Position numbers and translations under genes: made by a program
In this document: positions 1 to 64,000 of the stretch, piece by piece
Numbering within the stretch: the stretch's first letter is position 1
Layout: each line of letters begins with the position of its first letter
Virus record (IMG/VR): IMGVR_UViG_3300026484_000002
Coordinates: 1 to 64,000 of that record
Origin: a virus
DNA length: 64,000 nucleotides
Reading direction: 5' to 3' (one strand)
The notes under the pieces: generated by a model
Databases searched by the model: none
Seen by the model: only the letters and a program-made list of their open reading frames with translations
What the model was told of the DNA's origin: nothing

Positions 1-115
1 GTATTCATATTCTTTTTATCATATGTCATTGCTATAACTGAATATACACCGATAACACTGCCAACAAGTATTCCAACAATTAATCCAGTAACTATTAAAT
101 TATCACAATCTTTCA

Positions 116-325
116 TTACATAATCCTCTCTATGATTTTTTTAGGTGTTACTTCCCAACCATATAAAGATAATTTATTACTGAGTTTCTCTAAATACTCT
201 ATGCATTCTCCAAGATTTTCTTTTTGATCTAAATATTCAATTGCATAATCTAAATCTTTTCGTAATTCTTGTTCAATAATCATATCTCTAATCATGTCTT
301 CTTTTTTTTCATTATATGGATCCAT
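116..325 (-). CDS. hypothetical early protein
   Basis: 69-aa ORF with AAGGA SD, co-oriented in a tightly packed early cluster. Confidence 0.7.
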   Translation of the reverse strand: MDPYNEKKEDMIRDMIIEQELRKDLDYAIEYLDQKENLGECIEYLEKLSNKLSLYGWEVTPKKIIERIM

Positions 326-343
326 ATTTATTCCTTTATAATT

Positions 344-565
344 TTATTTTATATCTTCTTTTTTTAGTATATAAATTATAAATATAAATATTAATGATAT
401 TGGAAATATTAAAGATATCATAGACCATTCAAGTAGCCACATTACATAATCATCTTCATCAAATTCAGTAAAACCATATACTTTAGTTTCATACTCTTTT
501 CTATAGTTTATAAAAGGTCTTATACCTATAAGGAATACAAGTATAGTTAAAATAAAGTACCACAT
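344..565 (-). CDS. small membrane protein (2 hydrophobic segments)
   Basis: Hydrophobic N- and C-terminal stretches; abuts upstream gene. Confidence 0.65.
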   Translation of the reverse strand: MWYFILTILVFLIGIRPFINYRKEYETKVYGFTEFDEDDYVMWLLEWSMISLIFPISLIFIFIIYILKKEDIK

Positions 566-567
566 AA

Positions 568-1164
568 CTATTCACTTCTAATGAGCAATAGCTCATTATA
601 CATTTCATCAATAAGTTGCTGTACTAATTCTTCTGTTTTAAGGTATTGCCAATTAGGATAACGCTTACATTTAGACCAAGCAATACTTTTTAATTCTTTG
701 ATTAAAAAGTCGAAAGACCAATTTTTTTCATTATCTTTAAACTTGATAAATCTACCTTTATTTAATTCCCATATACGCTTTTTAACTTTATATTTAGCAG
801 TACGAAGCATTGACTCTTTTTCTGCTTCTTCTCTTGTCTTAAATACATTTCCTTGTTCGATGATAGCTTTATCATTTTCACAATTCAATATTTCACTAGT
901 TAATGTATTTCCATCAATATCAATATAATAAGCTTTTTCTCCATTTTTTGGTTCCCAGAAAATTGGTATTTCCTTATATATTTTCCATTCTGTTTCATTC
1001 CATGATTCGTTCATTGGAGTATTTTCTGAAAAAATATTCATATAACGAAATGGGTTAGTATGTGTTTCATCATAATAACAATAAATTATATTCTCATAAT
1101 TTTTAGGTGTTAATTTTTTACCATTTAGTAGTCTTTCTATTAGTTCTTTTTTAGTTAATATCAT
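568..1164 (-). CDS. hypothetical phage protein
   Basis: 198 aa, AAGGAG SD; WEPKNGEKAYYI...GNVFKTREEAE segment of a kind common in phage early proteins. Confidence 0.75.
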   Translation of the reverse strand: MILTKKELIERLLNGKKLTPKNYENIIYCYYDETHTNPFRYMNIFSENTPMNESWNETEWKIYKEIPIFWEPKNGEKAYYIDIDGNTLTSEILNCENDKAIIEQGNVFKTREEAEKESMLRTAKYKVKKRIWELNKGRFIKFKDNEKNWSFDFLIKELKSIAWSKCKRYPNWQYLKTEELVQQLIDEMYNELLLIRSE

Positions 1165-1198
1165 TTTATTCTCCTTTAATTACATAATATAAATTTAA

Positions 1199-1513
1199 TT
1201 ACATAATATAAAAATGTAAAAGTTTGTATAATTGAAGTTCATGAATATGGTCATCAATTTCTCTTTTCATATCTTCATATTCTTCATTACTATCCCAAAC
1301 ACCTTGCAAATGACTTTTTACCCATTCAGTATATATAAATAAAGTATCCTTCCACTCTCTTTGCTTGTTGTCATGTGTGTTAAAACACAAATAAGTAATC
1401 CAAGTAGGGGTTTGCCACAGTTCTACTTTTTTACCTTTCTTATCCTCTGCATATAGATTCATACTCATTTTATTCTCCTTGATATAAATCTTCAGGTTTA
1501 ACTGGTTTTGCAT
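1199..1513 (-). CDS. hypothetical protein (true start probably MSMNL near 1468)
   Basis: AAGGAG precedes the internal Met; the longer start overlaps the upstream gene. Confidence 0.7.
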   Translation of the reverse strand: MQNQLNLKIYIKENKMSMNLYAEDKKGKKVELWQTPTWITYLCFNTHDNKQREWKDTLFIYTEWVKSHLQGVWDSNEEYEDMKREIDDHIHELQLYKLLHFYIM

Positions 1514-1982
1514 ATTTCCAACAATCGTTTAAACAATTAAAAGGTAATCTATCGTTTTTATGATAGCTTAAAAAGATATCTATTTCCCATTCATTGTCTT
1601 TATGACTTTTAACCCATACAGGTTTATTCTTCATATTTGGATTGTTATACCATTCAAGTGGTTTAATTCTGTATTTTTCATTCAAATTCCAATCAGGTTT
1701 ACAATTCACCCATACAGCTTTTACTTTAGACTCACTATTACTGTCTAAACCTGCTTCTTGATATTGTAATAATTGAAATTGGGTATCCGGTTTTTCAATT
1801 TGTAATTTTCTAAATTCTGCATGTGCATTATCTACTACATAATATGTATTTGAAGTCCAATTAGGAATATATGTAAATTCCCATATATCTTCTTTAAAAT
1901 GGCTTATGCTTCTTATATATACTTTTGGTCTTCCTGCCGAAATCCATCTTTTAAATTCGTTTATTAACTCTTCATTAGTCAT
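1470..1982 (-). CDS. hypothetical phage protein
   Basis: 170-aa ORF, Trp/aromatic-rich, co-oriented. Confidence 0.75.
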   Translation of the reverse strand: MTNEELINEFKRWISAGRPKVYIRSISHFKEDIWEFTYIPNWTSNTYYVVDNAHAEFRKLQIEKPDTQFQLLQYQEAGLDSNSESKVKAVWVNCKPDWNLNEKYRIKPLEWYNNPNMKNKPVWVKSHKDNEWEIDIFLSYHKNDRLPFNCLNDCWKYAKPVKPEDLYQGE

Positions 1983-2042
1983 TTTATTTCTCTTTTAGTA
2001 TTTTTATAATTTCTGTTATTTTTTTTGTTGTTATCATTTGTT

Positions 2043-2420
2043 TTATATAATTCTATTTTGTTTCAGTATATCTTTTTTATCGAAATTACTATATACTTTG
2101 ATAACATTTTTTGTTTTATTATATATCATAGCTTTTGGTATCCAGCAATCATCTGGTATTCCTTTTAATAATATAGCTTTTTCTATTTCGTGTATAATCT
2201 TAAAATTTGCAATGATTATATAAGTTGGTTTATATGAACATGAAGTGTTATAACTATCATTATAGTCATAATAACTTTCATTGTCATCATTATTTGGTTC
2301 TCTTCCACCATAATTTTCAGCTCTACAATATGGATTGCTTGAACTTTCTACTTCATATCTAGCCCAATCACATTCATCATCAAATTCGTAGCCATCTGAA
2401 CTTATATATTTTGCATACAT
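2043..2420 (-). CDS. hypothetical protein
   Basis: 125 aa with AAGGAG SD. Confidence 0.7.
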   Translation of the reverse strand: MYAKYISSDGYEFDDECDWARYEVESSSNPYCRAENYGGREPNNDDNESYYDYNDSYNTSCSYKPTYIIIANFKIIHEIEKAILLKGIPDDCWIPKAMIYNKTKNVIKVYSNFDKKDILKQNRII

Positions 2421-2423
2421 TTT

Positions 2424-2618
2424 TTATCTCCTTTTTATTTTTTTTTGTTTTTCTTTTAAAAGTTTTAAACCTTCTATAATATCATCTACATCTTTTTCAT
2501 GTAAATCTATTGAATTATGATCTATTTCATCGTCATAATAAATATCGTTCTTTCTTGCATATCTAAGTGTAATTTTTAAATGTTCTTTATTTATTTTATC
2601 TATATCATAAGTAATCAT
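2424..2618 (-). CDS. hypothetical protein
   Basis: 64 aa, tightly packed with neighbours. Confidence 0.65.
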   Translation of the reverse strand: MITYDIDKINKEHLKITLRYARKNDIYYDDEIDHNSIDLHEKDVDDIIEGLKLLKEKQKKIKRR

Positions 2619-2619
2619 T

Positions 2620-3063
2620 TTATTTCTCTAATGTTTTATAGGCTTCTAATATCCACTCATTATATCTATAAAATGGAAGTGCTTTATAATTATCAAAAAT
2701 CCATTTTATTTTTTTACCTTCATAATCATAATTATAAATGGTTTTATTTTTAACATCATAAAATCCGATATATTTTTCATGAGCATTTTTATTATTCCAG
2801 CATTTAATAGGTTGTCCATCCCATAAGTCTTTTTTAAAATCATAAGCTATATTTTCCCATTTATCATCAGTATGTTTTATACGAGTATAAGAAATGTAAC
2901 CTACTTTATTATGTTTGTTATTTCCTTTCCATACTGTAATGCCTCCTGTTATAAAAATAAATTTTACAATTTCACCAGAATCTTTCCATTTTTTAAATAA
3001 TGGATATATAAATTTAGATTCTTCTAGCTGTTCTTTTGTTAACTTTACTGTATATTTTTTCAT
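2620..3063 (-). CDS. hypothetical phage protein
   Basis: 147 aa, AAGGAG SD. Confidence 0.75.
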   Translation of the reverse strand: MKKYTVKLTKEQLEESKFIYPLFKKWKDSGEIVKFIFITGGITVWKGNNKHNKVGYISYTRIKHTDDKWENIAYDFKKDLWDGQPIKCWNNKNAHEKYIGFYDVKNKTIYNYDYEGKKIKWIFDNYKALPFYRYNEWILEAYKTLEK

Positions 3064-3064
3064 T

Positions 3065-3361
3065 TTATTTCTCCTTTTCTAATTCTTGCTTTAATTGCAA
3101 CATAAATTTATGATTGTTGGATCTAGCTTTGCTTGTTATTCCTCTTTTGTCTGCTTTGCTAAAAAAGTCTATACATTCATTTAAATCAAAAGTATTAACT
3201 TGTGTTCTAGCTTCTTTAATAGATCCATGTCTATTACTACTTTTTACATACATTGTTTTTATTTTTATATCTAGATTATTTCTAAATGTATTCATTAAAC
3301 TATCTGTATGTTTTTTAGTAGTATATTTATTTAAAATATATCTATCTATTCTCATATGCAT
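3065..3361 (-). CDS. hypothetical basic protein
   Basis: 98 aa, AAGGA SD. Confidence 0.65.
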   Translation of the reverse strand: MHMRIDRYILNKYTTKKHTDSLMNTFRNNLDIKIKTMYVKSSNRHGSIKEARTQVNTFDLNECIDFFSKADKRGITSKARSNNHKFMLQLKQELEKEK

Positions 3362-3379
3362 TCCTTATATTAAAGTTTA

Positions 3380-3407
3380 ATAGAACTCTCAAAAAAAGAG
3401 AGTTCTA
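3380..3407. promoter_or_regulatory. intergenic hairpin (terminator or processing site)
   Basis: TAGAACTCTC, A-rich loop, GAGAGTTCTA: perfect 10-bp inverted repeat. Confidence 0.5.
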
Positions 3408-3431
3408 TAAAATTTAATTTTTAATAACATT

Positions 3432-3590
3432 ATACGGTTTACGTGTCTAAGCACTACGTTTAGTTATATAGTCTTTCCTATTAGTCTGCTCAGTTTACAT
3501 GCTTAGAGCTTCATACTAGTCTGTTCCTAGCGTCAAATTATGCGCCAATAATGGCAAAGTAGGGCTTACGTGTCTTGCACTGCCTGAATA
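3432..3590 (-). ncRNA. candidate structured non-coding RNA
   Basis: GC-richer intergenic stretch made of repeated stem-loop modules (see findings). Confidence 0.45.
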
Positions 3591-4124
3591 TTAGCAATAG
3601 TTATCTATATGAACTATTTTAGGTTCAACAATTGACTTTGTTAATGCTTTTTCAAATTTATCTGCTTGTTTTTTATAATGATTAACAGATTTTCTTAATG
3701 CAATAATTTCAGCTCTTAATATTGCTAAATCTTGTAAAGATATTTGAATGTCTTTTACATTGTCATAATCAGCTAAATTAATAGCTTGTAATAATATTTC
3801 TAGATCTTTCATTTTAATTTTCCTTTCTATGCTGTATAATGATTTATTTTTTTCCAATATACGCAATGATTCATTTCCGTCATGTTCATCAATAATAAAT
3901 TTTGTATTTGGATCTAACCAAACTAATTCTACATCTCTTGCTCCACCAAAATATTCATTATTTTCTTCTGCTAATTTTTTAGCAGCCTCTATATCTCCTT
4001 TGAAGAATAACTCGTTATATTGTTTATCCATAGAATTGATATCATTCCAAGTTGACCAACCTGCACCATATCCTTTACTAACAGCTACTGCCACTTGACC
4101 TTTATCGTTATATAATTTTTCCAT
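3591..4124 (-). CDS. hypothetical protein, probably two in-frame genes (second start MKDLE at 3812)
   Basis: N-terminal GYGAGWSTWN domain; internal AAGGA-N8-ATG. Confidence 0.7.
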   Translation of the reverse strand: MEKLYNDKGQVAVAVSKGYGAGWSTWNDINSMDKQYNELFFKGDIEAAKKLAEENNEYFGGARDVELVWLDPNTKFIIDEHDGNESLRILEKNKSLYSIERKIKMKDLEILLQAINLADYDNVKDIQISLQDLAILRAEIIALRKSVNHYKKQADKFEKALTKSIVEPKIVHIDNYC

Positions 4125-4227
4125 TATTTATCCTTTTATTTGATATATGCAATTATTGCTGTATTTGTTAAAAATCCTATTATAAAAAATATAATTGATA
4201 TTTCTATTAAATCATATTTTGTATACA

Positions 4228-4461
4228 TTATTCTTCCTTTTTATTCATAAAGTATAATATTGTAGCTTTTGCTATAATATTTTCTACATATACACTTTCT
4301 TTGTAATATATAGATACAAGATGAGTAGTACATACTCCTAATGCTTTGCAATTACTATAGACTTCTGCAGGAATTGCTGTATCTATATCTATTATTTCTG
4401 CATCTTTTTCTAAGCAATACTTTATAAAATCACCTTTATTTTCTAATTTTTCAAATTGCAT
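4228..4461 (-). CDS. hypothetical protein
   Basis: 77 aa, AAGGA SD. Confidence 0.65.
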   Translation of the reverse strand: MQFEKLENKGDFIKYCLEKDAEIIDIDTAIPAEVYSNCKALGVCTTHLVSIYYKESVYVENIIAKATILYFMNKKEE

Positions 4462-4472
4462 TTTTTATCCTT

Positions 4473-4736
4473 TTATTTAACAATCAATACAGATATTCCA
4501 TTTGTTTTATATTTATGTTTTAAATCTAATATATTATTGGATCTACATATTTCTGTATTGCATTTTATTATTTTTATTCCATGAGATTTGAAATCTTTTA
4601 TGTATTTAAAATCTTTACTTACAATTGCAATATCTCCTTTTTCAAGAATTAATCCTTGTAAATTGTAATTATAGATATTAAATACAGCTGCTTTTCCATA
4701 TAGAAAAAAAAATAAAAGTAAAATTAAAATTTTCAT
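4473..4736 (-). CDS. putative exported protein (signal peptide)
   Basis: MKILILLLFFFLYGKAA N-terminus; AAGGA SD. Confidence 0.6.
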   Translation of the reverse strand: MKILILLLFFFLYGKAAVFNIYNYNLQGLILEKGDIAIVSKDFKYIKDFKSHGIKIIKCNTEICRSNNILDLKHKYKTNGISVLIVK

Positions 4737-4831
4737 TGTTTTCCTTTAATAATTAATAAATAGGTTCGAGACTCATCATCCATTTATTACGTCTATAAAC
4801 AGCTCTCCTATTTTAATTGTTAGATCCAATG

Positions 4832-4960
4832 TTATTTCTTTTCAAACAATTCAGCAATAGATCCAATAATTAAAATTATTGTTACTAGTATTATTTGTAT
4901 TAATACTGGTGCAATATATATCCCTAATGCTATTAAAATTCCTATTCCTACATATTCCAT
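4832..4960 (-). CDS. small membrane protein (42 aa, not in ORF track)
   Basis: MEYVGIGILIALGIYIAPVLIQIILVTIILIIGSIAELFEKK, with AAGGA SD. Confidence 0.55.
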   Translation of the reverse strand: MEYVGIGILIALGIYIAPVLIQIILVTIILIIGSIAELFEKK

Positions 4961-5120
4961 TTCTTATCCTTTTATTTATATACAAAAGTTAACTTTTTAT
5001 TATTTTATTTTAAAAAGTTTACTTTTCTATTTTTTTTATTTTATCTAAAAAAAACTGTTATTTGTCTTGAAGTGAACATATAGTAAAATGATATTTTTCA
5101 AAACAATCTGATTTGAGGTT

Positions 5121-5294
5121 TTAACTTTTTTTATTAATTATTTTTATATTATTTATTTTATATAAAAAATAAATAATGCTTCCTATTGCTATTGGTAAAA
5201 TAATAACTCCTGCAGCAATAGAAAAAACTAATATTAAACTAATACTTACTAAACCTAAAATCCAAAATAATATCATCATTGTTGAACTTTTCAT
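5121..5294 (-). CDS. small membrane protein (57 aa, not in ORF track)
   Basis: MKSSTMMILFWILGLV... long hydrophobic core, AAGGA SD. Confidence 0.55.
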   Translation of the reverse strand: MKSSTMMILFWILGLVSISLILVFSIAAGVIILPIAIGSIIYFLYKINNIKIINKKS

Positions 5295-5306
5295 AATATG
5301 ATCCTT

Positions 5307-5636
5307 TTATTTTTTTAATATTTTGTTTAATCTTTCTTGACTTTCTTTTAACATATCAATAGATATATTTTCAGTTGACATATCTTCAGTTGATATATTT
5401 TCTGTTTCTTCTTTTAATAAATCAAATTTAGGTTCATTAAATAAAAAATAGAAAGATATTACAAAAGATGCTACTGTAGCAACCATCATACCTCCTAAGG
5501 AACCTCCAAATACTAAAGTTAATAGTATGAGCAGTCCTCCATCAAAAAAAGCATCTTGATAGCGTTCTAATTCTATTTTTTTAAATATAATTAGTATATT
5601 AAAAGCAGTTGAAATTCCCATTATGATAAATAACAT
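5307..5636 (-). CDS. membrane protein (about 3 TM segments)
   Basis: Hydrophobic helices with GGSLGG; AAGGAG SD. Confidence 0.75.
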   Translation of the reverse strand: MLFIIMGISTAFNILIIFKKIELERYQDAFFDGGLLILLTLVFGGSLGGMMVATVASFVISFYFLFNEPKFDLLKEETENISTEDMSTENISIDMLKESQERLNKILKK

Positions 5637-5720
5637 TTTAAACTCCTTATTTTAATGTTTCTTTTCTTTGTATCTTTGTTTCTTCCAAAAAAAATAAAAG
5701 AAAAAAAATAACACAACACA

Positions 5721-5990
5721 TCATTTGATGCGCTGTATCTTTTTTATTTTTAATGTTATAGATTGCTCTACTCCTCTTCGTAGATATTCTATAGTATCTG
5801 CTATTATTTCTACTTTTATTGGTTTCTTATGTCCTTTAGGCATTATCTTTTCTATTTTTGATGAAAGAGAGATCCAACAATGATCTCTAAATTCTTTACC
5901 ATCTGTTTCTCTAACTCTAGTTAATAACACTTTTGGAGAAGAAGTATATACTTCTCTCCTATTTCCTGTAAGTAAAGCTATATATTTCAT
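5721..5990 (-). CDS. hypothetical protein
   Basis: 89 aa directly downstream of the RNAP gene, AGGAG SD. Confidence 0.7.
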   Translation of the reverse strand: MKYIALLTGNRREVYTSSPKVLLTRVRETDGKEFRDHCWISLSSKIEKIMPKGHKKPIKVEIIADTIEYLRRGVEQSITLKIKKIQRIK

Positions 5991-5999
5991 TTATTCTCC

Positions 6000-7877
6000 T
6001 TATTTTAATACCATTGGAGAACATTTAAATTCTCCTGCAGGTTCTACTAATTTCATAATTTCTTTCCACTCTGCTAATGTTGAAGCAGATATATTTAAAC
6101 TACGAAAATAATTTTCTAATATACTATTTCTATCTTTATATAGTTTGTCTATTTGAGATGCATAAACTTCTCTAGCTAATTCTGCATATTCACAATCAAC
6201 TATGATAGCATCATGTATATCTATACACCATTTAGCTATATTATAGACTATATTACAGGTATAATCCATAACTCTACTATCAAGATGATGGATTAATCCT
6301 GTGCTTGTCCAAGTTCTAAATTGTTGTAAATTGGGTACTTTTATAGTATCTGTATGATGAATTCTTTTAATAGATTTACTATAACTATCATATAAATCAT
6401 ATTTAATAGTTTTTTCACCTCTATTGTAGAATTTATTACATTTAACTATAAATTTCTCATTCCATATATTTAATTCCATTTCTGGTTGCATATTGGAATG
6501 AGTAGCCATAAATTGCTTCATGAGATTAGCAGGTGCTAAATTTCCTGTAGTTATGTCTTTTTCCATAGCTATAGCTTCTTCTCTAGTACCTTTTATGTCC
6601 ATAGCAGACCACATATCTAAGATAGGTTGTTTGGATCCATATAATATTCTCATAACTGACTTAGCTTGATTTCTATTAGTTATCATATCATGAGCCCAAG
6701 CATCATTTAATTTATCTTCTTCAACTATAACATTACATTCAACTAGATAAGGTTTATGTCCTAATAATAGTCCATAGTAGCTTTTGATACTAGCACTAGC
6801 ATCTAGCTCTATAGGTACTGTCCATTTGTAATTATCTGTATTAAAGTAATTATCTATATCTATATATAGTCTTTCTAACCATATGGAATCAGGTAATTCT
6901 TTAAGTTCATCTTCGTTAGATAAATCTAAATCAGGATACCATTTAGTTTTATAACATTGTTTTCCATATGCTATTTTGCCTCCTATGGTTCCAGATTTAT
7001 AACCTGCTAATTCAGCTATAAATAGATATTTAGCTTTTAAGCCTTTTTTTGTAGCTATATTACGATTAGCTTCAGGTATAACTAATAAACTTCTCATAAT
7101 TTTATAGCCAACTGGATTGCCTATTTTATTAAGATATCCAGCTATATTTCTACCTCTTGGATCTGAAGTGCGATTACCACTGTTATAGATACTACTATCT
7201 AACATGTATGAATCTATGACTTCTTTACCTATATTTCCATAATTAGCTAAATCATCTCTAAGTATTGGATATTTAATTAAAGTCTTCTCTATACCATAAT
7301 TAACTAATTTAATTACTTCTGAATAATATAGTTTCATTGTAGGTATATCAAAACTAAATTCTGTTTTGCCTGTTTTAGCAAAACCTGGTCTATATAATCC
7401 TGTATCAGATACAACACCTTTAGTACTAGTTAAATTAGCACACTTTTCATCTACTTCTATATTAGTAAGTAGATATTTATTCCATTTAAATTGTTTACGA
7501 ATAGAGGCTAATTCTTCTTTAGTAATCCATTCTAATAACTTATCTTTATTTAGTTTTGCTTCTGACCAATTTTGATTAGGCTTAGTACTAATAATAATAT
7601 AGCCTGCTTCTGATAATATTTGAAGAGTTATATTCATCAGTTTAGGTGATTTAATTTTCTGTGCCCAATAAGGTAAACTAATACTACCTTTAGCACCTTT
7701 AATTAAATATGTTCTCCACATAGCTTCAAACATATGTTGCAATTCTTTATATGCTCTCGGATCTTTAGATTGCATATTTTTAATTCGTGGCATACTGTAT
7801 TTTCCATTAAACAGTTCTGTTCTTCTATCTATTGCCATTTTATATTCCTTATTTAAATTTGAATAGTTTATACTCAT
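6000..7877 (-). CDS. single-subunit DNA-directed RNA polymerase (T7/N4 RNAPII-like); likely start MAIDR at 7838
   Basis: DPRGR motif, motif A PIELDASAS, motif B RNQAKSVMRILYGS, IHHLDS, motif C IHDA. Confidence 0.88.
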   Translation of the reverse strand: MSINYSNLNKEYKMAIDRRTELFNGKYSMPRIKNMQSKDPRAYKELQHMFEAMWRTYLIKGAKGSISLPYWAQKIKSPKLMNITLQILSEAGYIIISTKPNQNWSEAKLNKDKLLEWITKEELASIRKQFKWNKYLLTNIEVDEKCANLTSTKGVVSDTGLYRPGFAKTGKTEFSFDIPTMKLYYSEVIKLVNYGIEKTLIKYPILRDDLANYGNIGKEVIDSYMLDSSIYNSGNRTSDPRGRNIAGYLNKIGNPVGYKIMRSLLVIPEANRNIATKKGLKAKYLFIAELAGYKSGTIGGKIAYGKQCYKTKWYPDLDLSNEDELKELPDSIWLERLYIDIDNYFNTDNYKWTVPIELDASASIKSYYGLLLGHKPYLVECNVIVEEDKLNDAWAHDMITNRNQAKSVMRILYGSKQPILDMWSAMDIKGTREEAIAMEKDITTGNLAPANLMKQFMATHSNMQPEMELNIWNEKFIVKCNKFYNRGEKTIKYDLYDSYSKSIKRIHHTDTIKVPNLQQFRTWTSTGLIHHLDSRVMDYTCNIVYNIAKWCIDIHDAIIVDCEYAELAREVYASQIDKLYKDRNSILENYFRSLNISASTLAEWKEIMKLVEPAGEFKCSPMVLK

Positions 7878-7893
7878 ATTCAGGAGTATTTAT

Positions 7894-8622
7894 CTAATCT
7901 TCTAAAGTAAATTCATTAGAAGTAGATAGTTGTTGAGATTTTTCAATCTCTTCTAATTGCTTTTTAGCTCTACGAGTAGCTGTTTGTTCCCATTTATTAA
8001 CTAATTCTACTAGTTTTTCTTTACTAGGTAAAATTTCATATAGTTCTAATTTAACTGTAATAGATTGTAGTAACATATATAGCTCATCTATATTACTAGC
8101 CTCCCACTCTTTTACTGCTTTAAGACTTGCTAATGGCTCATCGTTGTCTATTGAATCATGTATTTCTTGTTTATGCATAGTTCTAAAACCTTCTACATAA
8201 ATACCATCTTTATTTACATAATCAACTGTACCTAGTATTTGATTGGTAATTTGTAATTCTGTAAATGGTACACCTACAATAGCTTCATATTGCATAGCCA
8301 TCTCATCTGTAAATGCTGATGCTGAACCAGTAATAATACCTATTAATTTATCTAGCCCCATTCCAAATTGAGTTACTGGAAATACTCTAACACTATATTT
8401 AGATCCATCTTTAGCTATAAATGGAGTAATGTTAATATTTAATTGATGAATGATAATATCTAATTTAGATATCTCATTACTAAGATTAGCTATTCTAGCT
8501 TGTGTCTCCATGAATGCATCATTATCTAATAGATCCATAGATGCTTCTGCCATTTTTGCTTTACGCTCTGCTACTTTCTCTGCCACTCTTGCTTCAAATG
8601 CTGTTACTGTTGCTTTATTCAT
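7894..8622 (-). CDS. hypothetical early protein upstream of RNAP (possible transcription accessory factor)
   Basis: 242 aa, GGAGGA SD; role inferred from position only. Confidence 0.75.
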   Translation of the reverse strand: MNKATVTAFEARVAEKVAERKAKMAEASMDLLDNDAFMETQARIANLSNEISKLDIIIHQLNINITPFIAKDGSKYSVRVFPVTQFGMGLDKLIGIITGSASAFTDEMAMQYEAIVGVPFTELQITNQILGTVDYVNKDGIYVEGFRTMHKQEIHDSIDNDEPLASLKAVKEWEASNIDELYMLLQSITVKLELYEILPSKEKLVELVNKWEQTATRRAKKQLEEIEKSQQLSTSNEFTLED

Positions 8623-8672
8623 GTTGTCCTCCTACAGACTATATTTAATTTGAACTAGATTATCTAGCTCTA

Positions 8673-8696
8673 TAGAACAATACGAATATTGCTCTA
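8673..8696 (-). promoter_or_regulatory. hairpin with TTCG loop
   Basis: Minus strand TAGAGCAATA-TTCG-TATTGTTCTA. Confidence 0.5.
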
Positions 8697-8801
8697 AGAA
8701 TTAGATTTGTAATATAGTAAATAATTGATTACTATATAAATTAATAAACCTATATTTGCTGATATTAAAGTTATTCCTAATAGTTGTTGAAATGTTAACA
8801 T
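8694..8801 (-). CDS. small single-TM protein (35 aa, not in ORF track)
   Basis: MLTFQQLLGITLISANIGLLIYIVINYLLYYKSNS with AAGGAG SD, behind a copy of the repeated early motif. Confidence 0.55.
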   Translation of the reverse strand: MLTFQQLLGITLISANIGLLIYIVINYLLYYKSNS

Positions 8802-8808
8802 TGAATCT

Positions 8809-8846
8809 CCTTGTTTAATTTAGATTGTACTTATTCAATGGAAAGG
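8809..8846 (-). promoter_or_regulatory. putative early (vRNAP) promoter, copy 3
   Basis: + strand CCTTGTTTAATTTAGATTGTACTTATTCAATGGAAAGG; shared with 9923 and 10268. Confidence 0.55.
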
Positions 8847-9039
8847 CAATATGGTTTGATAGTTAATGTTGTATTGGATCTAAATTGATTAAATGTTGTT
8901 TAGTTGATATTAAAATAGATAATTAAAAATTAAGTAATTGATTGATTAAAAATTAAGCAGTTAGTTGTTTAGTTTTTGATAGATGATTGTTTTGAGGTAG
9001 AATTGCTGAAAACTTGTATCTAAAGATATTATAGACCAT

Positions 9040-9306
9040 ATGTTTAATGGTGGAAAAATAAATATAGGTACTAATTCTTCTCCTCTACTCACTGATAGTT
9101 TATTAAGTGTATATAACCATTTTAAAAATAAAGAAATTGATATATTAGATTCTTCTAAAACTAAAGATATGGCTGAATTCACTGATGAAGAACTAGCTAT
9201 GCTAAACGATAAGATTAGAGAACTTAAATCTGAATTTAGTGGCAAGATGTTAAAACAACTAAACTATTTATTGTATACAGATATTATTAATAATTATGAT
9301 GTCTAA
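9040..9306 (+). CDS. hypothetical protein, antisense to the early cluster
   Basis: 88-aa ORF with protein-like composition, but no clear SD. Confidence 0.45.
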   Translation: MFNGGKINIGTNSSPLLTDSLLSVYNHFKNKEIDILDSSKTKDMAEFTDEELAMLNDKIRELKSEFSGKMLKQLNYLLYTDIINNYDV

Positions 9307-9428
9307 TTTAGAGAGATATTTCTCAGTACTTTGAGATAATAGATTCCTCTATAAATGAAAAGGTATTTGGTTCTATCAATCTCTAGTCATCTCTCCGTAC
9401 TCTGCGAATTGTGTCATGTGTTATGTGT

Positions 9429-9465
9429 AAAAAAAAAAGAAACTTAACCGAATTAACGGTTAAGT
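9429..9465 (-). terminator. rho-independent terminator
   Basis: ACTTAACCG-TTAATT-CGGTTAAGT followed by TTC and T10 on the minus strand. Confidence 0.8.
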
Positions 9466-9474
9466 CTTGGATCT

Positions 9475-9528
9475 CTATTTAGCCCAATGAGGACTGATAT
9501 AGGATCCATCATCTGAATCATAATTCAT
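9475..9528 (-). CDS. mini-ORF (17 aa)
   Basis: AAGGAG SD, MNYDSDDGSYISPHWAK, just before the terminator. Confidence 0.35.
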   Translation of the reverse strand: MNYDSDDGSYISPHWAK

Positions 9529-9570
9529 AACATCTCCTTTTGTATATATAATGTATAGCATAGAATTGGA

Positions 9571-9915
9571 TTACTCCAACTCTTCTGCTACATCTTTCAG
9601 AAATGACTCTGAATATTTATTAGACATAGTGTCTAATATTTCAGTGTTTTTAGACGCTTTAGATAGCGCCTTGAGTTTGATATCTCTACGGATATCATTC
9701 TCTTTTAGCATCAGTTCGCTATCTCGTAGCGTATCTTCTGCATAATTGTTTACTACTTTTAAGGCAGTATTAACAAACAGTCCTGTATTTTCAGTAATCT
9801 CTTTACCTGACTCTACTGCTGTTACGGTAATTGATGTTAGCGCCTGTACATTAATGTTAGCAGCTTGTGCTAAACCTGTAACTGATTTTGAAATCTCTTT
9901 TGTGAATGATGCCAT
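9571..9915 (-). CDS. hypothetical early protein
   Basis: 114 aa, AAGGA SD, downstream of the repeated motif. Confidence 0.75.
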   Translation of the reverse strand: MASFTKEISKSVTGLAQAANINVQALTSITVTAVESGKEITENTGLFVNTALKVVNNYAEDTLRDSELMLKENDIRRDIKLKALSKASKNTEILDTMSNKYSESFLKDVAEELE

Positions 9916-9922
9916 AATGGAT

Positions 9923-9961
9923 CCTTATTTAATTTAGTTTGTACCTTCTACAATGAGAAGG
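9923..9961 (-). promoter_or_regulatory. putative early (vRNAP) promoter, copy 2
   Basis: + strand CCTTATTTAATTTAGTTTGTACCTTCTACAATGAGAAGG; CCTTCT/AGAAGG stem. Confidence 0.6.
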
Positions 9962-9977
9962 TTATATGTATTGGATC

Positions 9978-10259
9978 CTAATGAGATCCAAGTAGAAGTT
10001 CTTGCATAACTGCACTGGTTACATCTTGGGCAAATTGTTTGCCATAGATAGTCTCCAAAGTCATAGAAGGTTGTCCTTCTACAAGTGCATACTTAGTATT
10101 AATAATAGAAGCATAAGTATGTTTGCTATTAATGATAAGCATCAATTGTTTGTCACCTTTTGCACTGAACAACTTAGTGCTTTTCCATACAGATAGAACC
10201 AACTCAATAGTAGATGTATACAGCTCGTAAGTGAGCTCAACTTTAGATGTATTAGACAT
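9978..10259 (-). CDS. hypothetical protein, first gene of the early arm
   Basis: 93 aa, AAGGAG SD. Confidence 0.7.
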   Translation of the reverse strand: MSNTSKVELTYELYTSTIELVLSVWKSTKLFSAKGDKQLMLIINSKHTYASIINTKYALVEGQPSMTLETIYGKQFAQDVTSAVMQELLLGSH

Positions 10260-10267
10260 GATAGTCT

Positions 10268-10311
10268 CCTTGTTTAATTTAAGTACAGATGTACCTCTCT
10301 CAATGAAGAAG
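10268..10311 (-). promoter_or_regulatory. putative early (vRNAP) promoter, copy 1
   Basis: + strand CCTTGTTTAATTTAAGTACAGATGTACCTCTCTCAATGAAGAAG. Confidence 0.55.
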
Positions 10312-10442
10312 TAATACTACATAATAGATCCATATGTCATACAAGCTAAGGGGAAAGATGATGTCTATATATATAAATTGCTGTATATATGTATGTAAGG
10401 GGGGGGGCACTCCTTTGTGAATGTGTTGAATGTGTGTAGAAC

Positions 10443-10700
10443 TACTCTTATTCACGAAAATATGTTTTTTTACTTAAATCTCATTCTGACTTTTTTTCAC
10501 AATACTTTTACTTTTATTCACGAACAAAAAAAATTTACTTATAAAATTTCTACTCTTTTGTGCAAAAATATTATTTTTTTTCACTAATTTCTCATTCTAC
10601 TTTTTTGCACGAATTACAAATTTCTCATTCTGACTTTTTTGTGCAAACATAGAATTTTTTATCTATTAAGTCCAATATCTGCTTTTTTGTACGAACATAG
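10443..10700. repeat. array of about 7 degenerate direct repeats
   Basis: TTTCTCATTCTGACTTTTTTG(T/C)(G/A)C(G/A)AA-like units, e.g. near 10478, 10588, 10621, 10677. Confidence 0.7.
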
Positions 10701-10745
10701 AGTACCCATAAAAGTATTACTATTTTATGTATTAATATATGCTTC

Positions 10746-10773
10746 TTGCAAATAGATCCAATAATGGTATAAT
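10746..10773 (+). promoter_or_regulatory. sigma70-type promoter
   Basis: TTGCAA-N16-TATAAT with extended TG. Confidence 0.6.
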
Positions 10774-10826
10774 TTGTAAACTCAAAGGAGAACCAATGAG
10801 TATGGATCCAATATTAAGGATAAACA

Positions 10827-10970
10827 ATGCAGAGAGGTAAAATATATTATGTCCATCATTATTGCAGTAACTGCAAAGATAGTTTATTGATGGTTCTGAT
10901 TGATGGGATAATCAAATGTCCACAATGTGAGACTATAGTGTATAAGAAGGAACGGAAAGATGATAAATAA
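10827..10970 (+). CDS. small zinc-ribbon protein (47 aa, not in ORF track)
   Basis: CSNC-x14-CPQC; AAGGA SD; overlaps start of next ORF. Confidence 0.65.
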   Translation: MQRGKIYYVHHYCSNCKDSLLMVLIDGIIKCPQCETIVYKKERKDDK

Positions 10971-11211
10971 AATAATTAATTGTGCAAAATCAATAATATA
11001 TAATTTCAAAAACAATAATTCATATGTAAATTTAAATGTTTTATTTGTAGAAATAAAGATTAAAAAGAAATGCGATAATGAAACTTATTATGCTAAATTA
11101 TTTGATTATGAATACGATATATTTTTTACAGTGGGAACAGAAAGTAAAGATAAAGCTGAAGTCATAAATGAAGCAGAGATATTTCTAAATAAACTTGAAT
11201 CCGAAGATTAA
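10960..11211 (+). CDS. hypothetical protein
   Basis: 83 aa, coupled to the upstream ORF. Confidence 0.6.
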   Translation: MINKIINCAKSIIYNFKNNNSYVNLNVLFVEIKIKKKCDNETYYAKLFDYEYDIFFTVGTESKDKAEVINEAEIFLNKLESED

Positions 11212-11584
11212 ACAATAGAGATCCAACTAATATACTACTATATAATTTACTATATAGTTATGATTTGGTTCTAAATTATGGTAGAATATGATTATCAGGA
11301 ACCAAGTCTTTTTGTATATATTTCGCACTTATTTCAAATTTCTCCTTATTTAGTGGACCCCTACTATTTTAAAATGTTTTTTTAAACTTGGTTCCTGTAT
11401 AAAATAAAATCCTCCCCCTATAAGCCAAACCTCAAGGTTTGGCTTATCTAAAATTATCCAATCAAAGAAACGAAGATATATGCGGTTGCTAAACATAATG
11501 TTTGCTGAGCTTGCGAAGCGAACATTATATATATCGATTAAGTCTGTTATGCACAATAAAGTATAATAATAAAAAAGGATTGTT

Positions 11585-11758
11585 ATGTTTGGATCCCTAC
11601 TAGACACAAGAATAGAAGTCAGTTATCAATGGCTACCTGACTGGGCTTATGCTGATAGTGAGAAGGATGAGATAAAGAATACTGCTGTTAGATATGATAA
11701 TGATGTTTATGTGGTTCTGGTTAATGTTAAGGAATCTGGTTTATTTTTATTTAGATAA
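11585..11758 (+). CDS. hypothetical protein (57 aa, not in ORF track)
   Basis: AAGGA SD; MFGSLLDTRIEVSYQWLPDWAY... Confidence 0.55.
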   Translation: MFGSLLDTRIEVSYQWLPDWAYADSEKDEIKNTAVRYDNDVYVVLVNVKESGLFLFR

Positions 11759-11890
11759 ATTTAGAGAGAACAGCTCCCAGCTTCGCTTCCCGCTGTTCTC
11801 TATGGGGTGGTGAGGATGTTAAGGATTAAAAAGGTTTTCCTCTATAGACCCCTAAAACATGAGGTTTGGGTCTTAAATCTGATACCTATC

Positions 11891-11988
11891 TGTTCACTAT
11901 ATATAGTAGGTGAACAAAAGTATAAATTCAAATACATAAAATGAGCAAAAAAAAATGAACAAATAAATGCTCTGTTCACAAGTGAACG
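11891..11988. repeat. TGTTCAC/GTGAAC inverted repeats upstream of the ParB-like gene
   Basis: TGTTCAC-N12-GTGAACA (11891) and TGTTCAC-AA-GTGAACG (11973). Confidence 0.6.
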
Positions 11989-12067
11989 GGTTTTTGCCTT
12001 TTTTTACACATCAAATCCCTATAATAAGTGGTTTGAAGGGGCAAATCCTTTTTTAAAATTCAACCTA

Positions 12068-12097
12068 TTGACTTTTGTTCAGTGATTATGATATACT
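12068..12097 (+). promoter_or_regulatory. sigma70-type promoter of the ParB-like gene
   Basis: TTGACT-N18-TATACT with extended TG. Confidence 0.6.
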
Positions 12098-12123
12098 TTT
12101 GAAGATATAGGGAAGTCCCTTAT

Positions 12124-12978
12124 ATGCTTACTTTTAAAGGATTTGAAATGAAAAATGTTTCAGAAGTTTTTACATATGGTTCGCTCACTACACAGCAGGT
12201 AGAGAGCCTTAGATTGTTAGCAGATAATGGTATTTACAAAGAGGATTTTGAAATACTCAAAGAGAATTATAACATAGTAACACTTAATGATGTAAAGGTA
12301 CATAGATTAGTGTTTGAATTAACTCCTCCTATGAATGGAGAAGAGTTTAATGATTTGATTGAAGATATAGCTCAAAATGGTCAAATTGAGCCAATAAAGA
12401 TATGGAAAAAAGCAGGTTCTTTGTTTGTAGTTGATGGCAGAAATCGCATTAATGCCTTAGAAGTGCTTGGCGTTAATTATGTGAAATATGTTGAAGTAAA
12501 TGTATCTTCACTTGAAGATCTAGAAATCAAAATACGCTCTTGGGACAAAAGACGCAAAACTTCAAAATCACAAAAAGCGGTAGTAGCATATCTCGATTGG
12601 CTCAAAAACGCAAAAGTGGATAATCATAACATGTCTTTTTATGCTAAAAAACATGGAGTATCAAAAGCTTTTATTTCTTATTGTAAAACGATTGATGAAA
12701 TTAAAGGCGGAGGTAGATATTTGCTGGATGAAATGTTTAAGACAAGATATATCACTGTTGGATCCAAAAGATACGCTTCATTAAATGCCGCAATAGATGC
12801 ATTAAAAAAGTTAAATGAGGATCAAGGCGAACAAAACCATATAGATGTGCCTGAGAGTGCTAAAGAGATTATAAGACAGCTGCATTTATTAAAAGATAAT
12901 GATGACTTAATATCACTAAGCTATATAATAAAAGATGCTCAAAAATTAATCTCACAGCTAGCAAACAAGGAAAGCTAA
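12124..12978 (+). CDS. ParB/Srx N-terminal domain protein with HTH (likely start MKNVS at 12148)
   Basis: LIEDIAQNGQIEPI...VVDGRNRINA ParB boxes; YAKKHGVSKAFIS HTH-like segment. Confidence 0.8.
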   Translation: MLTFKGFEMKNVSEVFTYGSLTTQQVESLRLLADNGIYKEDFEILKENYNIVTLNDVKVHRLVFELTPPMNGEEFNDLIEDIAQNGQIEPIKIWKKAGSLFVVDGRNRINALEVLGVNYVKYVEVNVSSLEDLEIKIRSWDKRRKTSKSQKAVVAYLDWLKNAKVDNHNMSFYAKKHGVSKAFISYCKTIDEIKGGGRYLLDEMFKTRYITVGSKRYASLNAAIDALKKLNEDQGEQNHIDVPESAKEIIRQLHLLKDNDDLISLSYIIKDAQKLISQLANKES

Positions 12979-13172
12979 TAGTGAATAATAAAAGCTAAAC
13001 AAGGATATATCTCGTCTAGCTTTTATGTATAAGCAATTATCGTTCCAACTTTTGCTATATATGCCAACTTCAAATAATATAACTCCAATCTTTCCAAAAA
13101 ATACCCCATATTAAGAATATATGAAGCCTAATAACTATATTATTGGTCCATAATTAAGCAAAAAGGATTCAT

Positions 13173-13418
13173 ATGGGTAAAAGTGTAGCTCCATTAATGA
13201 CAAAGTTAGTGCAAGAGATGGAAGACTTTAGGATAATAACAAGTAGATTTCCATCAACTATAGTTACCAATACAATGACAGCAAAGCAACTTATGAGAGA
13301 AGCAGAATCAGTAGGAAAACTTACAATTCCAGATACTAATACAATATTATTAGATGGCTTGTTTTTAGCTGTTGGGATCCAAGATAAAAGTCAAGAAATA
13401 AAAATGAGGGTATTATAA
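13173..13418 (+). CDS. hypothetical protein
   Basis: 81 aa, AAGGA SD, stop overlaps the next start. Confidence 0.7.
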   Translation: MGKSVAPLMTKLVQEMEDFRIITSRFPSTIVTNTMTAKQLMREAESVGKLTIPDTNTILLDGLFLAVGIQDKSQEIKMRVL

Positions 13419-14812
13419 TGGTTTACAGTTTAGATACAAATATTCTATTATTGGATGCACATAACTTACATACTATAGGAGACAATAACTCAATAATAGT
13501 TATTCCTGAAACAGTGCTGGATGAGCTTGACAGTAAAAAAAGCGTTCAAGGTGAAATAGGATATCAAGCAAGAGAGTTCGGCAGAATAATGACAGCTGGT
13601 GAATATCTTTCATCAATTGAATATGCAAATCAAGTTACCGTTGTTGAATATAAAGTTCAAGATAAATTAATCAATATAGTATCTCTTAGAGAATATCCAA
13701 GTTATGTAGGTATGGAGCGTAATGTAATTAATGATAGAAAAATCATAGATGCAACTATTGCTTATTCTGAAGTTGCTAAATTATCTGCTCATAATGAATT
13801 AACTTTTATTACTAATGATATAGCTTGTGGGATCAGAGCTCAATCGTTAGGTTTAAAGACTGAGCAATTAAGAGAGGTAGATGATGTGGAGCTTGAATTT
13901 ACAAAAGAAATAACTGTTGATTCAGATACTTTTAAAATGCTACATAATAAAAACATAGCTGATGTAGATGATGATTATCACAAAGGTATCTATAGTTATA
14001 TATTTACAGATAGCAATACAAGGCAAATTAAACCAACAATAATAACTAACAATAAAACAATAAATGTAATAGGAAAAGATACAGATAAGGCATTGCAGCG
14101 TCAAATGGTATCACCTGTAAATTTAGAACAAAAATTAGCTAGCAAGGCTATACAAGATACAAATATAGATATAGTTTTAATAGAAGGTTTAGCAGGTTCA
14201 GGTAAAAACATAATTGCTGTTAGCAATGCTATAAGGTTACTTCAAACAAACAAGGATAAATATGAAAGTATAATTTATATTAGATCCCCAATAAATGATG
14301 AAGAGTTAGGAGAAGATATAGGTTATCTTTCTGGGAATGAAGAAAAAATGTCTATATATTTGGGTCCTATGGAAGACACATTGGATTTTCTAGTTAGGAA
14401 CAATATGGATACTAAGGGTAAAGACATAAATACTATCGATACTTTGGTTGCTCAAAAAATAGATAAATTAGTAGAATCATGTGGTATGTCCAGTATAATA
14501 ACTACAGGACTCAGAGGAAGAACATTTCATAACACAATTTTAATAGTAGATGAAGCTACAAATATGAGTGTTGCTACAATACAGAAAGTTCTTACACGCA
14601 TAGGTGATAATTGCAAATTAATAGTAATTGGATCTCAAAAGCAAATTGATAGCAAATATGTGACTAAATATAATAATGGTATGACTGTACTTCTTGAAGA
14701 AGCTTACAACAATAGCTTAGAAGTGGATATTAAAATGTTTGCAATAGAGTTTACTAAAGTAAAACGCTCACCTATTGTAGAATTTGCTGAAAAACTATTT
14801 AGTAAGCATTAA
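13418..14812 (+). CDS. phoH: PIN-PhoH fusion protein (PhoH2/YlaK-like)
   Basis: PIN motifs LDTNILL, VLDELD, NDRKI, TND; Walker A GLAGSGK; LRGRTF; IVDEA; QID. Confidence 0.9.
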   Translation: MVYSLDTNILLLDAHNLHTIGDNNSIIVIPETVLDELDSKKSVQGEIGYQAREFGRIMTAGEYLSSIEYANQVTVVEYKVQDKLINIVSLREYPSYVGMERNVINDRKIIDATIAYSEVAKLSAHNELTFITNDIACGIRAQSLGLKTEQLREVDDVELEFTKEITVDSDTFKMLHNKNIADVDDDYHKGIYSYIFTDSNTRQIKPTIITNNKTINVIGKDTDKALQRQMVSPVNLEQKLASKAIQDTNIDIVLIEGLAGSGKNIIAVSNAIRLLQTNKDKYESIIYIRSPINDEELGEDIGYLSGNEEKMSIYLGPMEDTLDFLVRNNMDTKGKDINTIDTLVAQKIDKLVESCGMSSIITTGLRGRTFHNTILIVDEATNMSVATIQKVLTRIGDNCKLIVIGSQKQIDSKYVTKYNNGMTVLLEEAYNNSLEVDIKMFAIEFTKVKRSPIVEFAEKLFSKH

Positions 14813-14928
14813 AATAATATGTTTGTTGATGTATATACGACAACAGCTGTTACATTGTCGATTGCAGTCATGGTGGCTGCAATTATGATTAACAAAAATG
14901 AAGAACATAAAAATATTAAGGAATAAGA

Positions 14929-15498
14929 ATGACTTTTGAAATACCAGTAGATAATAATGAATATAGAAGTGTATGGGATAAGCCATTACCAATTGTAACT
15001 GTAAATAATAAATATTATAGAGTATATATTCTTGATGAGATAGGACATATGGCAGATTATGGAGAGTTATTAGATCTTCTTGCAGATTTAGATGAAGATA
15101 GTATAGTTGAGTTTCATTTAAATACTCCTGGTGGAGTATTAGATACAGCCAGTATGATTATGGATGCAATTAAGAATTGCAGAGCTAAAACAATTGGTAA
15201 ACTGAGCGGAACTGTAGCTAGTGCAGGAACAATGCTAGCTTTAGTTATGGACGAAATATATATTGCACCATTTGCTGCATTTATGATTCACGCATGGAGC
15301 GGTGGATCTTCAGGAAAAGCAAATGAGATTAAAGCTCAGCAATCATATATGGAAAAAGAAACAAAAAAATTATTTCAAGTTGTATATGATGGATTTTTAA
15401 CTTCAAGAGAAATCAATAAGATTTTAGCTGGAACAGATATGTGGATGAATAAAGAAGAAGTAGAAAAAAGATTAAGCAATCGTAAAAAAATAGCATAG
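14929..15498 (+). CDS. clpP: ClpP-like serine protease
   Basis: LNTPGG, VASAGT (catalytic Ser), FMIH, DMWM motifs. Confidence 0.85.
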   Translation: MTFEIPVDNNEYRSVWDKPLPIVTVNNKYYRVYILDEIGHMADYGELLDLLADLDEDSIVEFHLNTPGGVLDTASMIMDAIKNCRAKTIGKLSGTVASAGTMLALVMDEIYIAPFAAFMIHAWSGGSSGKANEIKAQQSYMEKETKKLFQVVYDGFLTSREINKILAGTDMWMNKEEVEKRLSNRKKIA

Positions 15499-15733
15499 AG
15501 CTTTAGATTGTATTTAAGATGTATTTAATATACTTAACAGTACAATACGATACAAAACAAATAAAGGACTATAATTATGTTTACAATAATTGATGCATCA
15601 GTATTCAGCAATCAGCAATATAATTATAGTTATTCACAACTATAAAATAGTAGCTACCAAGTAGCTACTGAAAAGTAGTTGCTTGACTTCACAAAAACAA
15701 ATCAACAATTACTTTTCAATATAAAAAACAAAT

Positions 15734-15817
15734 GGGGACCGAAAGCTAGTCGGATCTAGCAGCATGACTGTAAATTATGTACTTCGGTGAGAAGTTCGAA
15801 TCTACCGGTCCCCACCA
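15734..15817 (+). tRNA. atypical tRNA with GTA (Tyr) anticodon
   Basis: GGGGACCG/CGGTCCCC acceptor, CTGTAAA loop, TTCGAAT T-loop, encoded CCA; non-canonical stem lengths. Confidence 0.75.
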
Positions 15818-15822
15818 AATAT

Positions 15823-15897
15823 TCTGGTGTACTCAACTGGTACGAGGTATGACTGTTAATCATAAATATGTAGGTTCGATTCCTACCACCAGAGCCA
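15823..15897 (+). tRNA. tRNA-Asn(GTT)
   Basis: TCTGGTG/CACCAGA acceptor, TATGA-CTGTTAA-TCATA, G73, CCA. Confidence 0.92.
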
Positions 15898-15907
15898 AAA
15901 AAAACAA

Positions 15908-15982
15908 TGAGGTATAGCCAAGCGGTAAGGCAGCAGGTTTTGATCCTGTTATTCGGTGGTTCGATCCCATCTACCGCAACCA
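15908..15982 (+). tRNA. tRNA-Gln(TTG)
   Basis: GCAGG-TTTTGAT-CCTGT anticodon arm, U1-A72, one acceptor mismatch, CCA. Confidence 0.88.
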
Positions 15983-15983
15983 T

Positions 15984-16068
15984 GGATAGTTCGCATAATG
16001 GTATTGCACATCACTGCTAATGATGCGAGGTAATACTCATGTGAGTTCGAATCTCACACTATCCACCA
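15984..16068 (+). tRNA. tRNA-Ser(GCT)
   Basis: GGATAGT/ACTATCC acceptor, CATCA-CTGCTAA-TGATG, long variable arm, CCA. Confidence 0.9.
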
Positions 16069-16199
16069 TATTCATCATCTTCTACACAAATTGACTTCAA
16101 CATATTATTTAGATACAATTGCTACAAAGACTCTATAAGAGGATAATTAAATTATACCCTCAATATAAAATATGCATTAAAATTAATCAAGGAATCAAC

Positions 16200-17015
16200 A
16201 TGCCAGAAGTAAAAGCTAAAGAAACAAAAGTAGATAAAAAAAAGTTACTCAAGCCAGATAGCAGAGCAAGAAAGATGGTCCCAAAAACTTCTCAAAACAT
16301 TACTAAGGAACGACTAGAAGAGATGCTCCCGAGAGGAAGCAAACATAATGTAACAGATACTATATTGGATCTAATTGCTAATATGGAGAATGATACTGGA
16401 TTACCACAGGATATGATGGAAGAAGAAGTTCTAAGTTATATGTTTATTCTTAAAAAGGTAGATAGAGCAAAATTAAGTGAATTAATTAATGCTGTAAAAT
16501 ACTGCAACTTAAAAAGAAACTATAGCAATGAAAAGTCTTGGTCAATAGTATTTCCAGATAAATATGCTAGATTAAAAGAAAATGGTATGCAAATAGATAA
16601 TCATGTATCTATGTATAACAAGAGTGCATTGGTTCAAGAGATAGATAAGGAAATGTTAATACCATTTCATCTTCAGTATGCACCATACGCACATGCAGCA
16701 GTTAAAAAACAGTATGATTTAATGAATGGTAGATCCAGCACTACTGCAGAAGGAGAACCAATGACAGTAACACCTATGGTCCAGCATTTGGCAGCTAAGA
16801 CTTTGTTTGAGATGACTAGTATGCCTGAAACAGCTAAGATTGATCTTACTGTTAGCAAGTCAGAAGAAGAGCTATCAATTCAACAACAAATGAATGATCA
16901 ATTAGCTCAATTAGTTAAGCAGCAAAAACAAAGACTTGAGAGTGGAGAATCAATAGAGGATGTTCAAGTTATAGAAGTTGATTACAGTAATATAACTGCA
17001 GAGAACGGAGACTAA
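16200..17015 (+). CDS. putative terminase small subunit (N4 gp69-like)
   Basis: Directly upstream of the large terminase; AAGGA SD favours start MPEVK at 16200. Confidence 0.7.
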   Translation: MPEVKAKETKVDKKKLLKPDSRARKMVPKTSQNITKERLEEMLPRGSKHNVTDTILDLIANMENDTGLPQDMMEEEVLSYMFILKKVDRAKLSELINAVKYCNLKRNYSNEKSWSIVFPDKYARLKENGMQIDNHVSMYNKSALVQEIDKEMLIPFHLQYAPYAHAAVKKQYDLMNGRSSTTAEGEPMTVTPMVQHLAAKTLFEMTSMPETAKIDLTVSKSEEELSIQQQMNDQLAQLVKQQKQRLESGESIEDVQVIEVDYSNITAENGD

Positions 17016-17016
17016 A

Positions 17017-18867
17017 ATGTCAAAAATAACAAAAGAAGAATTTGAAGAATTAAAAGTTCTCTATGGTGAAGATGAAGCAAAAAACTTAACAAGTGGCAAT
17101 GTGGATGAAGATACAAAAGAAGATTTTGTAAAGCTTATTGCAGATAGCAATGATGACACTTTCGATATAGATCTTGCTTTAGATTCATATGATGCTAGTT
17201 TCCCTGGATATACTCCAAGTGATAATGCTTTAGAGTTTTTCAATCTAATGAGATTAGTGCAAGGTGGAGATTTTGAATTTAAAACACCATTAGCACATTA
17301 TTTTATGGTGGATCTATTATTGAATGAAATTCATGATGTTCATCTATTCCCCTTTAGCGATGAAGTTTGTGAACAAATAGAGATAAATCATTTAAGAATA
17401 TCTTTTTGTTGTTCAAGGGGTGTTGCAAAGAGTACAGTTGTTATATCATTTTTTGGAGTATATAGTGCTATTAAAGGAAAACTTCCTAATGGTATAGGTA
17501 AAGTATATTTCTACCTTATATTAGCTGCATCAACAAGAGGTGGAGCTAGAACCAATGCTTTAGCTGTTCGAGCAATGTGTGAGGATAGTGTATTTATTAA
17601 TAACTATTTTGAGAGTGTTAGATATACTGAAACGGAAACTGAATTTGTTAGAAAAGGAACAGGACCAAAAAAAGATAGATCGTTTATGATTAGATATGCT
17701 GGTATTGGTACAGGGGTTCGTGGTATTAGATATGGTGAAAGAAGACCTGATTTAATTGAGATGGACGATATAATCCTTAATGAATCAGCTGCATATTCTA
17801 AAACAATTAGTGATAATATAGATAGTATAATTTATTCTGATTCAGAAGCTGCCCTTAAGGGTGGAGGAAACGGTAGAATTATTATGACATTTACACCATT
17901 TCATTATAAAGATAATAATGTTAGAACCATCACTTCTAAGACTTATACTCCATGTTTAATTCCTATTGCAAATACTTTTGATACAGAGAATGTAAAACTT
18001 AAAGATATTGTCAGCTCATGGGAAGCTATGCACCCAGCTAAAACAATATTGTCAATGGTTATAAATTCTAAAAGATCCAATAAAATGAAATCATTTATGC
18101 AGGAAAGAATGCTTAGACTAACAAGTAATACTAACAGATTGGTTCCAGACAGTTGTTTCAAATATTATGATGCAAAAAATGTAATAAACAATTTATGGGC
18201 ATACAATATATATATTACAACTGACTATACTACAACAAGTGGAGAAAATTCAGATTACAGTGGAATAGCTGCATGGGCTATTAGCAATAATGGAGATTAT
18301 TTTTTATTGGATCTGTATTTACGCAAAATGGGAATGAAAGAACAATATGCTAAGACATTGGATCTAGCTGCTAAATATAAAAGAATGGGTAGATATGTTG
18401 AAATCGGTGTAGAAATAGATGGAAATCAAGGAGCTCATGTTTATTCATTAGAGCAAGAGATGATGAAAAGAGCAGATTATTATACATTTGCTAGAGATAG
18501 AAATAATAAGAGTAATGAAAGAAAAGGTATTTTGAGTAGAAGTAGTGGAGTTAAAAAACATGAAAGATTTAGAATAGCGGTAACTGATTCTTTGCTAGTT
18601 GGTAAAATGTATTTTCCAGAACACTTAAAAGATACTGATGATTTTAAAGAATTTCTGCAACAAATAAAAGGTGCTACTCATGAAGGATTTACTAGATCTG
18701 ATGATGGTCCAGATTTAATAACTCAGTTAGTAACATTGATTGACATTATTATTCCTGCAGTAGAACCAATGATGAATCCAGAAAATAACCTAGATAGAAT
18801 AGATGCGTCTATATGGGGACATATTGATGATGATGAAAGTAATTCTGGTAGTAGTGAAATATTTTAA
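17017..18867 (+). CDS. terL: terminase large subunit (N4 gp68-like)
   Basis: CSRGVAKST P-loop, GVRG..RPDLIEMDD, nuclease motifs TTDY, DYSG and DDGPD. Confidence 0.9.
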   Translation: MSKITKEEFEELKVLYGEDEAKNLTSGNVDEDTKEDFVKLIADSNDDTFDIDLALDSYDASFPGYTPSDNALEFFNLMRLVQGGDFEFKTPLAHYFMVDLLLNEIHDVHLFPFSDEVCEQIEINHLRISFCCSRGVAKSTVVISFFGVYSAIKGKLPNGIGKVYFYLILAASTRGGARTNALAVRAMCEDSVFINNYFESVRYTETETEFVRKGTGPKKDRSFMIRYAGIGTGVRGIRYGERRPDLIEMDDIILNESAAYSKTISDNIDSIIYSDSEAALKGGGNGRIIMTFTPFHYKDNNVRTITSKTYTPCLIPIANTFDTENVKLKDIVSSWEAMHPAKTILSMVINSKRSNKMKSFMQERMLRLTSNTNRLVPDSCFKYYDAKNVINNLWAYNIYITTDYTTTSGENSDYSGIAAWAISNNGDYFLLDLYLRKMGMKEQYAKTLDLAAKYKRMGRYVEIGVEIDGNQGAHVYSLEQEMMKRADYYTFARDRNNKSNERKGILSRSSGVKKHERFRIAVTDSLLVGKMYFPEHLKDTDDFKEFLQQIKGATHEGFTRSDDGPDLITQLVTLIDIIIPAVEPMMNPENNLDRIDASIWGHIDDDESNSGSSEIF

Positions 18868-18891
18868 ATAGAAATATTCTTATTCAATTTA

Positions 18892-18900
18892 TGGTATAAT
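18892..18900 (+). promoter_or_regulatory. extended -10 promoter
   Basis: TGGTATAAT upstream of the structural genes. Confidence 0.55.
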
Positions 18901-18915
18901 ACTTGCAATTAAATA

Positions 18916-19560
18916 ATGCAAGGTAGAATAATGACTGCACAGGATGTAATAAATTTAGCAAAGAATGCCGAGTTAAAACAATTGGCAGTCAGGACTGATG
19001 ATTCAGCAGTATTAGGTTTTGTAAATCTAGGATTGCTTGAATTATACAAACGATTTCCACTTAAAGAAGCTGAAGCAATTATTACTTTGCGAGATGGAAA
19101 AACTACATATAAATTAGATGGAACAGATCCAGATGTTTCTACAGATTCAGATAAAGAACTTTTAATAATTACAGGAGCCTATACTACTTCAGATGATGGA
19201 TTTGTAGAAGAAATGACAATGAATGATGAAGATGATATAATGGGTATAAACACACCTAGTTATAACACAGTTGAAATTCCAGCTACAGCTGAGGGTGTTC
19301 TTGTATCTATTATTTACAGAGCAACACCTAAATTTATTACTTCTGTTGATGACTTGCTTCCACTACCACCACAATTATTGGAAGCATTACTAAACTATGT
19401 AGGATATAGAGGACATGGATCTGTAAGTGGAGAATTGAATACTGAAAATCAATCTCATTATGTTAGGTTTGAGAATAGTTGCAAACGAGTTATTTTAGAA
19501 GGTTTAATTACATCAGATGATTTAGTATCTAAAAAATTCAAAAATAGAGGATTTGTATAA
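18916..19560 (+). CDS. virion structural protein (N4 gp67-like adaptor)
   Basis: Position after terL; NLGLLELYKRF and C-terminal FKNRGFV resemble that family. Confidence 0.7.
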   Translation: MQGRIMTAQDVINLAKNAELKQLAVRTDDSAVLGFVNLGLLELYKRFPLKEAEAIITLRDGKTTYKLDGTDPDVSTDSDKELLIITGAYTTSDDGFVEEMTMNDEDDIMGINTPSYNTVEIPATAEGVLVSIIYRATPKFITSVDDLLPLPPQLLEALLNYVGYRGHGSVSGELNTENQSHYVRFENSCKRVILEGLITSDDLVSKKFKNRGFV

Positions 19561-20552
19561 TGAGAAAAATTAGTTCTTTAGTATCTACTGAAGCTGCCAT
19601 AGATAGATTAACTACTAAAACAGATTACGACAATATAGTTGTAGTAAAAGAAAAATTAAGTGAAATAAGTTCTGTTGCTAACAACATGTCTGCTGTTGTA
19701 GATGTAGCTAGTGTTGCAACTGTAATTCAAGATGTTATAGATATGAAAGTAGCTCTTGATAGTATCTATGCTGATAAATATATATTTACAAGTTTGTATG
19801 ATGATAAAGAAACTTTTGATAGTTTGTATGCTGACAAAGCTACTCTTGATAGTATTTTAAATGATAAAGCTACACTAGATAGCTTATACAATGACAAAAC
19901 TACATTAGACAGATTATTTACATCTATAGCAAATATAGACAGAGTTTTTAGCTCAATAGATAATATTGATATTGTAAAAAATCATACAGATGCTATAGAT
20001 ACAAATGCATCAAATATAGCCAATATTGACACGACTGCAACAAATATAAATAATGTAAATATTGTTTCAAATAATATCTCAGATGTAAATGCTGTTGCTC
20101 CAGTAGTATCGGATGTAACAACAGTTGCCGATCAACGTGACAATATTGTAAAGATAGTTTCAGATGTTATTCCGAATATGGATGAGATTTTATTAGCTGA
20201 CAACAATGCTGTAATAGCTACTAATAAAGCTGAAGAATCAAGATTAAATAGAGAAGCTGCATTTTTAAGTGAAGTAAATGCTAAAACTTCTGAAACAAAT
20301 GCAAAAGACAGTGAGACTACTGCTAAAAATGCAGTAAACACAATTAAAACACTTTCAGCAGAAACTGGTAGTTATGATTCAATGGTTGAGTATGATGAAG
20401 ATAACAATGTTATTACTATACCTAGAGGAACTCCTGGAGAAAATGGAATGACACCAAATTATGAATTTACATACAACAGTGATACCGGTGATTTAGAATA
20501 TGCACTTACAGGCTATACTTCTGAAAGTGTTACTATAGTAGAGGAGGTATAA
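19560..20552 (+). CDS. tail fibre-related coiled-coil protein
   Basis: 10-aa repeats (LDSLYADKAT-like), N/I-rich coiled coil, IPRGTPG. Confidence 0.7.
   Translation: MRKISSLVSTEAAIDRLTTKTDYDNIVVVKEKLSEISSVANNMSAVVDVASVATVIQDVIDMKVALDSIYADKYIFTSLYDDKETFDSLYADKATLDSILNDKATLDSLYNDKTTLDRLFTSIANIDRVFSSIDNIDIVKNHTDAIDTNASNIANIDTTATNINNVNIVSNNISDVNAVAPVVSDVTTVADQRDNIVKIVSDVIPNMDEILLADNNAVIATNKAEESRLNREAAFLSEVNAKTSETNAKDSETTAKNAVNTIKTLSAETGSYDSMVEYDEDNNVITIPRGTPGENGMTPNYEFTYNSDTGDLEYALTGYTSESVTIVEEV
19752..19915 (+). repeat. degenerate 30-nt coding tandem repeat
   Basis: ALDSIYADKY/IFTSLYDDKE/TFDSLYADKA/TLDSILNDKA/TLDSLYNDKT. Confidence 0.65.
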
Positions 20553-20554
20553 TA

Positions 20555-21118
20555 ATGGGAGTTATAACAAATTTAGACACACTCATAGATGATACAGTAG
20601 CAACAAGATTAGACGAATTAGATGCAACAGTAACAACCCTAAGTTTTGATACAGACACAGACACATTGTCTTATGTTGATGAAGAGGGAACCACTACAGA
20701 TGTTGACTTATCCAAATATATAGATGATACAAATTTAGCAAGAATTACTTCCGCTTCATTAGATAGTGAAACTGGTGAAGTAACTTTTACTAGAGATGAT
20801 GATAGTACTTTTACATTGGATCTGAGTAATTTATTTGTGCCTGTTGATGGCGGTACAGATGGTACTGACGGTACTGATGGACTAATGACGGATAGTGATA
20901 AATTCAAGCTAGATGGCATAGAGTCTGAAGCAGAAGTTAATGTTCAGTCTGATTGGACTACTACTGATACCGATGATGATAGTTACATAAAGAACAAACC
21001 TTTTGTAGCAGCTCAAGTGCAAACAGCAACTAGTGATGTAATTTATGATGATTCTGAAACTGATAAGAATTATAGATTGCGAGTAATTAATGGTGATATA
21101 GCATTGGAGGAATTGTAG
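20555..21118 (+). CDS. acidic tail fibre-associated protein
   Basis: GLMTDSDKFKLDGI and NVQSDW...YIKNKP segments typical of phage fibre proteins. Confidence 0.7.
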   Translation: MGVITNLDTLIDDTVATRLDELDATVTTLSFDTDTDTLSYVDEEGTTTDVDLSKYIDDTNLARITSASLDSETGEVTFTRDDDSTFTLDLSNLFVPVDGGTDGTDGTDGLMTDSDKFKLDGIESEAEVNVQSDWTTTDTDDDSYIKNKPFVAAQVQTATSDVIYDDSETDKNYRLRVINGDIALEEL

Positions 21119-21119
21119 C

Positions 21120-21365
21120 ATGGCAACAGGTGATATAATAACATTAGCCAGTAAAGATTTTGTAAATAATCAATTAAATATTGGTTTAGATGATATGAAT
21201 ACAACTCAGCAACAAGCACTGGATCTTAAGGCAAATATAGCAGGGCAAGTGTTTACTGGAAATGTGACAGTACCTAATTTAATTACAAGTGGAACAATTG
21301 ATGGTAGAGATGTGAGTGTAGATGGTGCTGTTTTAGACAGTTTAATAGCAGTAGAGGAGATATAA
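21120..21365 (+). CDS. small tail fibre-associated protein
   Basis: LKANIAGQVFTG, IDGRDVSVDG fibre-type segments. Confidence 0.65.
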   Translation: MATGDIITLASKDFVNNQLNIGLDDMNTTQQQALDLKANIAGQVFTGNVTVPNLITSGTIDGRDVSVDGAVLDSLIAVEEI

Positions 21366-24300
21366 ATGAAAATATTAAATAAGAATAGTACTGGATCTAG
21401 AAGTAGAGCTTTAACAGAACGAGAGGTAATGCAAGAGCTGACCCCTGGTGATAAGAACTATGGTAAAATTGCTGTAGGTACAGATGGAACCTATGAAGGT
21501 GAGGTACTAATAGGTAAGGATAGTGATGTACAGAACACACTAGCTAATATAGATGCTACTCACCCATTTAATGGTTATGTCGGTAGCAAGAAAGATATGA
21601 GATTTGAAACATCTACCAACAATATTCTTAAAGTTGCTAATATGCAAGAACAGTATATTGTTGATGGCAAAGTAGTTGATATATTGGGTGAAGAGTTGGT
21701 TGTTAATGGAGACTTTAGTGAAGATGTAGAAATAACAAATACAAGTCATAACTTAGGCATTGATTATGCTGTTAAATTATATCAGGTTTCTCTTTCAATA
21801 AGCAATATTACAGCTGATGTTTCATTTAAGACAAGAAGAACAACTGCTTATTACGATACACACAAAGTAATTTCGGAGAATGGGTTTTATACTTTTTTCA
21901 TAGATAGTCATTTTGCTCACCCTGAAATTAATTACAATGGTTTAATTGTTATAGAATCTTCTTCTTCTTTTGTTATCAACAACATCTCAGTAAGAGAAAT
22001 ATCTGCAATAGACCTAAATATAACAAATGATAGAACAGGATTTAATGGAGAGGGCAATAACTCCTTTGTGCCTCATGTGCATGTAGTAGGATTTGACCCA
22101 ATTAGTACAGGTTCAATTACAGGAAACAGAGTTGCTACAGATGCACAGATAGGAACTATACTAGATAACATCCCTGCTCAAACAGCTAACACTAGAATCA
22201 AATGTAGAGTTAAGTCTACAACAGATGGTATCAAAGTAGAAATACTCGATAAGTCAGATAGTGATGCAGTAGTTAGAATTCAGACAGTAAATGGTACAGG
22301 TGCTGAAACACTTACATTTACATTACCAGTTAATAATGATGGTTATAAAGTTAAAGCTACCAAGATTACTAATGATGGTGTAGATAGTGATGATGCTGAT
22401 GAGAGAATAGATGTTACTGCTGAAGTTAGTACAGGATTGGTTGTTGATGGTAAGGTTAAACGAGGAGATTATGTTGTAGTTGATAAGGAAGAGTTGGTTA
22501 CCAATGGTACATTTGAAGATGTAGCTGATGGAGAAGTTGGACACGATAATGGAGATGGTACAGTAGATGGATGGGAGGATACTCAATATGATTATATCGA
22601 CTTATCTGTAGTAGGTGGAGAGCTTAAAGTATACATTACAGCAAATACAAAGGCAGCAATACACCATATTGATGGGCTAGTAGCAGGTGTTAAATATAGT
22701 CTTAGCTTTGATGCATACATGACACAAGGTGACAACTATCAACTGCGATTACCAAACACTGTTGAGAATACTACAATATTATATACAAACAGTAGTAAAG
22801 CTACACACAGTATCATATTTACAGCTACGGAAGGTTTTGTAACGTTTATGTTGAGAAACACAGCTGATGTTACTACTACATTTTACACTGACAACATCTC
22901 AGTACAAATAGCAGATGACACTTTCAAAGCAATAGAAGATACAGATGATGGAGAAAGTTTAAGTTCAAGTAAATTCAAACCAGCTGATTACATATCTAAT
23001 CAAGTATTTGTAGGTATGAAAGATGATGGTACATATACTTATGATGTATTGATGAATGATGCTTATGCTAAAGAGAGTACAACTGAAACTTTGACTAACA
23101 ATGGCTATGCTAGTTTAGGTGGAGGATTGTTTAGCAAAGGTAGTGATGTTATTACTCCTATCGGTAGATGGCAGACATTAAATAAGGGTGCTTATCATCC
23201 TATGCTGAGTCCGTTTTCTTGTGTAAGACATGCAAGAACAAAAGGAAGCACAAATGGAAATGCTTCAAATAAATGGTATGAGAGTGCAGTATTTAAAATA
23301 GCCGAAAATACAGCAGACTTATTTACTGTGTCTGCTGATGGAGGAAGCTTACACGATATTTACGAAAGTGTAGGAATAAGTTCTTCTGGAGGAGTTGGGT
23401 TAGGAAGACCAGACTCTAAATTCTTTGATATAGTTTATCCTAGCCAATGGTTAGACATGCGATACTCATCAACTAAAACAAACTTACCAGAATTAGCTAG
23501 TAAAGAATTTAGCGATGGAGTTAGTGGTAAGGGTGGAGTTTGTGATGCTGTTGGGATGATCGCTGCAATAGAAACATTAGGAAGTTCTACTCAAACTAAG
23601 ATAGGTCTACAAAAGAAAAACTTTACTACATTCCCCACATATTTATATGGAACAACAGGTTATCATGAAGGACAAGCTTTTGTCTTTAAAGACTTCAATA
23701 CTGAAGATGCTGGTAATTGGTATTTGAATATTGATAGAACCATAGATTTAGTTATTGAAAAAGATGTATTTTTCACAAAACAACTACCAATAACACAAGT
23801 AGGAGAACAATTTGTAACTAGAGCATATTGTGATCCTAGTTTATACCCACAAATACTAAAAGATAAACTTGCAAATGAGCAAGTAGTAGCTGGAGTAGAA
23901 CCTGCGTTGATTGATCAGAATGGTAATAATATAACACCAGCAGGACAAACTGAATTTTTATTATGTAACACTAAGGCTAAAAAAGTTCATAATGTTATAG
24001 TAAGTACAAATCCTGAAGAAGATAAACCTACATATAGCTCAGAAACAGTAGTTGCTGATTATGTAGAAAATAAGATAACTCAAACATTAAATACAGGTGA
24101 TCTTGCATTAGTAAGCAGTACTGACTCAATCCCAGTAGCTACAATACAAGACTCTAAACAAACTGAATATGTATTAGAGAAGTATGTTGCCACAAATAGT
24201 AATGAGATATCATTAGGGAATAACATCACATCTTTGATTGGTGTCGGTACTGGTACAGGCGCATCAGAGACGAATACAATAGGTAATGTAATAGTTGATA

Positions 24301-24713
24301 CAGATGGATTAATAGTTACAGAACCAAGTCATAAAACTATAACATTAGACAATTCAGGAGACAAAGCATCTAAAGCATTCCTAACAATAGCATCAGATGA
24401 CAACAATGAGTTATATGCTCAATGGATGATTGAAGAACTAGCTAGTGGTTGGGATGGTACTAGTACATTTGAAGATGATACGACAACTGAATTGACTATA
24501 GACAAAGTGTATCAAGAGCAAACATCAAAACTATTATATAGAGCATTAGCAGATAAGATAACTGTATCAGACACTGCAACATGGTCTAATCCATTTGACG
24601 GAGATAGTGGAGAGTTTGAACAGCTTACTAATGGCGTTGCAACAGATGTTAATGGAAATACTATCCGAACTATTATTGCTTCAACTCCACTAAATTTACT
24701 TAAGGATGTATAG
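21366..24713 (+). CDS. tail fibre / receptor-binding protein with CBM-like modules
   Basis: 1115 aa, beta-rich; two EELV(V/T)NG(D/T)F...NISV modules. Confidence 0.7.
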   Translation: MKILNKNSTGSRSRALTEREVMQELTPGDKNYGKIAVGTDGTYEGEVLIGKDSDVQNTLANIDATHPFNGYVGSKKDMRFETSTNNILKVANMQEQYIVDGKVVDILGEELVVNGDFSEDVEITNTSHNLGIDYAVKLYQVSLSISNITADVSFKTRRTTAYYDTHKVISENGFYTFFIDSHFAHPEINYNGLIVIESSSSFVINNISVREISAIDLNITNDRTGFNGEGNNSFVPHVHVVGFDPISTGSITGNRVATDAQIGTILDNIPAQTANTRIKCRVKSTTDGIKVEILDKSDSDAVVRIQTVNGTGAETLTFTLPVNNDGYKVKATKITNDGVDSDDADERIDVTAEVSTGLVVDGKVKRGDYVVVDKEELVTNGTFEDVADGEVGHDNGDGTVDGWEDTQYDYIDLSVVGGELKVYITANTKAAIHHIDGLVAGVKYSLSFDAYMTQGDNYQLRLPNTVENTTILYTNSSKATHSIIFTATEGFVTFMLRNTADVTTTFYTDNISVQIADDTFKAIEDTDDGESLSSSKFKPADYISNQVFVGMKDDGTYTYDVLMNDAYAKESTTETLTNNGYASLGGGLFSKGSDVITPIGRWQTLNKGAYHPMLSPFSCVRHARTKGSTNGNASNKWYESAVFKIAENTADLFTVSADGGSLHDIYESVGISSSGGVGLGRPDSKFFDIVYPSQWLDMRYSSTKTNLPELASKEFSDGVSGKGGVCDAVGMIAAIETLGSSTQTKIGLQKKNFTTFPTYLYGTTGYHEGQAFVFKDFNTEDAGNWYLNIDRTIDLVIEKDVFFTKQLPITQVGEQFVTRAYCDPSLYPQILKDKLANEQVVAGVEPALIDQNGNNITPAGQTEFLLCNTKAKKVHNVIVSTNPEEDKPTYSSETVVADYVENKITQTLNTGDLALVSSTDSIPVATIQDSKQTEYVLEKYVATNSNEISLGNNITSLIGVGTGTGASETNTIGNVIVDTDGLIVTEPSHKTITLDNSGDKASKAFLTIASDDNNELYAQWMIEELASGWDGTSTFEDDTTTELTIDKVYQEQTSKLLYRALADKITVSDTATWSNPFDGDSGEFEQLTNGVATDVNGNTIRTIIASTPLNLLKDV

Positions 24714-25493
24714 ATGACTAAATTAGAAAAAATAGACTTGGCTTTATCGAAAGGTAAAGTTCAAGGTGCTAAACAACTACTTAAAGAATATTATCAAGCA
24801 GAAGACAAAGCTGCTTGGGATAAAGCTAGACATGAAGAGTATGAGGCACTGTACCCGTCAATGAGAGACATGACAGATGATGAAAAAGCTAAATATGATG
24901 AAGCTAATTTTACTGAGGATAATCCTAAACCTGATGAGTTTGAGTACCTACAAGTAAAGATAGAATATATTGCTACAGATGAAGATGGCAATGAGGTTAG
25001 AACGCCAGAAGACTATCTAACATATACTGAGTGGCTAAATGAAACTAAAGTCGTTAAAGAGGCTGTATATGACGATGACGGAATATTAGTTGAACCAGAA
25101 GAAACTGAACCTATAAGACCTTATGCAACAGCGGAAATTACAGAAGATAGAATTAATAGTTATGAACCCCTTGCTGCTTATCTCAAAGAAAAAGCTAAGG
25201 TAGAAAAGCAGAAAACATTAGATACATTATCTGTAACTGCAAATACAGTAGCTTATGATGCAAATGGTAAAGCTATCTCTAATATGGGTGCAGTAGTTAG
25301 TCTTGCTAATTATAAATTTAATAAAGCATTAGCTGATGATACAAGTGCAAAAGATGCTTACCAATCTATTTATAAAGATACTACAATAGGTTGGAAAGGC
25401 TATGACAATTTGGTTCATCAAGTAGAAGTTGAAAGTATTTGTGAAGCACTTGAATTGGGTATGCAAGAAGTTGCAAAAGTTGTAGGAGTATAA
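24714..25493 (+). CDS. tail fibre assembly-type protein (DUF4376-like C-terminus)
   Basis: Follows the fibre gene; YDANGKAISNM...WKGYDN resembles ORF 37504. Confidence 0.6.
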   Translation: MTKLEKIDLALSKGKVQGAKQLLKEYYQAEDKAAWDKARHEEYEALYPSMRDMTDDEKAKYDEANFTEDNPKPDEFEYLQVKIEYIATDEDGNEVRTPEDYLTYTEWLNETKVVKEAVYDDDGILVEPEETEPIRPYATAEITEDRINSYEPLAAYLKEKAKVEKQKTLDTLSVTANTVAYDANGKAISNMGAVVSLANYKFNKALADDTSAKDAYQSIYKDTTIGWKGYDNLVHQVEVESICEALELGMQEVAKVVGV

Positions 25494-25495
25494 TT

Positions 25496-25984
25496 ATGAC
25501 TGCAACAGTAGCATTTTATATAGGAGGTGGATCCACGATTGATAAATTTATCAGTTGGTGGACTGCTGACTTTAAAGACAAGTTTAATGGTAAATGGGAA
25601 CTAATTCCAAGTCATGTAGAAATCAGTTTTGATAAAGTTAGCTGGTGGTCAGCTTCTACACGTAATGGTGTATTTAGAAAAAAGATTATACAACTTAATC
25701 AAGATAAATGGAGATTATATAGCTTTGAGGTGTCAAAAGAAGAATCTGATGCAATGATAGCAAAAGCTAGAAATTTTTTAGGTATGCAATATGACTGGGC
25801 TAACATAATATTCTCTGATGGACTAAAATTAGATATAGGTGCAAAAAACAAATTGACTTGTGATGAAAGTGTAGCTAGAATATTATTATTGTGCTGGGTA
25901 GGTGGAGGATTAAACAAAATAAATAATCTAAATCCTAAAAGATTAGAAGAATATATTTCAAATATACTCAAAGAGGCACCATGA
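25496..25984 (+). CDS. permuted NlpC/P60-like (papain-fold) protein
   Basis: His before Cys order: SHVE ... YDW ... TCDE. Confidence 0.65.
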   Translation: MTATVAFYIGGGSTIDKFISWWTADFKDKFNGKWELIPSHVEISFDKVSWWSASTRNGVFRKKIIQLNQDKWRLYSFEVSKEESDAMIAKARNFLGMQYDWANIIFSDGLKLDIGAKNKLTCDESVARILLLCWVGGGLNKINNLNPKRLEEYISNILKEAP

Positions 25985-26592
25985 CAGAAGAAACAATGAA
26001 AGACTTGCTAACACGACATGATGATGCAATAATTAAACAAGATACAACTATTAAAGCACTAGTTATTAGTGTTGAACATCTAGTGAGTGCTCAAACAGAA
26101 ACTAATGAACAGTTAAAAGATATCAGTAAATACTTAGCTAAACAAGCTATATTTAGCAATAAACTTGAGACTATAGATAGAGAAATAAAAGAGTCTTTTG
26201 AAAGACGAGACAAAGAATTAGTAGAAAAAACTAAGAGAATTCACTTGCGTATAGATGAGATGGATGTGTTGCAAAAATCAGAAAATGGATGCAACAGTGT
26301 TCGTCTTCTGCATAAAGATGTAGAATCGCTTACTAGAGATATGACTAGATTAATAGGTGTTACAGAAGAGCATAGGATGAGTATAGAACAATTAGATAAA
26401 AACGATAGCAATAAAATCTCACCAACTACTATTAGATGGGCAGTTGGATTAACCATATTATACTCTATATCATTTGGAACTTATGTGGTTCAGGCATTTA
26501 GTAAAGTAGATGCAATAAATTCAAGAATAACTGTACTCTTAGAAAGAAACATAAAAGATACTACAGATCTTATGCACAGAAAGGATAGATAA
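25981..26592 (+). CDS. coiled-coil membrane protein (lysis cassette)
   Basis: Long coiled coil plus one TM segment near the C-terminus. Confidence 0.6.
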   Translation: MTEETMKDLLTRHDDAIIKQDTTIKALVISVEHLVSAQTETNEQLKDISKYLAKQAIFSNKLETIDREIKESFERRDKELVEKTKRIHLRIDEMDVLQKSENGCNSVRLLHKDVESLTRDMTRLIGVTEEHRMSIEQLDKNDSNKISPTTIRWAVGLTILYSISFGTYVVQAFSKVDAINSRITVLLERNIKDTTDLMHRKDR

Positions 26593-26978
26593 TGTGGGGA
26601 ACAATAGCAAACATATTTACAGGTGGAGCTACTAAGGCAGTTGAAAATATTGCTAAAGAGTGGATTGACACAGACTTAGAAAAAGCAAAAGCAGGACATA
26701 TTGATGCTGAAGCTAAGTCTCTGTTTGTTAAAGTGTTGGATCCAAATGGCAAAATGAGAAGAAACTTGGCAACATTTGCTAGTTGGGCGTACGGGTATTA
26801 TTTGTTTGTAACATCAATTCTCATCTTTATAGTAGCTTTTAAGCTAGGAGATGTTGATGGAGCTAAATTAGCGTCTAAATTAATGACAGACCTCTTCACT
26901 CCTATAACTGCCTCATGGGCTACAATAGTAACTGCATCGTTTGGCGTGAATAGTATAAATGTAGTAAAAGGAAAATAA
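26592..26978 (+). CDS. holin
   Basis: 128 aa, TM segments, directly before the endolysin. Confidence 0.7.
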   Translation: MWGTIANIFTGGATKAVENIAKEWIDTDLEKAKAGHIDAEAKSLFVKVLDPNGKMRRNLATFASWAYGYYLFVTSILIFIVAFKLGDVDGAKLASKLMTDLFTPITASWATIVTASFGVNSINVVKGK

Positions 26979-26981
26979 AAA

Positions 26982-27395
26982 ATGCATTCAAAACATTTTA
27001 AAATTCATGAGTTAGTACCAAAAAAGATGTATGAGAAATATGGTGAAGCTGCTTGGAGATATGTGGATCCAAGGCTAGTAGAAAGTATTGATAAGTTGAA
27101 AGAACATTTCAATTTAGGAACTATGACTATAAATAATTATTTTTGGGGAGGGAACCGAGAATGGAGTGGGATAAGAACGCCAGATAGCCCTTATTATAGC
27201 TATGGGTCTCAGCATAGTTATGGTAATGCATTTGATATTGTATTTAGTAATTACAATGCTGAAGAAGTTAGACAATATATACTTGAAAATCAAAATCATT
27301 TTCCATATATAAGAAGACTTGAAGACAAAGTGAATTGGATTCATCTAGATGTAGCAAATACTGGCAAAAAAGAAATAGTATTATTTAATCCATAA
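26982..27395 (+). CDS. endolysin, peptidase M15 family
   Basis: SGIR...SQHSYGNAFD...WIHLD zinc-peptidase motifs. Confidence 0.85.
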   Translation: MHSKHFKIHELVPKKMYEKYGEAAWRYVDPRLVESIDKLKEHFNLGTMTINNYFWGGNREWSGIRTPDSPYYSYGSQHSYGNAFDIVFSNYNAEEVRQYILENQNHFPYIRRLEDKVNWIHLDVANTGKKEIVLFNP

Positions 27396-27436
27396 TTTTA
27401 TAACATAAATATGCTCAATACAATAAAGTTTATTTA

Positions 27437-27445
27437 TGTTATAAT
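27437..27445 (+). promoter_or_regulatory. extended -10 promoter
   Basis: TGTTATAAT upstream of the portal gene. Confidence 0.55.
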
Positions 27446-27474
27446 ACAAACAATAAAGAGTAAGGACCAGCTAT

Positions 27475-29487
27475 ATGAACAAACCAAAAATAAATAAAGC
27501 AGAGCTTCTGGCTAATTTAAAAGCTGATATGGCTGCTGCCGATACTTCTCGCAAACAAATAGATTCAGAAATTAAACAAAGAAGAAGTGTTTATAATGGC
27601 GAGCCTTACGGAAATGAAGAAAAAGGTAAAAGCAGGATTGTTCCAAAAGTAGCTAAGAGGCAACAAGCTTGGGCTCATCCTTCTCTCAAAGAACCATTTG
27701 TAAGTACACCTAATTTAGTTAGATTTTCTCCTATCACATATGAAGATGTTCCTGCTGCAAGACAAAATGAAATACTACTAAATAGCCAATTCTGTAGACA
27801 ATTTGATAGATATAATTTTATGACTAAAGTACTTAAAGTATTAGAAGTTGATGCTACGGTATTTGTTCAAACTGGATGGGAATATGAAGAAGAAAAAGTA
27901 GTTCAAGAAGTTGATGTTATAGAAATAGATGAAACTACTGGTGAAAGATATATTGCTAAAGTTGAAGAAGAAGTATTGGTTCCAACTGTAAATAAACCTA
28001 CTGCAAGAGTTTGTAGAAGTGAAGATATATATGTGGATCCAACTTGTGAAGATAATTTAGACAAAGCTCAATTTCTTATATATAGATATGAAACTGATTT
28101 AAGTACATTGCGAAAAGATCCAAGATATAAAAACCTTGATAAAGTTGCAAAAGCTGGAACTAGAGAAGATCTAGATTATGAAGATCCAGATCCTACTAAC
28201 TTTGAATTTAAAGATGCACCTAGAAAGAAATTGTTGGTTCATGAATATTGGGGAAATTATGATATTAACGGAGATGGAATAGCAGAACCAATAGTTTGTG
28301 TTTGGGTAGATGATATAATTATTAGATTGCAAGACAACCCATATCCAGATAAAAAGATTCCATTCCTAAGCTGTGCTGCAGATAGTGTTCCATTTCAATT
28401 GCATGGTGAAAATGATATAGATAATATTGAAGATCAGCAACAAGTAATTACAGCTGTGACTAGAGGTATTATAAATAATATGGCTTCTAGCAACAATGGA
28501 CAAACAGGTATTCGTAAAGGTGCATTAGATCCAGTTCAAAAGAAACGAATGTTAGATGGTAAGAATTTTGAATTCAATGGATCTCCTGGAGATATCTGGC
28601 AGGGTAGCTACAATGCTATACCAAACAGTGCATTTCAAATGTTACAGATGATGAATGGTGAAGTAGATAGTCTAACAGGTACTAAAAGTTTTAGTGGTGG
28701 TATTAATGGCGGGAGTCTTGGATCTAGTGCTACAGCAGCAAGAGGTGTGCTTGATAGTACAGCAATCAGAAGACTAGACAAAGTAAGGAACATTGCAGAG
28801 AATTTAATTAAACCATTAATTAGAAAATGGATGTCATATAATAGTGAATTCTTAAGTGACGAAGAAGTAGTTAGAGCTACTAATGATGAACATGTTGCAA
28901 TAAGAAAAAGTGAGCTACAAGGCAGATTTGATTTAGATATAGAAATTAGTACACCTGAAGATGATACAGCTAAAAGAAATGAACTAGGGTTCCTTCTTCA
29001 AACGATGGGACCAAACCTACCATTTGAAATGACACAATTAATTTTAGGTGAAATAGCTAGATTAAACAGAATGCCTAAATTAGAAAAAGATATTAAAGAT
29101 TATAAACCTCAGCAAGATCCAATTAAAGAGCAACTAAAACAAATAGAACTAGAAAAAGCAAAAGCTGATATTGCAAAAGTTAAAGCAGATATTCAAAAAA
29201 TATATACTGAAAGTATTGAAAACAAAGATGGAGATTTGGCTAAAAAATCAGCTCAAGCAGAAGTACTTAGGGCACAAGCAAAACTTCTTGAAAGTAAAGC
29301 AGACATGGAAGATCTTAAATTTGTTAAAATGGACAATCAGACAGATGAACAATTTCAGCTTGAGAAGATTCAAATGGAGAATGAGCTTAAAGCTAAAATA
29401 GCTGCACTTAAAGAAGAATATAAAATAAAACAAATGAATATCCAAGTTGATAATGGAGATTCCAACATTGGTATACCAAGAGCATAG
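27475..29487 (+). CDS. portal protein (N4 gp59-like)
   Basis: 670 aa; LKEPF, PITYED, EYWG.YDI.GDG, NPYPDKKIPF, LQTMGP motifs; synteny. Confidence 0.9.
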   Translation: MNKPKINKAELLANLKADMAAADTSRKQIDSEIKQRRSVYNGEPYGNEEKGKSRIVPKVAKRQQAWAHPSLKEPFVSTPNLVRFSPITYEDVPAARQNEILLNSQFCRQFDRYNFMTKVLKVLEVDATVFVQTGWEYEEEKVVQEVDVIEIDETTGERYIAKVEEEVLVPTVNKPTARVCRSEDIYVDPTCEDNLDKAQFLIYRYETDLSTLRKDPRYKNLDKVAKAGTREDLDYEDPDPTNFEFKDAPRKKLLVHEYWGNYDINGDGIAEPIVCVWVDDIIIRLQDNPYPDKKIPFLSCAADSVPFQLHGENDIDNIEDQQQVITAVTRGIINNMASSNNGQTGIRKGALDPVQKKRMLDGKNFEFNGSPGDIWQGSYNAIPNSAFQMLQMMNGEVDSLTGTKSFSGGINGGSLGSSATAARGVLDSTAIRRLDKVRNIAENLIKPLIRKWMSYNSEFLSDEEVVRATNDEHVAIRKSELQGRFDLDIEISTPEDDTAKRNELGFLLQTMGPNLPFEMTQLILGEIARLNRMPKLEKDIKDYKPQQDPIKEQLKQIELEKAKADIAKVKADIQKIYTESIENKDGDLAKKSAQAEVLRAQAKLLESKADMEDLKFVKMDNQTDEQFQLEKIQMENELKAKIAALKEEYKIKQMNIQVDNGDSNIGIPRA

Positions 29488-29498
29488 GAGATAATAAA

Positions 29499-29759
29499 AT
29501 GGGAATATTAGATAATGCAAGATATGCAGAAATAGGTAAAAAGTCTGAAGCTAAAAAGCTAGTTGATACTGCAATTAACGCAGCTGCTCCTAAAATAGCA
29601 GAAGCAACACTTAGAGAACACGGTCCAATTATTGAACGAATAGCACTCAATAAATATGGACCAGTAATTCATAAGCGTGCAGTAGGAGAAACTTTAGCTA
29701 ATCTTGGTATAGGTATTTCCAATAGTGGAAATGGCTTATCAAGTTTGGGCTTTAGTTAA
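29499..29759 (+). CDS. hypothetical protein
   Basis: 86 aa, AGGAG SD. Confidence 0.7.
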   Translation: MGILDNARYAEIGKKSEAKKLVDTAINAAAPKIAEATLREHGPIIERIALNKYGPVIHKRAVGETLANLGIGISNSGNGLSSLGFS

Positions 29760-29788
29760 AATTTAAACAAATAAAAAAGGATAATAAA

Positions 29789-30067
29789 ATGAATGAAGAA
29801 CAAGGCTTAAGTACAATGGGTGTAGAACCACAAGGAGTTACTGTTGAAAATCCTATTCAAGAAGGACAAGTAGCTGGAGGTATAACTGTAGAAGAAGTAA
29901 TTCAATTACTTATGTCAGGAAAGAATCCTCAGGAATTAGCTGAAGTTGGAGTTCCAGTTGAAATTATAAAACAAGCTATTCAGATCATTCAACAGCAGGT
30001 TCAGGAACAACAAGCACAAGATCAGATGCCACAACAAGGTGGTTTGAGTCAAATTGGCATACAATAA
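29789..30067 (+). CDS. hypothetical Gln-rich protein
   Basis: 92 aa, AAGGA SD. Confidence 0.7.
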   Translation: MNEEQGLSTMGVEPQGVTVENPIQEGQVAGGITVEEVIQLLMSGKNPQELAEVGVPVEIIKQAIQIIQQQVQEQQAQDQMPQQGGLSQIGIQ

Positions 30068-30141
30068 CTTAAAGCACTCTTAAGTTTAAAGTTTGTATAA
30101 TGCCCATAACGGATAATATCCGAACATCAACCTAAAAAGGA

Positions 30142-30474
30142 ATGTATTTAATGGATACAATTAATCAACATCAAGCAGGTGAAAACCCTTTAGATTACTG
30201 GACTGACATGGCAATGTCATTGGATCGCTTAGAAGTAAATGATGACTTTAAGAAAGTTATTCTAGAAGGTTATTTTAAAGACAAAGCAGTTAGTGGAGTA
30301 AGTATTTTAGCTAGTGATCAAGTGAAAGCTAGTGGAAGACGCACAGATGTAATGGAAGGGCTAATCGCTATAAGTTCACTACAAGATCATTTTCAAACTA
30401 TCAAAGCTATGCGTCAAGCAGCTGAAGATGAAGCTGAGTATGAAGATGAAGATGCTGAAACAGTAGAAGGATAA
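30142..30474 (+). CDS. N4 gp58-like protein
   Basis: LDRLEVNDDFKKVILEGYF motif; lies between portal and scaffold. Confidence 0.7.
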   Translation: MYLMDTINQHQAGENPLDYWTDMAMSLDRLEVNDDFKKVILEGYFKDKAVSGVSILASDQVKASGRRTDVMEGLIAISSLQDHFQTIKAMRQAAEDEAEYEDEDAETVEG

Positions 30475-30478
30475 TTAA

Positions 30479-31624
30479 ATGGCATATACTGAAGAAGAAT
30501 TATTTGACATGTCAGATGAAGAATTATCCGCTGCTATGGCTGAAGAAAGAGCTGAACTTCAATCTCCAGAAACAGATTTGGATCCAGAGGTAAAAACACA
30601 AACTGAACAAGATGGACCTGAAGATGAAGAGACTTTTGAAGAAGAAACGGAACAACCTGAAGAGGAATCCGCAGACCCTGAAGAAGGTCATGACAGTGAA
30701 ACACCAGAAGACGAGGAAGTACCAGTAGAAACTGATAACACAGATGCTGATAATACTGAAACTGAAAATGATGAAGTAACACAACCTAAAGCAGACGAAG
30801 AAAAAGCTGAAATTAAAAAGTATAAGTACAAAGCCAATGGTCAAGAATTTGAATTTACACAAGACGAAGTTGTGAATCAATTCGGAAAAGTATTTGGTCA
30901 AGCTATGAACTATACTAAGAAGATGCAAGCTATTGCTCCATATCGTAAAATGATTAGTGCTTTAGAAGATGAGGGGATCTCAGAAGATGATATGAATCTA
31001 ATGATTGATGCTCTTAAAGGGAATAAAGATGCAGTTACTAACTTAGTTAAACGAGCAAACGTAGATGTACTCGATTTAGACTTGGATCAGGAAACTAATT
31101 ATAAGCCCAATAGTTATGGACGTGATGAGAGTGAACTTAGACTAAAAGAAGTAATAGATGATATTTCTTCAGATAAAGAATTTGTTATTACACAAAATGT
31201 TGTTTCAGAACAATGGGATGATGCAAGTAGAGATGTATTTGCAAAAGATCCAGAGTTAATTAAGGAACTTCATATTGATGTACAAAATGGAACTTTTGAT
31301 AAAGTTAGTCCACTTGCTATGAAAATGAAAGTAATTGATGGTGGGAAACATTCCGACCTTGAATACTATATTGAAGCAGGCAAGCAGTATCACACTCAAT
31401 CACGTGCTGCGGAATTACAACAAATTGAGTTAGAGCGACAAAAAGAGCTAGAATCTGTTCAAGTAAAACAACAACAACGGACAAAAGTAAAAGAAGAAGC
31501 TCCTAGACGAAAAGCAGCTACTATACCAACAAGAAGAACCAGCACAAATAAAGTGACTGACTACTTGGATGATTCAGATGAAGCATTTGATGAATGGTAT
31601 AAGAAGTTGCAAGACAGCATGTAA
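30479..31624 (+). CDS. scaffold-like protein (N4 gp57-like)
   Basis: Acidic disordered N-terminus, YKANG..., MNYTKKMQAI, C-terminal SDEAFD; precedes MCP. Confidence 0.8.
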   Translation: MAYTEEELFDMSDEELSAAMAEERAELQSPETDLDPEVKTQTEQDGPEDEETFEEETEQPEEESADPEEGHDSETPEDEEVPVETDNTDADNTETENDEVTQPKADEEKAEIKKYKYKANGQEFEFTQDEVVNQFGKVFGQAMNYTKKMQAIAPYRKMISALEDEGISEDDMNLMIDALKGNKDAVTNLVKRANVDVLDLDLDQETNYKPNSYGRDESELRLKEVIDDISSDKEFVITQNVVSEQWDDASRDVFAKDPELIKELHIDVQNGTFDKVSPLAMKMKVIDGGKHSDLEYYIEAGKQYHTQSRAAELQQIELERQKELESVQVKQQQRTKVKEEAPRRKAATIPTRRTSTNKVTDYLDDSDEAFDEWYKKLQDSM

Positions 31625-31635
31625 AAATGCTGTCT
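31612..31635 (+). promoter_or_regulatory. hairpin upstream of the MCP RBS
   Basis: AGACAGCAT-GTAAAA-ATGCTGTCT perfect 9-bp stem. Confidence 0.45.
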
Positions 31636-31655
31636 AACTAAACAAGGAAAATATA

Positions 31656-32837
31656 ATGGCAATTCAATCTTATAATAGTGGGACAGATTCGTCTCAAGGT
31701 CCAAATGCAACTTTAGCTTTTTATCAAAAAGCAGGTATTAAAGCTGCAAATAGAGTAAATGTATATGGTCAGTGGGCAAGTAAAAAATTCATGCCTAAAA
31801 AAATGGGTAAAACATTTAAAATTAGTAAATTCATGCATATGTATGATAGAGCTCTAAGTGATGGTGCTTTTGATTCTAAAGGATATTTATCTGGTAGAGA
31901 TTTAACTGCTGTTCAAACATTACTTGCAGCTACTGATGGTACAGGTGTTTCTCTTACAGAAGGTGCTGGTGCAACCAACGAGCGTACACTTCAAAAAGTT
32001 ACTGTTGAAGCGACATTTGCACGCTATGGTGAAATGATTTCTTATACTGATGAAGTAGAATTATTTTCTGAAGACGCAATGCAAGTACGTTACCGTGAAG
32101 AGCTTGGTGAATTAGCTAATAGTCGTTATGAAGATCTGATCCAATTAGATATGTTATCTACTCCTACAAGAGCTTATACTGGTACAGCTACTTCAGCGGC
32201 AACACTTGGTGATGGTGCAGCAGCAGATGGTTCTGACGATGCTCTTTGGAAAATTTCATATGATTCAGTTCGTAAAGCAGTGCGTAGACTTGTTCGTAAC
32301 CGTGCTAAGAAAAATACACAAGTTGTAACTGGATCTACTAAAATTGATACTAAAACAATTGCTCCTGCATTTTATGGTATCATTGATGCTGATACTAAAT
32401 CAGATTTAGAAACATTAACTCGTGGTTCAGGTGCTGAAGCTGAGTTTGTTTATGTTCCTTTCCACAAATATGGTGATGCTGCAACTGCTGCTCAAGGTGA
32501 AGTTGGTGCAATGCATGAGGTTCGTTTTATTGAATCTGAAGGTGCTCTAGTTGATTATGGTAAAGGTGCTGCTCTTCCAGATGATTATGCTGGTACACTT
32601 GCTAATGATGGTACAAAATTTGATGTTCACCACATCTTATTCCCTACGCAAGATTCTTTTGCAACAGTGGGTCTTAAAGGTATGGGTCGTATTAAATTTC
32701 ACGCTAAATCTCCAGAGAACGTAAGTGAAACTAATCCATTTGGAACAAAAGGGTTCTTCAGTTATAATTTCTTCTATGCAGGAATTATCTTACAACCTGA
32801 GAAACTTCTTAAACTTTCATTGTTAGTATCTAAATAG
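31656..32837 (+). CDS. major capsid protein (N4 gp56 family)
   Basis: 393 aa; MPKKMGKT, LTEGAG, TGSTKIDTKTI, GEVG, NPFG.KGF motifs; high-expression codon bias. Confidence 0.92.
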   Translation: MAIQSYNSGTDSSQGPNATLAFYQKAGIKAANRVNVYGQWASKKFMPKKMGKTFKISKFMHMYDRALSDGAFDSKGYLSGRDLTAVQTLLAATDGTGVSLTEGAGATNERTLQKVTVEATFARYGEMISYTDEVELFSEDAMQVRYREELGELANSRYEDLIQLDMLSTPTRAYTGTATSAATLGDGAAADGSDDALWKISYDSVRKAVRRLVRNRAKKNTQVVTGSTKIDTKTIAPAFYGIIDADTKSDLETLTRGSGAEAEFVYVPFHKYGDAATAAQGEVGAMHEVRFIESEGALVDYGKGAALPDDYAGTLANDGTKFDVHHILFPTQDSFATVGLKGMGRIKFHAKSPENVSETNPFGTKGFFSYNFFYAGIILQPEKLLKLSLLVSK

Positions 32838-32850
32838 ATATAGCAAATGC

Positions 32851-32879
32851 GCCTAGCTTCGGCTAGGTTAGCTACTTTT
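32851..32879 (+). terminator. probable terminator after MCP
   Basis: GCCTAGC-TTCG-GCTAGGT hairpin with an imperfect U-tract. Confidence 0.6.
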
Positions 32880-32980
32880 CCCCTTCAAATTAATTAACCT
32901 ATCCTTAAGAGTAACTTAGATAAAATATAGCAATTGAGACTGCTCAATAAACTAAACAACCAAAACAAAGGACTTAGCGA

Positions 32981-33484
32981 ATGGCAAAGTTAGACGAATT
33001 AAAGCAAGAAGCAAAAGAGCTTGGACTACAATTTAGTCCCAATATCGGAGAAAGCAAACTTGCTGATAAAATTGAAGAATACTACAAAGCACAAGAAACA
33101 AGTGGTGTAGTTATCAAAGAAGAAGTCAATGAAGACGAATCAGAACCAGTAAAAAAGTCTGTTAATAGACTAGGTGAATTAGCTAGAAATGCAGAATTAG
33201 CTGCTAGAAAAACTAGTATAATTACTATTACTGACAACGATCAAAGAGAAAACAATCAAACAACTACAGTTTCTGTAACATGTGGTAATGATCATTTTGA
33301 TTTAGGTCTAAAACGTATTCCACTTAATATTCCAGTGGAAGTAGAACAAGGTTTTATCAATGTTCTTAAAGAGATCCAAATCCCATTAGCAGTTAGAAAT
33401 ATTGATGGTTCCATTAATACTGTAATGAGAAACAGATATTCTATTAGTTATGAAAATGAATTAAAAGATTCAGATAAAGAATAA
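32981..33484 (+). CDS. N4 gp55-like protein
   Basis: LKQEAKELGLQFSPNIG N-terminus; follows MCP. Confidence 0.7.
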   Translation: MAKLDELKQEAKELGLQFSPNIGESKLADKIEEYYKAQETSGVVIKEEVNEDESEPVKKSVNRLGELARNAELAARKTSIITITDNDQRENNQTTTVSVTCGNDHFDLGLKRIPLNIPVEVEQGFINVLKEIQIPLAVRNIDGSINTVMRNRYSISYENELKDSDKE

Positions 33485-33490
33485 TAATTT

Positions 33491-33518
33491 AATACAGCCT
33501 ATTTAGATAGGTTGTATT
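33491..33518 (+). promoter_or_regulatory. intergenic hairpin
   Basis: AATACAGCCTAT-TTAG-ATAGGTTGTATT. Confidence 0.5.
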
Positions 33519-33542
33519 TAGATTATAATAAAGGTAAAGCAT

Positions 33543-33974
33543 ATGGCTATAGCAATGACAGATTTTACTAATGATGTATCAATTGACAACAATTACAATG
33601 TTACTGGTAATGGAATTTTTGATGACATGATGGAAGCCATAAACAGTAATATTAAAGCTCAATACGATGCAGGAAGAATAACAGGAGCCGATTATGCTTC
33701 TGTATATTTAGGGGCTATGCAAACAGCAATTAGTCAATCTGCACAAATTATGTTAAATAAAGCATTAGTTGATGCACAAGTTGCTAGTGAAGAAGCAAAA
33801 ACTGCGTTAACTACAACACAAGACACTAATGCTCAAAAACAAATCACAATAGATCTACTTAAAATTCAAGCTGGATCTTGGACTACAATCTACAACAGCG
33901 GCAAGGCAGATAATGTTCCTGATTTGTTAACAAATACAGAAATAAATAGCTTATTTAATAGTTTAAAGGATTAA
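33543..33974 (+). CDS. virion protein (N4 gp54 N-terminal-like)
   Basis: GNGIFDDMM...GRITGADYA motif; synteny. Confidence 0.65.
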   Translation: MAIAMTDFTNDVSIDNNYNVTGNGIFDDMMEAINSNIKAQYDAGRITGADYASVYLGAMQTAISQSAQIMLNKALVDAQVASEEAKTALTTTQDTNAQKQITIDLLKIQAGSWTTIYNSGKADNVPDLLTNTEINSLFNSLKD

Positions 33975-33975
33975 T

Positions 33976-34341
33976 ATGATAAGTATGATAATACCAAAAG
34001 GTCGTGATTATTCTTTTACTGTAAAAGTATTACAAAGAGATAGTTTTTTACCTCAAGATTTAACAAATATGAGTAATACTAGTTCTTTGCGTTTAATTGA
34101 GTCAGAGAGCGGAAGTACAATAATTACTGCAACTCCACAAATCTATGATGCTCATAATGGTATCTTAGAATGCACTCTTGTAGATAGTGACACAAATTCT
34201 TTAAAAACAGAACGAGGAGACAAGGTCGATGGGTATTATTCTAAACCATTATATAAAGCTTTATTAGAAGTAAAATTTACAGATGATACTGCACCAGTCA
34301 CAACTGTAATAGACAATATAGCTACGATAGCAGTAGGATAA
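33976..34341 (+). CDS. hypothetical structural protein (beta-rich)
   Basis: 121 aa in the tail region. Confidence 0.65.
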   Translation: MISMIIPKGRDYSFTVKVLQRDSFLPQDLTNMSNTSSLRLIESESGSTIITATPQIYDAHNGILECTLVDSDTNSLKTERGDKVDGYYSKPLYKALLEVKFTDDTAPVTTVIDNIATIAVG

Positions 34342-34345
34342 AAAT

Positions 34346-37300
34346 ATGAGTAAAGATATAAATGTATTGACAGGCAGTGACACCGCAGTTAATAATAGTG
34401 TAACATCTGGATCCACTACTCAAACAAATGTATTAATATCTTCACCAATAGAAGTATTAAATACAGATTATGTAATTGGAACTAGAGGTTTGTATAATGG
34501 TTCTTTGCTTGGTGGTGTGCCTAGCTGGGTAGATGAAGCTGTTGCTTATAATGTAACTCAAAAATTAGTAGATATTCAAAATCAATTCTCTACATTAGAT
34601 TTATCATTTCATAATGAAGTTGATAGAATAGATGATGAAATAGTTAATGTAGAGAATAGCGTTTTATTGAATTTAAGATCAGAAATAAATACTACAAAAA
34701 CAGATATACTGGCAGAGCTACATCAAGATTATATTAAAACTGCAAATACAAATGAAGCTATTGCAGAGTTAAATACAAACCTAACTAGTAGTTTTCAATC
34801 ATACACAGATACATCAATATCTAACTTAGAACAAGTATATAAAACAATAGCAAGTGCAGATAAAGCTATTGTTACTGCAAAAACAGAACTCACTTCAACA
34901 TTTAATAGTAACATTGCAAATGCCTTAGTTGAATATCAAACCAAAGCTACAGCAGGTAGTGTTGAATCTAGAATTAGAACAGATTTGTCTACTCAAATTG
35001 ATAATAACATTTCCTCATTATCAGAAGTTTATTTATCTAAGGTTGATGCTACCGATGCAGAAGCCTCACTTACTAGTACTTTAACTGCCACATTTAATAC
35101 TGGACTAGATGAACTATCAGCATCTATCCAAACTACAGATGAAGTTGTTGCTGGATATTTTTCAGAATATACAGATGAGTCAGTGGATCCAAAACTTGGT
35201 CAATTTAAATTAATAGATGGAGTTCAGTATCAATATCTTGGTGGATACCTAGGCATAAACAGTGATGGTTGGGTAAGAACAGATCAGAGTACATATGATT
35301 ACACAGTTGGACAAACAAATTATCTAACTAATTTAGTCAATGCTCAGGCTTCTGCTTTACAAGGGCAAATAGATGGATCCATCACAACATGGTTTGATAC
35401 TGGATCTCCTGAATTTAGTGAGTTATTTGCAACATACCAAAGCGACACGAACAACACAGATGACAACAGCCAGGATTTAACGGCAGGTAATTTTGTATGG
35501 AATGTAGCTGATAATCAAATGTTTAAATATACTGGATCAGACGCAAATATAGATTTGAATTCAGTAGACTATGTTGGAAGTTCTGATTGGTTAGCTATCT
35601 ATAGAATAAATCCAAAAGAAGAAACATGGTATGATACTGATGGTATTGATACTAGCAATAATTATTATTGGTATGAAGATGGAAAAATACGTCCACTAAA
35701 AGATGCTGATACTCCTGCTACAATAGAAGAGAGAGGTAAACATATTGGAGATCTTTACTATGATAGAGATACCGGATATGGATATCGATTTGCATATGAA
35801 GATATTGTAGATATTCCAGATGAAGGAGTAATATTTAGCTGGATTAGAATCACAGATGTAGACATAACGAAAGCATTAGGTGATGCTGCAAACGCTCAAG
35901 CTTCAGCAGATGGAAAAGTAACTATGTTTAGCGAACCGACATTGAATGATGCAACAAATATGTCAAACAGCTGGACTTCAGATGAAAAAATTGAACATAT
36001 AGGAGATTTAAATGTATATCAAGATAAATCTCTGGTAGTATGGGATGGTGAAAATTGGGTTGATACTACAAATTCTACAGCAAATGAAGCTCATGGATGG
36101 GCAGGTTCTGCGAGTAAGCTTATTGGACCTGTAGATAAAAATGGAAAACTAATTGGTCCTATAACTGGTTGGGCGTTCGCTGCTGCTGGAGATAGTCCTG
36201 ATGCTAATCAAATATCAGAATTTGCTATACATGCTAATCATTTTTATATACAAAACTCTGATAGTGATTTTACTGATGACAAGTATAGACCATTTGAAAT
36301 AAATGGTTCAGATATATATTTTAATGGTAAGGTTACATTCGCCAATACAACAGGAGTTCCTGCATTTGGAAGCAATAACTTGTTGACTAATTCCGAACCT
36401 GCTCTTGGTAATGAAACTGATGGTTGGATTATTGGTGGGTATACTACTGACATTGTCCCTGATAGCATTAGAGATGGTTGGGATGTATGGAGACCAACTG
36501 GCAGTGGAAGTGTAGCAGTTCACATTTCTGGTGAACCTACATCAGGAGGTACATTTGACGTTACACAAACTAAAAAAATACCTGTTAAGGCAGGCAAGAG
36601 ATATGAAGCTACATCACTTATATCAAGCCATAGATGTAATAGTAAGGTTGTACTTTCATTCTACAATTCGGATGGTGAGTACATGAGCAAACATGAAATA
36701 GGCACAGTAAATACTAGTGTATCACATTCAGGATTATTGAGTGCCTGGACTAGGTATGGTGGATTTATTACTATACCCACAGATGTGGCAACAGTATCTT
36801 TCTGTGTGAGATCAGTAGTAACTGGTAAATCTCCTTACTGCTTCGTAGCACAAGCCTACTTGGGAGAGGCTACAGAGTTACAGACTGAATTTAGCCCATG
36901 GAGTGAAGGTATTTTAGCTACATATAACTTAGCAAATAAAGATATGAGTAATGTTACTACTATAGATGGTGGTAAAATTACTACTGGATATATAAATGCA
37001 AATAGAATAAAAGCAGACAGTATAACAGCTGATAAGATAAAAGCAAATGCTATAACAGCTGATAAAATAAAAGCAGACAGTATAACAGCTGATAAGATAA
37101 AAGCAAATGCTATAACAGCTGATGACATTACTACTGGTACTTTAACGGCAGATGTTATCAAAAGTAAGAGTATCACTTATTCTGAGGTAAAGAAAGGTAC
37201 AATTAATGTAGCAGGAGATCAAACAACTTTTGCTACACATACTTATGATAATAGCGGAGGATCTTCTACTCTTATAGTAGTAAATACTTTAATTCCTGGA

Positions 37301-37495
37301 GATGCTTTAAAGACTATTCGCCTATACAAAGATGGGGAACAAATTTACCAATCCGCTAATAATTTAGATTGGAGTTATACGTTAAGTATAGTAGATGACC
37401 CTGGGGACAGTACATATGTTGTTAAAATGGACGGTTACGACACTGGTGATGCTGATGTTACTTATTATATTTCTTTTATATACTTTAAAAAATAA
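34346..37495 (+). CDS. tail fibre / host-specificity protein
   Basis: N-terminal coiled coil, QIDGSITTWF, HIGDL repeats, CBM-like NLLTNSE module, TTIDGGKITTG and ITADKI repeats. Confidence 0.75.
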   Translation: MSKDINVLTGSDTAVNNSVTSGSTTQTNVLISSPIEVLNTDYVIGTRGLYNGSLLGGVPSWVDEAVAYNVTQKLVDIQNQFSTLDLSFHNEVDRIDDEIVNVENSVLLNLRSEINTTKTDILAELHQDYIKTANTNEAIAELNTNLTSSFQSYTDTSISNLEQVYKTIASADKAIVTAKTELTSTFNSNIANALVEYQTKATAGSVESRIRTDLSTQIDNNISSLSEVYLSKVDATDAEASLTSTLTATFNTGLDELSASIQTTDEVVAGYFSEYTDESVDPKLGQFKLIDGVQYQYLGGYLGINSDGWVRTDQSTYDYTVGQTNYLTNLVNAQASALQGQIDGSITTWFDTGSPEFSELFATYQSDTNNTDDNSQDLTAGNFVWNVADNQMFKYTGSDANIDLNSVDYVGSSDWLAIYRINPKEETWYDTDGIDTSNNYYWYEDGKIRPLKDADTPATIEERGKHIGDLYYDRDTGYGYRFAYEDIVDIPDEGVIFSWIRITDVDITKALGDAANAQASADGKVTMFSEPTLNDATNMSNSWTSDEKIEHIGDLNVYQDKSLVVWDGENWVDTTNSTANEAHGWAGSASKLIGPVDKNGKLIGPITGWAFAAAGDSPDANQISEFAIHANHFYIQNSDSDFTDDKYRPFEINGSDIYFNGKVTFANTTGVPAFGSNNLLTNSEPALGNETDGWIIGGYTTDIVPDSIRDGWDVWRPTGSGSVAVHISGEPTSGGTFDVTQTKKIPVKAGKRYEATSLISSHRCNSKVVLSFYNSDGEYMSKHEIGTVNTSVSHSGLLSAWTRYGGFITIPTDVATVSFCVRSVVTGKSPYCFVAQAYLGEATELQTEFSPWSEGILATYNLANKDMSNVTTIDGGKITTGYINANRIKADSITADKIKANAITADKIKADSITADKIKANAITADDITTGTLTADVIKSKSITYSEVKKGTINVAGDQTTFATHTYDNSGGSSTLIVVNTLIPGDALKTIRLYKDGEQIYQSANNLDWSYTLSIVDDPGDSTYVVKMDGYDTGDADVTYYISFIYFKK
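37007..37126 (+). repeat. 4 x 30-nt tandem repeat (2 x 60-nt higher-order unit)
   Basis: Alternating IKADSITADK and IKANAITADK, near-identical at DNA level. Confidence 0.9.
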
Positions 37496-37503
37496 GGAAA
37501 ACA

Positions 37504-37941
37504 ATGATATACTTTAAAATACAAGACACTTTAGTCATAAAGGCAACCTTGGCTGAAATAGAAGGATTTACTCCAATAGACACAGATAAACCTTATGACT
37601 ACTTTTGTGACCATCTATATGACATATATTATAAGGATGGAGAGTTCATTAAAATTCCTAATGAACATTTTTATATCGAGCAGAAGTTAAATCTAGAAGC
37701 AAATAAAGAAAGTAGACTAAATAGCATTAAGGTAACTACTAAGGCTGGGAATGTTTTTGATGGTGACGAGAAATCACAAGACAGGATGTCTAAAATTTTA
37801 TTAAGAAGTACTCTGATTGATGATACAAAAACTGATTGGAAATTAGCTGATAATAGCATAGTGACAATCAGTTTTGATGAACTAAAAGAAGCTTTATCTT
37901 TAGCAATAAAAGAAATGAGTAACATAATTTTAAAAGGATAA
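37504..37941 (+). CDS. tail fibre assembly-type protein (DUF4376-like)
   Basis: FDGDEKSQDRM...WKLADN motif; follows the fibre gene. Confidence 0.65.
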   Translation: MIYFKIQDTLVIKATLAEIEGFTPIDTDKPYDYFCDHLYDIYYKDGEFIKIPNEHFYIEQKLNLEANKESRLNSIKVTTKAGNVFDGDEKSQDRMSKILLRSTLIDDTKTDWKLADNSIVTISFDELKEALSLAIKEMSNIILKG

Positions 37942-37944
37942 TAA

Positions 37945-38853
37945 ATGGCAAGCACAGAACAATTTATGAAAGAAGCAGTAGGGAACTTAGATGTAGTAAC
38001 TCCATATAGACAACTAGTAGCAGAAACAACTGGTAGAGATAGCTTATATATAAAAGCAAAAGAGACTTTGCTTAGTTATTTTGAACAACCAGAAAATACA
38101 TTATCAGTAAGAGAAAAAACTGAAATGTTATCTAAGCTAATAACTGATATTACAGTGCAAACTACTGATAGGCTAATGTCTATTGCATTACAAGCAGCAG
38201 TTGAAAATAGAGATGCTGGATATAAACTTGCAAAGGAGCGTGAAGCAACATTATTAATCCAAGAACAAACAAACAAAGTAGCTGAAGATATTAGAGCACA
38301 AACATATCAAGTAGATGTAATTTTGCCTAAAGAAGCTTCAAAACTTGATGCAGAAATATTATATACTGGAACCAAAACAACAGAACTTACCGCTGATGGA
38401 TTAAAAGACAGAGCTGTCAAAGATAAGCAAATAGATAAGTTGGTTGAAGATATTGCATATACAAATGAACAAACATCTGTGTTGGTTGCGAATAGTGCAA
38501 AAGATCTACTTATTAAAGATGCACAAATTGGAAAAGCTAATAGCGATAAAGCATTAATTGATGCACAAGAAGCAGAAATACATTTAAATGCAGAATCAAA
38601 TAGAGCTGTAAAATCTAAAGATTTGGAAGTTAAAGATGCACAAAAAGAATTGTATATCAGACAAAAACAATCATTAAATGACAGTCTGCTTAAAGATCTA
38701 TATAAAGAAGCTTCTGGTGGAACAGCAATGGTTTATAGTGAACTAGATGGTACAATATCTACTCCGAATTCATGGAACCAAGTGGATGAGATAGCAAACC
38801 AAATACTTACTTCTGCTGGATCTAATTATCAATTTACAGTTGCAAACAGTTAA
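37945..38853 (+). CDS. coiled-coil virion protein (N4 gp54-like)
   Basis: Helical repeats, QKELYIRQ; Cys-free; synteny. Confidence 0.65.
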   Translation: MASTEQFMKEAVGNLDVVTPYRQLVAETTGRDSLYIKAKETLLSYFEQPENTLSVREKTEMLSKLITDITVQTTDRLMSIALQAAVENRDAGYKLAKEREATLLIQEQTNKVAEDIRAQTYQVDVILPKEASKLDAEILYTGTKTTELTADGLKDRAVKDKQIDKLVEDIAYTNEQTSVLVANSAKDLLIKDAQIGKANSDKALIDAQEAEIHLNAESNRAVKSKDLEVKDAQKELYIRQKQSLNDSLLKDLYKEASGGTAMVYSELDGTISTPNSWNQVDEIANQILTSAGSNYQFTVANS

Positions 38854-38863
38854 AGATTAATTT

Positions 38864-41800
38864 ATGGGAATCTTCAGTGGAAGCAAAACTGTAAACAGAG
38901 GGTATGATATTGTACCCTTGAAAGACAATGTAAAATTACAAGATGACTTATGGAAAAATAGTAAGCTAAGAATGAACAAAGCTTTTATGGATGGAGGAGT
39001 CAATGCATATAATAAACTATCTCATAATATGTATAAAAAGATACGTAAAAAATTCTCTACTTCCTATTTAAAAAAAGCAGGAGTAATAACGGACAATACT
39101 TTTAGTATGCTTGAATTTGATACTGAAAGACTTCAACAATATTTAATTATTGCATCCGGAGATCCAAGTATGACACTTAGCAACTATCAAGTAAATGAAG
39201 TTACGCCATCATATAGTAGTTTGCAAAATATCCTAGGTAGTCTTGTTAAAGTTGAATGTTCTCTTGTTGATGAAGACGATGTTTATTATAACTTTACAAT
39301 TGTTGGAGGAGAAGTAGTAGAAGCTCCTGTTATGGGAACTTCTGTAAATAGAACAATGATTCTTATTGAATGTTTAAATGATAGATCTTATTCTAGCAGA
39401 GAAGTTCCTTTGTCAATTCAATATGAAAAGTTAGAAACAGCAAATGTTACAGGCTTAATGTATCCAAAGGATATGTTTAATTATATGAAAAAAAATCAAT
39501 CAGAACTTTGGTATTGGCTATCAAATCCAAAAGATCTAGTTGGAACAATTAGTTACGATAGCTTACGAGTATCCTACCAAGTAAGTAGTGTGGATCTAAT
39601 TGAAACAACTATAACAGATAATGCAACAAGCACCACAACAAACTTAGGTCTAGCAAACAATATTTCTAAAGCTTTTAATGTTTCAGTATTTTTAACAGGA
39701 AAAGCAAAAGCTATTGATGATGACATAACTGTAACAACTGAGGAAGTTGATTCAGATATTGTTCCTGATAATACGATTACATCAAATACTGAAAGTAGCA
39801 CTGAAGATGGATTTTATAATACATCAGATCCAATTACTGAAACAAATACTACTTCACTAGGTGATTTTAGTGCTTCTTATTCTATAATTGGAGACAGGAT
39901 TACACATGTAACAACCAAGATTGAAGAAACATACTTGCCTGGATCTAGAACCAATAAAGAAGGCAATGTAATTAAAACATATGTAAAAACTACTACTACA
40001 ACTATAATTACAGAATGTGAGCCATCAAATTATTCCATTGAAGTGGAAGTTACACAGCCTATTGTTACATGCTATCCTAAACTATCATATGTAATAAAAC
40101 CTGTTATAACTACAGATGCCTATTCAAATTATGTGGCATTAAATACAAAAAAAATATCTATTAGAGAGTTCATAAATAATCATACAATTCAAGTAGCAAG
40201 TATGGATTATAATATATTTTCCTATGATGATCCAGATTCCACTACAATAAGTCTTAAAAATACTCCAGAAGATATGAATAAAGTGGAACAAATACTTATA
40301 CAAAAAGGTGCAATTGTTCATGAAGATGGATGGGGATATACAAGTGTTGTTGGTCCACTAGTTTCTTATCATGAAGCAAATCATTTTAAATTTAATGTAG
40401 GGCTATTCTTTAATAAGTCTTCTCAAGAAGCTTTAAATCTAGATATTATAACTCTTTGTGGACATAATGAAAATAATGATTATATTAAAGTATCAATTGA
40501 AGTCAAGGATGATATGTATTCAACATCAGAAAATCATTTGCTAACTCCAGTAATACCATTAAGATATGCAGACAGTGTTTTATACTCTAGAAGTAAAGAT
40601 GGCAAGGCAATTAAATATACTATAGATAATTTGAAAAATATAATAACTTCAATTAATCAGTATAGAAACTATCTCGATCCATATGAAATGAAATGGATTA
40701 ATGATTACCCTAGAGACAATAAAGAAAATGATATAAAAACTATACAAGATATAGTAGAAACTATAACTGGTTCTGTTAGTGAAGTTCACAGCATTGTAGA
40801 AGACAATGAAGCAACATTAAAAGAAATAACTGAAGCCATTGTTGATAAGAATCCCCCAAATATTGATGATATACTTACTCAATTGAGCAGTTCTGACAAT
40901 TTTGAAAAAGCAGATAATAAAACTAAAAAACTACAACACATATTGGATCCAATGGGAATCCCAGTAGAAGGATTTGATGATTTAATTGATACAGTAAGTA
41001 CAAATAATGATATATACACTGCTGCTATAATTAGTGGATTAAGACTGTTCAATGAAGACAATACTTTAATAACTGATTCTACTAATGCAAGAGCTAAGGT
41101 TCTACACTTATTTGCTGATTCAATGACAACAAAAAGTATAATTTTAGATACTCCACAAACATTTTCAATTAGTAATTATATTATTAATGCTACATATACA
41201 TATACAGTTGAAAAATCTATAATAACAGATTTTAAAACTACAAATGAATATACATTAGCGACTGAAGGAAGTAAATTAAATAACAAATATTTTATGCGTA
41301 CATCATATGAAGTTGTAAAAACAATAGATGATGGATATAACATATGGAATATAAAGAACCAAATTATATATACATATAAAATAAACAGAGATGGATCTGC
41401 AACTAGATTTAAATTTATAAGTATAGATATGAATTTAACAAGTTATGATGGAAAATATAAAATAAGTACTTGCGATAGCTATGAATTAGATCCATGGTAT
41501 GATACTATTGAAGTTACTTCTCGAACAAACTTGCATAAATTAATTATTGTCTATCCTGAAAGTATAAATAAGAAATTATCATTTCATGAGTATTCTAATT
41601 TATATAATGATAATCTATTTTTATTTGTATATAGCAGAAAAGTAACTCATACCAAATGGTATCAATCTAGCTTTTTTGGATTTGTTCTGATGGTAGCAGT
41701 CATTACTGTTATGGCTTTAACTGCACAACCAGAATTTGCAAGTACTGCTCTTGGTTCATTGATTTCATCTTCTCCAAATATAGCAACTGCTATAGAAGTA

Positions 41801-42361
41801 GGAGTGTTTGGCTATGGAATGGGAATCACTTTTACAAATATGCCAATAGCAATGAGAATTGCTGTTACAATAGCAATGACCTATGCTACTAGAGGGATAA
41901 ACTCTGGATCTATAACTTCAGCTTCAACCTCAGAAGCAGCTACAACAATTACTATGGAAAGTGTAATTGAAAGTATAGAAAATTATTTTACAAATATGTC
42001 TACAATGGACATGGTTACTTTTACTACTGATAAATTGAAAACTGCATATTCTATATATATAAAAGAAAAATTAGAAAGTGAAGCTGATAATGCAAGGAAA
42101 TTTATAGCAGCAGCAACTGAAGCTACTGAAAAACTAGATGACAAATTAAAAGAATTTGATATTCAAAAAGAAAGAGTTTCAATTTTTGCTAGCTTTATGC
42201 TTGATTTTATAGAAGCAGAAACATACAATCAGCTAGCAGTATCTGAAATGTATATGTCAAATGAATTTAATGCTAGTTTGTTAGATTATATATCTAGCAC
42301 TGAATACCAATCAGATATTGCAAAAATACCAAATCTTCCAACTACAGATGTTATGGTATAA
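38864..42361 (+). CDS. large tail protein (N4 gp53-like) with C-terminal hydrophobic segments
   Basis: MGIFSGSK start, KWYQSSFF followed by TM-like helices; synteny. Confidence 0.7.
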   Translation: MGIFSGSKTVNRGYDIVPLKDNVKLQDDLWKNSKLRMNKAFMDGGVNAYNKLSHNMYKKIRKKFSTSYLKKAGVITDNTFSMLEFDTERLQQYLIIASGDPSMTLSNYQVNEVTPSYSSLQNILGSLVKVECSLVDEDDVYYNFTIVGGEVVEAPVMGTSVNRTMILIECLNDRSYSSREVPLSIQYEKLETANVTGLMYPKDMFNYMKKNQSELWYWLSNPKDLVGTISYDSLRVSYQVSSVDLIETTITDNATSTTTNLGLANNISKAFNVSVFLTGKAKAIDDDITVTTEEVDSDIVPDNTITSNTESSTEDGFYNTSDPITETNTTSLGDFSASYSIIGDRITHVTTKIEETYLPGSRTNKEGNVIKTYVKTTTTTIITECEPSNYSIEVEVTQPIVTCYPKLSYVIKPVITTDAYSNYVALNTKKISIREFINNHTIQVASMDYNIFSYDDPDSTTISLKNTPEDMNKVEQILIQKGAIVHEDGWGYTSVVGPLVSYHEANHFKFNVGLFFNKSSQEALNLDIITLCGHNENNDYIKVSIEVKDDMYSTSENHLLTPVIPLRYADSVLYSRSKDGKAIKYTIDNLKNIITSINQYRNYLDPYEMKWINDYPRDNKENDIKTIQDIVETITGSVSEVHSIVEDNEATLKEITEAIVDKNPPNIDDILTQLSSSDNFEKADNKTKKLQHILDPMGIPVEGFDDLIDTVSTNNDIYTAAIISGLRLFNEDNTLITDSTNARAKVLHLFADSMTTKSIILDTPQTFSISNYIINATYTYTVEKSIITDFKTTNEYTLATEGSKLNNKYFMRTSYEVVKTIDDGYNIWNIKNQIIYTYKINRDGSATRFKFISIDMNLTSYDGKYKISTCDSYELDPWYDTIEVTSRTNLHKLIIVYPESINKKLSFHEYSNLYNDNLFLFVYSRKVTHTKWYQSSFFGFVLMVAVITVMALTAQPEFASTALGSLISSSPNIATAIEVGVFGYGMGITFTNMPIAMRIAVTIAMTYATRGINSGSITSASTSEAATTITMESVIESIENYFTNMSTMDMVTFTTDKLKTAYSIYIKEKLESEADNARKFIAAATEATEKLDDKLKEFDIQKERVSIFASFMLDFIEAETYNQLAVSEMYMSNEFNASLLDYISSTEYQSDIAKIPNLPTTDVMV

Positions 42362-42362
42362 T
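42354..42362 (+). promoter_or_regulatory. extended -10 promoter
   Basis: TGGTATAAT upstream of the ejection-protein genes. Confidence 0.5.
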
Positions 42363-42396
42363 ATGAATAATAAAAATACAAACAGGAGAACAAAAT

Positions 42397-42948
42397 ATGG
42401 CACCTTTATATAATTCTACAGGTCAAGTTAACAACGGAATGGGTGGGTTTACAAATGTTATTCCACAGCCTAGAACCTATAGCGGTGTTGGACTTTCATC
42501 ATTGGATCTGCCTGCTACAGGAAATATGCCTTGGGCAGGTTATAGTAATAATACTCCTGAACTTTCTTTTTTAGACAAAACTGAAAATTATTTTAAAAAT
42601 GATTTTCTAAAACCAACTACCGAAACTGTTCGTACAGTAAATCCTGATGGAACTATATCCATGAAAACTATAGATGGTGGATTGTTAAGCTCTGATGCTG
42701 CTAAAATAGGTCAAGGACTATATGCTGTAGGTATGGATGGCTTTAATATATATAACACTAATAAAAATTACAAATTACAGAAAAATAGATTTAATTTAAT
42801 GAAAAAAGAGGCTGCAGCTAATTATGGATTAAGTGCTAAGAAGTTTAATAATGCTATTGCTGATAAAAATGCTGCAAGAGAAGCAGCTAGAGCTTCAGGG
42901 TTCAGAGTTAGAGATGTGCATTATGACACTGCACCTGTAACACTTTAA
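42397..42948 (+). CDS. internal virion/ejection protein (N4 gp52-like)
   Basis: 183 aa, Gly-rich amphipathic segment then basic helix; Cys-free; synteny. Confidence 0.65.
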   Translation: MAPLYNSTGQVNNGMGGFTNVIPQPRTYSGVGLSSLDLPATGNMPWAGYSNNTPELSFLDKTENYFKNDFLKPTTETVRTVNPDGTISMKTIDGGLLSSDAAKIGQGLYAVGMDGFNIYNTNKNYKLQKNRFNLMKKEAAANYGLSAKKFNNAIADKNAAREAARASGFRVRDVHYDTAPVTL

Positions 42949-42957
42949 AGGTTAAAT

Positions 42958-45096
42958 ATGCAATCACAATTTTTAAAATATATGAATGATCTAAACAATC
43001 AAAATCAAAAAAGAATGGATAAAGAATACCAATATTCTCAAGATTTCTTTAAAAACAGCATGCTTCTAGATGCAAACAATAGAGCTAAATATGAAGCAGA
43101 AACAAAAGGTATGGGTCAAGCTGATAAGGTGAAGGAAGTTATGGATAGTATCACTTCTAGAACCAATAAACTTGACAATACTAAAGCAATGGATGAAGTA
43201 AACAATATTTTTGGTCAAGCTACACAAGACAATACTCTTGATAATTATGTCAAACAAATTGATAATGACAAAAGATATAATGATATGATGTCTGTTACAA
43301 AAGGATTGGATCCAACTAGTGAAGAAGCTGAGAAAAAACGTATTCTAGGCGATAAATATGATGATTATTTAGCTCGTACTAAAAAGATAGATTCTAACTT
43401 GGATCTATTAAATAGTAAGGCAGGCACTGGGTATGAAAATATTCTATATGGAGTTGATGCAGATACTGCAAAATCAACTGTTGCTAATGAATTGATGAAT
43501 GGTGGAGTAAATCCTGTTTATGCAGAGAACCTTGCAGCATCATTATCCGTTCCTTATGTAAAAAAACCTAATGTATCTAAGCTTACTGATTTAGATAAAG
43601 CATTAATAGAACATGCAGATAAAGTAAAGAAAGACATATACAGTAATGCTAATACTTTTGAAAATGCATCATCTATCGCAAGCGGAAAAAGCACTAAAAG
43701 AGATCCAAAAGATAAAAATGGTTTTAAAAATTATTACTTAACAACTGCTCCAGTTAATGATTATAAAAACGATTATCCAGCATTTCAAAATTATGTTATA
43801 GAAAAATTAGATGCAGAACCTTCTGTTGTTCTTGATAGATCTGTTAACGATATATATAAACAATTTAATGCTCCAGTAAAACTAAAACTTGGAAAAGGAA
43901 AAACGAAATCTGTATACTTGCCAAAAGAAGCCCTTTATAAATATGTTACTGATAATTTAGAACCAAATATTGGTACATCTAATGAAATTAAAAATATAGA
44001 TCCAGATACATTTGAAAAATGGAGAGAACAAAAAGCAAAAGAAATGTTCAATCAAGGTTTGATTAACGATTCTTATTCTTTAAAATCTTTAAATCTTACT
44101 CCAAAAGATGAAGTTACTAAAAAAAGTAAAATATCAGGAAAAAGCTTAACCAAGGAACAAAAATCTACCATTAAAGCTTCTAATAATCTTATAGCGAATG
44201 TATTCAGCAAATATAAAGGAGTCACAGACAAACAAATAGTTGATGACTGGCTAGGAACAAATTATAGTACATTAAAAACAGAACCAATTAAAAAAGAAGA
44301 AAATAATAATAATAGTAGCATTATAAAAAAAGCTTTTGAAAAGAAAGTTTTTAAAGAACAAGGAATTGAAAAGAAAGTTAATAACGAAAAAGTTAACAAT
44401 GAAAAAGTTAATCCATTAATTCAAGAATTAAATAGCAAAAATGGAGCTGCAAAAGTATATGATATCTTTAAAGGTACAGAACCAAAAACTCTATTATCCT
44501 TAGTAAATAATGTAAATAATAAAGATTCTAAAAAATTGTTAAGTGCAGTAAATAGTTTTAATGTGGATCATCCATTTAAAGATTTAAATGAATTAAAAAC
44601 AGAATTAAAAGAAAGAATACTGGTTAATAAATCTAATGAAGAAACTAAAAATTATTCTTCAGAACATCCTGTATATTTTACAAAAAAAGACAAACCATAT
44701 GATTTTGATTTGCTAATGAATCAAACATTACAAAATATAAAAAATGATAAATCTATATCAAAAATGAGAGAAGGTGCATTGATTTCTGAATTAAATAAAT
44801 ATTTAAGACAAAAAGATATTGCTAAATCAAAAATAGATAATAAAATACTTGATACGCTGATTAACACTGGAGCTAGTAGTGGAAAGTTTATAGCAAACAC
44901 CATAAACCAACTTAAACCAAAAAATGATCAAATAGATTTATCTATTTTTGAAAAAAAAGCTATTAGGGCTAAAGAAAAAAGAAAAAGTGATGCCAAAAAA
45001 AGACATAAACAAGTAACTTCTCATAATCGTGTTGAAAAAGATTTTGAATCACTTCCATATAAAGATTTACATAAATATTTATACAATAATAAATAG
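42958..45096 (+). CDS. internal virion/ejection protein (N4 gp51 position)
   Basis: 712 aa, Cys-free, directly upstream of the vRNAP locus. Confidence 0.65.
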   Translation: MQSQFLKYMNDLNNQNQKRMDKEYQYSQDFFKNSMLLDANNRAKYEAETKGMGQADKVKEVMDSITSRTNKLDNTKAMDEVNNIFGQATQDNTLDNYVKQIDNDKRYNDMMSVTKGLDPTSEEAEKKRILGDKYDDYLARTKKIDSNLDLLNSKAGTGYENILYGVDADTAKSTVANELMNGGVNPVYAENLAASLSVPYVKKPNVSKLTDLDKALIEHADKVKKDIYSNANTFENASSIASGKSTKRDPKDKNGFKNYYLTTAPVNDYKNDYPAFQNYVIEKLDAEPSVVLDRSVNDIYKQFNAPVKLKLGKGKTKSVYLPKEALYKYVTDNLEPNIGTSNEIKNIDPDTFEKWREQKAKEMFNQGLINDSYSLKSLNLTPKDEVTKKSKISGKSLTKEQKSTIKASNNLIANVFSKYKGVTDKQIVDDWLGTNYSTLKTEPIKKEENNNNSSIIKKAFEKKVFKEQGIEKKVNNEKVNNEKVNPLIQELNSKNGAAKVYDIFKGTEPKTLLSLVNNVNNKDSKKLLSAVNSFNVDHPFKDLNELKTELKERILVNKSNEETKNYSSEHPVYFTKKDKPYDFDLLMNQTLQNIKNDKSISKMREGALISELNKYLRQKDIAKSKIDNKILDTLINTGASSGKFIANTINQLKPKNDQIDLSIFEKKAIRAKEKRKSDAKKRHKQVTSHNRVEKDFESLPYKDLHKYLYNNK

Positions 45097-45111
45097 ATAT
45101 TCCAAGTGAAA

Positions 45112-45155
45112 GCGTACCTATGCTATAATGTCATAATATAATACTAAAGGTACGC
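45112..45155 (+). promoter_or_regulatory. extended -10 promoter inside an SD-sequestering inverted repeat
   Basis: GCGTACCT...TGCTATAAT...AGGTACGC, then ATG at 45157. Confidence 0.6.
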
Positions 45156-45156
45156 A

Positions 45157-48100
45157 ATGGCTAACTATCCTGATGACTTCACTAAAAATACCAATAATGT
45201 ACTGGATCAATTTTCCCAATTAACAGACACCTACAATACTGCTGTTGACGTTATTGGTTCTGTGCCTACTTCTACAAATAAAATCAATCATCTCCAACAA
45301 AAGAAACAACAAAAAATAGATAGACTTAATCCAGATGCTACATTGGATCTATATAATAATATGGATATATATACAAATGAATATGGAATAACTAAAGATT
45401 CATTAAATAGCTATACTCCAGAACAGTTACAAGAAATGCTTGGTTCTAGTGTAAATGATAAAGTATATTATGACGATAAAGAAATAGGTCCATATCAAAT
45501 GAAACAAGATGCTGAAGGAGAATGGAATAAAACCCCTTTTAGTGGCACTACTCAACATGTGTATGTTGCTCCTAGCAAAGATGGTAATATGAAGTTAGGT
45601 TTAGCAGGTGTAGGCTTTAGAGAAAGATATACACCTGGTCTTGCTGCAAAAGAAGGATTGACTACAAATAAAAACTATGGTTGGGCTCCAGGGGAAAAAG
45701 GAGTAGATCCAACAAAAGAACCTTATTTAGATATAGCTCTTCCATATGACGAAGCTTCAAGATTAGAATTCCTAACACACTCAAATAAAGGACAAATTGC
45801 AAATAGAGCAGGTGGTGCTAGTGTTGCTGACTATATAAAAAATGTGAAACCAAATGTTTATGGCAAAGGAGCGAGTGAATATACAACACAAAATGCCCCT
45901 ATGTGGAATATAAATTCCAGCAATACAGATTTACCAGAGCAAGTAGTTACTCCACATATTCCTAAGTTTTTAGGTGATACTAGTACGCCTAGATCAAAAG
46001 CAATAGGTGTAATCCATGATAATGCAGAATACGAAGGTGAGCCTCTGCTAGGACAATTTGCAGATGGAGTTGCTAGAAATGCTAGAGGATTTGCTGGTGG
46101 AGTAGCGAGAGTCATTGGTGATACTGCAAAACTAGCTAATGATTTAGAAACTAGAGCCATTTATGAATCAGCAAAAAGACTTTATGATTTCAATGAGAAA
46201 GATGCAAATGAATTAGCAGATAGATTTCAATTTTTAACAAAAGAAAAACTAGATACCATGGAAAATGCTATAGCTGGTGAAGATTTTGTTACTGCTACAG
46301 CTGATGATACTAAGAAAATGGAAGAGCATCAAAAGAAAGCTTTTAAGGATGTTACTTGGTCAGATCCAAGTTCATATGGTAAAGTCAATTTACCTGAAGC
46401 ATACAATATGTTTAAGACAGGTTTATCTAGCCCAGAAATGACTTTTAAATCACTAGGCTATATGCTCGGAAACCTAATAGGTCTTCCTGAAAAAGCAGCA
46501 ATCAAAATGGCAGGCAAAGGAACTTTAAAAGCACTTGAGTACAATGCAAAAAAAGATGTTGCAAAAGAGATGTTAAGCAAAGCTGCCAAGACTGATAAGC
46601 TAATTGCTGCTGGAAAAATAACAACTGAAGATGCTGTAAAAAAAGGCATGACTTTATTGGATCCAGCCAAGAAAGCCATGTATGAAAAAACTATTCAACT
46701 TAGTGACAGAGCATTAAGTAAAATTCCAATTAAAAATAAATTCAATGCATTCGTTGCAAAAAATGCAAACATACTACATCTTGGAGCTGTAACTAATGAA
46801 CAGGATATGGATGATTACTACGAAAAACACGGTGAAAGAGCATCTCTACAACATGCATTATTAGGTTTTGCTGCAAATGCTGTAGGAGCAAAAATAGACT
46901 TATGGGCTGATAAAACTGCATTAATGGGAACAAAAGAAGGCTTTTCTGCATTAATTAAAAAAGCAGGTAAAACAAGAGCACAAAAGATGCTTACAGGAGT
47001 AATTTCTGGTGCAGCAAAAATGGCAGAAGGTGGTATTGCTGAGCTTCCTGCAGAATATATTCAGAGTGGGATCCAAGCTTTCAATAATACATATAAAGAT
47101 GATAATGCAGCAGAAGCTTTAACCAAAGCATTTCATGATGCAACACAAGGTGCAGCTTTCGGAGCAGCAAGTGGTATTCATATGGCAGGTCCTAGTGCTG
47201 GATCTAACATTATTACAAATACATTTACTGAAACTGATAGTGATAAAAGCTATGAAAATAAAATTACATCTGACACAGAACCAACAAATGCAACTTCTGA
47301 TGAACAGGCACAAGATTTAGCACTTGATAAGCTCTATACACACTTGCATGAAAAAGGAGAACCATTATCTGAAGAAGATAAACCTTTGGCTCATGCATCA
47401 GTTGAGCGTCATTTAAACAATACTTTACAAAGTCTTGCATTAGCTGAAGAAAATATAAATGCTGAAATTGCTAAAGAAAATCCTGATACTGAATTTATAG
47501 GTTCTCTCGAAAAAGAAAAAGAAAACCTTGAAGATAAGATTTCTATTTTACTTGATATGCGTAATCATACTGCAGAAGATGGAGTTATTTATAATAATAG
47601 ACCAATAAAAGAAATAGACAATGATTTGACACAAACAATAGAACAACTCAACAATGAGCCTAAAGATCCAAAACTGATTAAGAAAAAACGACAGTTATTG
47701 TTAGAAAAATATATAGCCAGTCATCCTTTAGCAAAAAAAGCCAATGAAAATGGTGAAGATACTGAAGATTCTGAAGCAACTTTCGATACAGTATTGTCAC
47801 AAAAATTATATGGAGGAGTGACCAAGGATGGATATAGAACTGGTATTGTTAATATGGTCACTCCATTGTTTGATGACAGTATAAGTGAACATGGAAAGCG
47901 AGCTGTTAAAAATAATATAGAAAGATTTCTTGAATCTCAATCAGCCAAAGAAAAGGCAATCGAAGCAGCTAAGACTAAATTTGAAGAACAAGGAAAAGAT
48001 GCAGAAGAGAATCCAACACCTGTTATAGCTAGATATTTTACTCCTACAGGTACTGAAGCTACTTTTGAATATAGAGGTATTGCTTCAGAAAAAACATTAG

Positions 48101-49782
48101 AAAAAATAAAAAAAGAAAACGAGTTCTTGCATAGTATTCTTCATTATGCAACCAATCCTGTAGAATTGGAATCTATAGTATCTGACATTGGTTCTAATCA
48201 ATCTGATAAAAATGCTCCTGATGATTTTTTTGATGCTTCAAAAGGAGAACCTAGAAGCAACCATGCTTTAGAATCTGAAGAAGGAATAAATACTAATTTT
48301 GAAAATAAAAAAACACATATACTAAATAATACTGAAGATACTTCTGAAACACAAAACACTATAGAGAATAAAATCACAGAACTAAATGACTTATTAGGCA
48401 ATAAACAACACGAGAACTTCAGTAAACAGCTAGAAGAAACCATTGAATCAATTCCTTCTTTTTCAACTGATATACTAAACCAACTAAAAGATACAAGAGG
48501 ACTTAAAAGTTATGTTACAAATGTAAAAAATGGTATAAACCTTATGCCAAAGCTTTTAACACGACTCACAAAAGAACCAAATGAGCAAGGTACTCCTACT
48601 TGGAACGCCAGAGCTTATAGAGCAGTTACTGCATTAGAAAAGTATGCCAAGGCTGCTAATAAAATAATAGAAAGTGAAGCATATCAAAAAATACAACAAA
48701 ATGCTTTTCAGGAAAAGTTGCCCAATATAGAACAGACAGCATCTAATACTAACACTAGTATGAATGAAGTTTCTTTTGACGCAGATGAAGCTCCTTTTGA
48801 TATTTCTAATATTGATATAAACACAGAACCAAAAGAAAACAATAATATTAGTACGCAAAACAACACAGTTGAGATTGGATCCAATGAAACAAAAAAAGAA
48901 ATTGGATCAAACGAGACAACAGATAGTAAACTTAACGAAACAAGCAATAACAAAGATTCCAAAGAAGAAGTAGAAACAACTCCTAAAATGGATAGTACTG
49001 GATCCAATGACTATAAAATTCCAGATATGGAAACAAAACAATCAAGTGAGGCATCATTAAGTAATGAAGCACCATCAAATGTTGTCAGTAAAGTAAAAGA
49101 ACAACAGCAACCCAATAAACAAACCAAACAAGCTGAGCAGCCAAGTAAAGAAAAGGTTGAATCAAATAACAAATCTAATAAAGAAGCAAATAATAAAGAA
49201 GTAAAAGAAGTAAATGATAAAGAAGAATCAAAGAACGTCAAAACAGTAGATAACCATGGTCCGATTGAAAGAAAAAACAAATCTGATACTTTTTACAAAA
49301 ATGATACAACATATAAAGATCCTATAAAACAGAAGGAAAAACAATTAGTAAATAGTGTTGTCGGTAAATTGCAGACAATATTGAATAACTACGAAAAGAA
49401 ATACAAAGAAGTAGAAACTACTTTAGGCACCGACATTAAAACAATAAAAGCAGAAAGAGCTAAGCGTACTAAATCACTAAAAGAATTTACTGGAATTAAA
49501 GATATTGCATCTAGAGGAAAAGTTAAAAAGAAATATTTTTACGAAGACTTAAGTATAACTATTGAAGACTTATTAGAAGATATAGATGAGAATAGTTATC
49601 TTGGAAAAAATATAATAGAAGAAGTAAATAAAATTCGACCTAATAGTAAAATAGGTATTGAAATACTTGAAAATAATAGTATCTCTAAAACAATAGAAGA
49701 ATCACTAACTAATATGCTTGATAAAGAGATCATAAGTGAAGATGTGATAAACTCTCTAGAAGAAATAACAGGATGTAACTAA
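45157..49782 (+). CDS. virion RNAP locus part 1 (N-terminal ejection/membrane region)
   Basis: 1541 aa; Ala/Gly-rich amphipathic region with ELPAEYIQSG; long disordered linker; precedes the polymerase domain. Confidence 0.7.
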   Translation: MANYPDDFTKNTNNVLDQFSQLTDTYNTAVDVIGSVPTSTNKINHLQQKKQQKIDRLNPDATLDLYNNMDIYTNEYGITKDSLNSYTPEQLQEMLGSSVNDKVYYDDKEIGPYQMKQDAEGEWNKTPFSGTTQHVYVAPSKDGNMKLGLAGVGFRERYTPGLAAKEGLTTNKNYGWAPGEKGVDPTKEPYLDIALPYDEASRLEFLTHSNKGQIANRAGGASVADYIKNVKPNVYGKGASEYTTQNAPMWNINSSNTDLPEQVVTPHIPKFLGDTSTPRSKAIGVIHDNAEYEGEPLLGQFADGVARNARGFAGGVARVIGDTAKLANDLETRAIYESAKRLYDFNEKDANELADRFQFLTKEKLDTMENAIAGEDFVTATADDTKKMEEHQKKAFKDVTWSDPSSYGKVNLPEAYNMFKTGLSSPEMTFKSLGYMLGNLIGLPEKAAIKMAGKGTLKALEYNAKKDVAKEMLSKAAKTDKLIAAGKITTEDAVKKGMTLLDPAKKAMYEKTIQLSDRALSKIPIKNKFNAFVAKNANILHLGAVTNEQDMDDYYEKHGERASLQHALLGFAANAVGAKIDLWADKTALMGTKEGFSALIKKAGKTRAQKMLTGVISGAAKMAEGGIAELPAEYIQSGIQAFNNTYKDDNAAEALTKAFHDATQGAAFGAASGIHMAGPSAGSNIITNTFTETDSDKSYENKITSDTEPTNATSDEQAQDLALDKLYTHLHEKGEPLSEEDKPLAHASVERHLNNTLQSLALAEENINAEIAKENPDTEFIGSLEKEKENLEDKISILLDMRNHTAEDGVIYNNRPIKEIDNDLTQTIEQLNNEPKDPKLIKKKRQLLLEKYIASHPLAKKANENGEDTEDSEATFDTVLSQKLYGGVTKDGYRTGIVNMVTPLFDDSISEHGKRAVKNNIERFLESQSAKEKAIEAAKTKFEEQGKDAEENPTPVIARYFTPTGTEATFEYRGIASEKTLEKIKKENEFLHSILHYATNPVELESIVSDIGSNQSDKNAPDDFFDASKGEPRSNHALESEEGINTNFENKKTHILNNTEDTSETQNTIENKITELNDLLGNKQHENFSKQLEETIESIPSFSTDILNQLKDTRGLKSYVTNVKNGINLMPKLLTRLTKEPNEQGTPTWNARAYRAVTALEKYAKAANKIIESEAYQKIQQNAFQEKLPNIEQTASNTNTSMNEVSFDADEAPFDISNIDINTEPKENNNISTQNNTVEIGSNETKKEIGSNETTDSKLNETSNNKDSKEEVETTPKMDSTGSNDYKIPDMETKQSSEASLSNEAPSNVVSKVKEQQQPNKQTKQAEQPSKEKVESNNKSNKEANNKEVKEVNDKEESKNVKTVDNHGPIERKNKSDTFYKNDTTYKDPIKQKEKQLVNSVVGKLQTILNNYEKKYKEVETTLGTDIKTIKAERAKRTKSLKEFTGIKDIASRGKVKKKYFYEDLSITIEDLLEDIDENSYLGKNIIEEVNKIRPNSKIGIEILENNSISKTIEESLTNMLDKEIISEDVINSLEEITGCN

Positions 49783-52700
49783 TGAGTTGTAATATAAAAG
49801 CAGGACATATAATAGAAGGTATAGGAAAATATTTAAAAGATGGTGATAATGCTACAGCAAATAAGTTGCAAAATGCATTAAGAGATACTACAAATTTATC
49901 TACTCACTTTACTATCGACTTTAAAAGTAAAAGTAAGTTAGATGATTATTCTAAAGAATATGACAGTAATAGCAACAACCTTACTACTACAGAACTTCAC
50001 ATAAACAATTCAATAAGTAATTTCATTGAAAAAGCTGTGGATCTAATTCCTAGTGTGGATAAAACGCTTCCATCTATTGAAGGTGAAATTTCACAAGGAT
50101 GGCAAAGTGTTATCTCTTATTTTATTCGACCTGAAACAATAAAATCAACAGATAAATATGGAACTACAAAAGAAAAAATTATTACTAGACTTGATCCTGA
50201 TGTTCAAAGAGCAGTATCTTTAGTTACTTCTGAATGGTTAAACAATGATGCATTAACAGGCATTTCTGAACTAAGAGGTGATGATGGAGTTAGAGCTCTG
50301 CTTGGTATGGGGACAAAAGATATCGTTACTAAAACTGAAAGAGATGCTGTAAGAGATATTGACGGTTATGTTGGTGAAGCTGCTAGGCAAATGGGTAATA
50401 AAATCTACAGCATGTTAGGCATAAGAGCAAAAGCAAATTCTCCACAAATAAATAATAAACTGATTGAAAATACATTAAAAGTAGAATTAGGTTTGTTGGC
50501 TCTAAAAACATTGGAATACAATGGAGATATATCATTGAGCAAAAAAGACATTATACTGAACGAAGAAGTTATTAGATCCCAAGTGTCAGTATATCAATTC
50601 AACAATAAACATAATAACAACATTAATCTAAATACTCCTAATGGGGTTCTTCCTTTGTCAATAAATGACAAATATAATGATATCAAATTTAGTAAAATAT
50701 TTACTGATAAGGTAAATGAAGTAATCAACAATAAAAGAATTGCAGGGATTTATACTGATCCAAAAGAAGCAATACCATCTTATGATGAAATAAAAAATAA
50801 TGGTGTAACTGGAATACTAGGTAATATAGTCAGTGAGGCACATAAGAATGCTGTACAAAATTCTAGTAGTACCGCCTATGAATTTAAACATGGGTTTATT
50901 AAAGGTGTAGAGTATGTAGAAAAAGCCCTTAAAAAAGCTATGGGGTATAAAGATGAAGCTAAAACTACCAAAGGACTAAGAGAAGCCACTAGAGGTAAAA
51001 ATTTAGCCATAGATATGCAGTATGATAATTTAATGAATGCATATAATACTGTAGGTTTGAGCAAAAAAATGTATGCTAAATGGGAAGTTATTACTAATAA
51101 TAGATTTATGATTGATAGCAACCAACTTAATTGGCAAGATAAAAAAATGCATAGACAAAGTGTATTTTTTGAACCTGTTGTGGTTACTGAAGAAAATAAA
51201 AATGATTTCTATATGATGTTAGGTCAATCTTTTGATTTAGATATAGATAAACATTCTCCTGATGTGGTCAATAAAGCTGTTGAAGATTTGTTTAAGGATA
51301 TTGAAAAAAATACAAAATTATCAGTTACTAAAAGAACTAAAAAAAGTTTAGACTCTTATTATAATAGTAAAGATTACAAAAAAGATATTGAAACATTATT
51401 TAAATACATAGTTGATAATTACAACAGTAGTGAGCCTGAACATGCATTAAGTGGTGCAGTTGAGCTTCTGGGTTGGATGCACGAAACTAAAGCAAGTAGA
51501 CCATATACTACTCAATCTATGATAGAGACTGATGCTATTACTTCTGGATATGCAATCAAAGGCTTGATGTTTCCATTTCATGATAATAAAGAAGAAATTA
51601 ACTGGAGTGAATTTGAACGCACAGGAATATTTACTGCTGATGCAGAAATTACTGATTATGGAGAATGGAAAGATAATGAAGACAATAAAGATTCTTATGA
51701 AGTTCCAGCAGAAATGCTTACTGAAAAATTACAAGCATTATACACAGAAGATAATACAAAAGAAATTTCAGACATTATAAAATTAATTGACAAGAAAGCT
51801 AAATTTGATAAAGATGGAGAACTAGTCTCTATATCTCGTAACTTTATGAAGAATCCTTTTATGGTTCTAAACTATGGTAGTGCTATTAAATCTATCATTA
51901 GAGCTGTTAGTAAACATGCTGAAGATGAGTTCTATCAAACTTTAGATGCACTTTTCAACAGTAAAGAAAATAGCAATAGAAAAGAACTACAAACTAGTGT
52001 TTTAAATGCAATAGCAACTATAGCTAAAAGAATGAATCCTATCTTTGATGTAGATGGTGAAATTATAGGATTTGATAGAACCAAAGCTAATTCTACATAT
52101 AAATCTATTATCAATAGATTTAAACACGAAGGCTTAGAATTTGAACTTACTTCACAAGAAGCTACAGCTCTAAGAGAAAGCATATCAGATTTTATAGGAG
52201 AACCACTAACAAAAACATTTAAAGAAAAATATGGTAGATTTATAGAATTAACTACAACAATTAATGAATCTATGGTTGCTCAATTTAGAATAGCAAATGA
52301 AGTAATTGAAAAAGAAATAGAAAAACTTCACCAAGAAAAATTAAAAGATGCTAGTGGTAATGAAAAACTTGTAACTCCTATGACTGATAAAGAGTATCAA
52401 GAAATAGTACAAAGTGTAGCCAATATTCTGCCTGTTGTAAATACAGCATTGGATCTGGTTGAAGGTGGTAAAGCTCCATTATTGATAGCAGAATTAAAAG
52501 CTATAGATAATAGAGAAGTATGGGGAAATACTAGTACTAGTGGTTATGTCCGCAGCAAGTTCACTAAAAACACAAAAGAGTCAGATGTTTATATTAATAG
52601 TGCTCCTGCACAAGTTAAGAGATTATTAGAAGCATATTCTTCTGGTTCTGTAATACCTATTCATTTCTTTGATGGTAGTATTCAAGCCAAATTATTAGCT

Positions 52701-53279
52701 AAGCTAAAAGCTCTTGGAGTACATGATGCCAACTTCTCTCCTATAAATATGACTATAGAAGTAACTAAAGCGTATAATGAAATATTTTGGGAATTAGCTA
52801 GAGAATATAGTTTAGCAAAAGAAATTAGAGAAAGTTATTTAAATAGCTTAACCGCATTAGATGATGATATTGTTACAGCATTAAACAGTAAATACTCAGA
52901 AACATTGAAGGATAGTTCTAAGATCCCATATACAAAGACTTTAAGTAAATTAAACAAGCAATTAGAAAATGTACATATAGAAGCTGAAAATAAAAGAGAG
53001 AAGATATTTACTACTCCTGTAGTAGTTAATCAAGCTTATTATAACAATGGCACTGAAAGTGCAGCATATATACCTAATAAAAATGAATACACTAAACAAA
53101 CTATAGATGAAGATCTTGTAAACAATGCTGCTGACAAATTAAAACGATATAATAATATATCACTTGAAAATAATGCTGATATACCAACTGATATGACGCA
53201 AACGCAAGCTTTGATTAGTGATAAAGATGCTAAAATAGCTATAAATAATGTTATAGAAAATAATAATAAGGAATGTTAA
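49782..53279 (+). CDS. virion RNAP locus part 2: catalytic polymerase (mini-vRNAP equivalent)
   Basis: NWQDKKMHR, motif A IETDAITSG, motif B RNFMKNPFMVLNYGS, IHFFDG, motif C VHDA. Confidence 0.88.
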   Translation: MSCNIKAGHIIEGIGKYLKDGDNATANKLQNALRDTTNLSTHFTIDFKSKSKLDDYSKEYDSNSNNLTTTELHINNSISNFIEKAVDLIPSVDKTLPSIEGEISQGWQSVISYFIRPETIKSTDKYGTTKEKIITRLDPDVQRAVSLVTSEWLNNDALTGISELRGDDGVRALLGMGTKDIVTKTERDAVRDIDGYVGEAARQMGNKIYSMLGIRAKANSPQINNKLIENTLKVELGLLALKTLEYNGDISLSKKDIILNEEVIRSQVSVYQFNNKHNNNINLNTPNGVLPLSINDKYNDIKFSKIFTDKVNEVINNKRIAGIYTDPKEAIPSYDEIKNNGVTGILGNIVSEAHKNAVQNSSSTAYEFKHGFIKGVEYVEKALKKAMGYKDEAKTTKGLREATRGKNLAIDMQYDNLMNAYNTVGLSKKMYAKWEVITNNRFMIDSNQLNWQDKKMHRQSVFFEPVVVTEENKNDFYMMLGQSFDLDIDKHSPDVVNKAVEDLFKDIEKNTKLSVTKRTKKSLDSYYNSKDYKKDIETLFKYIVDNYNSSEPEHALSGAVELLGWMHETKASRPYTTQSMIETDAITSGYAIKGLMFPFHDNKEEINWSEFERTGIFTADAEITDYGEWKDNEDNKDSYEVPAEMLTEKLQALYTEDNTKEISDIIKLIDKKAKFDKDGELVSISRNFMKNPFMVLNYGSAIKSIIRAVSKHAEDEFYQTLDALFNSKENSNRKELQTSVLNAIATIAKRMNPIFDVDGEIIGFDRTKANSTYKSIINRFKHEGLEFELTSQEATALRESISDFIGEPLTKTFKEKYGRFIELTTTINESMVAQFRIANEVIEKEIEKLHQEKLKDASGNEKLVTPMTDKEYQEIVQSVANILPVVNTALDLVEGGKAPLLIAELKAIDNREVWGNTSTSGYVRSKFTKNTKESDVYINSAPAQVKRLLEAYSSGSVIPIHFFDGSIQAKLLAKLKALGVHDANFSPINMTIEVTKAYNEIFWELAREYSLAKEIRESYLNSLTALDDDIVTALNSKYSETLKDSSKIPYTKTLSKLNKQLENVHIEAENKREKIFTTPVVVNQAYYNNGTESAAYIPNKNEYTKQTIDEDLVNNAADKLKRYNNISLENNADIPTDMTQTQALISDKDAKIAINNVIENNNKEC

Positions 53280-56200
53280 ATGAAATGTACTATATACGCT
53301 TTAGGTGAATACCTTGATGAGAAAGAAGATCTGCCAAAAGTCATAAAAGAATTAAGAAAATTAGATAAGTCAGATAAGTATTTTCCTGACAGTGAATACA
53401 AAAATTTAGCAAAACAAGCAATATTGGATCACAACCAAGCTTATCAGCTTATGGAAGATCTTGATGGTAGATTTAGATATGAATACGAGAACCAATACCA
53501 TGTTGTAGATATTAAAAATATAGATATAAATAACAATAAAAATGAATTAAATATAGTTCTAGCAGATAATACTACTATCAAATATAAGATAGATAATAAA
53601 AACCTAAAAGCTATTAATCATCCTTTTTATTCAAGAGATCTTGAGTTGCAATGGAATGATGTTGTTAGCTCACCTATTGAGCTTTTATTTAATGGGGTTG
53701 ATGCAAAAAGTAAAAATCTAGATAATATTATAGAAGGAAAAGAACTCCTTGATGGTAATATTGAGGCAATTCAAACAGAGTTAAGTAAGTTAGATAGAAT
53801 AGCTCCTAACAGTTCATGGGATCAAGCTCATAGCAATCATTTAAAAGAAGTAATAAGTCGCATAAGTAGATCTGCTGACGAATTAAAAACAGTACAGATA
53901 AAAGTAACTAAAAATTTAGTTGAAAATCTAAAAGAACCATTGGGTAGCTATAATACAAAAAGTAGAACTATCCAAGTTGCTACAGCAGAAGCAATGACTA
54001 AATTTGGAATGAGCAATGAAGAAACATTGGCTCATGAATATCTTCATGCAGTATTAGATATTTTATTCAATAAGCAATTAGGTGTTATGGGTGAAGATAT
54101 AAAAAATGATTTACGAAAATTATATGTACAAGCTAAAAAGAATATAACCTGGAAAGATTTAATGCCTGCTAATGAACTACACAGTAAAGCAGCAGAAAAT
54201 AAAGCTAAAGAAATATACGATTATATTTTTATTGGTAAAATTGGAGATAATAGTGTTGAAGATGCAGAAGTAAGATTAATGGAATTTCTAGTTTATGGTA
54301 TGACCAATAAAGAGTTAAAATCAGCCATAGATAAAATATCATTAAAAGTCAAACCTGTGAAAGCTAAGTCTTCTGGTTTATCTGGCATCTTTGAATATTT
54401 AATGGAAAAATTACAAGATTTAGTTTTTAAAATTAAAACCAAAACAAATAGAAGTGATAATGTAGGGTCAGAACTTACAAGATTGGTTTATAAGCTTGGA
54501 ACAATAAATAAAATGTATGCTAAAACTATTGAGAACAATAAAAACTTACCATTAGATGAAAAAATATTCTCATCTGTAGATAAGGTTTTTAGTAAAATGG
54601 ATAAAGAATTAGGCAAAAAAGTTGAGTCTATAACTAATGATTTTCTAAATGAAAAAGATGGTGATAAAATCTACACCAACGATTTAATAACTCAAGTTAA
54701 AATGCTCAGTAAAGAACTCACAGAAGCTTATAACAAAGGCAAAATTATAAAAACTGCATGGTTATCCATTAAAGGTATATTTGTCATTATGAAAGCTTAT
54801 AGATTATCTAAACAAAGTAAAAATGAAAATATTCAACGATTGTATAAAGAGTTGGATCGTTTACTTCGTAGGATGGATGAATTTGCTGGTAAGTTTATAT
54901 CTGATCTTCTCAGGGATTTCAAAGAGGGAAGAAAGACATTGGTTCAATTAGGTGACATAACTATGCAATTTAAAACCCAATTAGATCGTGTTAAAGACAT
55001 GTATTATAAAGGAACACTTAATGATATTTTTTCTGGTTTTACTAAAGTGGATCTCACTCACGAAAGACATAAAAAACTTAACCAATCTTTAACAAATGTT
55101 ATATTACGTACAGATGTACAAAGTTTCACTACCGATGTTAATGAACTTAAAAAATACATAACAGATGATAAAAAATTATCTAACACTATAAAAGAATTAG
55201 AAGATGAATTAAGTCAAGCTATGTTTAATAGCAAAACATCTACATTAAATGTAGGTCCATGGGTTGTTAATGAATGTAAAGAATTAGCTTCTTATATGAT
55301 ATCTAGAAAAGGAAAAAGAAATAATGCAACTAATATATCACATTTATTTGGAACCACAGAAAGTGTACCTTTAGATGAAAGCTTAAATGGACTATGGAAT
55401 ATTCAAAATATAGAAGAAAAAATAGATAAACTTACTAGCCTTTATGCTCTAAAAAACACAAGTATAGAAAGTAAAAAAGCATTAATTGAATTAATTGATT
55501 TAGATAAAAATGGAGTTCAGAATTATTTAGAAATAACTAGAGGAATGGTTGCTTCAACAAAAGAAGATTGGTTCGTAACTGGATCTTTATCTGAAATGGT
55601 AAAAGGACAAATACATGAAACTCACAATAAAGATAAAGAATTAGTTTTCGCTCCTTTAAATGAAACAAATGCAATGTTAGAAGCTGGTTATTCTTTGGTT
55701 AGGAAATTAGACAAAGATGCTGGAGATATTGATATTAAAAATTATGGTTTATTTGTAACTAACACAAAAGGAGTTACAAAAAGAGTTGATGGAGCACTGG
55801 GTCTTCAAAGAATAAAAATTCCAGGACTATTGCTAAGTCAAAAAATTATGATGTCAAATAAACATTTAACTGGAAAATCTTTAGGAAGAAAAATTAGAAA
55901 TGCTATAAACAATGCTAGAGTAAATGGAACAGATGGAAAAATGTATCCAGTTTATAATGATTTAGGAAATATAATTGATTACAGATATGAATTTACATTA
56001 GATGAGGCAGAGCAATATATGGATTTGGAAACTAGAGGTTCTGAAAATTTAGCTAGAAGTTTTGGTCAAAAAAGTTCACAAATTATTACTGATGAACACA
56101 ATAAAGAATTAATAGATTTAATTATGGAAGATTCTAAAAAAATAACTAATGAAAACAAAGATCAATTCTTGCGTGTTCATGCAGTTGAAAATACTGATGT

Positions 56201-57371
56201 AAACAGTGGATCCAAGATTGATACTTTAAATGCTATGACTGAAGGTGAAGAACTATGGGGATTGCTACCAGCAGATGCTAGAAAATATATTATTGAAAAA
56301 AATATTGAAAATCTTAATGATCCAGATAACATTCCTAAAAAAGAAATTTATATCAGTAAAGATTTATTAAAACAGTTGTTTGGTTATGATGAATTAAGTA
56401 TTGCAGATAGTAAATTGTTTAAAAAAATGGATGTTAAAAATAAAAATAGAATTAGAATGATAGAAGCTTGGTGGATGGATTTAATGCAAATTGCAAAAAG
56501 TATGGTAGTTGTTAAAATGCCTAGTACTATTATAGGAAATATTTTAAGTAATGCTAAATTCTTTATGTTCTCAGGAGTATCTCCTAGAAAGGCTATACAA
56601 TACTTATTGTTAAGTAAAAAAAGTTTGGATAAATGGAAAAAGAATGAAAAAGCTAGACGTGATTTAGAAAGAAAAATTGATATAGCTACCGGATCTAAAA
56701 AAGAACAATTATTGAAACAATTAGCAGATTTAGCTTTAGAATTAAAAGATAATCCTATTATGCCATTAATTGAAGCTGGGTTATATCAAACTATTGCAGA
56801 AGATATTGACACAGAAGATTCAACTAATAGAGTTGTTCAATTATTAGATAAAACATTAGATCCAATTTATAGTAGCAATAAAACTATTGAAGATATTATT
56901 AATACAGTATTTCTTACTAAGAAAAGTACATTAGGTCAAGGATTATTACATATAATGCAAGAAAGTGACTTTCATTTTAGATCAGCTATATATTGGGATG
57001 GTATTGAAAAAGGAATAAGTAAAGATAAGATGTTGAGAGATGTTACAGATAAATTTATTAACTATAGTCGTGTAACTAATAGTCGTTTAATTCATTGGTT
57101 GGATAGAATGGGACCAGAAGCTTTTTGGAAATATTTTGCAAATATACAAAGAGTAAATTGGAGTTTAATGAAGAAAAATAGTACTAAAGTAATTTTAGAT
57201 ACTACAATAAAAGAAACTGGAGTTCCTTTGTGGTCAAATGATGTATTAGATAGTTCTATTATTTATCAATTTGGTAGAAGATTTAACCCATTAAATTGGA
57301 TCAATAATACAGAAGGATTGTTAAATGCAACAGTTGATGTGCCTATTACACATTTGATTGATGGATATTAA
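53280..57371 (+). CDS. virion RNAP locus part 3 (C-terminal region, zincin-like motif)
   Basis: 1363 aa; LAHEYLHA plus downstream EFLVYGMTN; C-terminal FINY...LDRMG...FWKY. Confidence 0.75.
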   Translation: MKCTIYALGEYLDEKEDLPKVIKELRKLDKSDKYFPDSEYKNLAKQAILDHNQAYQLMEDLDGRFRYEYENQYHVVDIKNIDINNNKNELNIVLADNTTIKYKIDNKNLKAINHPFYSRDLELQWNDVVSSPIELLFNGVDAKSKNLDNIIEGKELLDGNIEAIQTELSKLDRIAPNSSWDQAHSNHLKEVISRISRSADELKTVQIKVTKNLVENLKEPLGSYNTKSRTIQVATAEAMTKFGMSNEETLAHEYLHAVLDILFNKQLGVMGEDIKNDLRKLYVQAKKNITWKDLMPANELHSKAAENKAKEIYDYIFIGKIGDNSVEDAEVRLMEFLVYGMTNKELKSAIDKISLKVKPVKAKSSGLSGIFEYLMEKLQDLVFKIKTKTNRSDNVGSELTRLVYKLGTINKMYAKTIENNKNLPLDEKIFSSVDKVFSKMDKELGKKVESITNDFLNEKDGDKIYTNDLITQVKMLSKELTEAYNKGKIIKTAWLSIKGIFVIMKAYRLSKQSKNENIQRLYKELDRLLRRMDEFAGKFISDLLRDFKEGRKTLVQLGDITMQFKTQLDRVKDMYYKGTLNDIFSGFTKVDLTHERHKKLNQSLTNVILRTDVQSFTTDVNELKKYITDDKKLSNTIKELEDELSQAMFNSKTSTLNVGPWVVNECKELASYMISRKGKRNNATNISHLFGTTESVPLDESLNGLWNIQNIEEKIDKLTSLYALKNTSIESKKALIELIDLDKNGVQNYLEITRGMVASTKEDWFVTGSLSEMVKGQIHETHNKDKELVFAPLNETNAMLEAGYSLVRKLDKDAGDIDIKNYGLFVTNTKGVTKRVDGALGLQRIKIPGLLLSQKIMMSNKHLTGKSLGRKIRNAINNARVNGTDGKMYPVYNDLGNIIDYRYEFTLDEAEQYMDLETRGSENLARSFGQKSSQIITDEHNKELIDLIMEDSKKITNENKDQFLRVHAVENTDVNSGSKIDTLNAMTEGEELWGLLPADARKYIIEKNIENLNDPDNIPKKEIYISKDLLKQLFGYDELSIADSKLFKKMDVKNKNRIRMIEAWWMDLMQIAKSMVVVKMPSTIIGNILSNAKFFMFSGVSPRKAIQYLLLSKKSLDKWKKNEKARRDLERKIDIATGSKKEQLLKQLADLALELKDNPIMPLIEAGLYQTIAEDIDTEDSTNRVVQLLDKTLDPIYSSNKTIEDIINTVFLTKKSTLGQGLLHIMQESDFHFRSAIYWDGIEKGISKDKMLRDVTDKFINYSRVTNSRLIHWLDRMGPEAFWKYFANIQRVNWSLMKKNSTKVILDTTIKETGVPLWSNDVLDSSIIYQFGRRFNPLNWINNTEGLLNATVDVPITHLIDGY

Positions 57372-57382
57372 TTTTTTTTTTA

Positions 57383-57457
57383 TGGTTGGCAGACAGAGAA
57401 TCGAACTCTGATTAAGTCGTTATGAGCGACTGGCTCTAACCATTGAGCTACCTGTCA
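57383..57457 (-). tRNA. tRNA with CAT anticodon (Met or Ile2)
   Basis: TAGCTCAATGGTTAGAGC D-arm, AGTCG-CTCATAA-CGACT, CAGAG-TTCGATT-CTCTG, CCA. Confidence 0.9.
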
Positions 57458-57508
57458 GAGTACTATAGCTAAACATATAAACAGAGGTTTAGCTATAAAA
57501 TTATTAAA

Positions 57509-57898
57509 TTATTTTCTTATTTTGCAAGTACTAAAATCTGCTTTATATAATGTAGCTGGATCTTGTGTTTTATCTTTTTCCCATTTTTCTACATCTTGTA
57601 GTTTTGGATCTTTTTTCCATCTATCATACTGTTCTTTAGATTGATTTCGTGATTTAATCTCTTTTACAACTTGTTTAAGAGTTAATTCTGGATTATACCC
57701 ATGTTGTGTAATAAATCCTCCCAGAACTACAATAGTATCATTGGCTCCATCTATAGCTTCATTTATATCATTATTCTTGATACCTTCAAACATTTCATCT
57801 ACTTCTTCATAAAATGTTTTTTTAAATTTTTCTAAATCAAAATTTTTGCCATATCTGGTAAGATTTAAATTCATTATATCTACTAACGGTTTACTCAT
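57509..57898 (-). CDS. MazG-like nucleotide pyrophosphohydrolase
   Basis: EEVDE...EAIDGAND acidic motifs of the all-alpha NTP-PPase fold. Confidence 0.75.
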   Translation of the reverse strand: MSKPLVDIMNLNLTRYGKNFDLEKFKKTFYEEVDEMFEGIKNNDINEAIDGANDTIVVLGGFITQHGYNPELTLKQVVKEIKSRNQSKEQYDRWKKDPKLQDVEKWEKDKTQDPATLYKADFSTCKIRK

Positions 57899-57911
57899 AT
57901 TTTACCTTTAT

Positions 57912-58121
57912 TTATTTATTTTGTGTTAATTTTGATTCTATCATAAACATTAACGTCATCATATCAAAAGAATCATAAGAATTATTTTTAGATGTAGGTT
58001 TTATTTTCATAGCTGCTACTTTATTTGAATAAACTTTAATATTACCTTTTTTTGTAATTTTTAAATAAAATTGATCATCAATTTTTTCATTTATATATTT
58101 AACTATTTTTTTTAATTTCAT
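57912..58121 (-). CDS. hypothetical protein
   Basis: 69 aa, GAGGA SD. Confidence 0.6.
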   Translation of the reverse strand: MKLKKIVKYINEKIDDQFYLKITKKGNIKVYSNKVAAMKIKPTSKNNSYDSFDMMTLMFMIESKLTQNK

Positions 58122-58262
58122 TTTATTTATCCTCGTATTTAAACTGTAACATACTTAAATATGCAATAATTCCAAGAATAGCATAATCTGTATGATGCGT
58201 CACTGCCATTCCTGCTGCTGTAGCCAATACTGTTATTAACAATGTATTTAATATTTTATTCA

Positions 58263-58469
58263 TTAATTTCCTTTAAAAATATAATAGTCTATTCTATAGA
58301 ATATAATGGATCCAATTATTTGTACTAATAATAAATGTATATACTCTGAATACTTAGATCCAATACAACATTTATATTTAACTAATAAATACAATGGAGC
58401 CATCATTACGAAAGATGATAAAATCCATCTTCCTAAATATATCATAAAATGAATAGATAAATAATCCAT
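58263..58469 (-). CDS. small membrane protein
   Basis: Two hydrophobic segments. Confidence 0.6.
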   Translation of the reverse strand: MDYLSIHFMIYLGRWILSSFVMMAPLYLLVKYKCCIGSKYSEYIHLLLVQIIGSIIFYRIDYYIFKGN

Positions 58470-58525
58470 TATATTTCTTCTTCTAAAATTTTCATTTTTT
58501 ATTTCTTTTTATTTAATAAAAATAA

Positions 58526-58807
58526 CTATTTTTTAATAGTCATTTTTTTACATTCTAGGCATACTTCTATGCTTAAGCTTAAAAATTCATCTTGCAATTC
58601 ATCGTCAATATCAATATTGTCTTCATTTTCTTCATTTCTATATATAAATTTTATTAAATTAACTATATCAAAAACTGCTTTAATAAAAATATTTCTATGT
58701 TCTTTTGGAACTTCTCTTAAAACTTCTTTTGGTACTTTATCTTTTATATCATCTGGTAATTGTGTTTCTAATTTTCTAATTATTTTTTTGAATTTTTTGA
58801 ATTTCAT
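58526..58807 (-). CDS. hypothetical protein
   Basis: 93 aa, AAGGAG SD. Confidence 0.65.
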   Translation of the reverse strand: MKFKKFKKIIRKLETQLPDDIKDKVPKEVLREVPKEHRNIFIKAVFDIVNLIKFIYRNEENEDNIDIDDELQDEFLSLSIEVCLECKKMTIKK

Positions 58808-58816
58808 ATGTTCTCC

Positions 58817-59041
58817 TTAATCTTGTTGTATGTCTGACAAGTCAGGAGCAGCATCAGCATACTGCTGACGAGCTACTTCATCACTTGTATGTAGTTTGGC
58901 TTCTAATTCTTTTATAGCAGCATCCTTAATGTGTATAGGTGCATCTGATACACGATATCGTTCTATTTTTTTTCTTATTTCAAATTCAATCATCATATAC
59001 TTTTTTATTAAATTATAAAAGAAAAGATTTGTAATCAGCAC
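58817..59041 (-). CDS. hypothetical protein (true start probably at an internal Met near 58996)
   Basis: Follows nrdB. Confidence 0.6.
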   Translation of the reverse strand: MLITNLFFYNLIKKYMMIEFEIRKKIERYRVSDAPIHIKDAAIKELEAKLHTSDEVARQQYADAAPDLSDIQQD

Positions 59042-60116
59042 TAGTTATTTCAGTATCAAGTTTACCTAATAAATAATTTGCACTATCTGTTTCTTTCATT
59101 GCTACTTGTACATTTGATAAATTTGAATATTTATCTACCCATATACAAGGATTTTTTACACGTTTAACAATATTTGGTAATTTAACATTTGTCATTACAT
59201 TATACATATTGTATTGTACATATTGTTTTAGAATTGAATTGCTTACTCCAAGAAGCTGAATATGCTTATCTTTAGGATAACAATAATCAATCCATTCTAA
59301 ATCAGTTTCATATGCTTGTTGATACATAACTATTGCTTCATTTTCAATTTCTGCAAATGCTGCTATCCATTCTTGTTGCTCTTTAAGACGTTTAATTATA
59401 TACACTGTCATTTGATAATGCATAATTTCATCCATAGATATTTTTGTTATTGCTTTTGCTGAGCTTTCCATTATATGATTTTCTGCAAAGGCAAATGTAG
59501 TTACAAATGATGATTTAAAAAATACTGCTTCTAAAATATTTAATGCATATAATGATAATGCTATTGATTTCATATGTTCATATTCATCATAATTTGGATC
59601 TTGAAGAACCATTCTACTATTCCACTCAATTGTTTTATCAAACACTTCTGCAATAGCAAGTCCACGTTTAATTATATGTTCATTAATAATAATATCATCA
59701 AACACTTCTTTTGCATCCACAGGAAGAGCTTTCAATATTTCTGCATATGTAGGTGAATGGATAACTCCTTCATAAAAAGCATGTTGAAACCACCATTCTT
59801 CAAGTTGAGGATTTGTAGTAATTGGACCAAAAACTTCACTTACAGATCTAGCTGCAATGCTATCTCCTACAGTTTGAAATTTAAGATTTTTATCAAATAA
59901 TTCTCTGAGTTGTTCATTCATTATAGAATAATCTTCTCCATCTTTTTTATATGAAAAATCAGTTTTAAACCACATCATACCTAAAGCTTTATCTGTTCGT
60001 TTTTGGATCTCTTGTTCTATAGGAAGATCCAATCTAGCCACATTTCTACCTTTTCCTAAAAATAATGGTTCATTTGTGAATTCTATATTATTAGTTGAAA
60101 ATGTATTATATTTCAC
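59013..60116 (-). CDS. nrdB: ribonucleotide reductase class Ia beta subunit
   Basis: FQTVGDS, EGVIHSPTY (radical Tyr), LEAVFF, DEIMH, C-terminal Tyr. Confidence 0.92.
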   Translation of the reverse strand: MKYNTFSTNNIEFTNEPLFLGKGRNVARLDLPIEQEIQKRTDKALGMMWFKTDFSYKKDGEDYSIMNEQLRELFDKNLKFQTVGDSIAARSVSEVFGPITTNPQLEEWWFQHAFYEGVIHSPTYAEILKALPVDAKEVFDDIIINEHIIKRGLAIAEVFDKTIEWNSRMVLQDPNYDEYEHMKSIALSLYALNILEAVFFKSSFVTTFAFAENHIMESSAKAITKISMDEIMHYQMTVYIIKRLKEQQEWIAAFAEIENEAIVMYQQAYETDLEWIDYCYPKDKHIQLLGVSNSILKQYVQYNMYNVMTNVKLPNIVKRVKNPCIWVDKYSNLSNVQVAMKETDSANYLLGKLDTEITSADYKSFLL

Positions 60117-62346
60117 ATCCGCCTCCTGTACATTGTAGTTTTGGTTCTTCTACTCCAGGAACTCTAGTATTTGTATAATATAATGATTTTACTCCATAAT
60201 ATTTTGCAAAATACATATCTTCAATTAATAATTTAAGAGGCACTTTTGAATCTTTAAACAGTTCAGGATTATAAAATCTATTTACACTGATTGATTTATC
60301 TATCCATTTTTGAGTTACTGCTACATGTGTTAAATATCTTTTAGTCATATCTTTTGTTTCATATGCTAATTCATATTGATGGGCAAGTTTATGTACTTCT
60401 GGAGCAAATTGTTTCATTACAGATGTTTTATTTTCTTTAAATGTAATAAAATCTTTAATTGGTTCTAACCCGTTTGTTTGATTTGATGGACCAGCTGAAG
60501 ATTCTGCTGGAGGAACCATAGATAATGCTACATTCGCCATTCCAATTTTCATTACTCGTTTTCTTAATTTATCCCAATTCAATCTAGTTTTAAATGGTAT
60601 TAATTTATCTACATTTTTATTGTAACGATCTATTGGCATTGTACCGTTTGCATAAGTTGAATACATAAAAAATCTAGGAGCTGGTGAAGTTTCCTCTGCA
60701 ATATCTGTAGATGACTTTATTAAATAATATTGAAAATGTTCCATCCATTCATCATGTAATTCAAGAGCTTCTTTGGATCCATATTTCAATCCTTGCTTTG
60801 CTAACCAATATGCATGATTAGAAAATCCAAGACCAACGCTTCGATATTCTTCAACATAAGCTTGTGCTTGTGGAGTTGGATGTTTTTGACGTATCATAAT
60901 ATGTGTTTGTGCACGTAATAATACATCAATTGTTTCTTGTAGTTCATTAATAGATACTTTACCTTGATTTACGTTACCAAGTACACAGATTGCAATATCT
61001 GGTTCATGTAGTCTATCAGCTGATAAATCTTTTGTTGGAGATACTTCTTCCATACATATATTAGATTGGTATATTGTTTCTGTATATGGTGAATTAGAAT
61101 TTACTTCATCTATATTTAAAATGTAGTATGCACTATTTTCAAATGTTTCTACATTTAATAGTTCAATAAGTTTTTTTGCAGAAATACGTTCATTATTTGG
61201 AAATTTATTTTCACATTCTTGATACAATTTACTAAATTCTTCTTTTGTTCCAGAATGAAATACTTCATATAATTCTGCTGAATCTCTTGTAGAGAATAAT
61301 GTTATAACATCATCAGCTACTGCTCGTTCATATACTAATTCACGTAATTTAATTCCATAAGATAAATCATTAATTCTTTTTTCAATTGATGTTCTTGGTG
61401 ACTTTAATGCCATTATAGTTATTATTTCTGGATCAAAAAAATTAATAAAAGGAGTTGCAGAACCCCTTCTCCCATTTTGAACTGCTTTTTGAATATCTGC
61501 ATCAATAGATTTTAATATAGGAACTTTTCCACCATGAGTTATAGATCCATTTTTTACTGAATCTCCAATAGAGGCAATTGCCGATACATCTATACCAATA
61601 CCAGCTGAAGCTGCTGTGTGAAGTACTAATGCTTTTGATGATTCTACCCAAGAATCAAGTGAATCTCCAGTCTTCATTAACACACATGAAGCATAATCAT
61701 TGGATTTTGTACGTAATGCATCCATTTCTGGAGAAGGTAATGTAATTTGGAATGTAGATAATTTATTATACATTAATTTAATATAATGCATACGATTTTT
61801 GTGATAATCACGAAAAATATCCATTGCAATTAACATAAACATATGTTGTGGCAATTCAATTAATTTTGTATTAAAATGTTTCATATATCTTAATTGTAAA
61901 AATTCAATACCTGCTGAGGTAAAATTAAAATCACGTTCATATTTTATTTCATTATTTAATTCATAAATTTCATTATCATCAAAAGCTTCATATAATTCTT
62001 CTGAATATATTTTTGCATTTTTTCCACGAATTAATATTTCCAATAAATGTTTTGGTTCTTTTGATTTTCCAACTTGTTTGTAGATTCTATGTATCATTAA
62101 ATTCTTAGCAATTATATCATATCCGATATCTTTTATTGTTGCCATATCTTTTGCAGTTTTAATAATTACATCATCGATATATGATGTTTTTATTTTGTCA
62201 TAAAAATGCAATTTTGCTGTTAATTCGATTGAACTAATTAAATGATTATATTTTCCTTCGGATGCTGATTCTAAATGTGAATGAATCTTTGATATGTTCA
62301 ACGGTTCAAGAGAGCCATCAGCTTTTGTAACCATTATATTGTTCAC
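60106..62346 (-). CDS. nrdA: ribonucleotide reductase class Ia alpha subunit with ATP cone
   Basis: VTKADG ATP cone, ASCVL, SNICME, PPAESS, LYY, C-terminal CTGGGC. Confidence 0.95.
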   Translation of the reverse strand: MNNIMVTKADGSLEPLNISKIHSHLESASEGKYNHLISSIELTAKLHFYDKIKTSYIDDVIIKTAKDMATIKDIGYDIIAKNLMIHRIYKQVGKSKEPKHLLEILIRGKNAKIYSEELYEAFDDNEIYELNNEIKYERDFNFTSAGIEFLQLRYMKHFNTKLIELPQHMFMLIAMDIFRDYHKNRMHYIKLMYNKLSTFQITLPSPEMDALRTKSNDYASCVLMKTGDSLDSWVESSKALVLHTAASAGIGIDVSAIASIGDSVKNGSITHGGKVPILKSIDADIQKAVQNGRRGSATPFINFFDPEIITIMALKSPRTSIEKRINDLSYGIKLRELVYERAVADDVITLFSTRDSAELYEVFHSGTKEEFSKLYQECENKFPNNERISAKKLIELLNVETFENSAYYILNIDEVNSNSPYTETIYQSNICMEEVSPTKDLSADRLHEPDIAICVLGNVNQGKVSINELQETIDVLLRAQTHIMIRQKHPTPQAQAYVEEYRSVGLGFSNHAYWLAKQGLKYGSKEALELHDEWMEHFQYYLIKSSTDIAEETSPAPRFFMYSTYANGTMPIDRYNKNVDKLIPFKTRLNWDKLRKRVMKIGMANVALSMVPPAESSAGPSNQTNGLEPIKDFITFKENKTSVMKQFAPEVHKLAHQYELAYETKDMTKRYLTHVAVTQKWIDKSISVNRFYNPELFKDSKVPLKLLIEDMYFAKYYGVKSLYYTNTRVPGVEEPKLQCTGGGCEI

Positions 62347-62522
62347 TAATTAGCCTTATCTGCAGCTACTAATGCAGCTCTTAGTTGCACTCCATCTTTA
62401 CCAATTTGGTTACTTAATTTACGAATACGCAAACTACATGCTTTTGTAGGTTTATTTTCATATGCTTCAATTTCTTTAATTAAATTATCAACTAATTCTT
62501 TATAATCTCTTAATTCATTCAT
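62346..62522 (-). CDS. small basic protein, Hc1/histone H1-like
   Basis: Start MNELR with AAGGA SD; TKACSLRIRK resembles the NKAA..R.R pattern of the Hc1 family. Confidence 0.55.
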   Translation of the reverse strand: MNELRDYKELVDNLIKEIEAYENKPTKACSLRIRKLSNQIGKDGVQLRAALVAADKAN

Positions 62523-62733
62523 TTTATTTTCCTTTGATTTATTTAAAATTAGAGCGTATCTAAGAATTGCTATAACTCTTAGTAGAGGCTTATTGTTTAA
62601 CAACATCTAAGGCTATTAACCATACTGAATGTTGAGCTTTAGGCTGCAGCCTTATATATATTTCGAGGGTTAAAAGTATAACTACAAAGTACTTAAAATA
62701 CTCTTTTTTGTATTTTTAGCAATTATGAAACTT

Positions 62734-62885
62734 TCATAAGGCATAGGTCGCTGCACCAGAAAAGGATATAAACGATATGAAAAAAAAATGTTTATTTGTT
62801 ATCTTGTGAATAAATAGTTTTAAATATTAATAGGAGGTTAATATGTATGGATAAGTATTCTGATGCAGCTAAATATGCCTTATGA
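62734..62885. ncRNA. long-range inverted repeat / candidate sRNA
   Basis: TCATAAGGCATA..GCTGCACCAGAA pairs with TTCTGATGCAGC..TATGCCTTATGA. Confidence 0.5.
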
Positions 62886-62899
62886 GAACCAACATCTAA

Positions 62900-62929
62900 A
62901 ATTAAGACATTAGTAATTAAGACATTAGT
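62900..62929. repeat. 15-bp tandem duplication at the helicase stop codon
   Basis: AATTAAGACATTAGT x2. Confidence 0.8.
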
Positions 62930-64000
62930 TCAGTTTCTTGTAGTGTTTGTAGAAATTTATTTTCAATATATGTAGCATTAATTACATTGTGCCTTGCACG
63001 AGTAACTGCAACATAATATAAGTATAATTCAGCCATTTCTTCTTCATCTGGCTCATAATTCTTGAATTTTTGTAATTTAAAAATTGTATCTTCTATAGCT
63101 TCATTCATTGAGTCTGATAGCTCAACTTCATCTACTGTTGTACCTTTGCTTGTGTGAGCAGTATAGAGTGTATAACTAGCGTTATTGTGACGCTCATGAG
63201 TTATTTCATTATACACAGAAAGTATTGTTTCTGGTCCATAATTCATTATGAGTCGTATTGCAGATATAATTTCAATATCATCATCAATTTCATTTAATAA
63301 ATATTTTAACCTAGATCCACCAAACTCATTTTGTAAATCTTTAGAATTATAAAATACATCTACTTTTTCTTGTAAATCTTTAAATCTATTTGATGTTTCT
63401 TTATTAAATCTTTTACATCTTAATACTGCTAATGGAACTTCAAACATTTGTTTTACTTTTTGTTTTGTTGCTAATTTAAAAGGAACTTTTTGTTTTTTTA
63501 ATTGAATTATTTTATCAATTAAATCTGCATTGGTTCTAGATAAAAAAGCTCTAGTTTTAATTTCTGATTTTTCATATTCAAATCCTTCAAATACAAAATT
63601 GTCATCAAGTGTAAATCTTCCAAATTGTTGAACTCTTTTTGCAATATTTATATTACATCTAAAAGATTGAGATAATGTTAATTGTTTAGCTTTTGGATAA
63701 TAATCAAATGCATTTACACATCCCATAAAACTCATAATTCTTTGTTTTGGATCACCAATCAATATCTTTAATTTTGCTGGATAATGTTTGAATAGATCCA
63801 ACATTATTTTATTTAAATCATTTGCTTCATCAATTACTAATACATCTACTGGATCCAATTTAATCAATCCATTAACTATTTTTGAATGAAATAATTTTAG
63901 ATAAGCATCATGAGTACAACCCATAGATCCATCAAACATAGCTGCTATAATTTTCTTTGCTAGTGCAATAATACTTTCTTTTGAATTGTAATGAAGTTCT
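62917..64000 (-). CDS. UvrD/Rep-like SF1 helicase (5' end outside the window)
   Basis: VIDEAND, GDPKQRI, LSQSFRC, TAHTSKG, LYYVAVTRAR; frame open to the window edge. Confidence 0.88.
   Translation of the reverse strand, partial: ELHYNSKESIIALAKKIIAAMFDGSMGCTHDAYLKLFHSKIVNGLIKLDPVDVLVIDEANDLNKIMLDLFKHYPAKLKILIGDPKQRIMSFMGCVNAFDYYPKAKQLTLSQSFRCNINIAKRVQQFGRFTLDDNFVFEGFEYEKSEIKTRAFLSRTNADLIDKIIQLKKQKVPFKLATKQKVKQMFEVPLAVLRCKRFNKETSNRFKDLQEKVDVFYNSKDLQNEFGGSRLKYLLNEIDDDIEIISAIRLIMNYGPETILSVYNEITHERHNNASYTLYTAHTSKGTTVDEVELSDSMNEAIEDTIFKLQKFKNYEPDEEEMAELYLYYVAVTRARHNVINATYIENKFLQTLQETELMS

Follow-up and report, generated by a model that had tools for sequence, protein, structure and literature searches.

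A one-sided TGGWTC word is iterated through the genome of an N4-like deep-sea vent phage and is a candidate recognition site of its gp43-type primase

In HIP1 of cyanobacteria (GCGATCGC), an iterated word, the entire palindrome acts as the unit and is accompanied by GATC and CGATCG methyltransferases. A different kind of short word is read by the gp4 primase of phage T7, whose biochemically proven sites (TGGTC, GGGTC, and GTGTC) share the core 5'-GTC-3'. In the vent phage NrS-1, the primase-polymerase starts at 5'-TTTGGTTA-3' and also uses GTG; PMC8718748, citing Zhu et al. 2017 for the start site, describes this octamer as a rare site of the genome, not an iterated one, that may mark a specific origin.

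The word described here, TGGWTC (TGGATC or TGGTTC) in the 91,281-bp genome of a deep-sea vent phage (G000), shares features with all three. Like HIP1, it produces a GATC-centered 8-bp palindrome far over expectation in both coding and noncoding DNA, but here the palindrome is as frequent as its independently occurring halves predict, searches of the genome yielded no methyltransferase, and a nonpalindromic sister word is enriched. The likeness to T7 lies in a short asymmetric template word that starts with TGG or GGG, ends with TC, occurs on both strands throughout the genome, and would be read by the phage's own primase, with TGGTC resembling TGG-W-TC. The T7 enzyme is, however, a zinc-finger/Toprim primase and not of the archaeo-eukaryotic type, and its sites are 5-mers, enriched only ∼1.3-fold and biochemically proven, whereas we infer the link to a primase in our phage. 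NrS-1 likewise has a primase of the archaeo-eukaryotic type, which carries a helix-bundle domain and recognizes a site in the template, and this site has TTGGTT in common with the TTGGTTC of our phage; NrS-1 is nevertheless an unrelated temperate siphovirus, and the two primases can be likened by fold class only.

By tblastn with N4 proteins, the vent phage genome gave matches to gp50 (2e-15), gp59 (4e-122), gp56 (2e-31), gp68 (9e-53), gp43 (2e-21), and gp44 (6e-15); gp39, gp45, and gp15/16 were not detected by this search. The hallmarks of N4-like (Schitoviridae-type) phages are present, namely, a giant virion RNA polymerase, the N4-type portal, capsid, and terminase, and a gp43-type primase beside a Sak4-like gene. 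Since its terminase large subunit (TerL) is at most 31% identical to those of cultured members, the phage is a distant relative of the cultured N4-like phages. A search of sequencing runs gave a hydrothermal vent as the source, with no further detail. Four further vent phages (G001 to G004) served as its relatives.

Exact counts in the window (the whole stretch of DNA that was analyzed, 64,000 nt) gave 73 TGGATC on the plus strand, 63 GATCCA, and 27 GGATCC. The first two, with 36 TGGTTC and 37 GAACCA, make up the TGGWTC total listed in Table 1, which corresponds to 1 copy per ∼612 nt per strand (∼620 nt over the whole genome). Base composition predicts ∼9 hexamers per strand in the window, and the octamer TGGATCCA, found 21 times, is expected 0.49 times under dinucleotide-preserving shuffles, with a maximum of 3. 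The high iteration of TGGATC(CA) reported in the initial annotation is thus confirmed, and its 11 example positions for the octamer were all right, except that 40945 should read 40944. The excess remains when every protein sequence and the codon usage of each gene are held fixed: these codon-aware shuffles predict 24.1 ± 4.0 TGGATC, 31.3 ± 2.9 GATCCA, and 3.0 ± 1.4 octamers in the window, and over the whole genome 184 TGGATC were observed against 84.5 ± 5.9 (z of ∼17), so that the excess survives the codon-preserving check proposed for it. The genome holds 31 perfect octamers, and the octamer is 40 to 60 times above the composition or dinucleotide-shuffle expectation. GGATCC occurs 39 times in the genome against 13 expected, and the total GATC count is at expectation. 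Relative to composition, TGGATC is enriched 7.2-fold and TGGTTC 4.3-fold, TGGATC being the dominant form in this phage.

Table 1. Positions of the TGGWTC word, the octamer, and the genes discussed
Feature	Position	Strand	Remarks
TGGWTC dispersed word (TGGATC/TGGTTC), either orientation	317..63857	.	209 copies, exact counts
TGGATCCA octamers, starts 1 to 11	317 (317..324, first), 6632, 10803, 12759, 25528, 26737, 27064, 28034, 30579, 34408, 35184		
TGGATCCA octamers, starts 12 to 21	35374, 40944, 43307, 46658, 48876, 48999, 56207, 58307, 60774, 63850 (63850..63857, last in window)		
ParB-N-like protein, 284 aa	12124..12978	+	PHROG ParB-like matches
Terminase large subunit (TerL) gene	17017..18867	+	8 TGGWTC copies; used for placing the phage among relatives
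Three abutting virion RNA polymerase genes	45157..57371	+	42 TGGWTC copies together; tblastn with N4 gp50
gp43-type primase gene with mini-intein	67,448-70,069		Outside the window
Cas4-like exonuclease gene	83,234-83,977		Highest word density in the genome

The palindrome itself, which the initial annotation took for the repeated unit, is not the unit. The genome has 251 GATC; TG precedes 94 of them, CA follows 90, and 31 are flanked in both ways, so that the octamer count is no higher than two independent half-sites predict (33.7 for the genome, Fisher P = 0.50; 24.7 for the 21 octamers of the window). TGGTTC, which is unable to form a palindrome, is enriched as well, with 110 copies in the genome against 61 expected under the codon-aware null. 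The repeated unit is therefore the one-sided hexamer 5'-TGGWTC-3', often in the form TTGGWTCY, and the palindrome consists of two overlapping copies. The TGGATCCA octamers and the BamHI sites are by-products of opposed half-sites that share one GATC.

As had been reported, the sites lie in coding and noncoding DNA and in several frames, and they are found both sense and antisense. TGGATC is enriched on the sense and antisense strands and in all frame classes for which at least 2 copies are expected, and TGGTTC clearly so in three of the six frame-strand classes and marginally in two others (45 sense copies against 19 expected and 59 antisense copies against 36 in the genome). Noncoding DNA holds 24 copies of the word where 3.4 ± 1.8 are expected. 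In a test of synonymous choice, 43% of the positions able to encode TGGATC do so, compared to 2 to 22% for comparison words. The excess thus acts at the DNA level, and an artefact of codon or dipeptide usage is ruled out by the synonymous and codon-order shuffles together with the enrichment by frame and strand class. Nearly every codon pair is unique inside a single gene, so that a dicodon-preserving shuffle would hardly alter the sequence and would lack power; the antisense, per-frame, and noncoding tests take its place. Copies are about equally frequent on the two strands of the genome (149 forward and 145 reverse), with no strand switch or polarity of the kind that a fixed lagging-strand template would give, and their spacing is no more even than random (coefficient of variation [CV] of 1.2).

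The same word is found in other phages. Among ∼2,000 hexamers in the same codon-aware test, TGGTTC ranks first in coliphage N4 (220 copies against 87 expected), Pseudomonas phage ZC03 (144 against 58), Sinorhizobium phage ort11 (141 against 64), and the vent relative G001 (134 against 73); in ort11, TGGATC is likewise enriched ∼2-fold (100 copies). Densities are similar at 30 to 44% GC, with 1 copy per 621, 638, 694, and 709 nt per strand. IMG/VR contains at least 564 gp43 loci, and at 56 loci bearing the gene that were surveyed, TGGTTC is among the top 3 words in 14 and among the top 10 in 19. TGGATC outranks it in only a minority of them, and the TGGATC-leading loci that were inspected are GC rich, with GATC itself 2 to 3 times over expectation. 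Vibrio phage SBP1 and Acinetobacter phage nACB1, whose gp43 proteins are 43 to 49% identical to that of N4, lack the TGGTTC excess and show TGGCTC and TGGTTT instead. Our literature search found no paper describing the TGGTTC word in bacteriophage N4 nor a relevant motif report, and for TGGATC in phages it returned only primer listings. The word is conserved across phages of unrelated hosts and belongs to the N4-like lineage itself.

These data bear on the explanations first offered for the word. It had been compared to HIP1, as a palindrome that a methyltransferase of the GATC or GGATCC type, together with a linked repair step, creates or maintains, and the GATC-centered octamer and the threefold GGATCC count do have that appearance. 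The half-sites are nevertheless independent, the nonpalindromic TGGTTC is enriched too, and N4 shares the word family with a single GATC in 70 kb. The initial annotation had advised a search for a GATC or GGATC methyltransferase beyond the window; none turned up when all six frames of the 91-kb genome were searched for the three main DNA methyltransferase families (PF02086, PF01555, and PF00145), nor did Pfam and PHROG scans of ∼50 open reading frames reveal one. Methylation-directed repair has left no sign either, as GGWCC, the source from which deamination of 5-methylcytosine would make GGWTC, is not depleted (28 against 28.5 expected). The HIP1-like reading is therefore largely refuted, and we regard it as scarcely tenable. 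The suggestion that the ParB-like protein binds the word also fails, because homologues of this protein are present in the wordless G002 and G003 and absent from the word-bearing N4, ZC03, ort11, and G001. Nor do we find the word to be a signature of the host or a Chi-like protective site copied from it, which we consider very improbable. The words common in a phage are often those of its host, and Chi sites, likewise asymmetric, can be overrepresented in phage genomes, but here the same word is at the top in phages of Escherichia coli, Pseudomonas, and Sinorhizobium, which argues against a host-wide bias and marks the word as intrinsic to the phage. Among 401 Campylobacterota genomes, none showed an octamer excess, with at most 33 octamers per Mb where the phage has 340. 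G392 and G172, the two examined genomes that seemed richest, proved to be composition artefacts in which TGGATC stands at 1.0 to 1.2 times expectation; the reversed-word control is biased by CTAG avoidance. Relatives with a TerL 57 to 62% identical to that of our phage, some of them from samples with adjacent IMG numbers, also lack the word. Alignment of TerL to GTDB genomes found no relatives, and the PIN-PhoH gene, a candidate host gene, proved to be a core gene of the phage clade.

What does accompany the word is the gp43-type primase. The orthologue in our phage matches phrog_2135, "DNA primase," at E = 2e-51, adjoins the Sak4-like gene as in N4, and carries an invariant DxD...TTKxH core. 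It is predicted to have a helix bundle after its archaeo-eukaryotic-primase catalytic domain; PriCT-1 is present in N4 gp43 and in the G001 orthologue and was not detected by Pfam in our phage. A model of the protein (pLDDT of 79) is closest to the primase-polymerase domain of cyanophage S-2L, followed by the RepB' and pRN1 primases, and its best PDB matches are AEP primases (6zp9, then 3h20, 9aam, and 3m1m). Six-frame Pfam searches of the genome for Prim-Pol and Toprim_2 gave nothing, the gene being located solely through PHROGs and N4 gp43, and the N4 gp43 sequence had no match among solved structures. The label of primase comes from homology and from a fold model whose best match has an E value of 4e-4, and on these grounds the phage appears to encode one of the primase types known to recognize a word in the template.

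Among ten large relatives, a close gp43 orthologue is found only in G001, and so is the word. The TerL tree groups our phage with G004, which lacks the word, and not with G001, so that the distribution of the word among the vent phages conflicts with the TerL tree and follows the primase. Within the vent clade this is a comparison of two word-bearing genomes, in which nine proteins of our phage are present in G001 and absent from G002 to G004; only the primase among the nine is also present in N4, ZC03, and ort11. The word is associated with the primase gene across genomes, although the exact word is not predicted in SBP1 and nACB1, which have gp43 and shifted words, and a change of specificity must therefore be assumed for them.

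We infer that the primase reads the word and that priming is its purpose. Of the options raised at the outset, the evidence favors the one in which the sites are selected and serve a phage protein, and we have moderate confidence that TGGWTC is a lineage-wide N4-like word read most likely by the gp43-type primase of the phage itself, which would use it as an initiation site. The lineage keeps the word at ∼1 per 600 to 700 nt on each strand, where it would mark primer starts for discontinuous DNA synthesis on either strand. N4 all but excludes GATC and uses TGGTTC; the vent phage tolerates GATC, and TGGATC has become its commoner form. Two opposed half-sites landing on one GATC account for the 31 octamers and the BamHI sites. 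In the same test, the proven primase sites of T7 are enriched just ∼1.3-fold compared to 2.2- to 2.5-fold in our phage and N4, so an excess of this size is not an automatic consequence of being a primase site. More tentatively, N4-like phages may in general write the word of their own AEP-type primase genome-wide at a set density of ∼1 per 600 nt per strand, with a preference at position 4 that drifts by lineage, and a swap of the replication module would then force rewriting of the whole genome, structural genes included.

If the primase reading is true, the sequence itself predicts which template word primases of the N4 gp43 family recognize, and a simple oligonucleotide assay would serve for testing the prediction in the model phage. 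A phage enzyme would then shape the wording of the entire genome, all protein-coding genes included, to an extent comparable to or greater than that of restriction avoidance. This would amount to a genome-wide replication code readable from sequence, which would account for iterated words specific to other phage lineages and provide a marker of replication-module swaps among mosaic phages. It would also warn that striking palindromes, BamHI sites included, can be by-products of one-sided words, and it would call for caution in host prediction from oligonucleotide usage in the N4-like family, since the strongest word would stem from the phage and not from the host.

Selection for priming sites cannot be told apart, by counts alone, from a mutational pressure that these replication enzymes themselves exert, and a bias of mutation or repair has to be weighed. 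The replication module could include an enzyme that creates TGGWTC more often than it destroys it, for example, when the primase-polymerase itself synthesizes DNA or in a linked repair step, so that the word builds up passively throughout. The excess is uniform across coding and noncoding DNA and both strands, the spacing is irregular, ordinary bacterial genomes have other words at ∼2-fold in the same shuffle test, and a 6.4-kb stretch nearly without sites (10 GATC and no TGGATC), apparently a foreign island, resembles DNA not yet converted. Against this, the one-letter neighbors of the word are mostly at expectation, with only AGGATC, TTGATC, and TCGATC depleted, so that no single substitution path feeds the word, and neither the total GATC count nor the similar density at different GC contents points to such a bias. 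A family A DNA polymerase is absent from the two word-bearing vent genomes and present in G002 to G004, and in a strain at 94% identity the sites are slightly overconserved (19 of 21 kept against 15.2 expected from matched hexamers, P of ∼0.04). We consider passive buildup unlikely. The word could also serve a different phage protein, whether as a signal for recombination by the Sak4-like annealase and exonuclease or as a site for a single-stranded DNA-binding (SSB) or compaction protein or a packaging factor. It is intrinsic to the phage and tracks the replication and recombination module, and the Cas4-like exonuclease gene, the densest in the word, is present in G001 and not in G002 to G004. 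This gene is not, however, shared with N4, ZC03, and ort11 as the primase is, the Sak4-like protein and SSB are not detectably common to our phage and G001 by tblastn, and both orientations relative to genes are enriched, which leaves another protein as a rather improbable reader. Promoter function was rejected on the basis of orientation, copy number, and transcription-start data: in the N4-like phage LUZ7, ∼28 mapped starts use hairpin or sigma-70 promoters (PMC9163698), making a role of the word as a transcription signal unlikely.

The record is complete at 91,281 bp, with 49-bp direct terminal repeats and 30% G+C, and the window covers its first 64,000 bases. A search of sequencing runs traced this genome (G000) to a hydrothermal-vent metagenome. 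By tblastn it has recognisable counterparts of the portal, capsid, terminase, virion RNA polymerase, primase, and Sak4-like proteins of N4, and its terminase shares no more than 31% identity with those of cultured Schitoviridae; on sequence comparison we place G000 as a distant N4-like phage. It falls in a large uncultured clade of 90- to 110-kb genomes whose terminases are 55 to 66% identical.

The excess of TGGATC and of the GATC-centred octamer TGGATCCA reported in the initial annotation is real. The + strand of the window holds 73 TGGATC and 63 GATCCA, and there are 21 octamers, among them those at the eleven places that had been named, compared to 0.49 expected from dinucleotide shuffles. 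Genome-wide there are 184 hexamers (both strands summed) and 31 octamers. The excess persists when coding is preserved, with synonymous-codon shuffles within genes giving 84.5±5.9 hexamers and 4.4±1.6 octamers and codon-order shuffles giving 64.6 hexamers. As also claimed, it spans coding and non-coding DNA and several frames: TGGATC is in excess in both sense and antisense orientations in every frame class for which at least 2 copies are expected, and 24 copies of TGGWTC (TGGATC or TGGTTC) lie wholly inside the 7.3 kb of non-coding DNA, where 3.4±1.8 are expected. TGGATC is written at 43% of the coding positions that allow it synonymously, compared to 2 to 22% for comparison words.

The full palindrome, taken initially as the unit, did not hold up. 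Total GATC is as expected (251 sites vs 247 from composition and 245 from shuffles), and its flanks are strongly biased, with TG before 94 sites and CA after 90; both flanks occur jointly at 31 sites, vs 33.7 under independence (Fisher p = 0.50). TGGTTC/GAACCA, for which such a palindrome is impossible, is the second most enriched non-palindromic hexamer in G000 (110 vs 61), again on both sense and antisense. Since the half-sites are independent and TGGTTC is also enriched, the repeated unit is the asymmetric word TGGWTC, preferentially preceded by T and followed by C or T, and TGGATCCA and the 39 BamHI sites are two opposed half-sites on one GATC.

A host-wide bias, the alternative raised in the initial annotation, was looked for in Campylobacterota, which we guessed to be the host phylum given the vent origin, the low G+C, and a strong avoidance of CATG, ACGT, TCGA, and GGCC. 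None of 401 genomes of this phylum, picked via a 16S signature, showed the enrichment, the octamer reaching at most about 33 per Mb vs 340 per Mb in the phage. Two genomes that looked rich in TGGATC (57% G+C; GATC-rich) had it at 1.0 to 1.2 times the codon-aware expectation, with no flank preference.

N4 and other N4-like phages were put through the same pipeline. TGGTTC ranks first in N4 (E. coli; 220 vs 87, z = 14), in ZC03 (Pseudomonas; 144 vs 58) and ort11 (Sinorhizobium; 141 vs 64), both scored over the first 50 kb only, and in the vent relative G001 (134 vs 73), where TGGATC is not enriched. The N4 excess holds for sense (110 vs 45) and antisense (97 vs 29) copies, TGGGTC and TGGCTC are also raised, and TGGATC is missing because the 70 kb hold one GATC; ort11 tolerates GATC and has TGGATC at about 2-fold (rank 9, first 50 kb). 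The bottom strand of N4 carries more TGGTTC than the top strand (130 vs 90; six of seven 10-kb bins, equal in one), and the copies are spaced slightly more evenly than chance would give (bottom-strand CV 0.82, range 0.82 to 0.95; largest gap 1.5 kb vs 2.1 kb expected). On each strand, one copy of the main word or words is found every 621, 638, 694, and 709 nt in G000, N4, ZC03, and ort11, respectively, at 30% to 44% G+C. Of 56 IMG/VR loci with a gp43-type primase (gp43 being the N4 primase), 14 have TGGTTC among their three highest-ranked words and 19 among their ten highest, with a median observed/expected of 3.0. TGGATC stands at ∼2.5-fold in those loci that tolerate GATC, yet makes the top ten in just 2. 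The nearest primase relatives of G000 have TGGTTC at rank 1 in four of five loci long enough to score. Because the same word recurs in phages of unrelated hosts, it is a property of the phage lineage. G000 carries this N4-family word in a new, A-dominant form, and its palindromes are a side effect. Literature searches found no paper describing the word. In several other loci TAGCTA, CTGCAG, CAGCTG, or AGTACT lies far above composition, by a composition-based figure only.

Within the vent clade, a close primase orthologue is found in one of ten large relatives, G001 (E = 2e-83), which is also the only one enriched in TGGTTC (134 copies vs 40 of its reversed form); in none of the remaining nine does TGGTTC exceed this control. 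In the TerL tree, G000 sits beside the word-less G004 and G001 lies in another sub-clade among word-less genomes, and the word, structural genes included, therefore tracks the replication module and not the structural phylogeny. G001 shares with G000 nine proteins that the word-less G002 to G004 lack, and of these nine the primase alone is also in N4, ZC03, and ort11. The family A polymerase (N4 gp39) runs contrary to the word, with no homologue detected in G000 and G001 and one present in each of G002 to G004; G000 could be replicated by its gp43 orthologue, which resembles primase-polymerases, or by a polymerase that escaped recognition. These three relatives, which have no close gp43 orthologue, show words of their own at about 2-fold in sense and antisense: TTGGTA, ACTTGG, and TTGGTG in G003 and G004, and TTGCTA, ACTTGC, and TTAGCA in G002.

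The G000 orthologue of gp43 adjoins a Sak4-like gene, as in N4. Residues 262 to 867 match the 'DNA primase' family (E = 2e-51), and a Hint-type mini-intein interrupts the gene near the N-terminus (about residues 61 to 260), probably at the P-loop. LAGLIDADG inteins occur in terminase genes of several relatives (PF14528 in P0018, P0024, P0029, and others). The core DxD...TTKxH...RxR, which we take to be the catalytic signature of archaeo-eukaryotic primases, is invariant across the gp43-type family, and N4 gp43 and the G001 orthologue share a C-terminal PriCT-1 domain. The predicted structure of the C-terminal 243 residues (pLDDT 79) has an alpha/beta domain and then a five-helix bundle. Among solved structures it most resembles the primase-polymerase domain of cyanophage S-2L (E = 4e-4), followed by the RepB', pRN1, and ASFV prim-pols. 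T7 primase uses the sites TGGTC, GGGTC, and GTGTC. The prim-pol of the vent phage NrS-1 starts at 5'-TTTGGTTA-3' via its helix-bundle domain (PMC8718748). Both are precedents for phage primases that read a template word, and TGGWTC may likewise be an initiation site read by the phage's own gp43-type primase, the best-supported explanation of the word and one to which we give a roughly even chance.

Features of G000 and their coordinates
Feature	Length (aa)	Position	Strand	Remarks
Gp43-type primase ORF	873	genome 67,448-70,069, outside window	-	phrog_2135; N4 gp43 orthology
ParB-N-like protein	284	window 12124-12978	+	paralogue of 277-aa protein
ParB-N-like protein	277	genome 70,838-71,671	-	paralogue of 284-aa protein; HTH-like stretch
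PIN-PhoH fusion	464	window 13418-14812	+	conserved core gene across 90-110 kb clade
ClpP-like protease		window 14929-15498	+	follows PIN-PhoH
ThyX, canonical	196	genome 90,556-91,146, outside window		PF02511, E = 4e-46
ThyX, longer and divergent	294	genome 74,365-75,249		PF02511, E = 2e-25; within word-free island
Three adjoining genes	437, 350, 381	genome 84,995-88,484, outside window		no Pfam or PHROG match
Island		genome 73,387-79,800, outside window		6.4 kb, ∼14 genes

The initial annotation had proposed a HIP1-like iterated palindrome, arising by methylation-directed repair or bound by a ParB-like protein. The HIP1-like reading fails, as the palindrome is the product of half-sites and no methyltransferase was detected. 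Repair fares no better: six-frame searches for D12, N6/N4, and C5 methyltransferase families gave no match, scans of ∼50 ORFs found none, and GGWCC is undepleted, which also led us to reject a route by deamination of 5-methylcytosine in GGWCC, giving GGWTC. The only depleted one-letter neighbours of the word are AGGATC, TTGATC, and TCGATC. A ParB-like reader was rejected because homologues of both ParB-N-like proteins sit in the word-less G002 and G003 and are missing from the word-bearing N4, ZC03, ort11, and G001.

A live rival to a primase site is a mutational process that the same replication module would drive. Gp43 is present in SBP1 (Vibrio) and nACB1 (Acinetobacter), yet their words are shifted, TGGTTC being enriched in neither and TGGCTC (rank 8) and TGGTTT (rank 4), respectively, being raised. 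The proven T7 primase sites are just about 1.3-fold enriched under the same test, and the word in G000 has neither strand polarity (149 forward vs 145 reverse, even in each 10-kb bin) nor regular spacing (CV 1.2). Other words also reach about 2-fold in bacterial genomes under the same null, so an excess of this size is not in itself exceptional. The island, which looks recently acquired, has 10 GATC with none as TGGATC (p about 1e-4) and 2 TGGTTC, as slow mutational conversion of new DNA would leave it, and fits slow selection equally. Against the mutational process, 19 of 21 word sites are kept in a contig 94% identical to G000, vs 15.2 expected (p about 0.04), which weakly hints at constraint.

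The island has slightly raised G+C (0.32-0.39) and encodes SLT transglycosylase and LRAT/NlpC-like proteins beside the divergent ThyX; part of it matches G001 and G002 by tblastx. The PIN-PhoH gene is also word-poor (1 copy in 1.4 kb), although no homologue is detectable in G001. The three adjoining genes share the primase distribution among the vent relatives (present in G001, missing from G002 to G004) and are missing from N4, ZC03, and ort11. Four-base palindromes are strongly avoided in G000 under the codon-aware null (ACGT 43 vs 104, TCGA 59 vs 116, GGCC 1 vs 17), as is CATG (376 vs 652 by a Markov estimate). CpG is depleted generally and neither GATC nor GGATCC is avoided, a pattern suggesting that the host has many 4-cutter restriction systems, none of them against GATC.

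Follow-up and report, generated by a model that had tools for sequence, protein, structure and literature searches.

In N4 (gp50) and other Schitoviridae, e.g., Pseudomonas phage DEV (gp71), the virion RNA polymerase (vRNAP) is a single chain of about 3,400–3,500 aa in which an N-terminal domain (NTD), a T7-like RNA polymerase (RNAP) and a C-terminal domain (CTD) follow one another. Its gene lies behind those of two Cys-free proteins in the structural operon. The enzymes themselves have zero Cys; for N4 gp50 (3500 aa) this had been stated in a first-pass annotation of the DNA studied here, and we confirmed it. Schitoviridae ejection proteins are thought to avoid Cys owing to periplasmic oxidases (PMC11445570). 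N4 vRNAP contains flexible linkers at residues 907–1007 and 2102–2123, and the exit of a protein of ~3,500 residues through an N4-type tail roughly 35 Å in width has yet to be explained (PMC13434306).

In Anabaena cyanopodophage A-4L (A4), the consecutive giant internal proteins gp27 (1717 aa, sole Cys 1715) and gp26 (1114 aa, sole Cys 5) are joined by a Cys1715–Cys5 disulfide, seen by cryo-EM in the virion pre-ejectosome (PNAS 2025, PMC12002296). The bond was described there as a local stabilizer, with no rule tied to gene splitting. In crAss-like Cellulophaga phage phi14:2, the cargo block g067-g066-g065 consists of virion proteins of 1797 aa (Cys as last residue only), 2180 aa (Cys at residues 3 and 2179) and 1421 aa (Cys at residue 3), and g066 is an injected virion RNA polymerase. 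Such crAss-like cargo is fused into one polyprotein in some relatives, and the preprint on this polymerase, from which the words "cysteine" and "disulfide" are absent, proposes proteolytic cleavage of the fused forms. The cultured N4-like Alteromonas phage vB_AmaP_AD45-P1 has a split vRNAP of 2481 aa (sole Cys 2479) and 1409 aa (sole Cys 4).

Results

Three consecutive genes encode an N4-type virion RNA polymerase

We analyzed a window of 64,000 nucleotides, i.e., positions 1 to 64,000 of virus record IMGVR_UViG_3300026484_000002. The record is a complete genome of 91,281 bp with direct terminal repeats, and the gene split described below is hence not a contig artefact. The relevant features are:

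42397..42948, plus strand: 183-aa protein without Cys, in the slot of gp52 in the N4 ejection operon (assigned by position)
42958..45096, plus strand: 712-aa protein without Cys, in the slot of N4 gp51 (assigned by position)
45157..49782, plus strand: piece A, vRNAP part with the N-terminal domain, 1541 aa
49774..49776, plus strand: codon of A Cys1540 (penultimate residue, TGCN end), upstream half of putative clasp 1
49782..53279, plus strand: piece B, vRNAP part with the T7-like single-subunit polymerase, 1165 aa, counterpart of N4 mini-vRNAP
49788..49790, plus strand: codon of B Cys3 (MSC start), downstream half of putative clasp 1
53274..53276, plus strand: codon of B Cys1165 (final residue), upstream half of putative clasp 2
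53280..57371, plus strand: piece C, vRNAP part with the C-terminal domain, 1363 aa
53286..53288, plus strand: codon of C Cys3 (MKC start), downstream half of putative clasp 2
55275..55277, plus strand: codon of C internal Cys666, outside the terminal rule

B and C are the polymerase and C-terminal parts of an N4-type vRNAP, A appears to be its N-terminal part, and the phage is a distant N4-like phage. Identity to N4 and other Schitoviridae vRNAPs is only about 20–23%, and the NTD piece is undetectable against N4 directly. For A we found no direct Pfam or PHROG family match and no significant match to N4 gp50 or PHROG 2206; a profile of NTD pieces, however, aligned with the first 960 positions of relatives in which NTD and RNAP are fused (hhalign probability 100%, E 1e-62). 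B matched PHROG 2206 at positions 1027–1993 (E 1.9e-82), Pfam N4_RNAP_helical and, by profile, PDB 2po4 (E 3.5e-19); its AF2 model resembled 3c3l_A (Foldseek E 2.4e-23, TM 0.60/0.64). B residues D584, R686, K690 and Y698 aligned with N4 D1556, R1663, K1667 and Y1675, i.e., the motif A Asp and the motif B Arg/Lys/Tyr, and are invariant in nine homologues. The motif C His-Asp pair (H981-D982) is likewise invariant in homologues; the profile left it unaligned to N4. C matched PHROG 2206 at positions 2280–3400 (E 1.5e-115) and N4 gp50 residues 2478–3499 in BLASTP (E 7e-16). When mapped by BLASTP to gp50 and by the PDB 2po4 profile, the split sites fall close to these flexible linkers of the N4 enzyme. 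In word-based searches for homologues, C and the C-terminal portion of A matched only themselves; single-protein locus scans with B and P0028 and a megablast search against phages gave no matches.

A, B and C lie in an N4-like structural operon with portal, major head protein and terminase, and the gene order small, medium, vRNAP is that of N4. Both upstream proteins lack Cys, as the first-pass annotation had stated. The 183-aa protein had weak PHROG matches of unknown function. For the 712-aa family we detected no similarity to N4 gp51 (hhalign probability 0.1%), and Cys-free counterparts of 444–784 aa precede the vRNAP pieces in related loci. Homology and operon position suggest that the virion carries A, B and C and ejects them into the host.

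Four of five cysteines in the three pieces lie at the two junctions

The ORF translations placed the Cys of all three pieces at the residues previously claimed. A has its sole Cys at 1540 of 1541 aa, B has two only (residues 3 and 1165), and C has Cys3 and the internal Cys666; C-type pieces elsewhere mostly have no internal Cys. Hence, four of five Cys in A, B and C together lie at most 3 residues from the two junctions. The chance of finding at least four of five in the 12 junction-terminal positions is 3.8e-10. The other ORFs of the window have 0.54% Cys. In the AF2 model of B, both Cys lie in low-confidence stretches (residues 1–4 and 1128–1165), Cys1165 at the end of a 38-residue tail.

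The same arrangement recurred throughout 32 non-redundant split loci with 46 junctions and 134,704 aa. Cys was present on both sides of the junction in 46/46, at most 4 residues from the upstream C-terminal end and at position 3–6 of the downstream piece, and the outer ends were without Cys in all 32 loci. Only 4 of 97 Cys were internal. A Cys1540 is an invariant column in an alignment of ten NTD pieces. B Cys3 is invariant in nine homologues of 32–35% identity, each of them with just two Cys, one at residue 3 and the other among the last six residues, and every final piece in related loci has a Cys at position 3–6. In a set of 151 representative homologues with 335,754 aa in total, 146 of 153 Cys are no more than 8 residues away from a terminus, and they track the ends across two-, three- and four-part architectures. 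The rule was kept even in a locus (L010) with an unrelated gene between the two pieces.

Where pieces are fused, the Cys at the joint are absent, and the first-pass expectation that terminal Cys would be conserved at splits and missing from fusions was thus borne out. A fused NTD+RNAP protein of 2393 aa (locus L006) has its sole Cys as the last residue and none at the former joint; in all NTD+RNAP representatives (52/52), Cys occurs at the C-terminal end only. Of the 36 full-length representatives, 34 are without terminal Cys and 32 without any Cys. A middle module of 360–640 aa, for which no Pfam family was found when free, has Cys at both ends as a free protein and lacks it at the boundary where it is fused to RNAP or CTD. 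Among polymerase-only representatives, 8/36 are without terminal Cys at one end or at both. These exceptions count against a terminal link, but may be miscalled starts or fragments.

In a tree with 131 polymerase domains, about 10 of 15 independent contrasts had the N-terminal Cys change together with the split state, and 0 were opposite (p about 0.002). On the C-side, with split state called by length, five contrasts ran in the same direction, 0 were opposite and seven were unchanged (p 0.06); length alone misclassifies some long proteins, as these precede a further piece. That Cys follow the ends is thus shown as an evolutionary rule.

Split genes appear genuine

Split vRNAP genes have been treated as errors before. 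A survey concatenated ORFs of this kind on the presumption of read-through or errors in gene calling (PMC10654107), and GenBank record NC_021532 labels the AD45-P1 region "potential frameshift". Were the split unreal, i.e., a sequencing error, pseudogene, read-through or frameshift, the Cys could be a by-product of a nucleotide signal. At the B/C junction, where the genes abut directly (TAA ATG), both share a frame, which would fit such an explanation. The A/B junction, a one-base overlap (TAATG), would not, as the genes lie in different frames. Shine-Dalgarno cores of AGGA or AAGGA type precede the starts of A, B and C, and ORFs and cores agree with the initial description of three abutting genes with their own ribosome-binding sites. 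Moreover, the 46 junctions show all three relative frames, all three stop codons, gaps from -11 to +674 nt and both Cys codons, a Shine-Dalgarno-like core lies ahead of every downstream start, N-termini are kept as M-x-C, and such splits are found in viable cultured phages. We consider an unreal split barely credible; split vRNAP genes, which others concatenated or marked as frameshifts, seem to be real and common.

Further candidates were discarded as well. A recoded polyprotein would need a fixed frame relation and a conserved recoding signal, and neither was present at the 46 junctions; a nucleotide-level signal behind the Cys was rejected from the varied frames, stops, gaps and Cys codons. 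A split intein with trans-splicing was dismissed, as the termini have no Pfam domain and Cys lie only 1–6 residues from the ends, too close for intein halves to fit. A lipobox or CaaX-type signal was dismissed as well, since only Cys is conserved and 0–3 residues follow the C-terminal Cys.

Discussion

Terminal cysteines as probable links between consecutive pieces

Cys on both sides of every junction fit pairing across the junction better than homodimers. The head-to-tail linkage by terminal Cys that was initially proposed, of piece 1 to 2 and of 2 to 3, is partly supported. We think it probable that terminal disulfides rebuild A-B-C into a nearly linear chain for ejection, from which the pieces are perhaps freed by reduction.

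A structural precedent for the bond is A-4L. Its disulfide calls for a correction of the initial statement that no description of such a polyprotein was known, although it was not published as a general rule, and we found no paper describing a terminal-Cys rule for split vRNAPs. The upstream Cys of A-4L gp27 lies 3 residues from the C-terminal end, as in the rule found here. In contrast to A/B/C, the A-4L pair has no polymerase and forms a single link and no chain; with a cut-off of E 10, phmmer matched neither A-4L gp26 nor gp27 to A, B or C. The likeness is hence one of mechanism, not of family. The Cys pattern of phi14:2 g067-g066-g065 is identical to that of A-B-C, but its polymerase is of an unrelated two-barrel type, unlike the T7-like B. 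The AD45-P1 pieces are homologous to B and C and number two, not three. Compared with the single Cys-free chains of N4 and other Schitoviridae, the present locus has three genes and a Cys pair per joint; domain order and aligned catalytic residues are the same, Cys are suppressed inside the protein in both, and two Cys-free proteins likewise precede the vRNAP.

The facing Cys could alternatively share a bridging metal ion in a two-protein, non-covalent clasp, a site that the first-pass annotation had offered as its own alternative. One Cys per partner is compatible with a shared site, and acidic residues are frequent just before the C-terminal Cys (E or G at -1, K or E at -2). At the ends, however, Cys alone is conserved, with neither His nor a second Cys conserved nearby, so that this alternative turned out weak. 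A two-ligand site would itself be weak and would be lost on unfolding in the tail; moreover, the termini are predicted to be flexible, and the counterpart pair in A-4L was modelled as a disulfide. Overall, a metal clasp is quite improbable.

Another role of free-end thiols, e.g., transient redox sensing, a packaging handle or homotypic disulfides between copies of one piece, would leave the neighbours unjoined. As the N4 virion packs several vRNAP copies, two copies of one piece could, sterically, pair with each other. Neither such pairing nor a sensing role would predict the match of Cys across the junction in 46/46 or the bare outer ends, and pairing in the A-4L structure is heterotypic. We therefore regard such roles as unlikely.

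A possible route through the tail

A disulfide-linked chain might work as follows. A, B and C would be made in the reducing cytoplasm and then packaged in the head. Once the virion has matured, A Cys1540 would pair with B Cys3 and B Cys1165 with C Cys3, most likely as disulfides by analogy with A-4L. The linked chain would comprise ~4,070 residues, linear except for stubs of at most 3 residues, and might leave through the narrow tail as a single thread, unfolded like beads on a string, as has been proposed for the single-chain N4 enzyme. Because unfolding loses non-covalent contacts, only covalent end links would hold the pieces together in order. A would be the membrane and ejection part. In the host, the reducing cytoplasm may reduce the links and free the polymerase from the N-terminal and C-terminal pieces. 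We infer the timing of oxidation, the threading in order and the release by reduction.

Disulfides do occur in virions assembled in the cytoplasm, e.g., in the crAss001 tail (PMC10172136). Virion assembly in a reducing cytoplasm nevertheless speaks against a disulfide chain. In the complete 91,281-bp genome we found no thioredoxin or glutaredoxin; oxidation would therefore have to be spontaneous and late. If periplasmic oxidases are the reason for Cys avoidance in Schitoviridae ejection proteins, exposed thiols would be costly, which also argues against the disulfide chain. The habitat label of the virus record is hydrothermal vent. Such a habitat may be poorly oxidizing, which would count against the chain as well.

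A possible rule beyond the N4-like phages

An end-only link that is present at splits and gone at fusions would provide natural evidence for cargo travelling as one linear thread. More broadly, terminal Cys pairs could be a modular device that couples podophage cargo in general (N4-like, crAss-like, A-4L), which oxidation in the virion would make into one thread and the reducing host cytoplasm would cut; we hold this wider reading to be plausible, yet somewhat short of even chances. If true, a giant injected protein could be split, or an extra cargo module added, given a Cys per new end, and the polymerase would be freed from membrane-bound N-terminal and autoinhibitory C-terminal pieces. The placement of Cys at the extreme ends would then be evidence of linear, unfolded passage through the tail. 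The pattern also provides a simple sequence rule for spotting chained cargo proteins in uncultured phages, and cultured systems that show it are at hand with AD45-P1, phi14:2 and A-4L.

Facing cysteines of genes A, B and C

The virus record holds a complete 91,281-bp genome with direct terminal repeats. Its three adjoining genes for parts of a virion RNA polymerase (vRNAP) were re-examined, and ORFs and Cys positions agreed in full with the first-pass annotation:

45157-49782, + strand: gene A, 1541 aa; single Cys, the penultimate residue
49782-53279, + strand: gene B, 1165 aa; two Cys, residue 3 and the last residue
53280-57371, + strand: gene C, 1363 aa; Cys at residue 3, plus internal Cys 666

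A and B lie in different frames with a one-base overlap, and B and C abut. Each gene was said to have its own ribosome-binding site, and an AGGA-type core indeed precedes each of the three starts. The two upstream proteins (183 and 712 aa) are Cys-free, as had been noted. Cys makes up 0.54% of the remaining window ORFs, and the probability of finding at least four of five Cys within the 12 junction-terminal positions by chance is 3.8e-10. The Cys observation on A, B and C is real.

Immediately 5' of the Cys-free pair, a 1165-aa protein with six internal Cys (38864-42361, + strand) matches PHROG 2220 (function unknown) and clearly does not belong to the Cys-suppressed set. In the early arm, the sole Cys of a 177-aa ORF (3591-4124, - strand) is its last residue (..DNYC); a free partner is not evident, and this terminal Cys may be due to chance.

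A, B and C are the parts of an N4-type enzyme

In the virion-RNAP family PHROG 2206, B matched positions 1027-1993 (E 1.9e-82) and C matched positions 2280-3400 (E 1.5e-115). A profile of B homologues matched the N4 mini-vRNAP in the PDB (E 3.5e-19), which was also the top full-length structural match (3c3l_A, E 2.4e-23, TM 0.60/0.64) of an AlphaFold2 model of B (mean pLDDT 69). In the alignment, N4 residues D1556, R1663, K1667 and Y1675 correspond to D584, R686, K690 and Y698 of B, and residues 2478-3499 of gp50, the single-chain vRNAP of coliphage N4, align with C. A itself was without a family match; a profile of ten A-type pieces aligned with about the first 960 positions of relatives that have the N-terminal part (NTD) fused to the polymerase part (RNAP), with an hhalign probability of 100% (E 1e-62). 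From these matches we conclude that A, B and C are NTD, RNAP and C-terminal part (CTD) of an N4-type enzyme. The genes sit in an N4-like operon with portal, major head protein and terminase. Cultured Schitoviridae share only about 20-23% identity. N4 gp50 (3500 aa) contains zero Cys, in line with the first-pass annotation. Both split sites, placed by alignment offsets, lie close to the flexible linkers of N4 vRNAP, i.e., residues 907-1007 and 2102-2123 (PMC13434306).

Cysteines face each other in split loci

In each of nine B homologues (32-35% identity), Cys occurs just twice, once at residue 3 and once among the six C-terminal residues. We retrieved 50 IMG/VR loci, from which 32 split loci with 46 junctions were obtained after dropping duplicates. 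Terminal Cys had been proposed to be conserved in relatives with a split, and all 46 junctions carry Cys on both sides, within four residues of the upstream C-end and at residues 3-6 of the downstream piece. Outer ends of the 32 split loci had none. Their pieces contain 97 Cys in 134,704 residues, only four of them internal. Apparent exceptions were over-extended start calls, where an ATG beside the upstream stop restored M-x-C every time. The unsplit loci L038, L039, L047 and L054 lack Cys, again as anticipated. The evidence for this facing-Cys rule is very strong.

Architectures comprised NTD|RNAP|CTD, NTD+RNAP|CTD, NTD|RNAP+CTD, four-part forms and forms with a free middle module. In L006, the last residue is the sole Cys of a fused NTD+RNAP (2393 aa). 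In L010 (156-14939), an unrelated 1424-aa gene with eight Cys sits between the NTD (..EEGCV) and RNAP+CTD (MAC..) pieces, which retain their facing Cys; gene adjacency is therefore not needed for the rule. The free middle module, 360-640 aa between RNAP and CTD, has Cys at both ends:

L004, 9528-10652: free middle module
L006, 13117-14199: free middle module
L042, 10417-11643: free middle module
L046, 10355-12289: free middle module

Elsewhere the module, which matched no Pfam family, is joined to the RNAP C-end or the CTD N-end, and the fused boundary is without Cys.

A nucleotide signal or artefact with terminal Cys as by-product was rejected, because each of the three possible relative frames, and each of the three stop codons, is represented among the junctions. 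Gaps range from -11 to +674 nt, both Cys codons are in use, and a Shine-Dalgarno-like core lies ahead of every downstream start. The ends conserve Cys alone; no His is present at piece ends of split-locus junctions.

Wider homologue sample

Searching 1.8 billion representatives with a profile yielded 1034 matches, the best 150 of which were analysed. Among 151 proteins with 335,754 aa, 146 of 153 Cys lay within eight residues of a terminus; 34 of 36 full-length forms lacked terminal Cys; each of the 52 NTD+RNAP forms had Cys at the C-end only; RNAP+CTD forms had it at the N-end only (7), at both ends (3) or at neither (2); and RNAP-only forms had it at both ends in 28 of 36 cases, not in the other eight. 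The three RNAP+CTD forms with Cys at both ends probably have a further downstream piece. A FastTree phylogeny of 131 polymerase domains showed at least 18 changes of N-side split state, and N-terminal Cys tracked the split in about 10 of 15 independent contrasts, with none opposite (p about 0.002).

The homologues P0066 (3503 aa) and P0149 (3880 aa) have full vRNAP size, yet carry a C-terminal Cys (..DCKGS and ..ECKGK), which suggests that a complete polymerase is linked to one more piece downstream. In P0003, the C-terminal extension of an RNAP piece (residues 1163-1448) matches DUF7831 and, weakly, a NADAR-like domain (26.8 bits, under the Pfam cut-off). This extension may represent an additional cargo domain carried on the chain.

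Cultured phages and published precedent

One of the retrieved loci belongs to the cultured Alteromonas phage vB_AmaP_AD45-P1, which encodes a 2481-aa piece (only Cys 2479) followed by one of 1409 aa (only Cys 4). Its vRNAP region (NC_021532.1, 90623-102305) is publicly annotated as 'potential frameshift' and reads as two intact genes. Split vRNAP ORFs were joined in a survey that presumed errors or read-through (PMC10654107). As in the window, Anabaena phage A-4L has gp27 (1717 aa, only Cys 1715) and gp26 (1114 aa, only Cys 5), and cryo-EM found these two Cys disulfide-bonded in the virion (PMC12002296). The crAss-like Cellulophaga phage phi14:2 likewise has its Cys confined to residue 1797 of g067 (its last), residues 3 and 2179 of g066 and residue 3 of g065; a preprint on its polymerase does not mention "cysteine" or "disulfide", and neither does the N4 structure paper (PMC13434306). 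In the DEV paper, Cys suppression in the Schitoviridae ejection operon was ascribed to periplasm passage (PMC11445570).

A probable disulfide-linked chain

A disulfide chain, with its structural precedent in A-4L, is the best reading and a probable one. The pairs A1540-B3 and B1165-C3 would form disulfides in the mature virion and so rebuild a nearly linear A-B-C chain. Pairing across junctions is favoured over homodimers, because Cys is always on both junction sides and never on outer ends. Strict end placement fits an unfolded thread moving through the tail, since unfolding would break non-covalent contacts. In the B model, residues 1-4 and 1128-1165, bearing Cys3 and Cys1165, have pLDDT under 50, which agrees better with flexible tethers than with a structured site. 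In the N4 model, the NTD exits first and anchors the rest to the membrane, and the CTD autoinhibits the polymerase (PMC13434306). Given these roles of anchor and autoinhibitor, we infer that cytoplasmic reduction could release the polymerase from both NTD and CTD pieces. A phage thioredoxin or glutaredoxin was not found in the complete 91,281-bp genome.

Other observations

Runs from two studies, labelled hydrothermal vent metagenome, contain the stretch, and one of these runs may be where it came from. Further window genes were:

13418-15498, + strand: PhoH-like protein and ClpP-like protease, 5' of terminase
15823-16068, + strand: clustered tRNA genes for Asn, Gln and Ser
57383-57457, - strand: fourth tRNA gene, Met, directly 3' of gene C
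59013-62346, - strand: small (Pfam E 1e-32) and large (Pfam E 2e-90) subunits of a class I ribonucleotide reductase

In AD45-P1, a ClpP-like gene likewise lies near vRNAP.
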